A stretch of 64,000 nt of DNA from Anaeramoeba ignava BMAN. Lineage: Eukaryota; Protista; Anaeramoebae. This document shows, one piece after another, positions 1 through 64,000 of the stretch (positions are counted from its first letter, which is position 1; every line of letters begins with the position of its first letter). Under the pieces are notes generated by a model. That model did not search any database, was not told where the DNA came from, and saw only the letters and a list, made by a program, of their open reading frames with translations. The position numbers and the translations under genes were made by a program. The stretch is taken from the NCBI GenBank assembly GCA_028826165.1, contig JAPDFW010000053.1, forward strand, positions 124,001 to 188,000, written 5' to 3'.

Positions 1-61
1 CATTTTTTTCCTTTTTAAAAAAATTTTTATTTCTATTTTTAAATTTTATTTTTTAAAGAAA

Positions 62-3000
62 ATGATTGTTGGAAAAATTTTAACAGTTTCTAATTTAAAT
101 AAAATTTATTCAATTGTTCGAAATTATAAAAATATAAAATTTTATTCCAAAGAAATTAAAACAAAAAAAGAAAAAACAGATTTTAAAGTTGAAAAAAAGA
201 AAGATGGTTTAATAGAAATACCAACAACTCCAAAAGAACCAGCTGGAGCAAGACATATGCCTACTGATATAGTTTTAGTGAGGCATGGTGAATCTGAAGG
301 AAATGTTTATTTGAGAAAATCAAATCATTCATTTAAAGAAACTTTTATAAATAGACCAAGTATTTTTTACATTTAGAAACTATTTTATAAATCTAAATAT
401 AAATCTAAATCTAAATCTAAATCTAAATCTAAATATAAATATAAATCTAAATCTAAATCTAAATCTAAATCTAAATTTAAATCTAAATCTAAATTTAAAT
501 CTAAATCTAAATATAAATCTAAATCTATTTTTAAATCAATTTTTAAATCAATTTTTAAATCTATTTTTAAATCAATTTTTAAATCAATTTTTAAATCTAT
601 TTTTAAATCAATTTATAAATCTATTTTTAAATCAATTTATAAATCTATTTTTAAATCAATTTTTAAATCAATTTTTAAATCAATTTTTAAATATATTTTT
701 AAATCTATTTTTAAATCTAAATATAAATATAAATCAATTTTTAAATCTATTTTTAAATCAATTTTTAAATCTATTTTTAAATCTATTTTTAAATCTATTT
801 TTATATCTATTTTTAAATCTATTTTTAAATCAATTTTTAAATCTAAATATAAATCTAAATATAAATATAAATCTAAATCTATTTATAAATCAATTTATAA
901 ATCTATTTTTAAATCTATTTTCTAAATCTAAATATAAATCTATTTTTAAATCAACATTTAAATCAATTTTTAAATCTATTTTTAAATCAATATTTAAATC
1001 AATTTATAAATCTATTTATAAATCAATTTATAAATCTATTTTTAAATCTATTTTTAAATCTATTTTTAAATCAATATTTAAATCAATTTATAAATCAATT
1101 TATAAATCAATTTTTAAATCAATTTTTAAATCTATTTTTAAATCTATTTATAAATCTATTTTTAAATATATTTTTAAATATATTTTTAAATCAATTTTTA
1201 AATCAATTTTTAAATCTATTTATAAATCAATTTTTAAATCTATTTTTAAATCAATTTATAAATCAATTTTTAAATCTATTTTTAAATATATTTATAAATC
1301 TATTTTTAAATCTATTTTTAAATCAATTTTTAAATCTATTTTTAAATCAATTTTTAAATCTATTTTTAAATCTATTTATAAATCAATTTTTAAATCTATT
1401 TTTAAATCAATTTATAAATCAATTTTTAAATCAATATTTAAATCTATTTTTAAATCTATTTATAAATCTATTTATAAATCTATTTTTAAATCTATTTTTA
1501 AATCAATTTTTAAATCAATATTTAAATCTATTTTTAAATCTATTTATAAATCTATTTATAAATCTATTTTTAAATCTATTTTTAAATCAATTTTTAAATC
1601 TATTTTTAAATCTATTTATAAATCTATTTTTAAATCAATATTTAAATCAATTTATAAATCTATTTTTAAATCAATATTTAAATCAATTTATAAATCTATT
1701 TATAAATCTATTTTTAAATCTATTTTTAAATCAATTTTTAAATCTATTTATAAATCTATTTTTAAATCTATTTTTAAATCAATTTTTAAATCTATTTTTA
1801 AATCAATTTTTAAATCTATTTTTAAATCAATTTTTAAATCAATTTTTAAATCTATTTATAAATCAATTTATAAATCTATTTTTAAATCATTTTTAAATCT
1901 ATTTTTAAATCTATTTTTAAATCAATTTTTAAATCTATTTATAAATCAATTTTTAAATCTATTTTTAAATCAATTTATAAATCAATTTTTAAATCAATTT
2001 TTAAATCAATTTTTAAATCTATTTTTAAAATCTATTTATAAATCTATTTTTAAATCTATTTTTAAATCTATTTTTAAATCTAAATCAATTTATAAATCAA
2101 TTTCTAAATCTAAATTTAAATCTATTTATAAATCTATTTTTAAATCAATTTTTAAATCTATTTTTAAATCAATATTTAAATCTATTTTTAAATCAATATT
2201 TAAATCAATTTTTAAATCAATTTATAAATCAATTTATAAATCTATTTATAAATCAACTTTTAATTCTATTTATAAATCTATTTTTAAATTTATTTTTAAA
2301 TCTATTTTTAAATCTATTTATAAATCAATTTTTAAATCTATTTTTAAATCTATTTTTAAATCAATATTTAAATCTATTTTTAAATCTATTTTTAAATCAA
2401 TTTTTAAATCTATTTATAAATCTATTTTTAAATCAATATTTAAATCTATTTTTAAATCTATTTTTAAATCTATTTTTAAATCTATTTTTAAATCTATTTT
2501 TAAATCTATTTTTAAATCTATTTTTAAATCTATTTTTAAATCTATTTTTAAATCTATTTTTAAATCAATTTATAAATCAATTTATAAATCAATTCCTAAA
2601 ATAAAAATTAAGCTTCGTTATGGAGATTAACAAAAAAAGGAAGAGAACAAGCAAATACAACAGGAGATTGGATTAAAAAAAATATATCTTCACAATTTTA
2701 TCGATATTATACAAGTGAATATTTAAGAGCAATGGAAACAGCAGCTTTATTTAATATTCCTAATGCTCATTGGCTTACAGCTACTTATTTACGTGAAAGA
2801 GATTGGGGTCAATTTGAATTATTAACAAATGAAGAAAGATGGGAAAGATTTAGATTAGAAATGATGAGAAGAAAAAGGGATAGTTTCTATTTTGCTCCTC
2901 CTGGTGGTATTTAAATCAAAATCAAAATCAAAATTTAAATCAAAATATAAATCAAAATCAAAATCAAATTTAAAATTAAAATTAAAATATAAATCAAAAT

Positions 3001-4180
3001 ATAAATCAAAATATAAATCAAAATATAAATCAAAATTTAAAATCAAAATTAAAATCAAAATCAAAATCAAAATCAAAATATAAATTAAAATCAAAATTTA
3101 AATCAAAATCAAAATCAAAATCAAAATCAAAATCAAAATCAAAATCAAAATCAAAATCAAAATCAAAATCAAAATCAAAATCAAAATCAAAATCAAAATC
3201 AAAATCAAAATCAAAATCAAAATCAAAATCAAAATCAAAATCAAATTCAAATTCAAATCAAATTTAAAATTAAAATCAAAATCAAAATCAAATTTAAAAT
3301 TAAAATATAAATCAAAATCAAAATATAAATTAAAATATAAATTAAAATCAAAATCAAAATCAAAATCAAAATTAAAATCCAAAATCAAAATATAAATTAA
3401 AATATAAATTAAAATCAAAATCAAAATCAAAATCAAAATCAAAATATAAATTAAAATATAAATCAAAATCAAATTTAAAATCAAAATCAAAATCAAAATC
3501 AAAATCAAAATCAAAATTAAAATCAAAATTAAATTCAAATTCAAATTCAAAATCAAAATTAAAATTAAAATCAAAATCAAAATATAAATTAAAATCAAAA
3601 TTTAAATTAAAATCCAAAATCAAAATTAAAATAAAAATATAAATTCAAATCAAAATTTAATCAAAATCAAAATTAAATTCAAAAATCAAAATCAAAATCA
3701 AAATTGGAAAAAAATTAAAATTAAAATTAAAATTAAAAAAAAGGTGAATCAATGGCTCAAGTTCTTGTTAGAGTTGATCATGTTCTCTCAATTTTACATT
3801 CAGAATGTTCACATAAAAAAATATTAATTGTTTCACATGGAGAAGTAATATCAGCATTTATGATCAGATTAGAAAAAATATCACAAATTCAATATAAAGA
3901 ATTCTGCGAATCACATAAAACAGAACCTCATAGATTACTCAATTACTGTCAAGTAGTTCATTACACAAGAATAAATCCAGAAACAAAACAAATCTCTCCA
4001 AATTTAAAATGGGTTCGAAGTGTTTGTCCTTGGAATATCAAAAAATCTGATTTAAATTGGAGAGAATTTGGTAGAACTTTTTATACAAATGAAAAAATTT
4101 TGGAAGTTGTTTCAAAATATCCTCCTTTAATTGATTCTGAAGAAGATGATCTTGAAGATGATCTTGAAGATGATTCTTGA
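62..4180 (+). CDS. Histidine phosphatase / phosphoglycerate mutase family protein, 3 exons (62-359, 2613-2906, 3744-4180)
   Basis: Motifs LVRHGESEGN, WRLTKKGREQA, TSEYLRAMETA, LRERDWG, PPGGES and IVSHGE. The GT-AG introns 360-2612 and 2907-3743 join the three ORF pieces in frame. Confidence 0.9.
380..2600 (+). repeat. Intronic 12-bp satellite (AAATC[T/A]ATTT[T/A]T)n, ~2.2 kb, preceded by (AAATCT)n
   Basis: Directly visible degenerate tandem repeat filling intron 1. It contains no G on the sense strand. Confidence 0.95.
2910..3735 (+). repeat. Intronic hexamer microsatellite (AAAATC/AAAATT/ATATAA)n
   Basis: Visible tandem repeat filling intron 2. It generates the spurious ILILIL/SKSK/DFDF ORFs. 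Confidence 0.95.
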
Positions 4181-4420
4181 AATTTTTTTTAATTGAATTG
4201 AATTTTTTTAATTTGAATTGAATTTTTTTTGAATTTAAATTGAAATTTTTTAAATTTAAATTGAAATTTTTTAATTGAATTGAATTTTTTAATTTGAATT
4301 GAAATTTTTTTAATTTGAATTGAAATTTTTTTAATTTGAATTGAAATTTTTTTAATTTGAATTGAATTTTTTTTAATTTGAATTGAAATTTTTTTGAATA
4401 AAAAAAAATATTCAGTTTTC

Positions 4421-7400
4421 TTAAAATATTTCATCTTCTTGTTCATCTTTCTCAAATCCTTCAAAATATCCATCTTTTTCATTTTCAGATAAAATAGATA
4501 AATTAATTAACATAATAATCATTTTTTCCATAATTTCATCCCAATTTTCCAAACTTGAATAATCAGAAACAATTCTTGCAAAAATATCATTTCGATATTT
4601 AATATTCATAAACAAATTGTAAATATGATTCAAAGCATCATAATAAATATTCTCATCAATATTTAATGTTTCAAAATATGGGAAAAATTGGACATTTTGA
4701 TCCAAAACTTTTTCAGTTGAAAAATCAACATCAGAAAACAAACATTCCCTTTTTTCAAAATCAATCATATTTTGCAAATTGATTTCCTTTTTGCAAATCA
4801 ATTTTTTTTCTTCATAATTTTTCAATAAACATATCACTTGTTCATTTGGTTGGAAATTAGGGATTGATTCTTGAGATAAATTTGGCTTCATTTGAACAAT
4901 ATTGATTGGCTCAAGAAGCCTTTCCATAAATTTCTTTGTTTGGGGAATAAAAGAATCAACAACATCATTAAGACTTTCCATTGTGGATCCTTCAGGAAAC
5001 ATTGCACGATTAGCGATTGACTGAATCACTTTGGAAATCAATACTAATGCTCTTCTATTTGTTGATGTTGGAGTTGTATTCGTGATTCCAAATTGTTCGG
5101 GTGTTACAATCGATGGGCATATAAATCGTAGGAAAACAAATCCTGAAAGCACAACATATTTTGTCTTTTCATCAGGAAATTTCTTAAATGTAATTTCGGA
5201 TAAAATTTGGCACACAATTCGATAAATAACAGGCATATAAGAGATTGACGAGAATATGTTGTGCAATAATTCCTCTGAATAATCTCGTATTTTTATCAGA
5301 TTTTCTCGGTTCATATCATTTTGAATTCCATCTTCAGGATAAATTTCAAATGCTGAATTGCAATCCATAATTTCTTGTATTGTTTTTCCAATTGATTTTT
5401 TAAGATGAAACCTTCCAAACATTTTCGCCATTTCTGATAGTATTTTGCTTGATTCGCTTTTTCCTCGAAATAGACATGATATGTTTGTTGTGCTATTCAC
5501 TTCTTTTCTAACAAGTTCTTCAATTAAACTTATCAGTGGTTTTTTGTGATATGCAAATATTATTATCATATCTTTACATAATGTTTCTGAGTTGAATGAA
5601 CCAATTTCTTCCAAAATAATGAGTGGAAAATTTATATTCTGAATAAATAAAAGTTCCATAAATTGTGCTTTTTCTTCATTATTTAAAATCTTCAATTGAT
5701 TTTGATTTTGATTTTGATTTTCATTCTCATTTTCATTTTCATTTTCATTTTCATTTTCCATTTTTGATTTACTTTTCGATTTTGATTTTGATTTGCCTTT
5801 TGATTTGCTCTTTGTAATTTGGATTGCTTGAAGAGTTATTCTTGATGGGAAAACAATTTTCACATTTGAACTATCAATATAATAATATTTCCCATTCTTT
5901 TCAACAAGAATTTTACCATTAACAATTTCATCATGATTTTTAGGAATCTCAATATTGAACCATTGATCTTTTGGTTGATTGAAAGAAGGAATTGATTCAT
6001 TTTTTTTGAAATTCGAATCTGAATCTTTTTCTTGAATCAAATTCATTGTTGATAATAATTGCAAATATTTTGAAGGAACATAAGCACGAGGATTATTATC
6101 ACTATCATTCGCAATATGAATTCTCAACAAATTTGAGAGTGTGATTAATTCCCAAATTTCATAAAGTTTGATATTCGATTGAAATTTTGAAAATTGGTTT
6201 TGGATTGATTGTTGTTTTTGGAGATCAATTTGGTGGTCATGTGTTTGAAGGTAAATTTTGCGCAAGGAATCAATTTGATTAAGACAAATATCCATTTGTG
6301 ATTCCAGCCAATCGCGAGCATCTTGAAGATCTAATTGGAATTTAGCAAGACGTTTTGAATTTTGAATTATATTTTTTTGATTTTGATTTTGATTTTGATT
6401 TTGATTTTGATTTTGATTTTGATTTTGATTTTGATTTTGATTTTGATTTTGAGAAAGATCTCCAATTTTAGATATTGGATTATTTATTGGATCTCCAATT
6501 AGTAATTGAAATGTTTTCAGAATGTTGAATGAATCAACCCATTTCTGTGCAACTTCACGAGAGAATGTTGATATAATCCAAGTTTTGGAATCGTTTTTGA
6601 GATGGAATAAATTTCCTTGAGCAGTTTTTGGAAGAAGAACTATATATTTTTCAAGCAAGGATTTTTCCTCTTCATTGAGTAATCTAATCTCATCAATTTC
6701 ATCCATTTTTATTGTTTTCACTGAACGAACATCGTTGATATCATTATAAAATTCGAGATCAGAACCGTTAATTTTAGCCCAATATTTCTTCCATTTGGAT
6801 GAAGTGAACCGTTTTGATTGAAGAACGAAAAGTGTGCCTGTTTTGTTGATAGGAGGCTTAATGATATGGAAATGAAACACTGTTGGTTGGACTTTATTTG
6901 ATAGAAAAGAATATATTTGTGTTGATTGTTTATCAAGTTCCATTTTTTTGATGATCCGCATATTTTTTGGATCAATAAACCCATTTTCGTTGTTAGTAAG
7001 ATTTGTTGCAAGAATTAATTGATGTTCTCGATTCAAAATGTTTGTGTATTGAGAATCAATTACAAACCATTGATATTTTTGATATTTCAATTTTTTCGTG
7101 TTTTTTGTTTGTTGTAAATTTTCTCGAAATGAAAATCCAAAAATCATTTTATCGAAATTGCTCAAATTTGAAAACAAAATCCAACAAATTTTAGAAAGAA
7201 TTAAATTCCTCCATCTTTTGTGATTCCTAATTTTAGAGCTTGAGAAATTAATTTTCTTCTTGGTCGAAATGTAAGAGTAATCATCGTAGTTCTCATAAAA
7301 TTGAAGTAAATTTTGGTATCCAATTTTCTCTTCTTTTTCTCGAATGATTTCTGTTTCGCTCCATTGATATAAATTAAACAGTGTATCCAATGCACTTTGT

Positions 7401-10400
7401 TTTTCATTTCCATTTTCATTCGAGAAAATTTTTGGAATTTGAAAGAAATTTGTGAATTCTGAAATTTTGTTGATTTTGTTCAGCCATTTATTAAGTTCAT
7501 CGTTATTTTCTACAGCAAAATATGTCTGGGAAATCAAGAAAGAAATTTGGAAGAGAAAATTTGTTGTTAGATCTGAAGAAAAAGGGTTTGAATTTTGGGG
7601 ATTTGGTGGTTGATTTGAATTAGAAAATGTATTTTGGATTGATTCGGGATAATTCAATAAATTCTTTTGTATTTTGAGATATTTGTTGATTCGGAATATT
7701 TTGGAGAATAAGTTGATTATTATTATTATTATCATCAATGTTTTCTTTTTTGATTGCAAATAAATGATCTCGAAGATCAAGAATTTTTGCAGGAATAGTT
7801 GATGTTGAAGAAGTGTAAAAAAGCATTATCCATCCGTTCATTACAACCCACCAACGGATCCAAGAATTCTCAACAAATTCATGAAGATTTCCTTGGTGAT
7901 AAACAGGAAAATTCATGATATCATCGTGCTTATCAATATTCCATTTACGAAGAAAATTAAGTGCGAATTCAACAGCTTGATTTTGATCAATCTCGTTAAG
8001 ATTATTGTGATATTCATCATCGAGATAATGGACAACTTTCTCAATAAGAGGTTGACGAAGTAAATTTGCTGGTTGATTTTTCAAAATTTGTGGAAGTTGC
8101 TGATTTGATTGAATGTTTGTATTTTGGGATTCTTTTTGTTGTTGAATAAGATTAATATTCGATGAAATGAGAAGATCTTTTTTGGATAGATTCAAATGGG
8201 GAGAATCTTGAGAAGTTTTTGGATCTTTTTTTCTGTTTGAAGAAATTTTTGATTGATTCAAATTATTTTTTGGAGATGAAAACTTTTCTTTTGGATTTTG
8301 TTTTTCTTGGTGTTGAATTCTGGATTGTTCTTTTGAAAATTTAAGTTTCAGCTGAGAATCTTGGGTTGAATTTGGGGATTCTCTGATAAAACTCATTGGA
8401 GAAGAAGGAAGAACAATCTCAACTTTGTTTGAAGGAATTAAACCAGTTTTTCCTTCAAGATTTTTGCAAAGCCAAGATTCAGAGGATTGCATTTTGATAA
8501 GAACCAAGAATTCGTTTTGGGAAAAAGCAAGTTCGTTTTGGTTTTTTGCGTTATAATTTTCAAGACAAAAAACGCGTTTGTTAAAATCAAATTGGGATGT
8601 GATGAGGAGTCTGCATACACGCGAAAGACACATTTTCCGCCAATCTTGCAAATTTTTGAGCCAATAATGAGTCTTTTGGATTTCCTTTTTGTGAGCAACA
8701 CCAAGACTCTGGTTTGCCATTAAACGAAGCTGAAGATCTGATTCTAGGGCAATCTCGCGTTGAAGCCAAGAGATTGCTTTGATATATTGTTCGTGGAAAT
8801 CCTTTTCTTCGCGTTTTTGCTGGGAAAATGGTGATATTAATAAGGTATATAAATTCTGTGCAATTTCACATGCATTCATCCATTGTTTTATTTTTGTATG
8901 AGAATCAGCACCAAAAAACCACACTTTTTTCTGTTTGTCAAGAATTCGGAAAAAATATTTTCCGTTTTGCACTTCTGCATGATTTTCAACATCTGCAAAC
9001 TCAGAAAGATGAAGAATAAATTCTGCGCCCGATTCGACCATCGAGTCTCTTTTGTTGCGGAACAAATACAGGGTCCAGGAATTGATCATCATCCACCGCA
9101 GTTTCCAAACATCCCTATTTTGCGATGGGATCTCATTGAATAAACCACGACGCAAATAAACCTCGTCTTCAAGAAATATAGGGAGTTTTGCTTGAATTCC
9201 AGAAAATTCAAATGAGGGTATTTTGGGTTTTTTCTGGTTTGGTGGCAATATAAACGTGTTGGATTCAAAAACAGCGCTTTTGGATGATCTTGATTTGGAA
9301 AATTCTTCAATTACTTGAGGACGTGCAATGCACTCGAATTCTCTCTGTGAAACATCGTGTAAATCACTGATTTCTTGTTCTTGATCATCCATTGTCACCA
9401 TTTCCACATTTTTTTCAGGAACATCTCCCACTTTTCCATGGAAATGAACCTTCATGATTCCGCCCTGTGGTTTTCTAACAAGGGTCATCCAATCTCCACG
9501 TTTGAATGAAAGTTGGTTGCGTTTGAGTGGCTGATAACTTTTCCATGCAAGCACCATTTTGTGGAGATCATCCTCCTTCTTCATGTTTGATTGAGCATCC
9601 ATATTCATCAAAAATAGTCTGAATTTCCCAATATTATCCATTAAAATAAAAGATGAATTCTGATTTTCCATTTCTAATTTAAACGAATCAAGAAATTCCA
9701 CAATTGACATTGTTGCCAAAGTATGTTTTTTTTTATCCTCCAAAGTTTGTGGAGCTTGACTCAATTGATAAAATAAATGTGATATTAATAATGCATCCAT
9801 CCATTCAATAAATTCCTCATAATTTTCTGTTGAAAAGAAAAAACGGGATTCACTAACTCCTTTTTCCCGTATTTTGATTGTGTATTTCCCAGGATTTTCC
9901 TTATCAACAAGCTGAGAAATTTGCACAACTTTCCGCAAATCAATTCCAAAAACGGGTTTATTTTTGTTGCTCTGTTGAAAAACCCCAAAAAACCAACCTT
10001 TCAGAAAAACCCAAAATTTCTTGTTGATAATTTTCCTTTCTCGTGATTTAATTGTTGCAATTTGGGTTTCAAGAAGTCCGTTTTTTTGGATTGGGGGGAA
10101 AAACTCATTCTTTTTTTCATAATCTGCAAAATCATTGAATAATTTTTCTGCCTTTCCTGTTGTTATTTGCAAGGCTATTACTTTGTCTGCTTGTGATTGA
10201 GGAATATTTCCTGAATTTTTCCTTCTCAATTCGTTTGCGAAATGAAGAGGAATAATTTCGCATCTATTGCGAGGAATCAATCCAGTTATTTTCCCAACAC
10301 ATCCCTGTAAAAAATGCGAATCATAAGGTTTGATATCGCAAATCCATTCTCCAAATCCAAAGGGAATATGCGGGAAGGGCTTGAATTTAAGTGATAAATA

Positions 10401-12727
10401 GGGCGAAATTGAATAACCCATTTCCTCGGCTTCGTTATTTGGAAAATGGGTTATTACATACAAATTTAATAATTGTGAACGAAGCCGATTTAATGAAGAA
10501 ATTTCATTCTCAAATACAGATAGATTTTGTTTTAATTGGGTAATGATATTCTGGTATTTGTTTTGCTTATTATTAAATTCAATTTCTGGATCTTGTGATG
10601 GAAATTGATCCATTTTTATGTGTTGGAATTCGTATTGAGTTGTTGCTTTCGAGAGGATTTGAGGTGCTCCGTGATTTGTTTTATATTTACTTGAAAAACG
10701 TTGTTGATGGATTTTGTCATTTAGATTCATTCTGGTATTTTTTGGAGATTCTACAAAAGATAATCCTCGAGAATTCAATTTTCTGTTTTTCAATGGAGTT
10801 TTTTTTTTGTTTTGAATATTAAATTCGGCAAGTGATTTTGTTCTTGTATCTTTTTCTTCTTCAATTTCTTTCTGTTCTTCACTTTTTATTGAAAAATTTG
10901 AATTTGATTTTAATTTTGATTTTGATTTTGGATTTGAACCAATCAAAATTCTGTTCAATTCAAAAAGTTTTTTGTGTAATTTTATCCTTGTTTCTTCAGC
11001 AAACCCCAAAATATCAGCTCGTTTTTGTTCGATCCAAAAAACAAGTTCGTTTGTCATTTTTTCATAATTTAAAGAACTGTTAATATCAGGAGATGAAATA
11101 TGAGAGTTGTTTATCATGTTCCAATTCATAACTAAACGCATAATTTGGATCCATTCATCCAACAAATTTTGCTCAACAACTCCAAAAGTGTTCATTGAGT
11201 CTTGTATATAAACAGAAAAGCTAAAGGGATCGTTTTCTTGGGAATCAATTTTTTTGACGGATTTCAATTCGGATAATTTGTATGAAATTTCTGGAATTGA
11301 ATCGTACTTGGAATTGTAAATAAAGAAATGATTCTGGGAAATTTGCGCCCATTTTTGTTTCCAAACGTCTTGTTTTGATCTTGAATTATAAAGAAGAAGA
11401 TTATTTTGGAATTTGATTTCCAAATCTTGCAAATCACAGTTTGAATTTTGGATTAAATTTTCATTTTGGTTTTTATCATCAATAACAATTTTGTCAGGAA
11501 TAAGAAGGACAGTGTTATTAATAGGAAACCAGCCAACTTTTCCATTATTTTCTCCAAACCAGTATGTGTCTTGATACGCCTCAAGTAAATTGATCAAATC
11601 AAATTTCTGAAGTTGAAGTTCCTTCTCATTTCTCGGCATAAAATTCTCAACGACAAGTAAAAACTGGCGAGGCGAAGAATAAAGATCTTGGTGAATAAGA
11701 AATAAGTTGTGAAGTATAAATTGCTCCCATTTTTGGATTGTTTGCAATTTATGTCGAAAAATTATCAATTCCACATTTTGATTCAAAAAATGATCGTTTT
11801 TTTCATCTTGTTTTTGCTTTAAAGTTTGAATTTTGAGTTGTTCCAAAAATTCAAGTAAAGTTTTTAACAGATCTTTGTCGTAGTAATCCAGCTTTCTTTT
11901 TGGTAAATTTTGGAAAACTTGAATCAATTTAAGAGTTGAATTCCAAGATTCAAGTTCAAGTTGATTTTCAAACTGAAGAAAGTATTTTTGTTGATTGGCA
12001 GCAATTTCCAGAGTTGAAGGGATTACTGGATCAGATATATAAGGATAAAAAGAGAGGGGATTATTAAAATTAATTGAGAAAATTTTGGTTGAAATGTCCT
12101 GAGTTTGGTTGAAATCCGTTGTGTTATAAAATGAAAGAGTATTGTTTTCTAAAATCAAGAAACCTTTTTTGTGATTTAAAGTTTCATTTTCAAGAAGATT
12201 CACAACAGCCTTTTTATCAAATAAGGCTTCCAAATCGATATCTGTTTGTTGTTCGTCAAATTTCAGAAAAAGTCGCTTGATTTTTTCTTTTGGTTCTTCA
12301 AGTGTTCTGTATTTTTCAGGGATTCCAAAGTTGGATGAAAAGATTTCTGGGTTTGTTGGTGAGAATTTTTCAATATTCGCGTTAATTTTCATTTCATTTA
12401 TTCTCAATGTTTGGGATGAAATTATTTTTGAATTTTGCGTTTTTTGGATTGAAGTTAAAATTTCTTTTTGTGGATTTAAATTATTAATTGGGAAAGTAAA
12501 ATTTTCTAATGAAAAACAAATCCAAAAATTAATACCAAAAAATTCTTCAGTTAATTTTTTATTTTTTTTTTACCTGGAAATTTTCCTTTTTGTTTTGATT
12601 TTGTTGATATTCCAAAATTCCATCCATTTTCAATTTTTTCAATTTCTATTATTTCTCCTCTTTGGAAGTTTAGAATATTTTTAAATTGTGCAAGATAATC
12701 AAATAAAGCTATTGAAGAAAAAGCCAT
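4421..12727 (-). CDS. Giant multi-SH3/multi-PH Ras GTPase-activating protein (~2,740 aa); intron ~12507-12572; one frameshift near 7665
   Basis: Exon 1 (ATG 12727) encodes an SH3 domain (ALFDY..GW..GKFP|ENF). Further SH3 motifs include GKVGWFPINN, GKVGDVPEKNV and GKTGLIPSNKV. PH domains are marked by WKQKWAQI, WKLRWMMI and WKKYWAKI with C-terminal W-helices. RasGAP signatures are LFRGKSESSKIL, FVFLRFICPSIVTP and LVLISKVIQSIAN. A PH domain is split across ORFs 7620-12407 and 4421-7780. Confidence 0.85.
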
Positions 12728-12874
12728 TTAAAAAAAATGAAGAAAAAAAATGAAAAAAATGAAAAAAATTTTCTCAATTTTATTCCACTTTTTTTTTTAT
12801 TTTTAATTTTTATTTTTAAAAATTTTTTTTCATTTTTTTCATTTTTATTTTTCATTTTTCAATAAATTTTTAAA

Positions 12875-13570
12875 ATGCAAAATTTAGCTATTTCTGATAC
12901 TGGAGCAATTATTCATGAATTTTCAAGTCAATAGTAAATTAATTCTTTTAATTTTTTTTTTAAAAAAAAAATTCTTTTTACATTTTTTTTATCAAAACAA
13001 TATCAAAATTTTTTAATTAAAAAGTCATCATGAATCAAGATGTTCGAATTTATTACTTAGAGATCCTTCACTTGTTTGGTTTACATCAGTTACAGAACAA
13101 CGTTAATATTTTAAAAAAAATTCATAATTAAATTTTCAATTTAAAATTTTTTCAATTTAAAAATTTTTTCAATTTAAAATTTTGAAATATTTTTTCTTTT
13201 AGTTCCTCAATATGTTATTTTTAAATTAAAATCTGAAGCTGAAATTTATAAAGTTGGAATTTATCTTCATGGAGAAAATAATCAAAATCCAAAAAGTAAA
13301 AAAATTTTTCGAAAATTTTTCAATTCATTTTTTTATTCATTTTTTTTTTATTATAAAAAAGGAATTGAAATTTTAGTTTCTGAAAATGGAAAAGATTTTA
13401 TAAGTATTATTGAATCCGAACTTGAACATCGAGCTGGAGATTTTTTATTTAAATTAGATAAACCAATTAATGGTTCTTTTGTTAAGTTTCTTATAACTGA
13501 AAATTTTGGAGGATCTGGAATTTATATTTCAAAATGTTTTGTTTTTGGGAAATTAATAGAGAAAATTTAA
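12875..13570 (+). CDS. Small galactose-binding-like (F5/8C/discoidin) beta-sandwich protein, IFT25/HSPB11-like; 4 exons; not in the ORF track
   Basis: Manual splicing (introns ~12934-13024, 13102-13202, 13296-13361) gives MQNLAISDTGAIIHEFSSQYHHESRCSNLLLRDPSLVWFTSVTEQLPQYVIFKL...NPKRIEILVSENGKDF...FVKFLITENFGGSGIYISKCFVFG. Confidence 0.7.
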
Positions 13571-13598
13571 AATAAAAAAATTTTTTAAATCTTTTTTT

Positions 13599-13606
13599 TA
13601 ACGGTT
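13599..13606 (+). promoter_or_regulatory. Candidate Myb-binding (TAACGG) element upstream of the primase gene
   Basis: TAACGGTT lies ~75 bp before the primase ATG in otherwise nearly GC-free DNA. Function is inferred. Confidence 0.35.
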
Positions 13607-13678
13607 TTTATTTTTATTTTTTTAATTTAATTTAAAAATTTTTTTTTCATTTTTTTTCTCATTTTATTTAAAATAAAA

Positions 13679-16600
13679 ATGGATTTTAAAGTTAAAAATC
13701 ATAGTTTGAATTTTGTTTCTAAACAATCTAATGAATTATCATGTTTATCTTTTTATGAAAAAATACCAATAAATGATATTGATTTAGAAACTTTAGAATT
13801 TTATGCTGTTGATCGATTAAAAGGTGAAAAAAATTAAAAATTAAAAATTAAAAATTAAAAATTAAAATTAAAATTTTTAAAAAAAAAGTTTTATGGGAAA
13901 TTGAAAGATTACAAACTGCAAAAAAAGATTATGAAACTGCTCAACAACTTTCTTTTGTTATTGACAGATATTTACCTTTATCAAATAAATCAACAACAGA
14001 ACAAAGAGATAAAGATTTAATTTCTCATTTTCTTCTTCGTTGTTGTTTTTGTCATAAGTATTTTTTAAAATAATCAAAATTTTCCCGAAAAGAAAAAAAA
14101 AATAATTTATTTTTTCATATTAAAATTTTCTTTTATTTAATTTAGTGAAGAAGATCGGATTTGGTTTATTAAAAATGAAACTAAACTTTTTGAATCTAGA
14201 TATTATTCATTATCACCTCAAGATAAAAGAAAATTTATTTCTGAAAATTTTCCACATAAACCAATTGTACTAATTTTAATTTAATTTTTAAATTCAATTA
14301 GAAATAATTTTTAAAATTTTTAAAATTTTTATAGAATTTTCAATTATTGGATCCAATGATTAAAAATTCATTATTAATGACAGATAGGCTTGAGTCTAAA
14401 TTTTATAAAGTAAATTGCAAACAAATTTAATTTCAAATTTAATTTCAATTTCGAAATATTTTTAAAAATCATTTCTAAAGATTCCTTTTACAGAAGCTGG
14501 TGAATTAATTGGTTCTAAAAAAGCTTATTTAAATCAAGGATTTGCTTATTTTTCTGAAAAAGTAATTGGGAAAATTTTCAGAACTCAATTCAACCAAAAA
14601 ATTGCGATTGGATTACAAAAAGCTTCTAATATCTTTGATAAATTTGATGAAAGAATCCAAAAAATGATTGAAAAATTAAGATCCAAAAATAACACTTTTT
14701 TTCAATTTGGAAATCAAGATGGAACACATATTGAATTTGATGAATTGAAGAATAAAATTAAATCATTTCCTTTATGCATGAAATTAATTTATGAAAAACT
14801 AATTCAAGATCATCATTTAAAACATCAAGGAAGAATTCAATTAGGTTTATTTTTGAAAGTAATTTCAATTTATTTTAATTTTTTAATTTTAATTTATTTT
14901 AATTTTTTAATTTCAATTTCTTTTAATTTTTTAATTTCAATTTATTTTAATTTTTTAATTTCATTTTCTTTTAATTTTTTAAATTTATTTTATTTTAATT
15001 TTTTAATTTCAATTTATTTTAATTTTTTAATTTCAATTTATTTTAATTTTTTAAATTCATTTTATTTTAATTTTTTAAAAGGGAATTGGATTATCAGTTC
15101 ATGATTCAATTCGTTTTTGGAAACAAGAATTTTTGAAAAAAATGACTGAAAAAGATTTTGAAAAGGATTATATTTATGGAATTAAATATAATTATGGTCT
15201 TGAAGGAAAAAGAGTGAATTGGTCACCATATTCTTGTCCGAAAATTATTGGATTAAAACCTGCTCCTGATGATTTTTCTGGTTGTCCTTTTAAATTTTTA
15301 TCTACTCATAATTTCAAACAAATTCTTCTTAATCTTGAACAAAAACCAAATGAAGAACAAATTAATGAGCTTATTTCATTAAAAGAAGGTGGTCATTGTC
15401 AAGTAATTTAATTCAATTTTTTTAAAATTAATTTAAATATTTTTTTCCGATTTTAATTTAAATATTGATTTAAATATTAATTTAAATATTAATTTAAATA
15501 TTAATTTAAATATTTTATTTGAATATTAATTTGATTTAAATATTAATTTAAATATTAGATTTAAATATTAATTTAAATATTTTATTTAAATATTAATTTA
15601 AATATTAATTTAAATATTAATTTAAATATTAATTTAAATATTGATTTAAATATTAATTTAAATATTAATTTAAATATTTGATTTAAATATTAATTTAAAT
15701 ATTAATTTAAATATTAATTTAAATATTTGATTTAAATATTAATTTAAATATTAATTTAAATATTAATTTAAATATTTGATTTAAATATTTGATTTAAATA
15801 TTAATTTAAATATTAATTTAAATATTTGATTTAAATATTAATTTAAATATTAATTTAAATATTAATTTAAATATTTGATTTAAATATTTGATTTAAATAT
15901 TTGATTTAAATATTAATTTTAAATATTAATTTAAATATTAATTTAAAAATTTGATTTAATTATTAATTTAAATATTAATTTTAAATATTAATTTAAATAT
16001 TAATTTAAATATTGATTTAAATATTAATTTAAATATTAATTTAAATATTGATTTAAATATTAATTTAAATATTTAATTTAAAATATTTTTAAATATTTAT
16101 TTAAATATTGATTTAAATATTTGATTTAAATATTTGATTTAAATATTTGATTTTAAATATTTTATTTGATTTAAATATTTGATTTAAATATTTTATTTGA
16201 TTTAAATATTTGATTTAAATATTTATTTGATTTAAATATTAATTTAAATATTTTTAAATATTAATTAAAATATTTGATTTAAATATTAATTTAAATATTA
16301 ATTTTAAAATTATTTAAATATTAATTTAAATATTTAATTTAAATATTAATTTAAATATTAATTTAAATATTAATTTAAATATTATTTTAAATATTTGATT
16401 TAAAATTTGATTTAAATATTTGATTTAAATAATTTTGATTTAAATATTAATTTAAATATTTGATTTAAATATTAATTTAAATATTTGATTTAAATATTAA
16501 TTTAAATATTAATTTAAATATTGATTTAAATATTGATTTAAATATTAATTTAAATATTTGATTTAAATATTAATTTAAATATTAATTTAAATATTTGATT

Positions 16601-17459
16601 TAAATATTTGATTTAAATATTTGATTTAAATAAATTTATTTAAAAATTTTATTTAAAATATTTAAAATAATTTAATTTAAATTTAAATATTAATTTAAAT
16701 ATTTAATTTGATTTAAATATTGAATTTAAATATTTGATTTAAATATTTGATTTAATTTAAATATTAATTTAAATATTTGATTTAAATATTTGATTTAAAT
16801 ATTTGATTTAAATATTTGATTTAAATATTGATTTAAATATTTGATTTTAAATATTTGATTTAAAATATTTGATTTAAAATATTGATTTAAATATTTGATT
16901 TAAATATTTGATTTAAATATTTGAGATTTAAATATTTGATTTAAATATTTGATTTAAATATTGATTTAAATATTAATTTAAATATTTGATTTAAATATTT
17001 GATTTAAATATTTGATTTAAATATTTGATTAAATATTAATTTAAAATAATTTAAAAATTTGATTTAAATATTTGATTTAAATATTTGATTTAAATATTTG
17101 ATTTAAATATTTGATTTAAATATTAATTTAAATATTTGATTTAAATATTGATTTAAATATTTGATTTAAATATTTGATTTAAATATTTGATTTAAATATT
17201 TGATTTGAATATTTGATTTAATTGATTTGATTTAAATATTAATTAAAATATTTTTTTCCGATTTTAATTTAATTTTGATTTTGATTTAATTTTTTATTAA
17301 AAAAAGGTTGCTTGTCAACGTTATTGGGATTTAGTTCATCCTGGTTTAGATGAACCTTTGAATAAATTATCTGGAATTGAACATCCAAATTCATATTTTA
17401 AATATAGTGAAGAATATTATGAAATACAAAAAGAAAAAGAAAAAGAAAAAGAAAAATAA
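13679..17459 (+). CDS. PRIM2: DNA primase large subunit (p58), 7 exons
   Basis: Motifs AVDRLKVL, DLISHFLLR, FPLCM, HHLKHQGRIQLGLFLK|GIGL, YNYGLEGKRVNWSPYSCPKI, GCPF, VACQRYW and IEHPNSYF. All four 4Fe-4S cysteines are present, and the six GT-AG introns are in frame. Confidence 0.95.
15440..17260 (+). repeat. Intronic 12-13-bp satellite (ATTTAAATATTA / ATTTAAATATTTG)n in primase intron 15403-17306
   Basis: Visible tandem repeat rich in the palindrome ATTTAAAT. Confidence 0.95.
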
Positions 17460-17541
17460 AAAAAAAAAACAAAAACTATTTAAGAATAAAAAAAAAATTT
17501 TCATTTTTCATTTTTTTCATTTTTTTCATTTTTTTTTTAAA

Positions 17542-18798
17542 ATGAGATTTACTTCAGAAATTTCAAATTTACCTTTATTTATTCATTTAGTTCAAGCACT
17601 TTCTAAAATTGATTTAGAAGCAATTATACATTTAACACAAGATAAAATTATTTTTATTTTAGATTCACAAGATTATATTAAAGTTTTTTCAGGAGTTCAA
17701 CAAGTAAAATTAAAATTAAAATTAAAATTAAAATTAAATTTAAAATTAAAATTAAAATTAAAATTAAAATTAAAATTAAAATTAAAATTAAAATTAAAAT
17801 TAAAATTAAAATTAAAATTAAAATTAAAATTAAAATTAAAATTAAAATTAAAATTAAAATTAAAATTAAAATTAAAATTAAAATTAAAATTAAAATTGAA
17901 ATTAAATTATTTTAGGAATATTTATTTTCAGAATATTCAATTCAAAGTTTACATAATAATGAAATTGGTTTAAAAATTAATCTTAAAAATTTATTATGTG
18001 CTTTAAAATCTGGTTCAAATATTCAAGAAAAAATATCAATGAAATTAACAAAAAAAGAATCGAATCCATTTATAACAATTACAATAAATTCAGATGAAAG
18101 CAAAGTAAAAAAAAATCAATTTAAAAATCATTTAAAAATTTAATTAAAAAATCAATAAAAAATCAATAAAAAATCAATTAAAAAATCAATTTAAAAATCA
18201 ATTAAAAAATCTATTTAAAAATCTATTTAAAAATCAATTAAAAAATCAATTAAAAATTTGGATAAATTTTTATTAATAAAAGATGATTGTAACTCATGAT
18301 GTTCCTGTTCAAGTTTTAACTCCACAAAATCTTGAACAACATCCAGAACCAACATTACCTGAACCAGAAGTAAAAATTATGATGCCAAGACTTGAAGTTT
18401 TACAAAAAGTAATAGAAAAGATGAAGAATTTAAGTGATTTTTTAATAATTGAAGGAGATATGGGTGGAAATTTAAAATTAAAAGTAGAAACTGATGTTGT
18501 AACTGCTGAAACTTCTTTTTCTAATTTGGATATTGTTCATTTTCAAGAGTTGGAATCTCCTCAAGCAAATGAAGATATTAAAGCAGTTTCTAAATTGGAT
18601 ATTAAAAAGTTTTCAAGAGCTTTATTATGTTCTATAATTAAACCTTCTGATGTTGCTTGTTGTAAGTTATTTTAATTTTCTATTTTATAAATTTATAATT
18701 TAATTTTTAATTTAGGTTTTATTCGTAATTCAATTGTTTTACTTCATGTTACTTTGGATGAATTATATATAACTTATTATATTGCTTCAATTTTATAA
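17542..18798 (+). CDS. HUS1: HUS1, 9-1-1 checkpoint clamp subunit, 4 exons
   Basis: MRFTSEI..., LFSEYSIQSLHNNEIGL, MKLTKK, IVTHDVPVQVL, VKIMMPRL..VIEKMKNLSD, C-terminal ITYYIA. Introns are 17704-17915 ((AAAATT)n), 18105-18282 and 18662-18715. Confidence 0.9.
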
Positions 18799-19060
18799 AA
18801 CAAAAATTTCCAAATTTTTTAAAAAAGAAATCTTTATTATTTTTTTTAAAAAAAAGAAAGAAAATCAATAAAAAGTTGAAATTAAATTTAATTATAATTT
18901 TGATTTTGATTTTGATTTAAATTTAATTATAATTTTGATTATAATTTTGATTTTAATTTTGATTTTAATTTTGATTATAATTTTGATTATAATTTTGTTT
19001 ATAATTTTAATTATAATTTTAATTATAATTTTGATTATAATTTTGATATTGATTATAATT

Positions 19061-21382
19061 TTAATTTTGATTTTGATTTTGTTTCTGATTTTGTTTTTGA
19101 TTTTGTTTTTGATTTTGTTTCTGATTTTGTTTCTGATTTTGTTTCTGTTTTTGATTTGAATTTGAATTTTGATTTTGTTGTTGCAAATTTCTTTTCTTTG
19201 GAAATTTATCTTTATATTGTTTTTTTATACGTTTTTCAAATTCTGTTATAATTGATTCAATCTTTAATAATTCTTCAACAGATTCTGGTTGTTTTTGATT
19301 TAAAAATAAATGTTTTCCATATAAAAATAACCTATCATATCCAAAAATAAAGTAATTTGGAATCCATGAACAACCAAATCTTGCACCAAGAATTGAACCT
19401 GAAATAGCAGCAACAGTATCAGTATCATATCCTAATTGAATCATATTTCGAAGAATCCAATTTGGTAAATTTATATCTTCTTCTTCTTTTGAATCACAAT
19501 AATCTTTTACAGTTGAATAATCTAATAAACCCATAATAATTGCATGAATTCCTCCAAGAATAACTGGTCCTTGATTTGCATGAAAAGCATGAATTTTTGT
19601 TTTTTTAAATTTCATCCATTCGGCTGCATTTGTTCCAATTTTGTCTCGAATTTGATCCAAAGTAATCTTTTTTCCATTTTTTGTGTTTTCATCAATAAAA
19701 TCAAACATTGTTTTTAAAGATTCAGAAATAACATGATTTGAAGTTTGTCCGAATTCTTGAGTGACTAAATTCCATCCTTCATTTTTACCTTTTTCCAACG
19801 CTTCTTCCTCAAATTTAGCAACTTTTTCTGGAAGATTTCTCCAAATTTGCGAACGAGCAATATTATCATCATCTGAAGTGAATATAAAAGAATTGATAAT
19901 TGAAACAATTGCATAACTTATACTAACAGCTACCAAAGTGCTATGAGTAACAGCTACACATTCAAAAACATGTCTTTTAAGTTCATTATGAGATATATTT
20001 TCGTTTTCCAAAGAAGGTGGGAATAAAGCTCCAAAAGGTCCAATTTTCATGCAACTTCCAATTCCTGATGAAGGAGATCCTGATTGTTTTGGTGTATGTG
20101 TTTTTTCATATAATCTTTGTGATGCAAGTGTGAAATTTCCGCCTATTCCTCTCCAAGCTTTATGTTCCCAACCTTTCACAATTAATTCACCCCATAATTC
20201 ATATGGTTTTTTGATATCTTTTTCTGATTTTGATTTTGATTCATTTTTCCAACTTAAAAATGAATTGATTAAACCAAGTGCTTGTTGAGTATCATCTGAA
20301 TATAAACCAAATGGTCTTGTTTTTCGAATTAAACCAAATCCTCCATTTTGATAAAGATGATCTAAAGGAGGGAAACCTTTTTGGAAAAAGTCTTTAAAAT
20401 AAGGTTTTAAACCAGAATTTCCAAGAGAATAATCTGGATCATAAAAAGAATTTTTTTCACCTTTCCAACTATTATCTTTTTTTGAATCTTTTTTTGAATC
20501 TTTTTTTAAATCTTCTTTTAAATCTTCTTTTAAATCTTCATTTAAATTTTCTTTTAAATCTTTTTTTGAATCTTCTTTTAAATCTTCTTTTAAATTTTCT
20601 TTTAAATCTTCTTTTAAATCATCTTTTAAATTTTCTTTTAAATTTTCATTTAAATTTTCATTTTAAATTTTCTTTTAAATCTTTTTAAATTTTCTTTTAA
20701 ATCATCTTTTGAATCTAAATTTCTTTTAAATCTTTTAAATTTTCTTTTAAATTTTCTTTTAAATTTTCTTTTAAATCATCTTTTAAATTTTCTTTTAAAT
20801 TTTTCTTTTAAATCTTTTTTTAAATTTTCTTTTAAATTTCTTTTAAATCTTCTTTTAAATTTTCTTTTAAATTTTCTTTTAAATCTTCTTTTAAATCTTC
20901 TTTTAAATTTTCTTTTAAATCTTCTTTTAAATCTTCTTTTAAATCTTCTTTTAAATTTTTAAATCTTCTTTTAAATCTTCTTTTAAATCATCTTTTAAAT
21001 TTTCTTTTAAATTTTCTTTTAAATTTTCTTTTATTTTTTTCCTTAATTCATGATCTTCTCTTGGATTTAAAGAAGGATAACATTTTGCTATTTGTTTCCA
21101 TCTATATCCTTCAACTGGACATCCAAAAATATCACCCCATGCTAATCCTAATAATGAACCTATTGATTTTTCTTCTGGTGTTGATTTTAAATTAACTACT
21201 AAATCTTTATTATGAATTGATGATTTGTTTTTTTCCCAATTTTCTATCATTTCGTTATATTCTTTTTGATATTTTTCTACATCTTTTGATTCATAAAGAA
21301 GTTCACCTTTAATTTCAGAAACTTTCTTTTGTTTTGGTTTTCTTTCTTTTCTTTTATAATTATATTTCGGATTATTATTCAT
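19061..21382 (-). CDS. ADP-ribosylglycohydrolase (DraG/ARH family) with an internal LKED/LKEN repeat insert
   Basis: Motifs GSLLGLAWGDIFGCPVEG, GLYSDDTQQ, GIGSCMKIGP, VTH and GYDTDTVAAISGSILGARFG. The frame is interrupted within the 12-bp repeat 20480-21030. Confidence 0.88.
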
Positions 21383-21439
21383 AATTGAAAGAAAAAAATG
21401 AAAAAATGAAAATGAAAAAAATGTGTTTTATTCAAATTC

Positions 21440-21453
21440 AAATGACGTCATTT
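21440..21453. promoter_or_regulatory. Perfect palindrome AAATGACGTCATTT (CRE/ATF bZIP-type site)
   Basis: The TGACGTCA core lies ~60 bp upstream of the ARH start codon in very GC-poor DNA. Confidence 0.45.
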
Positions 21454-21464
21454 AATTTATTAAC

Positions 21465-22675
21465 AAAATCTAAATAAAAATCTAAACATAAATTGAAATA
21501 AAAATCTAAATAAAAATCGAAATATAAATTGAAATAAAAATTGAAATAAAATTGAAATAAAAATTGAAATAAAAATCTAAATAAAAAAAAAAATCTAAAT
21601 AAAAATTGAAATAAAAATCTAAAAATAAAAATAAATAAAAATCTAAATAAATTGAAATAAAAAAAATAAATTAAATAAAAATCTAAAATAAAAAAATTGA
21701 AATAAAATCTAAATAAATCTAAATAAAAATCTAAATAAAAATTGAAATACATCTAAATAAAAATCTAAATAAAAATCTAAATATAAATCTAAATAAAAAT
21801 CTAAATAAAAATCTAAATATAAATTGAAATAAAAATTGAAATAAAAATTGAAATAAATTGGAATAAAAATTGAAATAAAAATTGAAATAAAAATTGAAAT
21901 AAAAATCTAAATAAAAATTGAAATAAAAATTGAAATAAAAATTGAAATAAAAATCTAAATAAAAATCTAAATATAAATTGAAATAAAAATCTAAATAAAA
22001 ATCTAAATATAAATCTAAATATAAATCTAAATAAAAATTGAAATATAAATTGAAATAAAAATTGAAATAAAAATTGAAATAAAAATCTAAATAAAAATCT
22101 TTAAATAAAAATCTAAATATAAATCTAAATAAAAATTGAAATAAAAATTGAAATAGATAAAAATCTAAAATAAAAATCTAAATAAAAATCTAAATAAAAA
22201 TCTAAATATAAATCTAAATATAAATTGAAATATAAATTGAAAAAAATTGAAATAAAAATCTAAATAAAAATTGAAATAAAAATCTAAATAAAAATCTAAA
22301 TAAAAATCTAAATAAAAATTGAAATAAATTGGAATAAAAATCTAAATATAAATCTAAATATAAATCTAAATAAAAATTGAAATAAAAATTAAAATAAAAA
22401 TTGAAATAAAAATCTAAATAAAAATTGAAATAAAAATTGAAATAAAAATCTAAATAAAAATTGAAATAAAAATTGAAATAAAAATTGAAATAAAAATCTA
22501 AATAAAAATCTAAATAAAAATTGAAATAAAAATCTAAATAAAAATCTAAATAAAAATCTAAATAAAAATCTAAATATAAATTGAAATAAATCTAAATATA
22601 AATCTAAATAAAAATCTAAATATAAATTGAAATAAAAATCTAAATAAAAATCTAAATAAAAATCTAAATAAAAAT
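21465..22675. repeat. Intergenic 12-bp satellite (AAATCTAAATAA / AAATTGAAATAA)n
   Basis: Visible two-variant tandem repeat between divergently transcribed genes. Confidence 0.95.
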
Positions 22676-22763
22676 TAATTTTTCATTTTTCATTTTTCAT
22701 TTTTCATTTTTCATTTTTTTCTTTTTTCTTTCTTTTTGTTATTAATATTATTTAAAAAAAAAA

Positions 22764-24115
22764 ATGGAAAACTTACAATTTCATGAAGTAAAATCGATTA
22801 TTTTCTAATTTTTTGCTTTTAAATTCTTTTTTACGTTAATTTTTTTGTTATTGTTATTATTATTGAAAAAATAAAAGCAACTTAGAAAACAAAAAACTCA
22901 ATCAGAAAATGAAAGAGAAATGATTGTTAACGAATTTTTTCAAATTCTTTCAACAAGAAACCAACAAATTCAAACACTTTCAGAAACTTTAAGAAATTTA
23001 AGTGTTTTTACAACAAAAATTAAAAATGAAAGAGATAAACTTGTTGAATTTTTAAATAATCATGAATTTGGATCATTTGATGTTGAAATTCTTGAAAAGG
23101 AAAGAAAAGAAAAACAAGAACTTATTGAAAAAAACGAAAACCTTGAATCAACTTTAAATCAAAAGGAAAATCAATTGAATCAAGTTAAAATTCAATATGA
23201 AAGTTGTCTTGGCATTTTGGAAGAAAATCAAAATCAAAACAAACAAATTATTGAAGAAAAGGAAAAAATTCAGGAAAAAAATACTCAAGATAATCTTCTT
23301 CTTTTAAGCATATTGACGAATTGGAATCAAAAATCAATTTGTTATCCCAAAAAAATGGAGTCGAAAATTTAAAGAATGAAAATGATAAATTAGTCATGAA
23401 TATTCACAAATTGGAAGAAAAAATACAAAAACTAGAAAAAGAAAAGTCAGAAAATCCTTATGAAAATGAACACTTGATTTTAATTGAACACATTGAAAGT
23501 TTAGAATCCAAAATCGACCAACTTGAAAAAGAAAAAATGTCGCAAAACAACGACAACCTTTTTCAACATCTTGAATTATTAGAGTCAAATATAAAAAAAC
23601 TGGAGGAGGAAAAGAAAAAAATGCAGAAAAGCTCAGAGGAAACAAAATTGCTGCTTGATCACATTCAATCTTTGGAATCCAAAATTCGCATCAAAGAAAT
23701 TGAAAATTTGGAACTGAGAAATGAAATGGAAGAACAACTTAATTTGGCAAAAAATATTGAATCACTTAATCGCGAAAACCAAAGATTGCAAAACGAAAAT
23801 ATGAGAATCAAAACCTTATTCAATCAAACAAACCAAAAGGAAATTCTTTCTCTTAAAAAGCAAATCGAAAATCTCCAATCACAACTTGATAAATCTCAAA
23901 CTCCTCCAAGTTTGACTCAAAGAGAATATTCTCTTCTTGTTTCAAGAATTGAAGATTTGGAAAGTGAAAATAAAAGGCTTAAAGAAACTAAAACCCTTTC
24001 AAATAATAATTCTGTTGCTGAACTTCAAAAGAAACTTGAAGAAGAGAAATCAAATAATGAATTGTTGATTCAATATATCCAACAATTAACAAAATCAAAA
24101 AAAGGAAAAAAATAA
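22764..24115 (+). CDS. Coiled-coil protein of unknown function; intron 22788-22877; frameshift near 23303
   Basis: MENLQFHE|QLRKQK... joins the ORF in frame. The internal repeat (HIDELESKI / HIESLESKI / HLELLESNI / HIQSLESKI) continues across the two overlapping ORFs. Confidence 0.75.
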
Positions 24116-24248
24116 TTTGTTTAATTAATTAATTAATTCAAAAAAAAAAAAAAAAAAAGTGGAACAAAAATTTTTTGCTTCTTTAAAAACTTTATTTGTT
24201 AAATTTTCTCTTCTTAATTTAATTTAATTTAATTTAATTTAATTTAAT

Positions 24249-26513
24249 TTAATTAAGTTGATAATATCTCATCATTAATTGCAATTGTTCCTTTTGTTCA
24301 TTTGTTAAACTATTCATTTTTTCAGGTGAAGAAAATAAATCTTTTAAAAATAATTGGAATTGTGCTTTTTGTACTTGGAAAGAATTTGCAGAAAGTGGAG
24401 GAAGAACATTTAAAGAAGGATTTAAAAATGAAGGAAGAGAAGAAAAATTCTGATTAAAATTTGGTTGTAAAGGAAATTGAGAAGGAAAATGAGTTGAACT
24501 ATTAAATGAAGGAAGAAAAGAAATTCCATTTTGATTTGCCTGCAAATTGCTTCTTGTTGGATCGGTAAATAATAAAGAGGATTTTTTAGCATCATCAATT
24601 GAGTCCATTTTGGAAATTTTTTGTTTTATATTATCAGATGTTTTTTGAGGTGTTTGATGCTCAAAATTGAGTGAGGAATCTCTTTGTGGCCAAGTTGATA
24701 AAACTGTTTGAATTAAATTTTCAATTTTCTTTTGAATATCTTTTTTGGGAACATCCGTGATAGATATTCCATTTATCATCCCAAGAACCATTTGTGCTTG
24801 TAGGAGTGCGATTGAAAGTTGTGGATTTTTTACTAGTTTTTCTTTTTCTTGTTCAGGATGTTTTGCAACTAATTCTTTCATTTTATGCATTACATTATAA
24901 ATTTGTTCAATTGTCATTGAAGACAACTGACTAACAATAGAATCCAAAACCTATTCCAATTACAATTAAATATAAAATTAAATATAAAATTAAATATAAA
25001 ATTAAATATAAAATTGAATATAAATTAAATATAAATTAAATATAAATTAAATATAAATTTGAATATAAATTGAATATAAAATTAAATATAAAATTAAATA
25101 TAAAATTGAATATAAATTGAATATAAATTGAATATAAATTAATTGATTAAAATTAAATATAAAATTGAATATAAAATTGAATATAAAATTGAATATAAAA
25201 TTAAATATAAATTAAATATAAAATTGAATATAAAATTGAATATAAATTTAAATATAAAATTGAATATAAAATTGAATATAAAATTGATTATAAAATTAAA
25301 TATAAAATTGATTATAAAATTGATTATAAAATTAAATATAAATTTGAATATAAATTAAATATAAATTTGAATATAAAATTGAATATAAATTTGAATATAA
25401 AATTGAATATAAATTTGAATATAAATTTGAATATAAATTAATTGATTAAATTTGAATATAAAATTGAATATAAAATTGAATATAAATTTGAATATAAAAT
25501 CGAATATAAATTTGAATATAAAATTTGAATATAAAATTGAATATAAATTTGAATATAAATTTAAATATAAATTTAAATATAAAATTAAATATAAATTTGA
25601 ATATAAATTTGAATATAAATTTGAATATAAAATTGAATATAAATTTGAATATAAATTTGAATATAAAATTAAATATAAAATTAAATATAAAATTGAATAT
25701 AAAATTAAATATAAATTTGGATATAAATTGAATATAAAATTGAATATAAAATTGGATATAAATCGAATATAAAATTTAATATAAATTAAATATAAATTAA
25801 ATATAAATTAATTGATTAAATTTGAATATAAAATTGAATATAAATTTGAATATAAATTTGAATATAAATTTGAATGATACTTTATTTTCAGAATTTTTTT
25901 GTTGTGATTCAATATTTTCTTCTTGTTTCATTTCATTTTCATTTTCATTTTCATTTTCATTTCATTTTGATTTTCATTTTGATTTTCATTTTGATTTTGA
26001 TTTGAATCAATATTATTATCAACATCCATTTCAATTTGATTTTGTTTATTTTTTTTTTCCATTTCAATTTGATTTTGTTTATTTTTTTTTTCCATTTGTT
26101 TATTTTGTTTATTTTGTTCCATTTCATTTTGTTTATTTTTCAAGTTGATTTTGTTTATTTTGTTCATTTTGTTCATTTTGTTTATTTTGTTTATTTTGTT
26201 CAATTTCATTGTCTTGTGTTGATTGAGGAGAATAATTGGGTGGAATATTTACTGGTTTCATCTCAATAATATCAAAGAAATAAAGATTTAAAGCATGATT
26301 TTTAATTATATAACCAGTTAAATTACGAATTGCATTAAACGCAATTAAATGACTTTGGAATTCGACAATTGCATATTTTACTTGTGTTTCTTGATCCAGT
26401 TTTTGAATACTAATCGAAGTGACTGGACCAAATCTTTCTAGTATTTCTAATAATTCTTCTTTTAAAACATCTTCTGGAATATTAAAAATGAAAACATGTT
26501 TAAAATTTTCCAT
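24249..26513 (-). CDS. CSTF2: Cleavage stimulation factor 64-kDa subunit (CstF-64/Rna15)-like; intron 24951-25880; two frameshifts in the low-complexity linker
   Basis: N-terminal RRM (VFIFNIP..FGPV..AIRNLTG), hinge domain (KNPQLSIALLQAQMVLGMI) and C-terminal CSTF_C-like motif (MNSLTNEQKEQL). Confidence 0.85.
24965..25870. repeat. Intronic 11-12-bp satellite (AAATTGAATATA)n
   Basis: Visible tandem repeat within the CstF-64 intron. It is essentially G-free on the sense (-) strand. Confidence 0.95.
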
Positions 26514-26615
26514 TTAATTTTTTTAAAAATGAAAAGAAAAAAATGAAAAAAAATTTAAAATCGGAAAAAATTTATTATTTCAAGTAAAAATTCAAAAAAA
26601 AAAAAAAATTGTGTT

Positions 26616-28354
26616 TTAAATCCTTTTAAAATGTGTAAATTTCTCAATTTTTTTAAATACTGGTTCATAAAGTTTTGATGCCAAAATATTTATATCTTTC
26701 ATACTTTGGCAATTTTCAATAAATAATTTGGCAATTAAAAATCCACCAGAATTTTGATTAATTTTCTTTTGAAAATTAGAACAATCTCCAATTAAATCAT
26801 CTAGTTGAGAATTACATTTTTCAACTAATAACAGAAAATGATCAGAAAATGATTGCAAACTTTTCATTTCATTCGACAAACGTAAATTTAAATAACGAAT
26901 GTTTGATTTGTTAAATCTTTTCAAAAAATTACAAAATAGTTCGGAATCATTTCCTTGAAAGATTTGTGAGATGGATTGATTCAAATTTTCAAGATTAAAA
27001 AATTGTTTTGAATCTTGGAATTTTTTGGGAATATTTGGTTCAGAACAAATTTTTTCTGATTCAATTCGGTTTTCAAAATCGAAACTTGACATTTTTAATT
27101 TTTGAGAAACTTGCGAACGAGGAAATTGTTTTGTTTGTTGGTTTGAGTCTAAAATTGAGAGGTTGTTTTCTCTTTCATTTTTTTGATCAGGATTTTTTTC
27201 GTTTACATGATTGGTTTGATCCAAAAAGTTCTGGTTGAACAGGGTTGATTTCAAAGGATGAACCTTGCGAACTTCAGAAAAAAGGGAGTTTTTCAAAATG
27301 GGTTTTCTTTCTTCAACTAATGGTGGCTCTTGATTGATTCTTTCGAGTCGAGAGATTTCTTCTCTTTGATTTTGGATTATGTTCATGTCATTATTGATTC
27401 TTTCTTCTAATGTAATTTGCGACAGTTGTAGTGCTTCAAGGGATTTTGTCACTTCTTTGAATTGTGATTCCAGTTGTTGATATTGCAATTTCTTCACTGA
27501 ACCATCCCGAAGAATCAAAACTTGATTTTGAACTTGTTTCACTTTCATGTTTGCTTCCGATAATTCGTTGGAAAGAAACTGGTTTTCATGTTCGAGTTCA
27601 GAAATCTTGTTTTTCAATTCTTTGTTTTGTATTTGTTGGTGTCGAAGTCGCAAGTTTTCATTTTGAGCATTTTCCAATTCAGATTTTAATCGGGAAATTT
27701 TCATCAATTTTTTCTGCAAATAATTTTCATCATAACTTTTCAAGTCATTTTTTCTTACTTCAGAAAATGCAAAAGTTTGAGTCAAAAACTTTTTCTGATT
27801 TTCTTCCATTTTCTGGAAATCCTTGAAAAGGTTCTCGTGATCTTCAGTAAGATTTTTATTTTCTTTTCTTAATTTATTAATTTCGAATTCAAGTTTGTGA
27901 TTTTGATTTTCGCATTTTTTGAGTTCTTCAAAAAGTTGATTATTTTCAGAAATAAGATCTGCTTTTTTTGATTCTTCTTTTTCGAGAAGAATAGAGTAAT
28001 TTTCAACTTTGGATTCAAGTGAGTAGTTTGTTTGCAATAAGGATTGCCCAATTTGCGCTGCGAGGAGAAGATCATGTTCTCTTTCACATAAAAGTTGCTC
28101 TATTTCTTGCAGTTGATTTTGAATTGTTTTTGTTTGTGATCTTGTTATTTCATTTGATTTTTGTCCATTTTTCCAAAATTGATCCAAAAATTTTTGATAA
28201 GATTCTTTATTGATTTCTATTTGTTTTGATATTAAAATAAATAATTAATTATAAATAAAAATATTTAATTAATTATTTTTTTTTTACTTTTTGGAGTTAG
28301 GAAATTATGATGAATTGGTGTTTGAATTGGAGAAATTGGAGTTGATTTAGACAT
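26616..28354 (-). CDS. Coiled-coil dynein-dynactin activating adaptor-like protein (HAP1_N/TRAK/BICD/Spindly type); intron 28217-28287
   Basis: CC1 box EREHDLLLAAQIGQSLL, a long coiled coil, then the Spindly motif KNSLFSEV ~258 aa downstream. Exon 1 MSKSTPISP... splices in frame. Confidence 0.75.
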
Positions 28355-28509
28355 ATTTTTAAAAGAAAAAAGAAAAATGAAAAAAGAAAAAGAAAAAAAA
28401 AAAAAAAAAAAAAAGAAAAAAGAAAAAAGAAAAAAGAAAAAAGAAAACGTTAAAATTTAACGGAACATTTTTTTATTTATTAAAAAAAAAAGAAGAAAAA
28501 AAATTTAAT

Positions 28510-29280
28510 AATTCCACTTTTTTCTTTTTTAATTGGATTATTTAAATTAATTCCACTTTTTTTAATTGGTTTATTTAAATTAATTCCACTTTTTTTAATT
28601 AGATTATTTAAATTAATTCCACTTTTTTTAATTGAATTATTTAAATTAATTTCACTTTTTTTAATTAGATTATTTAAATTAATTTCACTTTTTTCTTTTT
28701 AATTGAATTATTTAAATTAATTTCATTTGTTTTAATTAGATTATTTAAATTAATTTCATTTTTTTTAATTGAATTATTTAAATTAATTTCACTTTTTTTA
28801 ATTAAATTATTTAAATTAATTTCACTTTTTTTAATTAGATTATTTAAATTAATTCCACTTTTTTTAATTGAATTATTTAAATTAATTTCACTTTTTTTAA
28901 TTGGATTATTTAAATTAATTTCATTTTTTTTAATTAGATTATTTAAATTAATTTCACTTTTTTTCTTTTTTTAATTAAATTATTTAAATTAATTCCACTT
29001 TTTTTAATTGAATTATTTAAATTAATTTCACTTTTTTTAATTGAATTATTTAAATTAATTCCATTTTTTCTTGTTTTAATTAGATTATTTAAATTAATTC
29101 CACTTTTTTTAATTTGATTATTTAAATTAATTTCATTTTTTTTAATTGAATTATTTAAATTAATTTCACTTTTTTTGTTTCAAACAAATTTATTGAAAAA
29201 AAATTAAATGGAAAAAAAAATCAAATCAAAAAAAAATTTAAATTATTTCACTTTTTTTTTTAATTGGATTATTCTACTTT
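28510..29280. repeat. Intergenic ~35-bp minisatellite (TTCCACTTTTTTTAATT[G/A][G/A]ATTATTTAAATTAA)n, ~19 copies
   Basis: Visible contiguous tandem units with no unique spacers. Confidence 0.92.
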
Positions 29281-29290
29281 TTTCTTGAAT

Positions 29291-32200
29291 TCAAATAACA
29301 GGATCTTCCATGAAATACAAACAATTAAAAAAGTGAAATAAAGCAGCACAAACAACACAAAAATGCCAAATATTATGACTACTTCCAAAATTATCAAAAC
29401 GAGATTTTGGAGAATATCTTTCTGGAATTTGAAAAGCAATAAGAACACAACCCAAACCATAAATCAAAAGAACAACAAGAACTCTCCAAAGAATATTAAT
29501 CGCATGATTTTCAGGAATAATAATAAGCATATGAATTAAAGGAACAACAGTAAATCCACAAACTCCAAAAAAAGCAAAAGTTCTAAAATAAGGATGAGAA
29601 TCCATAAATGATCGTTGAAACCAAATTAAATATATTAAAAATATTCCAAGTAATCCCATTATAATCAAGTAAAAATTTCGGAAAAAATTATGTTTTGGGA
29701 AATTATAAAAAATAATTGGCAAATATGATGTTTCTATCATAACAATCACTCCTGTTAAATCAACTATAAAAAGTGCTTTATAAGCTTTTACGCTGTAGCA
29801 TTCAAAAATATGATATATTGTTGATGTTGAAAAACAGAGTAATGTTCCTGCAATATAAACTCCCATTATTATTTCATTAGTTTTGCTTGTTGTTACTGGT
29901 GTTTTACTTGAATATATATAAATTGTTATACCGATAAAAACTAAAAAGCCTAAGAAATGTGACCAGATATTCAAAGTCTAACAAGATTGAAATATATTAA
30001 TTTAATTTGATTTGATTTGATTTGATTTAATATTTAATTTGATTTAATTTGATTTGATTTGATTTAATTTGATTTAATATTTAATTTAATTTAATTTAAT
30101 TTGATTTGATTTAATTTAATTTAATTTGATTTAATTTAATTTGATTTGATTTGATTTGATTTGATTTGATTTGATTTGATTTAATTTAATTTAATTTGAT
30201 TTAATTTAATATTAATTTGATTTGATTTGATTTGATTTGATTTAATTTGATTTGATTTGATTTGATTTGATTTGGTTTAATTTAATTTAATTTAATTTAA
30301 TTTGATTTAATTTAATTTAATTTGATTTGATTTGATTTGATTTGATTTGAATTGATTTGATTTGATTTAATTTGATTTGATTTAATTTAATATTTATTTA
30401 ATTTGATTTGATTTGATTTGATTTAATTTGATTTAATTTGATTTGATTTGATTTGATTTAATTTAATATTAATTTAATTTGATTTAATTTAATTTGATTT
30501 AATTTAATTTAATTTAATTTAATTTGATTTGATTTGATTTGATTTAATTTAATTTAATTTGATTTGATTTGATTTAATTTGATTTAATTTGATTTAATTT
30601 AATTTAATTTAATTTGGTTTGATTTGATTTAATTTAATTTAATTTAATTTAATTTAATTTGATTTAATTTAATATATATTTAATTCGATTTAATTTGATT
30701 TAATTTAATTTAATATTTAATTTAATTTAATTTAATTTAATTTAATTTAATTTGATTTGATTTAATTTGATTTAATTTAATTTAATTTGATTTGATTTAA
30801 TTTGATTTGATTTAATTTAATTTAATTTGATTTGATTTGATTTGATTTAATTTGATTTAATTTGATTTAATTTAATTTGATTTGATTTGATTTAATTTAA
30901 TTTAATTTAATTTAATTTGATTTGATTTGATTTGATTTGATTTAATTTAATTTGATTTAATTTGATTTAATTTGATTTAATTTAATTTAATTTAATTTGA
31001 TTTGATTTGATTTAATTTAATTTGATTTGATTTGATTTAATTTGATTTAATTTGATTTAATTTGATTTAATTTAATTTAATTTGATTTAATTTAATTTGA
31101 TTTGATTTGATTTGATTTGATTTAATTTGATTTAATTTGATTTAATTTGATTTAATTTAATTTAATTTAATTTGATTTGATTTGATTTGATTTGATTTGA
31201 TTTGATTTAATATTTAATTTGATTTAATATTTAATTTGATTTAATTTAATTTAATTTGATTTGATTTGATTTGATTTGATTTAATTTAATTTGATTTGAT
31301 TTAATTTGATTTAATTTAATTTGATTTGATTTAATTTAATTTGATTTGATTTAATTTGATTTGATTTAATTTAATTTGATTTAATTTAATTTTTAATTTA
31401 ATTTGATTTGATTTAATTTAATTTGATTTAATTTGGTTTAATTTAATATTTAATATTGATTTGATTTAATTTAATTTAATTTAATTTAATTTGATTTGAT
31501 TTAATTTAATTTAATATTAATTTAATTTAATTTAATTTAATTTAATTTAATTTGATTTGATTTAATTTGATTTGATTTGATTTGATTTAATTTAATTTGA
31601 TTTAATTTAATTTTATTTAATTTAATTTGATTTAATTTGATTTAATTTAATTTAATTTAATTTGATTTAATTTGGTTTAATTTGATTTGATTTGGTTTGA
31701 TTTAATTTGATTTGATTTAATTTGATTTGATTTGATTTAATTTGATTTAATTTAATTTAATTTGATTTGATTTGATTTAATTTGATTTAATTTGATTTAA
31801 TTTGATTTAATTTGATTTAATATTTAATATTTATTATTTGTTTAATATTTATTATTTATTATTTAATTGGTTTATTTATTATTAATTTAATATTTATTTA
31901 AAATTTATTTGGTTTATTTAATTTTTAATTGTTTTTATTTATTGGAAAAAAAAAAATTATTCCTAACCTGATTGTGTAACTTAAAAACACTCTTAAAACA
32001 AAGTGCAATATTAAAATTCATTCTATACCCAGTTTTAACAAATTTTGTAAACCCTACATGTCTGTGTGGTACATTGTCAGCATCAAAAAGAATAAAACTA
32101 TTATTTCTACCTATTCTTACATTGGCAAATGCTTCTAAATTACTCTTTCTATTGTCAATGCCAATACCAATTTCAATGTCAAGTTTGCCTTGTTTTTTCA

Positions 32201-32390
32201 ATTTAATTTTATTTTTATTTTTATTTTTCTTTTTTTTATTTTTATTTTTCTTTTTCTTATTTTTCTTTTTGTCATTATTAAAAATTAATGGATCTTTTTG
32301 TTGATCATAAGATTTTGTTTCTATATTTTTTAATTCTTTATTATTATCAATAATTTCTCCTTTTTCTTCTTGAGTTATTTCTAAATTCAT
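29291..32390 (-). CDS. PAQR/AdipoR (haemolysin III) family 7TM protein; intron 29978-31967
   Basis: VKTGYR..CFKSVFKLHNQ|TLNIWSHFLG, STIYHIFEC, DLTG, IPERYSP..FDNFGSSHNIWH. The Zn-binding histidines are present. Confidence 0.92.
29995..31900. repeat. Intronic pentamer microsatellite (GATTT/AATTT)n, ~1.9 kb
   Basis: Visible tandem repeat; it reads AAATC/AAATT on the sense strand. Confidence 0.95.
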
Positions 32391-32525
32391 TTAATTTAAA
32401 AAATGATGAAAGAAAAAAATGAAAAAAAAAAATATTTTTCAGTTTTTTTTTTTATTCCACTTTTTTGTTTTTTTTTTTGGAAAGAAGAAAAAAGAAAAAA
32501 AAAAATTGGAAATGAATTTTGATTC

Positions 32526-35500
32526 TTATTTTGGAATCCATTCAGAAACAAAATAATAAGCACTTACAGAATGCCTCAATAAAATAGAAGGAGGGAAATG
32601 ATTACCAATTAGATCAATCACTTCATTTTCTCTTTCATTTGAAGTATCCATTTCAACAATAACAGATTTCAACGTAAATAATTTATTCAAACTTTCATTG
32701 AGTTTTATCAAAAAACGTTTCCAAATCAAAAGAAGAGTATTGAGATCAGGAAAGAATTGTTTGCAATCAAGTAAATCCTTCTCTTGCTTTTGGTCAATTT
32801 CATGGAGAAACTTTTTAGGAACATCTTGCTTTGGATTGAAGAAATACTCAACAAAATTTTCGTGCAAATCCTTCAAATGCTTTAATTGGATCGAACTGAC
32901 AAATTTTTTAGACCCATTTTTGACTTGAATGAAATCGGCACTATTTTTGAGTTGAAGATTCTCTTCGGAAAATTGGATCAGATTCTTCTCAGGAAGATTC
33001 GAGACATGGACACTATCTACAGGGATGTTTGAACACGAAAAAACCAGTGTATTGACTAAACTCATGCATTGGAGCATTGAATTTGAGGCTTCCAATTCTT
33101 GCAAAATTTCGTGCCAAACGCTTTTGGGTATTTTTTCTTGCATCCACTGCCCTTTATCCAGTATGTGAAGTTTGGGATTCACATCATCATTGAAAATAAA
33201 GTCGGTGATTTTCAGGTCGATTTTTGAATATCTCAAAGGGAAGTTGAGATACTCTAAAAGATAATCGTGCAAAACTTGCAGTAAGTTTTGGTTAATTTGG
33301 TTGTCGTTTATGAAATCAATCACATCGTTCATGTTAATGCTCAAGAAGTGCGAGAAATCAAAAGAATCAAGTTGGATCGGAAAATTCAAGGTGCCAACGT
33401 TTTTGGATTCGTTTTTCAGAACAAATGAATGCGAAAGTGGAACAGATCTTTGCAATTGGCTTTTCTGTTCATTTGAATGGGAAAGACCGACTTGATCCAT
33501 AATATCGTTATGAACTTCAACAATATGCTCAAGTAGCTTGGGTGCGCAAAGGAAAATGTTCTCTGCTCCTGGCAAACATGTTCCAATCGAAACCTCCTTC
33601 TTCATACGAAAGTTGGAAAGAAAATTTGGTGTTGCGCGACAGGTAAGCATTCTCCTGACATCTTTCCATGCCAAGTTCCACACAGTCTCGAAATCTTGGT
33701 ACCATTTCTCAATAAGATCCCTCTGTTTTTTGCTTTTTTCTTGCGAGAGAAATTGCGAAATGGTCATTTCTTCTGCTTTTTTACGAGAAATTTTCCCATT
33801 TAACTGCGAAATCACAAACGAGGTGAACTTGAGATATCCCGGTAAAAACCTGAAAACGGTTAATTCCTTTTGCTTTTCGTTGACAAAATTGATAATCGGA
33901 AACTTTGTAATGTTAGACACATCTCGGTAATAAAACCCCATGAATTGTTCATATGTGTGTCTTTGATAAGGAGCAAATGGCCACGGCACTTCTGAATATA
34001 GAAGAGAAGACAAAACCCTTCTTTCTTTCGATTTTTTGTTCAGATTTTCGAGCTCTTCCCGAATACTAGCCTCTTCGTTCGTAACCATATCATTGAATAT
34101 TTTTTCAATCTCATTTCTTTTCGAGCTTTCTTGGAGATCTTCAATTTCCTTGATTCCGAAAAATTTCGAATATTTTGGATCGGCCATTTTATTCAAGACC
34201 AAATGGTAATAAAGATATGAGTCTTCTTTAGATAGTTTAAGTATCCCACCTAATAAGGAAAAGCTGATGATGATGTTTCTTTTTAACAATTCAGGAATTT
34301 TCTCCATTTGCGAGGGTTTATCCACAGGTGGATCGATAAGAAGAAAGAAGTTGCGGAGGAAATTGGTGTTGATTGATGAGAAACAAAGAGCAATTGAGTT
34401 GGTCATGATTTGGAGTATAATATAAGAAACGGGAGAAAGACTGCGAACAATTTGCTGGTCTGGCATTGAGATAGAGTGCAGAAAGCCTGGATAGTTTAAG
34501 AAAACCTCTTCAGTCGCTCTTTCAGTCCCCTCTAATTCTCGATGATATACTGCACCTGATTCTTCACCGCATAGAGGGCACTTCATGACTTCTTTGGGAA
34601 TTCCGCATTGATCAACAAGATATGGATGGTTGTTAGGGCACTTCCACCATTTGTTTGGATCGAGGAGGAAGAGTTGATAGTAAGGATGAGGAGGAACACC
34701 AGGCCAGATCGCGTTCTTCAATTTTTTTCGATTGCTCTGTGCCGACTCTTCATCCGGGTTTGATCGCATCGGTTGTGATGTGAACGAAAAAAAAGGTTCG
34801 AAATGTAGAGCTTGAACTAGCTCTAAAGAGTGGAAAGAAACTCGAATAAGATCTGCATCCTTTATTGCTTGAAGAAAATCTTCCCGAAAGTTGTATGCCG
34901 CTCGCGCAGGTTCGCACGATGGTTTGTAAGTGTTTTCAGTGATAGAGCTGTCTGAAACATAGGGTTGAAAAATACTTGCGAGCGACTTTGTTTCAATTCT
35001 TGGAATATGAATGTCACAAGGGAAAAAATTTGGATTGAAAACCCTAATTTTATTAAGAATTGAGAAATTCTCGTTGTTGAATTCGGTGAGAAAATTGAAA
35101 ACAAAATTATAAAGCTCTATTGGACCACGGTTGTAATATATTGATCTGCAGAGGAAAAGAATCCATTCCTTGCCTTCTTTTTTTTCCTTTAAAAATTTTC
35201 CGTACTTTTCGATAATTTTGTTGGGATTGTCAATAATTAATTTGCGGAAACGGAAAATATTGCAAATTGACTGGAAAGAAAAGGGTTTTGTGAGTAATTT
35301 TTTTGGGTTTTCATGAAAAACGGAAATTTGAGCATTGTTGTCATCATTATCCAAACTCAAATTATTATTGTTATCGTAATCTGAATAATAGTCATTTTCA
35401 TTGGATTGCTCGTTTTGAAAGATGGCCTTCTCCAAAATTTCCTGCTTCTCTTTCTCTTTCTCGTTTTGGTCGATCAACACTTGCAAACACGAACGACCAA

Positions 35501-38500
35501 TTTTACTTAAAACAGAACTAGAAGATGATTTTGCCTTAGAAAGAAATACATCCAAAATCGCGATAAATTCTTTGTAAAAGATGGGGAACTTCTCTGAATA
35601 AACAATAATTTCTCGAGTCAATCCTTTGATAGCAAACTCAGAAAAAGTGGAAATGATATAGAACTTAGAGTTTTTTCCAAGAAGAATATTGACAAAATTC
35701 TTGAGAAATAATCCACTTTCCTCGTTTTTTAAAGAGAAATCAAGAAGTGTTTGCTGTAGTAAAATGCTGCCGAATTTTTGGAAGAAAAAGGATATGTGAC
35801 TTTTGAGTTTCTGGAACTGTATTTGGCATTTCTTCAATGTTTCTTTTGATTTATCGAAGTGCATATCCAATTTCTCAAATGGATGTTCGCAGAACGGGCA
35901 ATTCTTTGTGGGAAGGTCATTGATTTCTTGTCTTGTAATTGGAGAATGCTTTTTTTTGCAAAAGTAGATGTCATTTGGGGTTAAATCTTTGGCAATTTCG
36001 TCGATACTCTTCATTATGGGTGAGTAATAACGGGAAATTACATGAGAAAACAACGTGTTCCAAATCAGGAAGAAAAGTGTTTCCGGATCTTTTTTTTCGT
36101 GATTTTCATCCAAACCCAAAATGATTTCTTCGAAGATTTGGGATATAGTATCCTTGTCAATAAAGGCATCTTGGTTCAAAGGAATCAAAATACAAATCAA
36201 GAAGCTTCTTAAAATCAAGTTTATGTTCCATTTCTGGCTCAATTCAAGAATCTTACTTCGCTGAGATTCGTGTTTTGATTTGTACTTTATCAGCATCAAG
36301 ATCAGATTCCGCACATATGAATTTGAGTAGCTGATTGATTCGCAAACAGAAATTTTATCTTCGAGTTCCTTATGGGCAAACAGGATTGTTTGTAAGGTAT
36401 CAGAGTAGTTGTTAAGCAAGGAAAGGATCAAGGATTCCTTTTTACTTTTTTGTGAATTTGGGTCTTTTTTCAAGGATTCATGAGAAAGAAACTTGTGTAA
36501 TTGTTTTTTTATCAGCACAATATCTTTCAAATATGGTTTGATTCTTTCCGAATAGATTTTGTGGATTGTTCTGAGTGGAAGTTTCTCAATTTTTTTGTGT
36601 TCTAATTCCTGAATCAAGTCGAATAAATCAATTTCTGTTGTTGTTGTTATTTGATCTTGAAAATGATCCTTCCCCAGCACAATCAAGATGAAATCATGTA
36701 GATATTTTCGAAGTAATTTGATCGCATTTTTTCTAATTGTACTCTTACTGTGATTCCCTTTAACAATTTCGAGATTGATCAATGGCTTATCTGCAATTTC
36801 TCTTAAAAATGGCATTTCTTCGCTGATATTTTCAAAGTTTTCGATCAAGGAATAGATATAGAACGAAAACGGAAACTGCGAATCTCTGAAATGATCCTGC
36901 ACAAAAACATTGAGATATGGCACACGGTATTCAGAGAAAATGGAATTCCAAATATTTTTCACAACATGCTTTTCATTCACAAGAAGTAGATTCTGGTTCA
37001 AATTCAATTTGTTTATCAAAAGAGCAAAAATGTTTGGTAATTTTGGTTACAAAATCATCAAAGAAATAAGATGCAAAGGAGGTTTTTCCGTTGTGGTTAC
37101 TTAGGATTTTCTGGAAGTTCCATTGATAAATCTTCATGTTTTTCTCACTTCCTTCTGTGATCATTTGCTGAATTTTCTGGAAGGCCATTTTCTGGATTTC
37201 TTTATTTTGAGTCAAGATGTTGTATATTTTATCGAAATCTGTTTTGAAATTGATGTTTGTTGGGTCGGAAAATTTGGAAATTGCAGAAGCAATAATTTGG
37301 GAAATGAAATCGAGGAATTTCTTCTCGATTTTGATGAAAATGCTTTTCAGATCAGCCTTTTCCTCCTGAAGAGAAATGACATCAATTCCGTATTTCTGTT
37401 CCAATTCATCCAAATAATAAAATTCCCAGTTGTCTTCAAAGCTATAAAAGAAAGAATCGCTGGAAATACTCGATGCTAAATGAAGCACAAAAATAATATA
37501 ACACTCGTGATTTTGGATGGGGTAACTCCGACGCGCAGAAATGCTTTTGATTTTCTGGATTTCTTTGTTTCTGTTGTGCTCATAAAAGTGCTGAGAAACA
37601 AAATCTTCAACAAGATACTTCGTTTGATAAAACAGCTCCAAAGACTCTCTTTCAGAAAGACTGAGATGAATAACCAAAACAGACTTATCAGAATTAATTT
37701 TCGCGTAGAATTTCTCTTTCAAATCATTTTTCAAATCGGAATCAGTTTCGTAGTCTGATAAATCAAACGACACCTGAGAATAGTGGTGCGGCAAAGATAG
37801 TTTTTTACTTTCAGCGCTTGAGGAATATGTCAAAAGAATGGTGTTTTTGATCTTGTTGGGCAGAATCTCCTTGCGGAATAGTGTTTTAAAATCTGGAAAA
37901 TAATGGCTTTTAAATTCTTTCCATATGCTTTCCAGAAATTTTTTGTGTTTGGGCTTCATGTTGCTGTCATTCGAAATGAAATCAGCAATTTGCATCATTT
38001 TGCCAATTTTGCATATTCTAATCCAGTATTTACTTGCCTGGTCGATGTTCCCGCTTTGGTGCTGGTTTTGGAGTTTAATTGAAAGAGAAGGCAGCAAATC
38101 ACGATGGTAATTAATAATCATATTCTCCTTAGAAATTTGGTTATTGGTGATTTGCGCAATTTCCGTCAGTTTCTTGATTTGTTGATCGTAGAAATTCTTC
38201 ATTTGTTCTGAAGTGATATAATCTTTAGGGAGAACAAGCTGCTTTTCAAAACGGTTAAGAATAGGCGGCGATTCGGTTTGGTACGCACGCTGTTTATCCG
38301 TGATAATAATCATTCGGAATTTTTCGTTAATAAGGATATTCTGAGTGATATGGCCAAAAGAAATGCGTGCAAATAAACGATCACCTTCACGAATATAGTT
38401 TTGGTTCAGCAAATCATAAAGAGGCTCGTAGAGCTGCGTGTTGTTGCAAATCACAATTGTTTGTCCTGAAAGAATTGCCTTCTCGACTTTGTTGAGATTC

Positions 38501-41500
38501 TGGATGATCCGAAAAGGTTTTTTATCTTCCGCAAATGATGAGCCAAACAAGATGTTGTAATCGTTTTTGATCTCGGAAAGAATTATTGGAAGCGAGGATA
38601 GGTTGTTTGTGAGAATCATTAAATGCCGGGAAAATTTCTGGGGATGATTTAAAATGGATTTGGGTAGTTGTATATTCTTAAACTTAGGCTGTGTTTTATC
38701 AATAATGGAAAGATCCAAATTTTGCGAGATTAACGAAAGAGTTGTGGGAAATTTGATTTTAGAGGTATGAATATCGAGAATCTGATATATTTCTTCGAAT
38801 GGATCGAGAATATCTGGTTTGGAACCAAAATTTCTCAAGATTGAGTTGAAAAGCATTAAGGGATCATCGTAAGGGATTCGGTTTTTGGAGAAATTCAACC
38901 CGATCATTTTGAGAAAATAATAGAAATCTCGGAGTCCAAAATAGTTTTTGTTGTTTGAATGGTTGGCAGCGGCTGTTTGAGAAAAAGGCATACTATTAAA
39001 ATTCACATTAGAATCGAGGGTGAATTGCTCATCCATTTTTTGCTGTTTCCTAAGGATATGTTCATAAAGTTTAGCAAGTTTTTTGGCGAATGATTCGGGA
39101 ATTTTGGAGTCAAAAGAATGTAGTATTTGTGTTGCTGTTGTTGCGAGTTCATTGAAATTTGGATCAACTCTTCTCAAGAAGATTCCTCTGTTCGTCTGGC
39201 TTGGATCAAGCTCCCAATTTGATACAGATATAATGGAAATGTTTGGTTCTTCTTCTCCCAAATTGGTGCTGTTGGAATTGAGTAATTTCTTGTCAGCCTT
39301 TTCGAGTTCGAAGTGAAGCACTTTCAACGGAAGATCTGGACTGAATTCTGCAAGTGCGACTTCATCAAGAATGACGGTACTCAAATTATCGCGAGAATTT
39401 GTTGAAGCGTATCTGCGAGCTCTCTCGAATATCCGGGTAATTCCTTCTGCAGTGATGATTGGCGAGCATTGAATATAAAAGGGTTTTAATGCAGGAAGCT
39501 CCCATTTTTGCAAGAATTGGTTTGTTTTTTTTGGGGGTCGAAGTGTTTGCATGAGAATTTCGATTGAGATTGATTTCGACGAGCCAGGTTTTCCGACAAG
39601 AAATAACGGGATCTGTGTGTAGCAACAGAAGAAGATTAAAAGGATATTTTCCTTGAGAGACTGATTATAAGCAATATTTTGTTCTTGGTAGTTAATTTGC
39701 AATTCTTTGATCAGATTTTCTTGTGTATTTTCGATAATTTCCTTAGCACCACCTTTTCGTTTTGGCTCTTTTTGAAAAGCTTTCCGGTATTTCTCAGCAA
39801 AGTTGTCGATTAATTGGAAGTACTTAACCCTTAAGGGAGTGTTGAATCTGCATCCAAAGCAAATGAACAAAGAAACAATCATTGCTTTTTTGGTTTTTTC
39901 TTTTGGATCTTCGGACGGAAACAGCAAATCTCCAATTTTATTTAACAATAGCCATTGCAAAACATGCAGAACTTTTGAAGAGTCTCGCAAAGAAACAAAC
40001 ACCAATTTGTCATTGGGGTTTTCGCGGATGAACCTGTGTGATTCGTAAAGAACAGAAGAAAACAAATCTGTTGTTTGATCGTCAAATAAAATTTCATTAT
40101 TTTTCAAGGATTTGATTGAAATGATGGAATTCTGGACCATTTTGGTGATATAAGACTGTTCTGATTTATCATTCAATTTCCCGTAGTCATAAATATTATC
40201 GAAATAAGAATCAGGAATGGGACGCACTCTGTAAACAATTTTGGTGTTTGTCTCTGCATCTTTTTCCCGTTCGCCATAGTCGAAAGTAATTCCTGCTTGT
40301 GGCTCATTCATCTCGCTATTTTCGTTATTTTCCAAATTTTTTCGCAAAATGTATGGATTTCCTGCAGCAATAAGAGCAATTTTTGGAGACACTGGCTCCC
40401 CATTAAGCAATCGATCTGAAAACAATGATTTTAGCAGCATAATGCATTTTTTGGGAGCGGTATTAAATTCATCGAAGAAAATATAAACGGTTTCGTTTTT
40501 GGAGTTGGCTACACTTTCTGCATCTTTAACAAACTTTGTGATTGTTTTCCTTTTGATTTTGCCGTGAATTGTGAGAGTGAACAATTTCTGTTGAAGAATT
40601 TTATCGCATAAATAGTTGATTAGGGATGTTTTTCCGCATCCTGTCTCACCGAGAAGAATTACAGGAAGACCTGCAAATAATCTGTACTGGATGAAAATCA
40701 TCTTGAGAAAGTTGTCTGTTGTGAATGTGTACCTGGATTGGTTTTTTTGATGCAGATCCGCTAAGCCTTGGATATCAACTGGTTTCGAGCTCAGTCCTTC
40801 AAGTGCTGAAAAGGCCTTCTGGTAATTTTTAATGTTACTATCCTTCGGGAGTGGTTCTCCAAAGTTAATCATGTTTCTCTCCAATATTTTACGCAAATCT
40901 GGATCGAAGCATTTCTGCATTTCTTTTTCATCATTCCCCAATATATTAATTCCTCTCAATAGAGTAGATGTCTGTCCGTTATTTGTTGCCTTAATGACAA
41001 GGATAATAATAAAAGAGCTGCCGAGAATCCCAGGGAACCATCTGTTTAAAAGTATTGCACATGTCTTCCATTTCCACTTCATTTGAATCACTTCTTATTT
41101 GAGAACTTGTCCAATCAAAAGAGCGTTCGACCATGTTAACAACAGACTTGATATAGGCATCGATAAATTGAGTTCGGAAAAGTTCTCCATTCAGATTATT
41201 CCCGAAAACCTCTGCTGAGATACTGGGAATTATCAAGGTATAAGTCATGAATCCCTTGATATGTGACTTGAGAATTTCCCAGAAATTAGAGAGTAGCCGA
41301 AATGTGAGTTGTTGTTTAGAATTGGCTTGAAGTATCGATTTGCTTTTTTGATATAAAAAGAGAGTATCTTTTCCTTCTTGAAAAATGGAGAAAACCATCC
41401 TTCTTTCGTCTGATTCTTTGTTCAAGGATTGAAATTTCTCGTCGTATAATCGAAACAAATTAACAACTCCAATCAAATCTTCGTCTCTTTCTTTTGATAT

Positions 41501-44500
41501 TGATCCGTTCCTGGGTATATATCGATCAAAAGAAACAATTTTTCCCCTGACTTTGCAGATGTTTTCTGGTAAGTATCTCAAAGGAGGGAAGAACATAAGT
41601 GTTTCATTTAAAGATTCGTTTGACGGAGCCTCGAATCGATGACTGGGAATCTCGAAAACCAATGTTACATTTTCTGATAAATTCCATGCAGAATTATCGA
41701 GCGAGAATGCGTGTTTATTTTCGATCGATCCCCACATCAACAGAGTCCACAGATAGTCGGATATTTTTGACTGAGTAAAATAGGGAAGTTCAACATGAAT
41801 ATAGTACTTTGTTGTGGGCTTCTGCTTTCTGCATATGGAGTTCAATTTTGTGATGATTTCGTTTCTGTTTTCTGATGTGATCAGGATCTGATGATATGAG
41901 GATTCTTGGCTATTTTGATTTTGTTCGTAGCAAAATTTGCGAATCTGAAAAGTTTTTCCTGATCCTGCGAGTTGCGATGTGAAAACTTTCATTCTTGAAG
42001 TAGAAGTGTTTTTCGAAACAAACTTCTGGAGTTGATCTTTGTTGATGCAAATTTTGCCAATTTCGTTAATGAATCCCGAATGGAAGGCATGATAAAGATT
42101 CTTGAAAAGGGATTTGGGACCTGAACAAAAAATAGCCATTGGGAATTGTGTTTCAAAGGAAATTGAGTTGATATTGGAAATGAAGATATTTTGATTCTTT
42201 TTGGAAAGTTGATCCGCATGAACCACAACAAAAAGAGAAGGGTGAGTGACGCTGTTCGTGACTAAATTTTTGTTTGTATTGTATAATTCGTAAACCTTGA
42301 GGAAATGCAGAATGTCTTCTTCAGTGGTTTCTTTTTCACAAATGAGAACTTGCTCTCTCAGTGGGAAATGATAAGAGAAAAGGAAAAAAAAGCTAGAAAC
42401 ATAATCGTAGATCTTGATCTCTTGAGTAATGTGGCACATGAATATTTTTGGATCAGCAACTTTCCCGCTTTTTCTGTTGAAATTGGAAATCAATAGTTTC
42501 TGCATATCCTGGAAATTTTGACTAGTATCCAATAATTCTCGGGGAATTTCAATTACTCTTTGCTTTTCAAAAGATTTCTGTAAAATACTATTCAATGTTT
42601 TTGCATATCCTTGGAATTGTGTTATTTTATTTTTGAGCTTTGATGCAATGGTTTCAAAAGATATTTTGTGCGAATACAGCCCAAGTAACTTCAAAAGAAT
42701 TTGCTCTTGTTCTTGTTCTTGTTCTTTTTTTTTTGGAGTCGATTTTGACAGGGAGTGTGATTTCAATGCATGCAAAATATGAAGGGTTTGCTCAGTAGAA
42801 AAAAAGGAAAGATAGCCCATAGTATTGAAAACCTCTTGGATATTTTTTTTCCATTCTTTCAAATCCAAGATTAATTGGTTATGGAATTGTGACAAGAAAT
42901 TTTGAAAAATTTCTTTTGATCCATAGACGAACATCTTAAAAAAATTGAATTTGTATTCAAAATGGAAATTCAGAATCAATTCCCAAAGCAGGTCGATTGA
43001 TTTTTGAATGAGCTCAAAAAAATCAAGGAAAGCAAGAATTGCTTGGTTTGTTTCTGCTCTTTGCTCTTTTTCATCGTTCGGCACCTGATAATTGTAGAAA
43101 ACAGCATAAAGATCTTCGAAATCATTGAAAGAAAACTTGAGGTTATCAACTTCGCAAATGAATACCTGTGACTTTTGCGATTCTGATCTAAAGAAAAATT
43201 TAGTTTCTGGATTGAAAATCTTGACAACATTACTTTTGGCTCTCATTTGAGAGGAATCGCTTTGAGAACTGAGCAGACCCGAGATTTCGGGAAGAAGTTT
43301 ATGAATCAAAGAAAACGAAATATCTTGTTTTTTTGTTTGCCATTTCTTCTCTTCTTTAGCGATTAATTTCACAAATTCCTTAAATGATGAGAATTCCGTT
43401 TTGTATATATATTTTTGCATTCTTTCTTGCAAAACCAGAAGATACTGGGCAGTAACCTTGTCTCTTTGGTCTTCGAAAATATCAGGATTAAAATGGGAGG
43501 ATTTTTTATTTGTTCGGAGCCAATCAATAAGAGTTGTATTCAATTCAATTTTGGAAAAAAGCTTCTTTGTGGATATTTCTTTTGGGTAATTTGCAGGAAT
43601 CAATTCTCCAAAGAAAGAAAGAGGAATAGAATCAAAACTAGGAATTGTGCTTTTGAGATTATCGGAAATTTGTTTAATTTTTTTCAAGGTTGAATTTTTC
43701 CAATCAATTGAAATATCTTTTGCTAGTCCATCTTTTGAGCTTTTAAAAGTATAAAAGCTGCAAAATTTGCGGAAACTGATTATATCGAGTTTTTGCTTTC
43801 TGAATTCAAGAAATGAACGTATTTTTTCATCAATTTTTTCTCTCGCTTGTGGATTTTGATGTTGATATTCAGGAGAGAAAAATTTGATTTCTTTGTCGAT
43901 CCAATTTCCATCTTTGTCAATGGGAAAAAGATCTCCAAGAGCAGAAAAAGTGATTTCTTCGCTTTCAATAGAATTATAAAGCTGCGCCCATTCCTCACAT
44001 ATTTTTGGAATGAATTTATTCTGAAACTCATTAATGTCCAAGTTTTCCTTCATAAAAGGTTTCAAAGTCGAATTCCATAAATTTTGGAAGATGTTTGAAT
44101 TTTGGAGAGAATGAATCCAGCGTAGAAATGAGAAATTAATTTGTGATTTTTTGAAAATTTCTTGCATTTTATGAAGAGGCTCTTTTGTTTCCTGTATTTG
44201 CTGTATTTGAGACTTGATATTTCCGAAATGTTCCGAATCTTCTCTCAAGTAAAAATTATCAAAAGTTTTGAGCAAATCCATATTAAAAGAGACTTGTAGA
44301 TATTTAGTATTAACCTCTTTGAAAACTAGCTTTTGAGATAAAACAACATCAAAAAGAATAGTGAAGTCTCCTCTGTATTTATTGAGATGAACAAATTCTT
44401 GGTAAGAGGCTTCAGATGAATGGATTCTGTTTCCAAAATCGAGAATTTGTTGAGAATATTTCCCAAGTAGCTTAGTAAGTGCATGTTTTTTGTTATTGAA

Positions 44501-46177
44501 TTCAGGAAATGATTCTTTATAAATTTTGAGCCATTTAAAACCAAGGCTTAATCTGTAAATGATATTTTGGTCGCCTTTTTTAAACTCGGGGATTAGTTCC
44601 ACAATGTTTGTTTTGGTGTTCTGCATTGAATGAACATCGATCAGGATATAATTTTCCCATTCAGGACATTGAATCTTTAGAAAATCAATTTGCTTAATAA
44701 TTTCGGTATTTTCAATAAGAGATTCTTTTCTGATTTTGTGATACCAAGTCTTGAGGAAAATTTCCAGCTTTTCAAACATTTCTTGTGGTGATTCTTTGAT
44801 TTTATCCATGACTCCTTGAGATTCACAAAGAATTTTGAGATTTGAAAGTGGATTTGATAAGTCGATAAATTTTTGGTTGAAAAAAGATTCTATGATTTCA
44901 TCTTGAATATTAACTGGAGAATTGCTATCAAAATTTAAGCTAAGATAAGGATCGACAAAAATATTTTCATTTTGGTTGTCGGTATTTTTTTGAGTTGAAA
45001 TTTTTCTGAAACGCAAGTAAAACGCGTTCCAAAATGTGAAAAATGATAAAGGATCTTCAAAAGATGAATTTCTGAAAAGTTGAAAAGTATAAACTGCATT
45101 TCCGTTAAAAGCTCGAAAAAATTTGGTGAGTAAATCTTCATGTGATTGAAATAATTCAAGCAAAATGTCAAGCCAGAATTTATCTTTAAAATAATCAGAT
45201 CCAAAAAGAAAAGCAAATAAAGTTGGATTGATAAAATGAACTAATTCTTTTGATGAAAGTCCAATATCGAGCAATTCGAAAAAATAATTCTTTGAAATCT
45301 TATTAGAATGAAGTAATTCAACGAAAGAGAATTGAATTTCAAGATGAATAAGAATGAAAGAATAAAGAATTATTTCTTTTTTCAAATCGTTTAGATTCAA
45401 TAAATATTTTTCAAATACATTTTTAATTTTGATTTGAATTTCTTCGTTGATTTGCGATTTATCTTCAAGAACTTCCATTAAAATTTTTGCGAACACGATA
45501 ATTTGTTCTTGCAAATCATTTTCTGGAAAAAGTAAGTTTGTTGCAATTGTAGAATCGTATATGTAATCAAGTATAGAAAGCAACAAGAAATTTTGCATTT
45601 TTGATTTTTCCGATTTTTCTAATTTTGATTTTGATTTTGATTTTGATTTTGATTTTGAATTTGAATTTGATTTTTTTGAATTTAATTTTTTGGATTTCTT
45701 TAAAATCCATTTTCTTAATCTTTCATTATCAGGTGTTTTTTGATTAATCAATGATGAAATAAAAGTAGAAATTTGTGGTATTTTTTGATATGAAAATTCT
45801 TTTGATAAGAAAATCATTGAATCTAATAATTTTAAAACGGATTCATTTTGAAAATATTTTGGATTTCTGTTTAGAGAAACAAATTCAAAAAACTCAATAA
45901 AAACGGACTTGAATTCATTTTTTTCAATTATATATTGTGTTGATTTAATGTTCTGTTCAATTTGAAAATGAAATTTAAGTAAATGTTTGTCTTCATTTTT
46001 TTTTGCTTCTCTTTCAAATTTTGCAAACCAAATATTTTTTGATAAACTTGGTTTTTTTAATTTAATTTCTTCTTCTTTGTCACTTGAATCAATTAATAAT
46101 TTAACTTGAAATTTCTTTAAATTTTCGATTGTATGGTTTTTTATAACTAACCAAATGTAAAATTTATTTTTATTCAT
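32526..46177 (-). CDS. RNF213: RNF213/mysterin-like giant AAA+ ATPase E3 ubiquitin ligase (~4,550 aa, intronless), split by two +1 frameshifts (~41012, ~37028)
   Basis: SQLAGSGKT; PVILLGETGCGKT; FFDEFNT; IAAGNPY; VYRVRPIP; VSLRD; PLFLVGKPGSSKS; LDEVALAEFSPDLPLKVLH; SNWELDP; FGLRDFY; LYDLLNQNY; PILNRFEK; RZ finger WWKCPNNHPYLVDQCG..CPLCG; VEVHND; IQLKH. These match RNF213 motifs in the expected order. Confidence 0.9.
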
Positions 46178-46199
46178 TGAAAAAAAAAATAAAAAAAAA

Positions 46200-47680
46200 A
46201 AAGGAAAAAAAAACAAAATTTTTTCCTTTTTTTTTTTAATCAACAAAAATAAAAAATTATAATAATTTTAAATAATATATTATTTATATTTTCAATTTAT
46301 TTTTAATTAATTGAATAATTTTGATTATTAATTTAATAATAAAATTAAATATTAAATTATTTATTTTTGTTGATTAAAAAAAACAAAATTTTTTCCTTTT
46401 TTTTTTTAATCAACAAAAATAAATAATTTTAATAACTTTAAATAATAGATTATTTATATTTTCATTTTATTTTAAATTAATTAAATAATTTTATTTATTA
46501 ATTTAATATTTTTATTTATTTATTAATTATATTTTTATTCCAAAAAAAAGTGGAATTGAAATATTTTTTATTTTTAAAAAATAAATAATTATAATAACTT
46601 TTAAATAATAGATTATTTATATTTTCATTTTATTTTAAATTAATTAAATAATTTTAATTATTAATTTAATATTTTTATTAATTTATTAATTATATTTTTA
46701 TTCCAAAAAAAAAGTGGAATTGAAATATTTTTATTTTAAAAATATAATTAATTTTAATAACTTTAAATAATAGATTATTTATATTTTCAATTTATTTTTA
46801 ATTAATTAAATAATTTTGATTATTAATTTAATATTTTTATTTATTTATTAATTATATTTTTATTTCAAAAAAAAAGTGGAATTGAAATATTTTTTATTTT
46901 AAAAAATAATTAATTTTAATAACTTTAAATAATAGATTATTTATATTTTCATTTTATTTTAAATTAATTAAATAATTTTAATTATTAATTTAATATTTTT
47001 ATTTATTTATTAAATTATATTTTTTAAAATAATTTTATTTTCATTTTTAATCAACAAAAATAAATAATTTTAATAATTTTAAATAATATATTATTTATAT
47101 TTTTCAATTTATTTTAAATTGATTAAATAATTTTATTTATTAATTTAATATTTTTTTATTTATTTATTAATTATATATTTTATTTCAAAAAGTGGAATTG
47201 AAATATTTTTTATTTTAAAATATAATTAATTTTAATAACTTTAAATAATATATTATTTATATTTTCATTTTATTTTAAATTGATTAAATAATTTTATTTA
47301 TTAATTTAATATTTTTATTTATTTATTAAATTATATTTTTATTTCCAAAAAAAAAGTGGAATTGAAATATTTTTTATTTTAAAATATAAATAATTATAAT
47401 AACTTTAAATAATAGATTATTTATATTTTCATTTTATTTTAAATTAATTAAATAATTTTAATTATTAATTTAATATTTTTATTTATTTATTAATTATATT
47501 TTTATTTCAAAAAAAAAGTGGAATTGAAATATTTTTTATTTTAAAAAATAATTAATTATAATAATTTTAAATAATAGATTATTTATATTTTCATTTTATT
47601 TTTAATTAATTAAATAATTTTAATTATTAAATTAATATTTTTATTTATTATAAATTATATTTTTAAAATAATTTTATTTT
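46200..47680. repeat. Intergenic ~163-bp AT-rich tandem satellite, ~9 units, between divergent RNF213 and VPS16
   Basis: The anchor AAAAGTGGAATTG occurs at 46550, 46714, 46876, 47192, 47356 and 47518 (spacing 162-164 bp, with one ~316-bp gap spanning a variant unit). Confidence 0.92.
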
Positions 47681-47729
47681 CATTTTTTTTTTCATTTTTT
47701 TTTTCATTTTTTTTCATTTTTTTTTTAAA
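47681..47729 (+). promoter_or_regulatory. Repeated TCATTTT initiator-like elements immediately before the ATG (example; seen at most genes)
   Basis: (TTCATTTTT)x4 before the VPS16 ATG. The same pattern precedes the ATGs at 12875, 13679, 17542, 22764, 50664 and, on the - strand, 12727, 21382, 26513, 28354, 32390. Confidence 0.6.
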
Positions 47730-50537
47730 ATGACTGAAAAATTTTTTTCATGGTCAAAACTTCAGGAAGATTATTACACTAAATTTGAACTTTACAACCT
47801 TGAATGGGATTTAGATCTAGACATTTTTATTGCAGAAGCAGCACCTAATGGTGGACCAATAGCGATATATCGTTCACCAACAAAAATTGTGATTCAAGAT
47901 CGAGAAATTTATAAAGGATCAAATGTACACATTTTCACGAGTTCAGGCAAAAGAATAGGACAGATCGACTGCAGCAAAAAGCCGCATATTGTGAAGATGG
48001 GATGGACTCACGATTCGCGATTGATAATACTTTTTGAAGACGGAGAAATATTTATTCATCCACTTGACAACTTGTTTGAACCAGAAATTCATAATTTTGG
48101 GGAATTATGTCAACAAGAGGGAATTCTGGAAAGCTATATCACACCGAATAACATAGTGGTGATCACCTTTAAGTTCAATATCCTGATTTTCGAGATTGAA
48201 GATGATCAAGTGACAAGGCTTAAGGAAATCAAAGTCCCGGCAAATACTGCAATTACTAGTTTATTATTTTATGAACTCAATTACGAAATCAATTTGGTGA
48301 TCGGGCTTTCGAACGAGAAGGTCCTGCAGATAACACGCAAAGGCACGAAGGAAATCAAGCTTTTCGACAGTCAGGTGGTTGTCAAAATGGACTTGTCACC
48401 GAACCAGAAGTTTTTTTCTTGCATCACAAATACTGGACTTGTTTATGTGACAACAGAAAATTTCTCGAATGTTTTGCTGCAATTCGATATGAAATCAAGC
48501 GTTATTCCAGAGCAGCTTAAATGGTGCGGAAGCGACACCATTCTTTTATATTTGAAGGATATAGAAAAGGACGGCGATGTCGAAAATTTACTTTTAATGA
48601 TTGGCAGAGGAAATTCGTTTGTAAATTATTATTATGGGGAGGAGCATCTTTTCATCACAACAGAAACGGACGGCGCAAGGATTTTCTCCCGAAATTCCTG
48701 CGAGTTTGTTTCGCAAGTCAAACCCTGCCGAATCTCAATATTCAAACTCGGGAGCGTGAGTCCCGAAACAATTTTGTTTGAGTCAGGAAACACATTTTTG
48801 GAAAAAAACTCAAAGGCGGATCTGAAAATCCGCAAAATTATGGAGGATAACCAGATGCACCATGCGGTCACGCAGTGCATCTTTGCGGCAGGGTTTGAGT
48901 TCGATACAAATATTCAGCGCAAACTTCTTCGCGCTGCTTCAATCGGGAAATCATACTGCAAAACCGTTGAAGACAGTATTTTAAACCTCAATAAATTTGA
49001 AGAGATAAAACCCATTTATTGCGATCCTAATCTCTCGCACATTCATCTTCACGAACCCGAATCAACAAATTTCAACCATCCGCTCAGCATCCACAACATC
49101 TTCGGGCAGATGAGCAAACTCATCCGCATTTTGAACACAATCCGCGATCCAGACATCGGCATCCCAATGACTCTGCCGCAATTCTTGCACATCGGGATCG
49201 ATAGTTTGATCGAGGTTTTATTGAAGAACAAGCAGTATTTGATTTCCTTCGAAATCTGCAAGTTTATGAATCTGAAGCAGAAGAATCATGTCTTGATTAG
49301 TTGGGCTTGTGCGCTCATCAAGTCAACAAGACACGACGACGACATATACGACATGATCCAAAAGAAAATCGATATCGAGCTCGGAAAGAACCAGATCCGC
49401 CGCTCGATATCTTACTACGAAATGGCAAACCAAGCTTCTTCTGCTGGAAGGAAAAATCTTGCTATTCGTCTTCTTGAAAATGAACTCAAACCTTCTAAAC
49501 AAGTCCCGCTTTTTCTTAGAATGAACGAAAATCAAACTGCCTTGAATAAGGCTATCGAAAGCGGAGACACCAGTCTTGTGTACTCCGTTCTCCTCAAGAT
49601 CTTATCCCGCAAAAAATACCGTTTGCATCAGAGAAAAAAATCAAACTCTCAAACAGAAAACTTGAAATTTGAAAACTTGCAAAAATCAATGAGCGAGAAC
49701 GACATTGGATTCCAGCAGGATCTCAAGCTCTTCAAACTCCTCAGAGGCAAGCCTTCCGCAATCGATCTTCTCATCGGATATTGGAGAGAACAGGATCATG
49801 CCTCCCTCTCCATTTTGCTCCGCGGATTGGGCTTGTTTTCGGATGTTGGACTCCTCAAAATCCTCGAGAATTTCTCAATCACAAAAACTCTATCAACTTC
49901 GGACAACCTCAACGACCCTCATCTTAAAAGACTCGAAGAAATTGAAAAGAGTCTCGATCAACTATCTGTGCAAAATCCTGAAAACAGACTCACTGATCGA
50001 GACGTTGTTGACAAAAAAATTCTCGTTCTCAAAGAAGCATCAACCATTTTTTCCGCCGCAAAGGATTCTTTCCACGACAAGGCAACAAACCAGCAAATCA
50101 AATTACTCCAAAAACAATTGGAATGTGAAAAGATTACATCCCAGAAATTTGTTGGTTTATCCTGTTCTCAAACACTCTTTAAATTGGTTACTTTGAACCA
50201 AACAAAACGTGCTGATAAATATCGAAAAGAACTAAAAATTTCTGAATCAAAATATTGGTGGATCAAAATTAGAGCTCTTGCTCATGTAAAACGCTTTAAT
50301 GAACTCGAAACTCTTGCAAGATCAAAATCCCCTATTGGTTACGAACCTTTTGCTCTTGTTTGCATTGAAAATGATGCTTTTAATCAAGCTTCTCCTTTTA
50401 TTGAAAAAATTTCTAATTCTCGAAGAAAAGCAGAATTATATTTGAAAACTGGTAATTACACAAGAGCTATTGCAAATGCTAAGCAGTTGAATGATCCGAA
50501 ATTTATTGATTTAATCATTTCCAAAAAACGGAAATAA
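47730..50537 (+). CDS. VPS16: Vacuolar protein sorting 16 (HOPS/CORVET subunit)
   Basis: YYTKFELYNLEW, AAPNGGPIA, QLKWCG, ETDGARI, CIFAAGFEFD..QRKLLRAASIGK, KQVPLFL, AIESGDTSLVY, WWIKIRALA, KSPIGYEPF. Confidence 0.96.
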   Translation: MTEKFFSWSKLQEDYYTKFELYNLEWDLDLDIFIAEAAPNGGPIAIYRSPTKIVIQDREIYKGSNVHIFTSSGKRIGQIDCSKKPHIVKMGWTHDSRLIILFEDGEIFIHPLDNLFEPEIHNFGELCQQEGILESYITPNNIVVITFKFNILIFEIEDDQVTRLKEIKVPANTAITSLLFYELNYEINLVIGLSNEKVLQITRKGTKEIKLFDSQVVVKMDLSPNQKFFSCITNTGLVYVTTENFSNVLLQFDMKSSVIPEQLKWCGSDTILLYLKDIEKDGDVENLLLMIGRGNSFVNYYYGEEHLFITTETDGARIFSRNSCEFVSQVKPCRISIFKLGSVSPETILFESGNTFLEKNSKADLKIRKIMEDNQMHHAVTQCIFAAGFEFDTNIQRKLLRAASIGKSYCKTVEDSILNLNKFEEIKPIYCDPNLSHIHLHEPESTNFNHPLSIHNIFGQMSKLIRILNTIRDPDIGIPMTLPQFLHIGIDSLIEVLLKNKQYLISFEICKFMNLKQKNHVLISWACALIKSTRHDDDIYDMIQKKIDIELGKNQIRRSISYYEMANQASSAGRKNLAIRLLENELKPSKQVPLFLRMNENQTALNKAIESGDTSLVYSVLLKILSRKKYRLHQRKKSNSQTENLKFENLQKSMSENDIGFQQDLKLFKLLRGKPSAIDLLIGYWREQDHASLSILLRGLGLFSDVGLLKILENFSITKTLSTSDNLNDPHLKRLEEIEKSLDQLSVQNPENRLTDRDVVDKKILVLKEASTIFSAAKDSFHDKATNQQIKLLQKQLECEKITSQKFVGLSCSQTLFKLVTLNQTKRADKYRKELKISESKYWWIKIRALAHVKRFNELETLARSKSPIGYEPFALVCIENDAFNQASPFIEKISNSRRKAELYLKTGNYTRAIANAKQLNDPKFIDLIISKKRK

Positions 50538-50663
50538 ATCCCAAATCAAATCAAATTAAATTAAATTAAATTAAACAAAAAATTCATTTGCTTTTTTTTC
50601 ATTAAAATTCATTAAAATTCATTTGCTTTTTTTTTTCATTTTTTTCCTTTCTTTTTTTTCAAC

Positions 50664-52094
50664 ATGTCTCTTCGTTTTGAAAACAAAAATAAACTTATTC
50701 AAGATTACTCAAATCTTTTTCAAAACCACCAATTCGCAGATTTTCAAGTTGAAATTCAAATGCAAAATAATAAAAATTCCATTTTTGATTGTCATAAATG
50801 CATTCTTTCTTCAAGAAGTGACTACTTTAAAGCTTTATTCAATTCGCAAATGAAAGAATCTAAAGAAGGAAAAGTTCTTTTTTCTAATGTTTCTCCTTTA
50901 ATTATGAACCAAATATTGAAATACATCTATATTGGAGAAATCGAAATCAGTCACGAAAACGCAATTGAATTATTAATTGAATCAAAAAAACTTCTTTTGG
51001 ATCAACAAATAATCCAAACAGTCACTTCTTTCATCAAAACAAATCTTACAGCTGAAAATGTTGTCGATATTTTTCATCTTGCAACTCAATTTGATTTAGA
51101 TGAAATCACCAAATTTTCATTTGATTTCATTCTCCAAAATTTTTTGCAAATCCAGAATCAAAATCAGCAATTTTTTCGATTAACGGAAGAAGATCTCATA
51201 TCAATTTTATCACGAAACAACTTCCAATTCTCTTCGGAATCAGATATTTTCAGCTCTATTTTATTGTGGATCGATTTCCATTCACAAACACAAAATATTA
51301 ATCCCAAAAACATTTTTAAATGCATTAGATTCTGTGATATGAATCATTCAGAACTTCAAAAAATACAGGAATCAAATGTCATAAAAAACTCTTTTCTTCA
51401 TGAGATCATACAAAATATTTTATCAAAATCTGCAATGGATCACACATTCCAAGAAAAACTCAAACAAAAATCGGTCAAATCCTTCCAAACTCGAATTCAA
51501 ACACCTCAAAATTCAACCATTTTATTAGAAAATCAGGATTACACCAAAACTCTTTTTGATTGGATTCATGATTCCCAATTTTTTAACACAATGCAACTCG
51601 GTTATTTAGCAAAAAGAGACGGTTTTTCTCCTTCAAAATTCCACGAGCTTTGCGATAATAAAGGCAAAACTTTAGTTCTTTTTCACACTCAAGAAAACAA
51701 TATTTTTGGAGGATTCACTTCAAAAGGTTGGGTTTCAGATCCAAATTTTTGGGCTACAAAATCACTTGGATCTGGTTGGGTTAAAGATCCTCATTCCTTT
51801 ATTTTTTCACTTCAAAATTCAAAATCAAATTCCCCTCAAAAATTCAATATTAAACCAGAAAGAAATTCTTATTCTGTTTTTTATTCTCCTTTTCATGGTC
51901 CTACTTTTGGTGATCGAGACTTCGCAATTTTGTCAAAAACATTCCAAAAAAATGATCCCTTTGATGCTTTTCTTTCTAATTTTGGTTATGCTTATCAAGT
52001 TCCTTTTGATCTAAAAGATCCAAAAAAATTTTTTAGTGATCCTGAAAAGTTTACAATTGATCAAATTGAAGTTTATTTTGAAAATCAAAACTAA
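50664..52094 (+). CDS. BTB/POZ-BACK-TLDc domain protein
   Basis: BTB: DCHKCILSSRSDYFKALFNSQMKES. BACK: SESDIFSSILLW. TLDc: RDGFSPSKFHELCDNKGKT, IFGGFTS, SFIFSL, GPTFG, IEVY. Confidence 0.93.
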   Translation: MSLRFENKNKLIQDYSNLFQNHQFADFQVEIQMQNNKNSIFDCHKCILSSRSDYFKALFNSQMKESKEGKVLFSNVSPLIMNQILKYIYIGEIEISHENAIELLIESKKLLLDQQIIQTVTSFIKTNLTAENVVDIFHLATQFDLDEITKFSFDFILQNFLQIQNQNQQFFRLTEEDLISILSRNNFQFSSESDIFSSILLWIDFHSQTQNINPKNIFKCIRFCDMNHSELQKIQESNVIKNSFLHEIIQNILSKSAMDHTFQEKLKQKSVKSFQTRIQTPQNSTILLENQDYTKTLFDWIHDSQFFNTMQLGYLAKRDGFSPSKFHELCDNKGKTLVLFHTQENNIFGGFTSKGWVSDPNFWATKSLGSGWVKDPHSFIFSLQNSKSNSPQKFNIKPERNSYSVFYSPFHGPTFGDRDFAILSKTFQKNDPFDAFLSNFGYAYQVPFDLKDPKKFFSDPEKFTIDQIEVYFENQN

Positions 52095-52191
52095 ATTTAC
52101 TCAATAAATTTTTTTCAATCCAAAATTTAATTCTTTTTTTATTTCAATAAATCAAAAAATGAAAAAAAAAAAGAAAAAATAAATTTTCATT

Positions 52192-53344
52192 TCATTTCAT
52201 TTCCACTAATGAATAATAACAACTATCATTATCTTGCTTCTCTTGATTTAGAAAATCTTTTGTAAAAGGTGATTGTTGATCATCATCTTTTTCTGGATTA
52301 AATGTTACTCTAAATCTTGAATATTCAGAACAACAATATCGAATTTTTGATCTAATTTCAACATCAAAAATTACAAATATCCAAAAATCCCAAAATCCTT
52401 GAGAAGTTATTAATAATGAATGTAAAATATCTAATGTTGGAATATCTTTTTCATAATGTAACATTTCTCTTATTCTCTTTTATTTATTAAATTTTAAAAT
52501 GAAATTAAAAAATATTAATTTTAATTTTAATCATTTCTAATATATAAAAAAAGGATAATACTCTAATTGTTGCTGGAATAATAATTATAAAATAAACTAA
52601 TGGAATTAAACTCATTCTTAATTGAATCCAAACTTTGTTTAAATGATTTTTCCTTTGGAATGGATCAAATCTTGAAACAATCTTAAATATTTTTCTTAAT
52701 CTAAACATAATTAAAATATAAAATACTAAACAAATAATTGCATAAAGCCAAAGAAAAAAGTAAACAACCTATTTTTATTAATATTAATATTAATATTATT
52801 TTTAATATTATTATTAATAATATTTTTACAAAAGTAACTTTTCCATTATCAGAATAACACCTAAATAATTAAATTAAATAATCAATTAATTTAGTTTAAT
52901 TTAATTTATAAATTTTTAGAAATACCAATAAGCTTTTGATTGAATTGGTTTTGTTGCAAAAATTGCCATCCAAATAGTAGAAAAAGTTTTAATCCACATT
53001 AATAAATGAAACCAATTTTGAATTTTATTAAGTTTCAAATCAGAAAATCCTTTAACAACTTTAAGATAAGATAATATTGAAATTGAAGCAGACCAAAATT
53101 GAGGAGCAGAAACAAAGCATGAAAGCATATAGAATTGAATATAACAAATTAATTTACTTTTTTGACCAGGTAATAAATAACTTAATGCTTGAAGAAAATC
53201 ATAAATTGAAAGAATAAATATTAATTTTCGATACAAATATCTAAGCTCTCTGAAATAAAGATAAATAATAATAATCAATAAAGAGCCAATCATTCCTAAA
53301 CTTGCACCAGTTATTGTTACAATATTTATCACTTTAAAATTCAT
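52192..53344 (-). CDS. cAR/GPR157-like GPCR copy 1 (4 exons)
   Basis: 7 hydrophobic segments; RKLIFILSIYDF, ICYIQ, YW|C, SQGFWDFWIF; microexon 52830-52860. Confidence 0.85.
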
Positions 53345-53599
53345 TTGTTTTTTTTTTTTTAAAAAACTATGATTGAGAACAAATTCCCAAAAAAAAAAAA
53401 TTTTAAAAGAAAAATGAAATGAAAAAGGGAATTTGAATTAAAAATTAAATAAAAAACTTAATCACTTTAACACTTGTAATTCCAATCATTTTTTTTTTCC
53501 CTAATAGTAAGATCCACTTGTCAATTTTTTTCAATTCAAAATTCAATTCATTTTTTTATTTCAATAAATCAAAAAATGAAAAAACAAAAAAATAAATTT

Positions 53600-54750
53600 T
53601 CATTTCATTTGCATTTGCATTAAATGATAATAATTATCTTGCTTCTCTTGATTTAGAAAATCTTTTGTAAAAGGTGATTGTTGATCATCATCTTTTTCTG
53701 GATTAAATGTTACTCTAAATCTTGAATATTCAGAACAACAATATCGAATTTTTGATCTAATTTGTGGATCAAAAATTACAAATATCCAAAAATCCCAAAA
53801 TCCTTGAGAAGTTATTAATAACGAATGTAAAATATCTAATGTTGGAATATCTTTTTCATAATGTAACATTTCTCTTATTCTCTTTTATTTAAATAAATTT
53901 TAAAATGAAATTAAAAAATATTAATTTTAATTTTAATCATTTCTAATATATAAAAAAAGGATAATACTCTAATTGTTGCTGGAATAATAATTATAAAATA
54001 AACTAATGGAATTAAACTCATTCTTAATTGAATCCAAACTTTGTTTAAATGATTTTTCCTTTGGAATGGATCAAATCTTGAAACAATCTTAAATATTTTT
54101 CTTAATCTAAACATAATTAAAATATAAAATACTAAACATATAATTGCATAAAGCCAAAGAAAAAAGTAAACAACCTATTTTTATTAATATTAATATTAAT
54201 ATTATTTTTAATATTATTATTAATAATATTTTTACAAAAGTAACTTTTCCATTATCAGAATAACACCTAAATAATTAAATTAAATAATCATTTAATTTAA
54301 TTTAATTTAATTTATAAATTTTTAGAAATACCAATAAGCTTTTGATTGAATTGGTTTTGTTGCAAAAATTGCCATCCAAATAGTAGAAAAAGTTTTAATC
54401 CACATTAATAAATGAAACCAATTTTGAATTTTATTAAGTTTCAAATCAGAAAATCCTTTAACAACTTTAAGATAAGATAATATTGAAATTGAAGCAGACC
54501 AAAATTGAGGAGCAGAAACAAAACATGAAAGCATATAGAATTGAATATAACAAATTAATTTACTTTTTTGACCAGGTAATAAATAACTTAATGCTTGAAG
54601 AAAATCATAAATTGAAAGAATAAATACTAATTTTCGATACAATACTCTCAATTTTTTGAAATAAAGATAAATAATAATAATCAATAAAGAGCCAATCATT
54701 CCTGAACTTGCACCAGTTATTGTTACAATATTTATCACTTTAAAATTCAT
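53600..54750 (-). CDS. cAR/GPR157-like GPCR copy 2 (near-identical to copy 1)
   Basis: Same exon structure; microexon 54236-54266. Confidence 0.85.
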
Positions 54751-54972
54751 TTGTTTTTTTTTTTTAAAAAACTATGATTGAGAACAAATTCCCAAAAAAA
54801 AAAAATTTTAAAACAAAAATGATCAGGCAAAAAAAAATCATTTTTTTTTTCTTCTTTTTTTTTTTAAAAACAAAAAAAGGGTTTCCAAAAGTATTTTACA
54901 ATCTGATTATAATTTATTTCTTTTCTTTTCTTTTTTCTTTTTAGAAAAAAAAAACAAAATAAAATATTAAGG

Positions 54973-56166
54973 TTAATTTATTGAGTGCTGATCATTTCCT
55001 TCAAATTCAAGTAGAGGATGTTCAATGAATTTTTGATCAACGAAATCTTTATGGAATAGAGAATGGTTATTATCATCATCAAATTGTTCAAAACTTGGAT
55101 ATTCCAAAATTTCTAATTTTTGAGTATTTTTTGAGCATTTATTATAGATTTTTTTCCTCATTTCTGAATCAAAAACAATAAATATCAAAAAATCCCAAAA
55201 TCCATGAGTTGAAGAAAGTAAGGCACGAGGAATATCAATAGCAGGAATACTTTTATCTGGTGAATGATGAATATCATAAATTCTCTAAAATTGTTTTTTG
55301 TTTTAATTTAATTTAATTTAATTTAATTTAGAAAAGAAAAGAAAATTTACTCTTATTGTTGTTGGAATGAAAATTAGGATATAAATTAATGGAATAAAAC
55401 TCATTCGGATTTCTACCCAAATTTGGTTCATTTCTGATTTTTTTGATGAAGGATTTTTATTCAAGATGAATTTCACAATTTTTCTTAATCGAATAAGTGT
55501 TAAAATGTAAGAGATCAGACAAATAATCAAAAAAGTCCAAACAAATATGTAAAATGTCTAAGAAAAAATTTTTTAAGAAGTATTGTTAGATTTCCAAAGT
55601 TTGAATTGAGATCTAATTTTTCTAGAGGAAAAAAAATCAAATACAATTATAAAAGAAGAATGTGAGCAAAAGCACCTAAAAAACAAAATTAAATGAAAAA
55701 ACAATAAGAAAATTGAAATTAAATCAAAATCAAAATCAAAATCAAATTTCTACCAATAAGTTCTTGCATAAGTTGGATTTGGAAAAAAAGCAACAAATGA
55801 AGCAAAAAAGACAACAATCAACCACATCAATAAATGGAACAATTTTTGGATTTTATTCAATTTTTTTTCATTAAATCCTTTAACAACTTTCAGATAAGAT
55901 AAGAAGGAAATTGCAGCAGACCAAAATTGACAAGTTGAACCAAATCCAGCAATTAATTCACCTTGAATTCTACAAATAATTTTATTTGAATGACCTGGTA
56001 ACAAAAAACTTAATGAATGAACAAAATCATAAATAGATAAAATGAATATTAGTTTCCTATAGAAATTTTTCCACTCTTTAAAACGAAAATAAATTATTAG
56101 GATTATTAATGCTCCTGTTGTTCCCAAACTTGCTCCAATTATTGTTAATAGATCTTCTGTTTTCAT
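54973..56166 (-). CDS. cAR/GPR157-like GPCR copy 3
   Basis: Same 4-exon structure; microexon 55645-55675; STHGFWDF. Confidence 0.85.
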
Positions 56167-56369
56167 TTTAATTTAAAAAAATTTATTTTTGCTTTTTTTC
56201 TTTTTGGAATATTAAAAATAATAAAGATTAATTTATTTAATTAATTTATTAAAGATGACTAAAATAATTCTTTTAAAAATAAATTGAAAAATGAAAATTG
56301 AAAAAATAAAAAATTGAAAAAAATTGTTAAACTAAAATAAATTATTTTTTCAATTTAAAAATGTTTATT

Positions 56370-57848
56370 TTAATCATATGAATCAGATTCAGATTCGTCA
56401 TCAACTTCAACTTCAACTAAAGATTGTAATATTTTATTTTTTGAACCATCTTTGATAAATGAGTGAATGCTTATATTTCCTGCATCTTTTTGATCAAGTT
56501 TGGAAATTTCCATTTTGAATTCATCTTCTGATTTATATCTGCAACAAAAAATTTTAAGTTTCTTTCTTATTTTTGGATCAAAAACAACAAAAATCCAAAA
56601 ATCCCAAAAACCTTGAGAAGAAGAAAGTAAACCTTGTAAAATATTAATAGATTCAATTTCAGAAGCTGATGAATGAACAAAGGATCTTATTCTCTATTTA
56701 TTATTTATTATTTATTATTTGATTTTGATTTTGATTTTGATTTTTGATTTTGATTTTAAATTTTGATTTTAAATTTTGATTTAAATTTGATTTAAATTTT
56801 GATTTAAATTTGATTTAAATTTGATTTAATTTTGATTTAATTTTAATTTAATTTTGATTTAATTTTGATTTAAATTTTGATTTAATTTTGATTTTAATTT
56901 TGATTTTTATTTAATTTTGATTTTAATTTAAATTTAATTTTGATTTTAATTTTAATTTAATTTTGATTTTAATTTAAATTTAATTTTGATTTTTGATTTT
57001 TAATTTAATTTTAATTTTGATTTTGATTTAATTTTGATTTTCTACTCTTATTGTGGCTGGAATAAAAATTAGAATATAAATTAATGGAATAAAACTCATT
57101 CTAAATTCGATCCAAACTTCATTCATTTGTCTTATTTTTGTTGTATGATATTGGCCTAAAATGAGTTTCATTGTTTTTCTTAATCGGAAAACAATCAAAA
57201 TATAAAATATCAAACAAGTAATTAAAAAAAACCAAAGAAAAGAATAAAATGTCTAAAAAGAGAGAAAAAAAATTTTTTTTATGAGAACAAAATTTTGAAC
57301 TAGTAAAAATAACAGGGATCTTACAATAAGAAAAACTTCTTCCACTGTAGCACACCTATTTTTTATAAAATTAATAAAAATCAAAAAATTTTTCTTATTC
57401 ATATTTTATAAATAAATTCAAATTGAAAATACCAATAAGTTTTTGAGTTATTTGGTGTTGGAAGAACAGCAGAAAAAATAATAAAGCCAATCACAATCAA
57501 CCACATAATTAAATGGAACCACTTTTGAATTTTATTCAATTTTTGTTCATCAATTCCTCGATAAATTTTAAGATATGATAAGATGGAAATTGAAGCTGAC
57601 CAAAATTGAGAAGTTAAAGCAAAAGCGCCAAGCATTTCACATTGAATTCTACAAACAATTTTATTTGAGTGTCCTGGTAATAAATAACTTATTGATTGAA
57701 AAAAATCATAAACTGATAAAATAAATATTAAATTTCTATAAAAGTTTTTAAACTCTTTAAATTTGTAATAAATAATTATAATTAATAATGCTCCAATCAT
57801 TCCTAAACTTGCTCCAATTATTGAAGAAATATCTTCTTTTGAAAGCAT
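56370..57848 (-). CDS. cAR/GPR157-like GPCR copy 4
   Basis: Microexon 57325-57355; repeat-expanded intron 56694-57045. Confidence 0.85.
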
Positions 57849-57959
57849 TTTTATTTAATAAAAAAAAAAATGAAAATCAAAAAAATCAAAAAAATTTTTA
57901 ATCAATTATTTGAAAAAAAAAAACAGAAAACTAAAAACTATTGAAGAAAAATTTTCAAA

Positions 57960-60659
57960 CTAATTTGATTCTATGTCCTTATTTGTAAAATCCATTAAAG
58001 GACGTCCACTTTCTTGTTGATCAATTAAATCTTTTCCAAAAAAAGCAGCTTTTTCTTGAAATGAATTTTTAAACATTACTTTATCTAAATTTGAATTTTC
58101 TTGAGAAAATTTTGAAAAGGAATTTCGAAGTTTTTTTCTTATTTCTTGATCAAAAACAACAAAAATCCAAAAATCCCAAAAACCTTGAGAAGAAGAAAGT
58201 AAACCTTGTAAAATATTGATAACTTCAATATCGGGAGTTGATGGATTAATTAAATTTCTAATTCTCTATTTAAATTTTTAATTTAATTTTAATTTGAATT
58301 TGATTTAATTTTGATTTAATTTTGATTTTGATTTAATTTTGATTTGATTTTGATTTAAAATTGATTTTAATTTTAATTTAATTTTGATTTAAATTTGATT
58401 TAATTTTGATTTAATTTTGATTTAATTTTAATTTATTTTTGATTTAATTTTGATTTAATTTTGATTTAATTTTAATTTAATTTTGATTTAATTTTGATTT
58501 AAATTTAATTTAATTTTAATTTAATTTTGATTTAATTTTAATTTAATTTTGATTTAAATTTGATTTAATTTTAATTTAAATTTAATTTAAATTTGATTTA
58601 ATTTTGATTTAAATTTGATTTAATTTTAATTTAATTTTAATTTAATTTTGATTTAATTTAGATTTAATTTTGATTTAATTTTAATTTAATTTTGATTTAA
58701 TTTTAATTTAAATTTTTGATTTAATTTTGATTTAATTTTGATTTAATTTTGATTTAAATTTGATTTAAATTTGATTTAATTTTAATTTAATTTTGATTTA
58801 ATTTTGATTTAATTTTGATTTAATTTTAAATTAATTTTGATTTAATTTTGATTTAATTTTGATTTTAATTTTGATTTAATTTTGATTTAATTTTAATTTA
58901 ATTTTGATTTAATTTTGATTTAATTTTGATTTAATTTTAATTTAATTTTGATTTAATTTAAATTTAATTTTGATTTAATTTTGATTTGATTTTGATTTAA
59001 TTTTGATTTGATTTTGATTTAATTTTGATTTAATTTTGATTTAATTTTAATTTAATTTTGATTTTAATTTTGATTTAATTTTGATTTAATTTTAATTTAA
59101 TTTTGATTTAATTTTGATTTAAATTTGATTTAATTTTGATTTAATTTTGATTTAATTTAAAATTAATTTTGATTTAAATTTAATTTAATTTTGATTTAAT
59201 TTTGATTTAATTTTAATTTAATTTTGATTTAATTTTGATTTAATTTTGATTTAATTTTGATTTAATTTTAATTTAATTTTGATTTAATTTTGATTTAATT
59301 TTGATTTAATTTTGATTTGATTTTGATTTAATTTTGATTTAATTTTGATTTAATTTTGATTTAATTTTGATTTAATTTTGATTTGATTTTGATTTAATTT
59401 TGATTTAATTTTGATTTAATTTTGATTTAATTTTGATTTAATTTTAATTTAATTTTGATTAAATTTTGATTTAATTTTGATTTAATTTTGATTTAATTTT
59501 GATTTAAATTTGATTTAAATTTGATTTAATTTTAATTGGATTTTGATTTAATTTTGATTTAATTTTGATTTAATTTTGATTTAATTTTGATTTAATTTTG
59601 ATTTATTTTTGATTTAATTTTGATTTAATTTTGATTTAAATTTGATTTAATTTTGATTTAATTTTGATTTAAATTTGATTTAATTTTGATTTAATTTTGA
59701 TTTAATTTTGATTTAATATTGATTTGATTTTGATTTTCTACTCTTATTGTGGCTGGAATAATAACCAAAATATAAATTAATGGAATAAAACTCATTCTAA
59801 ATTCAATCCAAACTTGATTCATTTGTTTAACTTTTGTTGTTTGATATTTTCTTAAAATATTCTTAATAATTTGCCTTAATCGAATAAGAATGAAAATATA
59901 AAATATCAAACAAACTAACAAATAAAACCAAATAAAAGAATAAAAAACCTAATAAAGAAATAAATTAAATAAAGAAATTAAATAAAGAAATTAAATAAAG
60001 AAATTAAATAAAGAAATTAATAAAGAAATTAAATGGAAAAAGAATGGAAAAAAAAATTTTTTTAGGGGAATAAATTAAAAAAACACGTGGAACATATTAA
60101 TCATCAAATAAAAATTGATAATAAATCAAAATTTAAATTATTTACAGCAACAAAAGCTTTATTTTTAGTCCAACACCTTTTTAATTTTTTTTTAAATTAA
60201 TAAAAGAAATTAAATAAAGAAATTAATTAAAAAAAATTCGAATTACCAATAAGTTGTTGAATCAGTTGGATTTTCAAGAAACAAAGCAGAAACAACAAAA
60301 CCAATCACTGTAATCCACATAAAAACATGAAATTTCTTTTGAATTTTATCAGATCTTTCATCAGTAAATTGCTTAACAACTTTAAGATAAGATAATAAAG
60401 ATATTAAAGCAGACCAAAATTGACAAGTTGTACAAAAACCAGAAATTAATTCAAATTGAATTCTACAAACCGTTTTATGTTTATGTCCTGGTAATAAGAA
60501 TATCACTGATTGTAAAAAATCATAAACTGATAAAATGAATATTAATTTTCGATAAAATATTTTTGTTTCTTTGATTCGAAGATAGATAATAATAATCAAT
60601 AAAGCTCCAATCATTCCTAAACTTGTTCCAATTACAGCAAAAATTTCATCTTTTTTCAT
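57960..60659 (-). CDS. cAR/GPR157-like GPCR copy 5
   Basis: Microexon 60146-60176; intron 3 (58266-59741) is filled with an 11-bp repeat. Confidence 0.85.
58280..59735. repeat. Intronic 11-bp satellite (GATTTAATTTT)n
   Basis: Visible tandem repeat. Confidence 0.95.
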
Positions 60660-60830
60660 AATTATTTGATCTTAATTTAATTCACAAAAAAAAAATTCAA
60701 AAAAAAAAAATGAAAAATTAAATTTGGAAAAAAATATTTTTTTATTCACTTTTTTTTTTGTTTTTGCTTCAAATCAATTAAAAAAACAATTAATTAATTC
60801 AAAGTAAAAAAAAAAACTGTTTCTTTTTAT

Positions 60831-62774
60831 TTAATCAGAATAACTTGAATTAATTGAATTATTGATTAAAGAAGATTCTAAATTCATTTTTTCTGTATCC
60901 AATAATTGGACTTGATTTTCTGAATTATTTTCATTGATTGTTGAAGAATTAAGAGATAAATGATGAGATTTTTTTGAACAACAATTTCTGATTTTTTTCC
61001 TCATTTCTGGATCAAAAACAATAAAAATCCAAAAATCCCAAAAACCTTGAGAAGTAGAAAGTAAAGCTTGAAGAATATCAACAGTAGGTATTTCAGAATA
61101 TGAAGGATGAATAAAATTTCGAAGTCTCTAAGAAAATCAATTGATTCCAAAATGTTATTTTTTTTTTGGATTTAAAAAAAAAATTTTCATTTCTTTCTTT
61201 AAAAAAAATTTTTTGTTAAATCACTTTAATTGTTGCTGGTATCATAATTATAATATAAATCAATGGGATAAAACTCATTCTGAATTCAATCCACATTTGA
61301 TTAATTTGACTTGGAGTTGTTAAGTTTGATTGATTAATCATAGCGTGAAGAATTTTGCGTAATTTAGAAAATGTTAAAATGTAAAATATTAAGCAAATAA
61401 TCAAATAAAGCCAAATGAAAGAATATTCTGTCTAAAACATTAAATTATTATTTTGATTTATTTATTTATATTTATATTTAGATTTTGATTTATATTTTGA
61501 TTTTGATTTTGATTTATATTTATATTTATATTTAGATTTAGATTTAGATTTAGATTTAGATTTAAATTTATATTTAGATTTTGATTTATATTTATATTAA
61601 TATTTAGATTTATATTTAGATTTATATTTATATTTAGATTTAGATTTATATTTAGATTTAGATTTTGATTTATATTTAGATTTAGATTTTGATTTAATTT
61701 TGATTTAGATTTAGATTTAGATTTTGAATTTATATTTAGATTTATATTTATATTTATATTTATATTTTGATTTAGATTTAGATTTAGATTTATATTTATA
61801 TTTATATTTATATTTAGATTTAGATTTAGATTTAGATTTAGATTTAGATTTAGATTTAGATTTTGATTTATATTTATATTTATATTTATATTTATATTTT
61901 GATTTAGATTTAGATTTAGATTTAGATTTTGATTTAGATTTTGATTTAGATTTAGATTTAGATTTAGATTTATATTTATATTTAGATTTAGATTTATATT
62001 TATATTTATATTTATATTTATATTTAGATTTTGATTTTTGATTTATATTTATATTTATATTTAGATTTAGATTTTGATTTAGATTTAGATTTAGATTTAG
62101 ATTTAGATTTAGATTTAGATTTAGATTTAGATTTAGATTTAGATTTAGATTTAGATTTATATTTATATTTATATTTAGATTTAGATTTAGATTTAGATTT
62201 AGATTTAGATTTAGATTTATATTTAGATTTTGATTTAGATTTAGATTTAGATTTAGATTTACAATAAGAAGAGCTCTTTCAGTTGAAAAACACCTTTTAA
62301 AAAAAAAAGAAAAAATTTTTAAATAATTAATTAAAAAATTTTTAAAATAATTACTTACCAATAAGTCTTTGAATCATCAGGATCATTAAGAAAAGCAGCA
62401 AAAATAACAAAAAAAATAACAGTTATCCACATAAATAAATGAAGAAATTTAGGGATTTTATTTAAAAAATTGACAGGATAAGATTTAACAATTTTCAAAT
62501 AAGATAATAAAGAAATAGAAGCAGACCAAAATTGTGAACTTGTCCCGAATCCAGCAATTAATTCAAATTGAATCCTACAAATAACTTTATTTGAATGGCC
62601 TGGCAAAAAATAACTTATTGATTGAATAAAATCATAAACTGATAAAATAAACACTAATTTTCTATAGAAAAATCTTGTTTCTTTAAAAAATAAATAGACT
62701 AAGATTATTAATAAAGCTCCAGCCATTCCAAAACTTGCTCCAATTATTGTACATACTTCTTCTGAATTAGTCAT
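60831..62774 (-). CDS. cAR/GPR157-like GPCR copy 6
   Basis: Microexon 62263-62293; intron 2 (61432-62262) is filled with a hexamer repeat. Confidence 0.85.
61460..62260. repeat. Intronic hexamer microsatellite (GATTTA/TATTTA)n
   Basis: Visible tandem repeat. Confidence 0.95.
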
Positions 62775-63139
62775 TTGAATTTTTTTTTTAAAAGTGAATT
62801 TTTTTTTTTTGATTAAATCTTATTGATTCAAATAGAAAAATAAAAATTTAAATGAAAAATGAAAAATCAAAAATTATCAAAAAAAATTTTTCTCTTTGTA
62901 AATAAATAAATAAATAAATAAAGATTATTCAAAGGAATTTATAAAATGAAAATGAAAGAAGATAAAAATGGATCAAAATATTTTTTCCACTTTTTTTTTT
63001 TAAAATCAAAATAGAAAATTGAAAATTGTTTTTATTTTGAAAATCAATTTAGAAAGTAAAATTGAACAAAAAAAAAAAAGAAAACAAAAATAATTATAAA
63101 AGAAAAAATATTGAAAGAATTTTTTTCATCCAAAAAAAA

Positions 63140-64000
63140 TTAATTTGAATCAGAATTTAAATTTAAATCTTGAGAAACTTCAGTGAGATTTTTTCCATCG
63201 CCAATTAAAGATTCATTGATATTATTTTCAGTGAAATTTTGAAAACTTGAAATTTTCTCAAATGATTGATTTTTTTGAGGAATTTTTTTAGTTAATTTTG
63301 TTCTTATTTCTGGATCAAAAATAACAAATATCAAAAAATCCCAAAATCCTTGTGAAATTGAAAGTAATCCTTGAAGAACATCAATAAATGTTATTTCTGA
63401 AGCATTTGGATATGCCAAATTTCTAATTCTCTTTTTTTTTTTTTTTTTTGAATTTAATTTTATATTTTGATTTTGATTTTGATTTTGATTTTGAAATTGA
63501 TTTTGAAATTGAAATTGATTTTGAAATTGAAATTGATTTTGAAATTGATTTTGAAATTGATTTTGATTTTGAAATTGATTTTGATTTTGAAATTGATTTT
63601 GATTTTGAAATTGAAATTGAAATTGAAATTGAAATTGATTTTGAAATTGAAATTGAAATTGAAATTGAAATTGATTTTGATTTTGAAATTGAAATTGATT
63701 TTGAAATTGATTTTGAAATTGATTTTGATTTTGATTTTGAAATTGAAATTGAAATTAAAATTAAAATAAATATCAAAAAAGATATACTCTAAATGATGTT
63801 GGAATAAAAATTATAATATAAATTAAAGGAACAAAACTCATTCTTAATTCAATCCAAAATTTATTAAGTTGACTAATTCTTTTGTTATAATTTCCCTTGA
63901 TATTTTGTTGATAAAACTTTTTTAATCGAATAAATATTAAAATGCAAAATACCAAACAAACCAATAAATAAAACCAATTAAAGGCATAGAGCGGCTAAAA
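63140..64000 (-). CDS. cAR/GPR157-like GPCR copy 7 (3' part; the gene extends beyond the window)
   Basis: Exons 3-4 (WIELRMSFVPLIY; SQGFWDF); intron 63431-63787 contains (GATTTT/GAAATT)n. Confidence 0.8.

What the first reader, a model, noticed from the sequence alone, without database searches (positions are those of the whole stretch)
360..63787. Whole-intron AG exclusion: the 3' splice site appears to be the first AG beyond ~35-40 nt from the donor
Seen: among the ~35-40 introns I could reconstruct, internal sense-strand AGs occur almost only within ~35 nt of the GT (e.g. 375, ~14092, ~14300, ~12544). After that there is none until the acceptor, even over 1.5-2.2 kb. The shortest intron is 54 nt. 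Internal control: GPCR6 intron 2 and PGM intron 1 have dozens of AGs on the antisense strand and none in the repeat on the sense strand, whereas the intergenic satellites (28510, 46200) carry AG freely. Exceptions: two AGs (~15557, ~16924) in the primase intron. Inference: acceptor choice is by scanning past a minimum length with weak branch/pyrimidine signals, so introns can grow only through AG-free repeats.
Basis: partly seen in the sequence, partly recalled or inferred. Interest (0 to 1): 0.72.

Follow-up and report, generated by a model that had tools for sequence, protein, structure and literature searches.

The report
Nearly signal-free, AG-free amoeba introns
In this stretch of the anaerobic amoeba Anaeramoeba ignava genome, 37 of 38 introns end at the first AG lying more than about 40 bases past their start and the set shows no shared branch-point or pyrimidine signal, which likely means the cell finds intron ends mainly from base composition and distance, although in the long introns the lack of AG is mostly a lack of G.

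Summary
The window encodes Anaeramoeba ignava proteins. I rebuilt 38 GT-AG introns: 21 from annotated proteins, 1 from an RNA contig, 16 from paralogy, homology or frame. Of 21 internal AGs, 19 lie at +3 to +38 and 2 lie deep in primase intron 6. "First AG at or beyond +39" recovers 37 of 38 acceptors. In short introns this beats composition (0 observed, 9.1 expected, P=0.0001), but most of that region is the ordinary AG-exclusion zone before any acceptor. In the 13 long introns, repeats fill the intron and the sense strand lacks G altogether in 11 of 12 informative cases; given a G, AG is not rarer than on the antisense strand (2/17 vs 13/60, P=0.5). The one G-rich array holds two AGs that the annotated primase skips. 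A donor-anchored rule fits non-repeat sequence about 20-fold better than an acceptor-anchored one, but on only 9 discriminating Gs. There is no pyrimidine tract and no branch consensus; 5 of 6 introns of one orthologous gene in other organisms keep CTRAC. Best reading: composition-defined introns with a leaky nearest-usable-AG rule. Scanning itself is not shown.

The parts
360..2612 (+). Histidine-phosphatase (PGM-like) intron 1, 2253 nt, 98% array; one internal G, in AG at +16
   Evidence: homology to P0014
2907..3743 (+). PGM-like intron 2, 837 nt, AAAATC array, no internal AG
   Evidence: homology
12506..12573 (-). Intron of the SH3/PH/RasGAP gene (labelled ArfGAP in my scripts), 68 nt; in-frame AAG at +28 skipped
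   Evidence: RNA contig joint; Pfam
12934..13024 (+). F5/8-domain gene intron 1, 91 nt
   Evidence: exact match to P0164
13102..13202 (+). F5/8-domain gene intron 2, 101 nt
13296..13361 (+). F5/8-domain gene intron 3, 66 nt
13824..13888 (+). Primase large subunit intron 1, 65 nt
   Evidence: exact match to P0001
14058..14145 (+). Primase intron 2, 88 nt, AG at +34
14267..14334 (+). Primase intron 3, 68 nt, AG at +34 (35 nt from the 3' end, the closest skipped AG)
14410..14480 (+). Primase intron 4, 71 nt
14859..15081 (+). Primase intron 5, 223 nt, array, no internal G
15403..17306 (+). Primase intron 6, 1904 nt; the only array with G on the sense strand (81 G); holds the two deep AGs
15557..15558 (+). 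Exception: TAG at +155 in a singleton repeat unit; its use would give a stop at the second codon
16924..16925 (+). Exception: GAG at +1522; no acceptor here is GAG
17704..17915 (+). Hus1 intron 1, 212 nt, TAAAAT array
   Evidence: frame and Pfam continuity
18105..18282 (+). Hus1 intron 2, 178 nt
18662..18715 (+). Hus1 intron 3, 54 nt, shortest
22788..22877 (+). Coiled-coil gene intron, 90 nt
   Evidence: frame only
24951..25880 (-). CSTF2-like intron, 930 nt, array
   Evidence: frame
28217..28287 (-). Coiled-coil (weak HAP1_N hit) gene intron, 71 nt
   Evidence: frame only
29978..31967 (-). PAQR/HlyIII-family gene intron, 1990 nt, array; AG only at +4
   Evidence: frame
52477..52925 (-). GPCR1 introns 52925-52861, 52829-52769, 52561-52477 (AG at +24 in the third)
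   Evidence: paralogy, open frame
53882..54331 (-). GPCR2 introns 54331-54267, 54235-54175, 53967-53882; near-copies of GPCR1, dropped from the statistics
55285..55753 (-). GPCR3 introns 55753-55676, 55644-55558 (AG at +22, +31), 55350-55285
   Evidence: exact match to P0009
56694..57432 (-). GPCR4 introns 57432-57356 (AG at +38, the furthest donor-side AG), 57324-57253, 57045-56694 (352 nt array)
   Evidence: exact match to P0010
58266..60246 (-). GPCR5 introns 60246-60177, 60145-59949 (197 nt; 5 of the 9 discriminating Gs), 59741-58266 (1476 nt array)
   Evidence: exact match to P0007
61128..62358 (-). GPCR6 introns 62358-62294, 62262-61432 (831 nt, 69 antisense AG), 61224-61128 (AG at +27, +31)
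   Evidence: exact match to P0008
63431..63787 (-). GPCR7 last intron, 357 nt, ends in a long A run plus G, with no pyrimidine tract
   Evidence: paralogy

Best explanation
These GT-AG introns carry almost no sequence signal beyond GTA at the start and TAG or AAG at the end, and the spliceosome likely recognises each one as an AU-rich block and likely joins the donor to the first TAG or AAG that lies beyond a minimum span of about 40-50 bases. Shown: the termini, the lack of a pyrimidine tract and of a branch consensus, the composition contrast (intron G+C median 0.07 vs 0.30 for exonic GTA..AG decoy spans), and the AG positions. Inferred: branch adenosines are so degenerate that almost any AG far enough from the donor has a usable branch A upstream, so it would act as an acceptor and is selected against, while AGs within ~38 nt of the donor are harmless because the spliceosome cannot close so short a loop. 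Inferred: long introns arise by expansion of short-period arrays, and G-poor arrays persist because they neither create acceptors nor look like exon. The rule is probably leaky rather than absolute. This needs no donor-to-acceptor scanning.
For: First AG at or beyond +39 to +53 recovers 37 of 38 acceptors, and 21 of 22 annotated or RNA-backed ones. In 22 short introns 0 AG beyond +39 vs 9.1 in shuffles (P=0.0001) and no deficit before it (10 vs 7.8). On 59 non-repeat Gs the donor-anchored model has lnL -18.8, the acceptor-anchored one -21.8, no exclusion -28.4. The RNA junction skips an in-frame AAG at +28 whose next 30 nt have G+C 0.17 and uses an AG whose next 30 nt have G+C 0.13 and no G, so distance and not exon-like context explains that skip. 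No pyrimidine tract, CTRAY in 1 of 35, arrays starting within 7 nt of the donor in 8 of 13 long introns. At G+C up to 0.15, 36 of 38 introns pass and 0 of 79 exonic GTA decoy spans of 54 nt or more pass. Introns of the F5/8 orthologs in L004, L005, L007 keep CTRAC in 5 of 6; 4 of them lie at positions shared with A. ignava introns that have none.
Against: The edge over the ordinary model rests on 9 Gs from 4 introns, 5 of them from one intron, and the +39/40 cut-off was read off the data. Primase intron 6 has a TAG at +155 amid 134 YTRAY motifs that the annotated protein skips; AG per G there (2 of 78) is not below that of unselected strands (4 of 602; P=0.14). In long interiors AG-type contexts are no rarer among sense Gs than antisense Gs (2/17 vs 13/60). 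AG avoidance alone does not predict that arrays whose unit lacks AG on both strands put G on the antisense strand in 8 of 9 cases (P=0.04). Only 1 junction has RNA support here; I did not see how the gene models behind the 21 annotated introns were made, and a gene finder could favour such acceptors.
Confidence: 0.55

Rival explanations
1. Ordinary acceptor-anchored AG-exclusion zone: the branch point lies within about 35 nt of the acceptor and AG is excluded only from there on. Long introns look AG-free because their arrays are G-poor on the sense strand for another reason, such as composition-based intron marking or strand-biased mutation.
For: The firmest signal is in the last 35 nt (0 of 22 vs 17 of 38). 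The closest skipped AG is 35 nt from the 3' end. It tolerates both primase AGs. G is on the antisense strand in 11 of 12 informative long introns (P=0.006; 0.02-0.05 after allowing for background skew or collapsing paralogs). Fourfold-degenerate sites also have C over G, 501 to 338.
Against: 0 of 9 mid-zone non-repeat Gs follow an A (P=0.011-0.031); fit is 3 lnL units worse. No branch motif peaks near the acceptor: YTRAY in the last 50 nt is 49 vs 38.6 shuffled (P=0.034) and spread over all positions. The 80 nt after 20 stop codons show no skew (93 C, 91 G, 35 AG), which speaks against a general transcription-linked mutation bias.
Confidence: 0.28
2. Donor-proximal branching with long second-step scanning: step 1 uses an adenosine about 25-45 nt from the donor and the spliceosome then scans to the first AG, so every long intron is a distant-branch-point intron with the array between branch and acceptor. 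This is closest to the first reader's wording.
For: Gives the same AG map; linear search from a distant branch point to the first AG is described for vertebrate exons (PMC1431707, passages).
Against: No motif peak near the donor (YTRAY flat over +1..+60); no pyrimidine tract at the 5' end of the AG-free zone, which the published class has; strict scanning would stop at +155 in primase intron 6 and truncate the protein.
Confidence: 0.12
3. Pure composition or assembly artefact: introns are about 92% A+T and repeats were smoothed by consensus calling, so AG is rare with no splicing cause.
For: A. ignava introns are reported at 91.86% A+T (PMC11550330, passages); AC is about as depleted as AG beyond +39; the assembly has at least one indel relative to the RNA contig.
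Against: Position- and strand-specific exclusion in non-repeat sequence cannot come from composition alone.
Confidence: 0.05

Closest known systems
AG-exclusion zone and distant branch points (Gooding et al. 2006, PMC1431707; passages read)
   Same: AG absent upstream of the acceptor, normal AG frequency further upstream, first AG used.
   Different: There the zone reaches 100 nt or more in 838 of 67,334 human exons and starts at a branch sequence with an adjacent pyrimidine tract. Here it covers nearly the whole intron in 37 of 38 cases, up to 2.2 kb, with neither signal.
Intron definition with weak signals in Paramecium tetraurelia (PMC8997360; passages read)
   Same: Many introns, weak splice signals, low G+C linked to splicing efficiency.
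   Different: Paramecium introns average 25 nt; here 54-2253 nt, with long ones filled by arrays.
AU-rich intron recognition in dicot plants (recalled; two searches found no paper on it)
   Same: AU-rich block marks the intron; weak branch and pyrimidine signals.
   Different: In that model the acceptor sits at the AU-to-exon boundary; the RNA-backed intron here uses an AG followed by an exon start as AU-rich as the sequence behind the skipped AG.
Anaeramoeba pumila introns (10.64898/2026.04.11.717937; passages read)
   Same: Same genus; 3' end without conservation beyond AG; shortest 48 nt.
   Different: Only 22 introns, with conserved GTTAGT donor and CT(G/c)AC branch point; the paper gives more than 30,000 introns for the other sequenced isolates.

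Membership tests
Major-class (U2-type) spliceosomal introns | GT..AG termini | tested here: met
Major-class (U2-type) spliceosomal introns | Removed from RNA | tested here: met
   1 of 38 tested, 1 confirmed
Major-class (U2-type) spliceosomal introns | Branch consensus (CTRAY-like) near the acceptor | tested here: not met
   CTRAY at -45..-12 in 1 of 35; YTRAY only weakly enriched, no positional peak
Major-class (U2-type) spliceosomal introns | Polypyrimidine tract | tested here: not met
   0.53 at -20..-4 vs 0.55 at +8..+24; range 0.06-1.0
Major-class (U2-type) spliceosomal introns | Lariat formation by U2 snRNP; presence of U2AF and SF1 | not testable with these tools
   no genome held; no lariat data
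Minor-class (U12-type) introns | RTATCCT donor (motif recalled) | tested here: not met
   none of the 38 donors listed begins so
Distant-branch-point introns | Long AG-exclusion zone before the acceptor | tested here: met
Distant-branch-point introns | AG at normal frequency upstream of the zone | tested here: met
   11 of 28 Gs at +8..+40 vs 116 of 363 intergenic (P=0.41)
Distant-branch-point introns | Branch sequence plus pyrimidine tract at the 5' end of the zone | tested here: not met
   no YTRAY peak near the donor; no tract
Distant-branch-point introns | Branch point mapped far from the acceptor | not testable with these tools
   needs lariat sequencing
Composition-defined (AU-rich) introns, plant type (recalled) | Sharp intron-exon composition contrast | tested here: met
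   median G+C 0.07 vs 0.30, P=5e-18
Composition-defined (AU-rich) introns, plant type (recalled) | Acceptor chosen at the AU-to-exon boundary | tested here: inconclusive
   used AGs have richer downstream sequence than skipped ones overall (P=2e-6, expected for any exon), but the RNA-backed case and GPCR3 intron 2 go the other way

The most novel reading that the evidence does not exclude
An intron-rich eukaryote has discarded both the branch consensus and the pyrimidine tract and defines every 3' splice site, genome-wide, as the first TAG or AAG more than 40-50 nt from the donor inside an AU-rich block, so that kilobase introns can exist only as G-free repeat arrays; the primase TAG is then an assembly error.
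Probability: 0.3. Interest if true: 0.7.

Novelty: new variant of a known kind. Interest (0 to 1): 0.45.

Why it matters
If the rule holds genome-wide it would be a natural minimal splicing code: tens of thousands of introns specified by two dinucleotides, a distance and base composition. It would make testable how a spliceosome picks a branch point and acceptor without consensus signals, explain why intron growth in this genome runs through strand-biased microsatellites, and give a contrast within one genus, since A. pumila kept few introns with strong signals. If the ordinary model holds, what remains is an extreme case of signal erosion plus an unexplained sense-strand G avoidance in intronic repeats.

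Tried and rejected
No whole genome is held for this window, so no genome-wide test. The run search listed one run and no holder on record as RNA; its contigs proved to be spliced. Only one intron was covered by laid contigs, so the primase exceptions remain unchecked against reads. The representatives search returned PGM homologs but not the A. ignava protein, so the two PGM introns rest on homology. The metagenome scan gave 7 loci of 215 pattern matches, none resembling this genome in composition (G+C 0.30-0.59); I used the intron-bearing L004, L005 and L007 only as comparators (L006 repeats L007). Raw dinucleotide O/E in introns was rejected as a test because repeat units dominate it. Transcription-linked mutation bias as sole cause of the G skew: not supported by 3' flanks. 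A branch motif near either end: none found. Earlier findings on this genome or like the GPCR: none. Ten paper searches found no description of splice signals or AG exclusion in A. ignava; the library lacks most subscription journals, the main supplementary PDF of PMC11550330 (which should hold the intron statistics table) was too large to read, its files 8 and 13-15 were not searched, and bioRxiv supplements are closed, so prior description is not excluded. PMC6564038 and 10.1101/784868 (passages) added nothing direct beyond noting steric limits on short introns in the latter; PMC10710043 (passages) treats introns only in relation to inteins.
Full report
Source. An exon of the primase gene matches a 453-aa protein named DNA primase large subunit of Anaeramoeba ignava at 100%; four GPCR-like proteins and an F5/8-domain protein from a contig of the same length also map exactly. 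The published A. ignava genome is 80.65% A+T with introns at 91.86% A+T and was built from nanopore reads with Racon, Nanopolish and Pilon correction (10.1101/2023.03.03.530753 and PMC11550330, passages). I did not establish that the window is from that very assembly. No whole genome was available, so all statistics come from this window.

Intron set. An exact spliced match of six annotated proteins gave one solution each and 21 introns. Contigs of run X1 skip 12506-12573 with CT..AC ends, a minus-strand intron of 68 nt. Sixteen more rest on homology (2), paralogy (7) or frame, some with Pfam support (7). Lengths are 54-2253 nt, median 86.5; 25 are at most 101 nt and 13 are 178 nt or more. The three GPCR2 introns, near-copies of GPCR1's, were dropped from the zone, motif and shuffle statistics (35 of 38 kept).

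Observation. There are 21 internal sense-strand AGs: 7 inside the donor motif (+3, +4), 12 at +16 to +38, and 2 at +155 and +1522 of primase intron 6. The rule 'first AG at or beyond T' recovers 37 of 38 acceptors for T from 39 to 53, against 27 for T=10 and 30 for T=65.

Chance. In the 22 short introns, shuffling the body gives 9.1 AGs beyond +39 against 0 observed (P=0.0001) and 7.8 before it against 10; the 16 annotated or RNA-backed ones give 0 against 7.4. Split by zone in non-repeat sequence, Gs preceded by A are 11 of 28 at +8..+40, 0 of 9 in the middle and 0 of 22 in the last 35 nt; antisense values are 18 of 46, 4 of 20 and 17 of 38; intergenic 116 of 363. So the strong signal is the last 35 nt, which is the AG-exclusion zone known from other eukaryotes (PMC1431707, passages). 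What would be new is the middle. There a donor-anchored model fits 3 lnL units better than an acceptor-anchored one, but on 9 Gs from 4 introns and with a cut-off chosen after seeing the data; against the antisense strand alone the middle is not significant (P=0.28).

Long introns. Tandem arrays cover 83-99% of 12 of the 13 long introns. The sense strand of these arrays carries C and almost no G: 11 introns have their G on the antisense strand, 1 on the sense strand, 1 on neither. Collapsed to distinct G-centred 7-mers, AG-type contexts are 2 of 17 on the sense and 13 of 60 on the antisense strand (P=0.5). The single array with sense-strand G, primase intron 6, has 2 AGs in 78 Gs against 4 in 602 on strands not expected to be under such selection (P=0.14): no sign of purging. 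One of the two is GAG, never used as acceptor here (TAG 21, AAG 14, CAG 0, GAG 0 of 35). The other is a TAG in a unit seen once among about 120, one letter away from a common unit, and may be a consensus error: the RNA contig shows a one-base indel at 7665, and several other genes change frame within otherwise open reading frames. Use of either AG would put a stop at the second codon and remove the C-terminal exon that homologs share.

Signals. The donor is GTA in 31 of 35; beyond +3 and before -3 no position carries more than 0.2 bits over intron background. There is no pyrimidine tract, several introns end in an A run plus G, and CTRAY occurs at -45..-12 in 1 of 35. By contrast 5 of 6 introns in F5/8 orthologs on loci L004, L005 and L007 have CTRAC, 4 of them at positions shared with A. 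ignava, and A. pumila is reported to keep CT(G/c)AC (10.64898/2026.04.11.717937, passages). This suggests erosion in the A. ignava line (inference, small sample). What separates introns from exonic GT..AG spans is composition: at G+C up to 0.15, 36 of 38 introns pass, 0 of 79 exonic GTA decoys and 4 decoys with any GT donor. The RNA-backed intron is informative: the skipped AAG at +28 is in frame and followed by sequence no poorer in G+C than the exon start behind the used TAG, and a further AG lies 42 nt on; the first AG past the minimum distance was used. Contigs drop rare variants, so minor use of other AGs is not excluded.

Mechanism. I favour intron definition on an AU-rich block with a nearest-usable-AG rule (0.55): with degenerate branch points nearly any AG far enough from the donor would be a valid acceptor. 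The minimum span lies between 39 and 54 nt by the data; that it reflects a steric limit between donor and branch point is inferred from general knowledge (steric limits on short introns are discussed in 10.1101/784868, passages). Rivals are the ordinary acceptor-anchored zone plus G-poor repeats (0.28), donor-proximal branching with long scanning (0.12) and pure composition (0.05). None of the first three explains by itself why arrays without AG on either strand still put G on the antisense strand in 8 of 9 cases; recognition of G-containing sequence as exon-like is a candidate (inference). Fourfold sites show C over G (501 to 338) but 3' flanks do not (93 to 91).

Novelty and verdict. AG-exclusion zones, first-AG choice and composition-aided intron definition are known; their combination with loss of both internal signals and array-filled kilobase introns was not found in ten searches of a library that lacks most subscription journals, and supplements that I could not read may bear on it. 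The feature is real but the distinctive part rests on few independent observations and has one possible counter-example in the primase gene. New variant of a known kind; interest 0.45.

Noticed in passing
window 15437-15461 and 17248-17272: An identical 25-nt stretch flanks the 1.8-kb array of primase intron 6 on both sides, as if the array grew from an internal duplication.
   Followed up: no
window 7665; also near 41094/40994, 37046/36976, 23294, 26140, 20662-20954: The RNA contig lacks one base at 7665, which joins two open frames of the SH3/PH/RasGAP gene; the other places show frame changes without usable splice sites and look like assembly indels.
   Followed up: partly
window 8073-12020: Run X1 differs from the window at 8 positions, all transitions; strain, allele or error not resolved.
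   Followed up: no
window 52195-64000: Tandem cluster of at least 7 GPCR-like genes with three introns at shared positions; the third intron ranges from 66 to 1476 nt among paralogs, and the first two genes are near-identical copies.
   Followed up: partly
window 12934-13361; L005 1076-1216; L007 5422-5622: All three F5/8-domain gene introns share position and phase with introns in orthologs on unnamed metagenome loci, so they are old.
   Followed up: partly
all introns: No CAG acceptor in 35; internal GTA occurs only at +5 or within 30 nt of the acceptor (3 cases), a possible mirror of the AG rule.
   Followed up: partly
window 32529-46179 and 47730-52094: A 13.6-kb gene with AAA domains (RNF213-like, label recalled), Vps16 and a BTB-BACK-TLDc gene show no introns and higher G+C than their intron-bearing neighbours.
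   Followed up: no
window 20474-21033: An AG-rich repeat on the sense strand of the ADP-ribosylglycohydrolase gene has no GT to serve as donor and reads as a low-complexity coding insert with frame breaks.
   Followed up: partly
long open frames of the window: Sense-strand C exceeds G at fourfold-degenerate sites (501 to 338) but not in the 80 nt after stop codons.
   Followed up: partly

Follow-up and report, generated by a model that had tools for sequence, protein, structure and literature searches.

Among the closest described relatives of the protein considered here is mammalian RNF213 (mysterin). To our knowledge, no other ligase ubiquitylates bacterial LPS, and how RNF213 works and how it arose are being actively studied; lipid-droplet, organelle and membrane quality-control activities have also been reported for it. 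In human RNF213, an N-terminal CBM20 carbohydrate-binding domain occupies residues 378-515, and in mouse RNF213 the E2-binding site is located in the C-terminal domain. The residues of the RZ finger have been assigned the roles of zinc ligands, nucleophile (Cys) and general base (His), and the RING has been found dispensable for both auto- and LPS ubiquitylation in mammals (PMC11549300, PMC12075652).

RING-less, RZ-bearing relatives occur in Naegleria and many invertebrates. In particular, Naegleria gruberi NAEGRDRAFT_79490 (4,953 aa) and proteins of oyster, crinoid and Hydra ('rnf213-alpha-like') have the same AAA core as the Anaeramoeba protein described below and, in those examined for it, the same RZ motif, with no RING detectable by Pfam. 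With examples from Naegleria gruberi and Anaeramoeba ignava already in databases (public M0811_ models cover the A. ignava paralogues, one of them under the name 'e3 ubiquitin-protein ligase rnf213'), an RZ-bearing RNF213-like protein is less of a novelty than the original prediction implied. A literature search found no paper combining Anaeramoeba with RNF213, and among the top-ranked results of a broader search on RNF213 and amoebae none was relevant, which does not prove the absence of such reports.

The window analyzed here comprises 64,000 nt of the A. ignava contig JAPDFW010000053.1 and carries on its minus strand a gene of the RNF213 family, with its conserved residues and an intact frame (Table 1). 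Considered as a whole, it likely encodes an intact RNF213-family enzyme that would work by a homologous mechanism and is probably one of the few ligase-competent members marking bacteria.

In the reference sequence the gene is divided among three minus-strand ORFs (46246..40991, 41091..36973 and 37019..32526), which were searched separately against databases; they follow one another colinearly along a single protein, each being in the +1 frame relative to the preceding one. In a tblastn alignment with the C70 paralogue, the reading frame changes at 41012/41013 and again between 37033 and 36974, and no residue is lost at either junction. If the two frameshifts were real, the gene would be a broken pseudogene, as might be expected from the two +1 breaks in the reference and from the stops or frame breaks carried by several paralogues. 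Nanopore R9.4 reads underlie the reference assembly, and the short-read contigs of all four public runs (two studies, no run being recorded as RNA; depth 106-210 at the junctions) contradict it at both sites, one base being absent at 41011 in every run, and at 37036 (runs X1, X3, X4) or 37033 (X2) at the second junction. The latter site has two alleles in the sample, Thr ACA and ACC, which are synonymous. As the contigs of the four runs have one base fewer at each junction, the true ORF consists of 4,549 codons; the Nanopore-based reference is in error at both "frameshifts", and the gene is real, unbroken and intron-less. Moreover, there is no further stop across its 13.6 kb, most variants within the sample are synonymous (9 synonymous vs 5 non-synonymous, with 20% synonymous expected; p 4e-4), and all catalytic residues are retained, which makes a pseudogene very improbable. 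Thus, the three overlapping ORFs do form one protein of ~4,550 aa, as the original prediction had claimed, and the frameshifts that it had named among the refuting conditions are not found in the contigs.

Programmed +1 ribosomal frameshifting is even harder to credit. Both shifts are indeed +1 and lie within short homopolymer or slippery-looking runs, but the extra base is missing from the DNA in every contig set, so that no ribosomal shift is needed, and the closest paralogues have an uninterrupted frame there. Introns were ruled out at both junctions as well, since neither has an AT-rich insert and the alignment with the paralogue is unbroken. In public databases this gene is represented by the model M0811_04787, which was truncated at 2,778 aa because of the two assembly errors, the true protein being 4,549 residues long. 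Other giant genes in the A. ignava assembly are probably split by similar homopolymer errors.

Table 1. Features of the RNF213-like gene; positions are those of the window.
Feature	Position	Strand	Basis and remarks
Whole RNF213-like gene	32526..46177	minus	ATG 46177-46175, stop codon 32528-32526; single exon, 4,549 codons disregarding two spurious reference bases
First ~95 residues, all-beta sandwich (predicted), possibly CBM20-like	45893..46177	minus	AF2 single-sequence model, pLDDT 49
P-loop GSGKT, candidate AAA2 nucleotide site	41951..41965	minus	N-terminal piece, upstream of AAA3; from the sequence
Junction 1	41011..41014	minus	T4 run (coding strand), 1 surplus reference base; without it the protein reads ...WDSRQLFIIILVIKA...
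AAA3-AAA4 and following core	38041..40737	minus	phmmer vs PDB, E 8.3e-90, RNF213 chains only
AAA3 Walker A GETGCGKT	40627..40650	minus	Lys 1849 of full protein = human K2426 (alignment)
AAA3 Walker B IFFDEFN	40462..40482	minus	Glu 1903 = human E2488 (alignment)
AAA4 Walker A GKPGSSKS	39571..39594	minus	Lys 2201 = human K2775 (alignment)
AAA4 Walker B VILDEVA	39355..39375	minus	Glu 2272 = human E2845 (alignment)
Junction 2	37033..37038	minus	1 surplus reference base; without it the protein reads ...VTKITNIFALLINKLNL...
E3 shell, helical	35052..36905	minus	AF2 model, pLDDT 71.5
RING remnant C-x19-C-x2-C-x10-H	35859..35963	minus	35 residues where vertebrates have the C3HC4 RING (alignments)
RZ finger	34542..34640	minus	Pfam PF20173 (ZnF_RZ-type), E 2e-12; motif C-x3-H-x6-C-x8-C-x2-C-x8-H
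C-terminal domain	32529..34520	minus	colinear with human RNF213 to ~10 residues from its end

The order of the parts is colinear with that of mammalian RNF213 (PDB 6TAX, 8S24, 9JW1), and the two proteins share the Walker A/B residues of AAA3 and AAA4, the fold of the E3 shell, the spacing of the RZ ligands and catalytic residues, and a C-terminal domain that extends to the C-terminal end. Their sequences are about 30% identical in the core and about 15% identical in the aligned E3 segment, and the Anaeramoeba protein has ~660 residues fewer, the difference being mostly at the N-terminus. Proteins of Naegleria, oyster and fox are also matched colinearly, with weak matches in the N-terminal arm among them.

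The core is a dynein-like AAA+ assembly with two catalytic units, as in RNF213/mysterin, and all nine PDB sequences matched by the middle ORF piece at E<=0.01 (phmmer) are RNF213. The alignment with solved structures spans only AAA3-AAA4 and the next ~300 residues, and within it Walker A and Walker B of both modules are aligned and conserved, in agreement with the RNF213 AAA motifs recognized originally. The N-terminal piece has only weak colinear matches to Naegleria. Midasin and dynein heavy chain, considered as other possible identities, were rejected, as the PDB matches at this threshold are to RNF213 only, and the Pfam matches AAA_5 and AAA_7 are generic P-loop ones.

The complete RZ finger claimed at ~34540-34650 was found there, with four zinc ligands and the Cys/His pair of RNF213/mysterin. 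Its residues align one-for-one with human C4505/H4509/C4516/C4525/C4528/H4537, the H-x6-C spacing being the same as in the human finger, as had been noticed before. By homology, C3846, H3850, C3866 and C3869 would be the zinc ligands, C3857 the nucleophile and H3878 the general base. All six columns are invariant in an alignment of 40 sequences, of which 37 are proteins of other organisms, two are paralogues and one is the window copy. The RZ-type zinc finger (PF20173) is also shared with ZNFX1, an SF1 helicase; this identity was rejected, since there is no helicase-core match beyond the generic P-loop, no ZNFX1 chain was matched, and the ATPase is of the RNF213 type.

In place of the C3HC4 RING of mammalian RNF213 the Anaeramoeba protein has only a remnant; Pfam matched no RING family at E<=0.1, and a RING pattern was not matched either. 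A degenerate eight-ligand RING-like pattern persists in Naegleria and oyster, whereas the Anaeramoeba copies lack its middle. The surrounding E3 shell is still closest to RNF213 in the comparison of structures that the original prediction had proposed: the nine best Foldseek matches of the AF2 model are all RNF213 (E 1.8e-4 to 8e-3), and VIA-align superimposes residues 31-648 of the model on the human E3 module (3701-4311 of 9jwg_A; Z 11.2, rmsd 7.2, 481 residues; Z 7.2 in the next row), which for a helical protein is a match of moderate strength. The RZ finger with the C-terminal domain matches, among PDB sequences, RNF213 chains only, at E 8.5e-18 (phmmer, query residues 789-1488 against 8s24 4540-5234). 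In the latter domain, mouse residues F5093, W5097 and Y5106, which contact the E2, are replaced by Leu, Phe and Met in the Anaeramoeba copy (according to the alignment), and hence its E2 partner and its activity are not guaranteed.

These changes allow for a protein that keeps the RNF213 motifs by descent and acts as a scaffold or sensor with no ubiquitin transfer, the RING being gone and the E2 interface altered. Clear degeneration of many paralogues would fit such a role too. Against it, neither auto- nor LPS ubiquitylation needs the RING in mammals, and all 40 aligned sequences have the nucleophile Cys and the base His, while the degenerate sister copy C57 has kept the zinc ligands and lost both of them. 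This invariance, compared with the loss in C57, suggests selection for catalysis in the window copy, and a non-catalytic protein is in our opinion improbable. Judged by its sequence, the protein is related to RNF213, the antibacterial ubiquitin ligase of humans, and has retained all the known catalytic residues.

By homology, the catalytic cycle would resemble that of mammalian RNF213. From the N- to the C-terminus, the enzyme consists of a variable arm, the AAA+ core, a RING-less helical E3 shell, the RZ finger and the C-terminal domain. ATP bound at AAA3/AAA4 would license the E3 module, as in the mammalian protein; the E2~ubiquitin conjugate would dock on the C-terminal domain, and ubiquitin would pass to the RZ cysteine C3857, aided by H3878. 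From the RZ finger it would then be transferred to a substrate, and in mammals substrates include non-protein hydroxyls, e.g. that of lipid A.

The family in A. ignava is large. At least 52 places in the genome match the AAA4 query, and RZ fingers were found in only 8 of them; the mammalian protein, in contrast, is encoded by a single gene or a pair. A census of Walker motifs covered 21 loci (20 and the C70 paralogue) of about 52. All A. ignava copies included in the tree form one Anaeramoeba clade (support 100/100), apart from the other RING-less, RZ-bearing relatives, and the window copy branches separately, without any near-identical copy. The paralogues include C70, C128, C127, C13, C104 and others; the four closest (C70, C128, C127 and one C104 copy) have 53-57% core identity with the window copy. 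The RZ-bearing paralogues have the same RING remnant and RZ finger. Many paralogues, C57 among them, are catalytically degenerate. Compared with most paralogues, the window copy has retained the Cys/His dyad and has a unique N-terminus.

The first 150 residues have no other match in the A. ignava genome, the N-terminal piece has no match among PDB sequences at E<=1, and Pfam yields nothing meaningful either for this piece or for residues 1-110. The first ~95 residues may form a CBM20-like beta-sandwich: the best Foldseek matches of their low-confidence model are CBM20 domains (E 5e-3), though in VIA-align CBM20 is tied with Ig-like folds (Z 6-7.7), and this evidence is weak. An atlas feature search gave CBM_21/CBM53 for the N-terminus (0.82) and only weak leads for the N-terminal 1,100 residues (0.82-0.85).

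As to the biological role, the host was supposed to be a symbiont-bearing anaerobic amoeba, and so it is, the paralogue names pointing to A. ignava, whose symbionts reside in symbiosomes that are bounded by a membrane and open to the outside (PMC11550330). Mammalian RNF213 meets LPS in the cytosol, whereas the A. ignava symbionts are in symbiosomes and not in the cytosol. The original prediction also spoke of a system; the neighboring genes are ordinary and give no functional hint, and therefore no system is seen at the locus. From the family size and the N-terminal divergence we infer, more loosely than the catalytic cycle, that the protein probably belongs to the few ligase-competent members within a large repertoire that is lineage-specific and marks bacteria or bacteria-containing compartments; an antibacterial or symbiont-control role would be by analogy with mammals. 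The further signs of such a role are indirect, being the family of at least 52 loci, the copy-unique N-terminus and the possible CBM20-like head.

Alternatively, the active enzyme could have a housekeeping job unrelated to bacteria, such as lipid-droplet, organelle or membrane quality control, and its expansion could reflect the general inflation of gene families in Anaeramoeba, whose genome has very many expanded families (PMC11550330). The ordinary neighborhood agrees with this. At the same time, at least 50 diverged copies with copy-specific N-termini and many degenerate members would, by analogy only, suit a recognition repertoire better, and we regard the housekeeping role as possible and the less probable of the two.

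A bolder version of the bacteria-marking role, offered as speculation and rather unlikely in its full form, is that more than 50 RNF213-like members make up a germline repertoire, in which the few RZ-competent ones would be ubiquitin-writing executioners steered by fast-diverging N-terminal heads to bacterial prey, escaped bacteria or the symbiosome, and the dead copies would serve as sensors, decoys or coat subunits. The N-terminal head of the window copy would in this reading possibly be a glycan-binding CBM20-like sandwich. If true, the Anaeramoeba repertoire would be a protist counterpart of the expanded immune receptor families of animals and plants, and RZ-finger transthiolation, rather than the RING, would be the conserved core activity of RNF213.

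Being a natural RING-less and RZ-competent member of the family, the Anaeramoeba protein lends itself to a compact natural test of whether the activity resides in the RZ finger alone, and it is well suited for testing in a protist. Its source, a deep-branching protist that hosts bacteria, may serve as a starting point for asking whether the ubiquitin coating of bacteria predates animals.

Three long ORFs (1,751, 1,372 and 1,497 codons), each shifted by +1 relative to the preceding one, lie on the minus strand of the window at 46246-32526, and the original prediction that they encode one protein of about 4,550 residues holds. The coding region has a G+C content of 0.27-0.37 and the flanks one of about 0.10, and the composition is of the coding type at both junctions, the frame breaks at 41011-41014 (junction 1) and 37033-37038 (junction 2). 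An AT-rich insert of the A. ignava intron type was sought at both junctions, and none was seen. In tblastn alignments with the closest paralogue, located on contig C70 of the same assembly, the frame at junction 1 switches exactly at 41012/41013, with an identical paralogue residue on either side, and at junction 2 it switches between 37033 and 36974, where 59 bases stand opposite 20 paralogue residues. Both breaks are therefore single-base events, and introns are ruled out by this continuity together with the absence of the insert. Without the two extra bases the gene is a single ORF of exactly 4,549 codons, reading WDSRQLFIIILVIKA across junction 1 and VTKITNIFALLINKLNL across junction 2.

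Real frameshifts would make the gene a pseudogene, and this reading was examined by comparing window positions 36400-41600 with contigs from four public runs; these represent two samples and two studies, and none is recorded as RNA. The base at 41011, in a run of four T on the coding strand, is missing from the contigs of all four runs; at junction 2 one base is also missing in each of them, which is the one at 37036 in three runs and the one at 37033 in the fourth. Depth of the contigs over the compared region is 106-210; being contigs and not raw reads, they show the dominant form, beside which a rare variant is possible. The two frame breaks are reference errors, and the gene is intact. The two versions of junction 2 differ by one synonymous base (Thr ACA/ACC), and the surplus base in the reference apparently comes from the fusion of two alleles into one string. 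The assembly was made from Nanopore R9.4 reads, corrected afterwards (PMC11550330), which is a setting where such single-base errors persist.

Across 5.2 kb (window 36400-41600), 14 sites (about 0.27%) carry different bases in contigs from the same sample, so both alleles are present in it. Nine of these sites are synonymous and five non-synonymous, while about 20% synonymous ones are expected (p 4e-4; p 0.008 at an assumed 30%), which fits purifying selection on the gene. At 11 of the 14 sites the reference has A/T and the other allele G/C. The A. ignava culture is either non-haploid or non-clonal; haploidy is assumed in the symbiont-per-host estimates of the genome paper (PMC11550330).

Homology searches were run with the three ORF pieces separately, not with the joined protein. 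For the middle piece, nine distinct PDB sequences reach E<=0.01, every one an RNF213 (best 8.3e-90), and the aligned stretch takes in the AAA3-AAA4 region and extends beyond it; the C-terminal piece aligns with RNF213 over a stretch that begins at the RZ finger and ends about 10 residues short of the C-terminus (E 8.5e-18). In local phmmer searches colinear matches were found in Naegleria for all three pieces, and in oyster and fox proteins for the middle and C-terminal ones. Pfam assigns AAA_5 to the core and ZnF_RZ-type (PF20173, E 2e-12) to residues 789-833 of the C-terminal piece. The RZ finger is complete, as was predicted, with all six human residues and the human H-x6-C spacing; its six columns show no variation in a 40-sequence alignment. 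Residues of human RNF213 used for comparison are from PMC11549300 and PMC12075652.

Landmarks of the RNF213-like gene and its predicted catalytic residues
Feature	Window position	Strand	Residue	Motif or remark	Human RNF213
Start codon	46177	-		ATG, the first with a clean AT-rich spacer upstream	
AAA3 Walker A			Lys 1849	GETGCGKT	K2426
AAA3 Walker B			Glu 1903	FFDE	E2488
AAA4 Walker A			Lys 2201	GKPGSSKS	K2775
AAA4 Walker B			Glu 2272	ILDE	E2845
RZ finger	34542-34640	-		C-x3-H-x6-C-x8-C-x2-C-x8-H	
RZ Zn ligand			C3846		C4505
RZ Zn ligand			H3850		H4509
RZ nucleophile, by homology			C3857		C4516
RZ Zn ligand			C3866		C4525
RZ Zn ligand			C3869		C4528
RZ general base, by homology			H3878		H4537
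Stop codon	32528-32526	-			

The 40-sequence alignment, covering 852 residues (the RZ finger and the stretch upstream), yielded an AlphaFold model with mean pLDDT 71.5. Its nine best Foldseek matches in the PDB are all RNF213 (E 1.8e-4 to 8e-3), followed by importin-like repeats (E>0.017). VIA-align superposes model residues 31-648 on 3701-4311 of the human E3 module (9jwg_A; Z 11.2, rmsd 7.2, 481 residues; next row Z 7.2), a score that is moderate for a helical protein but agrees with the other lines of evidence. Midasin and dynein, considered as rival assignments, are absent from both the sequence and the fold matches, where RNF213 is best.

The protein has no RING by Pfam and no C3HC4 pattern. 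At the position of the vertebrate RING, located by alignment with vertebrate, oyster and Naegleria proteins, it holds a 35-residue C-x19-C-x2-C-x10-H remnant (35859-35963), common to the window copy and the C70 and C128 paralogues. Among matches of the C70-query database search, Pfam RING families are limited to vertebrates and sponge, being absent in Naegleria, Hydra, oyster and crinoid. Mammalian RNF213 does not need its RING to ubiquitylate itself or LPS. In mouse RNF213 the C-terminal domain contacts UBE2L3 at positions that hold other hydrophobic residues in the window protein.

The protein falls about 660 residues short of human RNF213, chiefly at its N-terminal end. An all-beta fold is predicted for the first ~95 residues (low-confidence single-sequence model, pLDDT 49), with CBM20 starch-binding domains (STBD1, CGTase, beta-amylase) as best Foldseek matches (E 5e-3 and weaker) and CBM_21 and CBM53 clusters at 0.82 in a protein-language search. 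Pfam gives no match on these residues, and CBM and Ig-like sandwiches are not told apart by VIA-align (Z 6.2-7.7). In the human protein a CBM20 spans residues 378-515; the CBM20-like look of the modelled N-terminus is a lead, nothing more.

A public protein search with the stop-free C70 paralogue returned Anaeramoeba ignava proteins (M0811_ tags), one named 'e3 ubiquitin-protein ligase rnf213' and another 'RZ-type domain-containing protein', and a 4,953-aa Naegleria gruberi protein bearing RZ. The top match, M0811_04787 (2,778 aa, 'RZ-type domain-containing protein'), is the window gene in a shortened model (32529-40920), which starts at an internal Met at 40920 and leaves out 37050-36993 (58 nt) as a false intron; the public model is corrected from 2,778 to 4,549 residues. 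A+T content of the window (77%) fits the 80.65% reported for A. ignava.

Paralogues were counted and placed in a phylogeny, as the original prediction had proposed. Within the assembly that holds the window, the AAA4 query matches at least 52 separate places and the Pfam RZ model only eight, seven of which retain all six residues. Walker motifs are retained in most of the 21 closest loci, C58:506k being clearly degenerate; the C57 copy has the zinc ligands and lacks the nucleophile Cys and base His. A maximum-likelihood tree built on the AAA4-AAA5 region groups all 18 A. ignava rows in a single clade (100/100), to the exclusion of animals, Naegleria, and unnamed protist and metagenomic sequences. 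In it the window copy stands on a branch of its own (0.27) without a near-identical twin; its N-terminal 150 residues have no other match in the genome.

Other paralogues in this tree form near-identical groups (branch lengths 0.002-0.02): L026/L043 (C128, C104:261k), L028/L031/L027/L044 (C127, C13, C29, C104:617k), L029/L030 (C124:69k, C46:311k), L036/L039 (C57:402k, C57:213k) and L038/L041 (C60:742k, C143:114k). Such groups reflect either segmental duplication in the very recent past or haplotype contigs left uncollapsed, and in the latter case locus counts would be inflated. A striking share of loci lie a few kb from a contig end (C126:2k, C105:3k, C107:0.6k, C73:0.4k, C117:4k, C54:1.7k, C64:4k, C35:719k, C124:162k, C127:157k, C143:114k, C29:64k, C58:592k); either the family breaks the assembly, or copies reside in chromosome-end regions. 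In L034, L035, L036, L038, L040, L042, L045 and the joined C57 sequence the match breaks identically inside AAA4 Walker A (GKPG / SSKS), a sign that in one subfamily a conserved intron interrupts the P-loop; neither the window copy nor any of its closest relatives has an intron at that point. The RZ finger at G000:C72:442739-442885, with no AAA4 match listed nearby, is nearly identical to that at C104:612671; it may have arisen by a recent partial duplication or be a C-terminal fragment that became detached.

The neighbours encode Vps16, a BTB-BACK-TLDc protein and an HlyIII-type protein, ordinary genes with no visible functional link to the RNF213-like gene. The entire 1.55-kb divergent spacer to Vps16 (46178-47729) consists of nine AT-rich units of ~162 bp repeated in tandem; they share 72-100% identity over a 77-nt core and contain short hairpin-forming inverted repeats. 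At 4421-12407 (minus strand), overlapping long ORFs 4421..7780 (RasGAP, PH) and 7620..12407 (SH3, PH) resemble a single gene that has been split as the RNF213-like gene was; another assembly frameshift or an intron could account for this.

The window protein is a new member of the RNF213 family, whose protist relatives, A. ignava included, are already in public databases; no paper linking Anaeramoeba with RNF213 was found in the literature searched. This copy is of value as naturally RING-less and, judging by its residues, fully RZ-competent, for the correction it brings to the public gene model, and as a good first candidate for biochemistry. By homology, the mechanism is most likely that of RNF213: ATP bound at AAA3/AAA4 would activate the E3 module, E2~Ub would deliver ubiquitin onto C3857, and the RZ finger would pass it to the target. 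We infer that the protein may mark bacteria or control symbionts. A. ignava keeps its symbionts inside membrane-bound symbiosomes rather than in the cytosol (PMC11550330), which argues against a straight copy of what mammals do. Three observations favour a recognition repertoire: the family is large and lineage-specific, each copy has an N-terminus of its own, and live members are mixed with dead ones.
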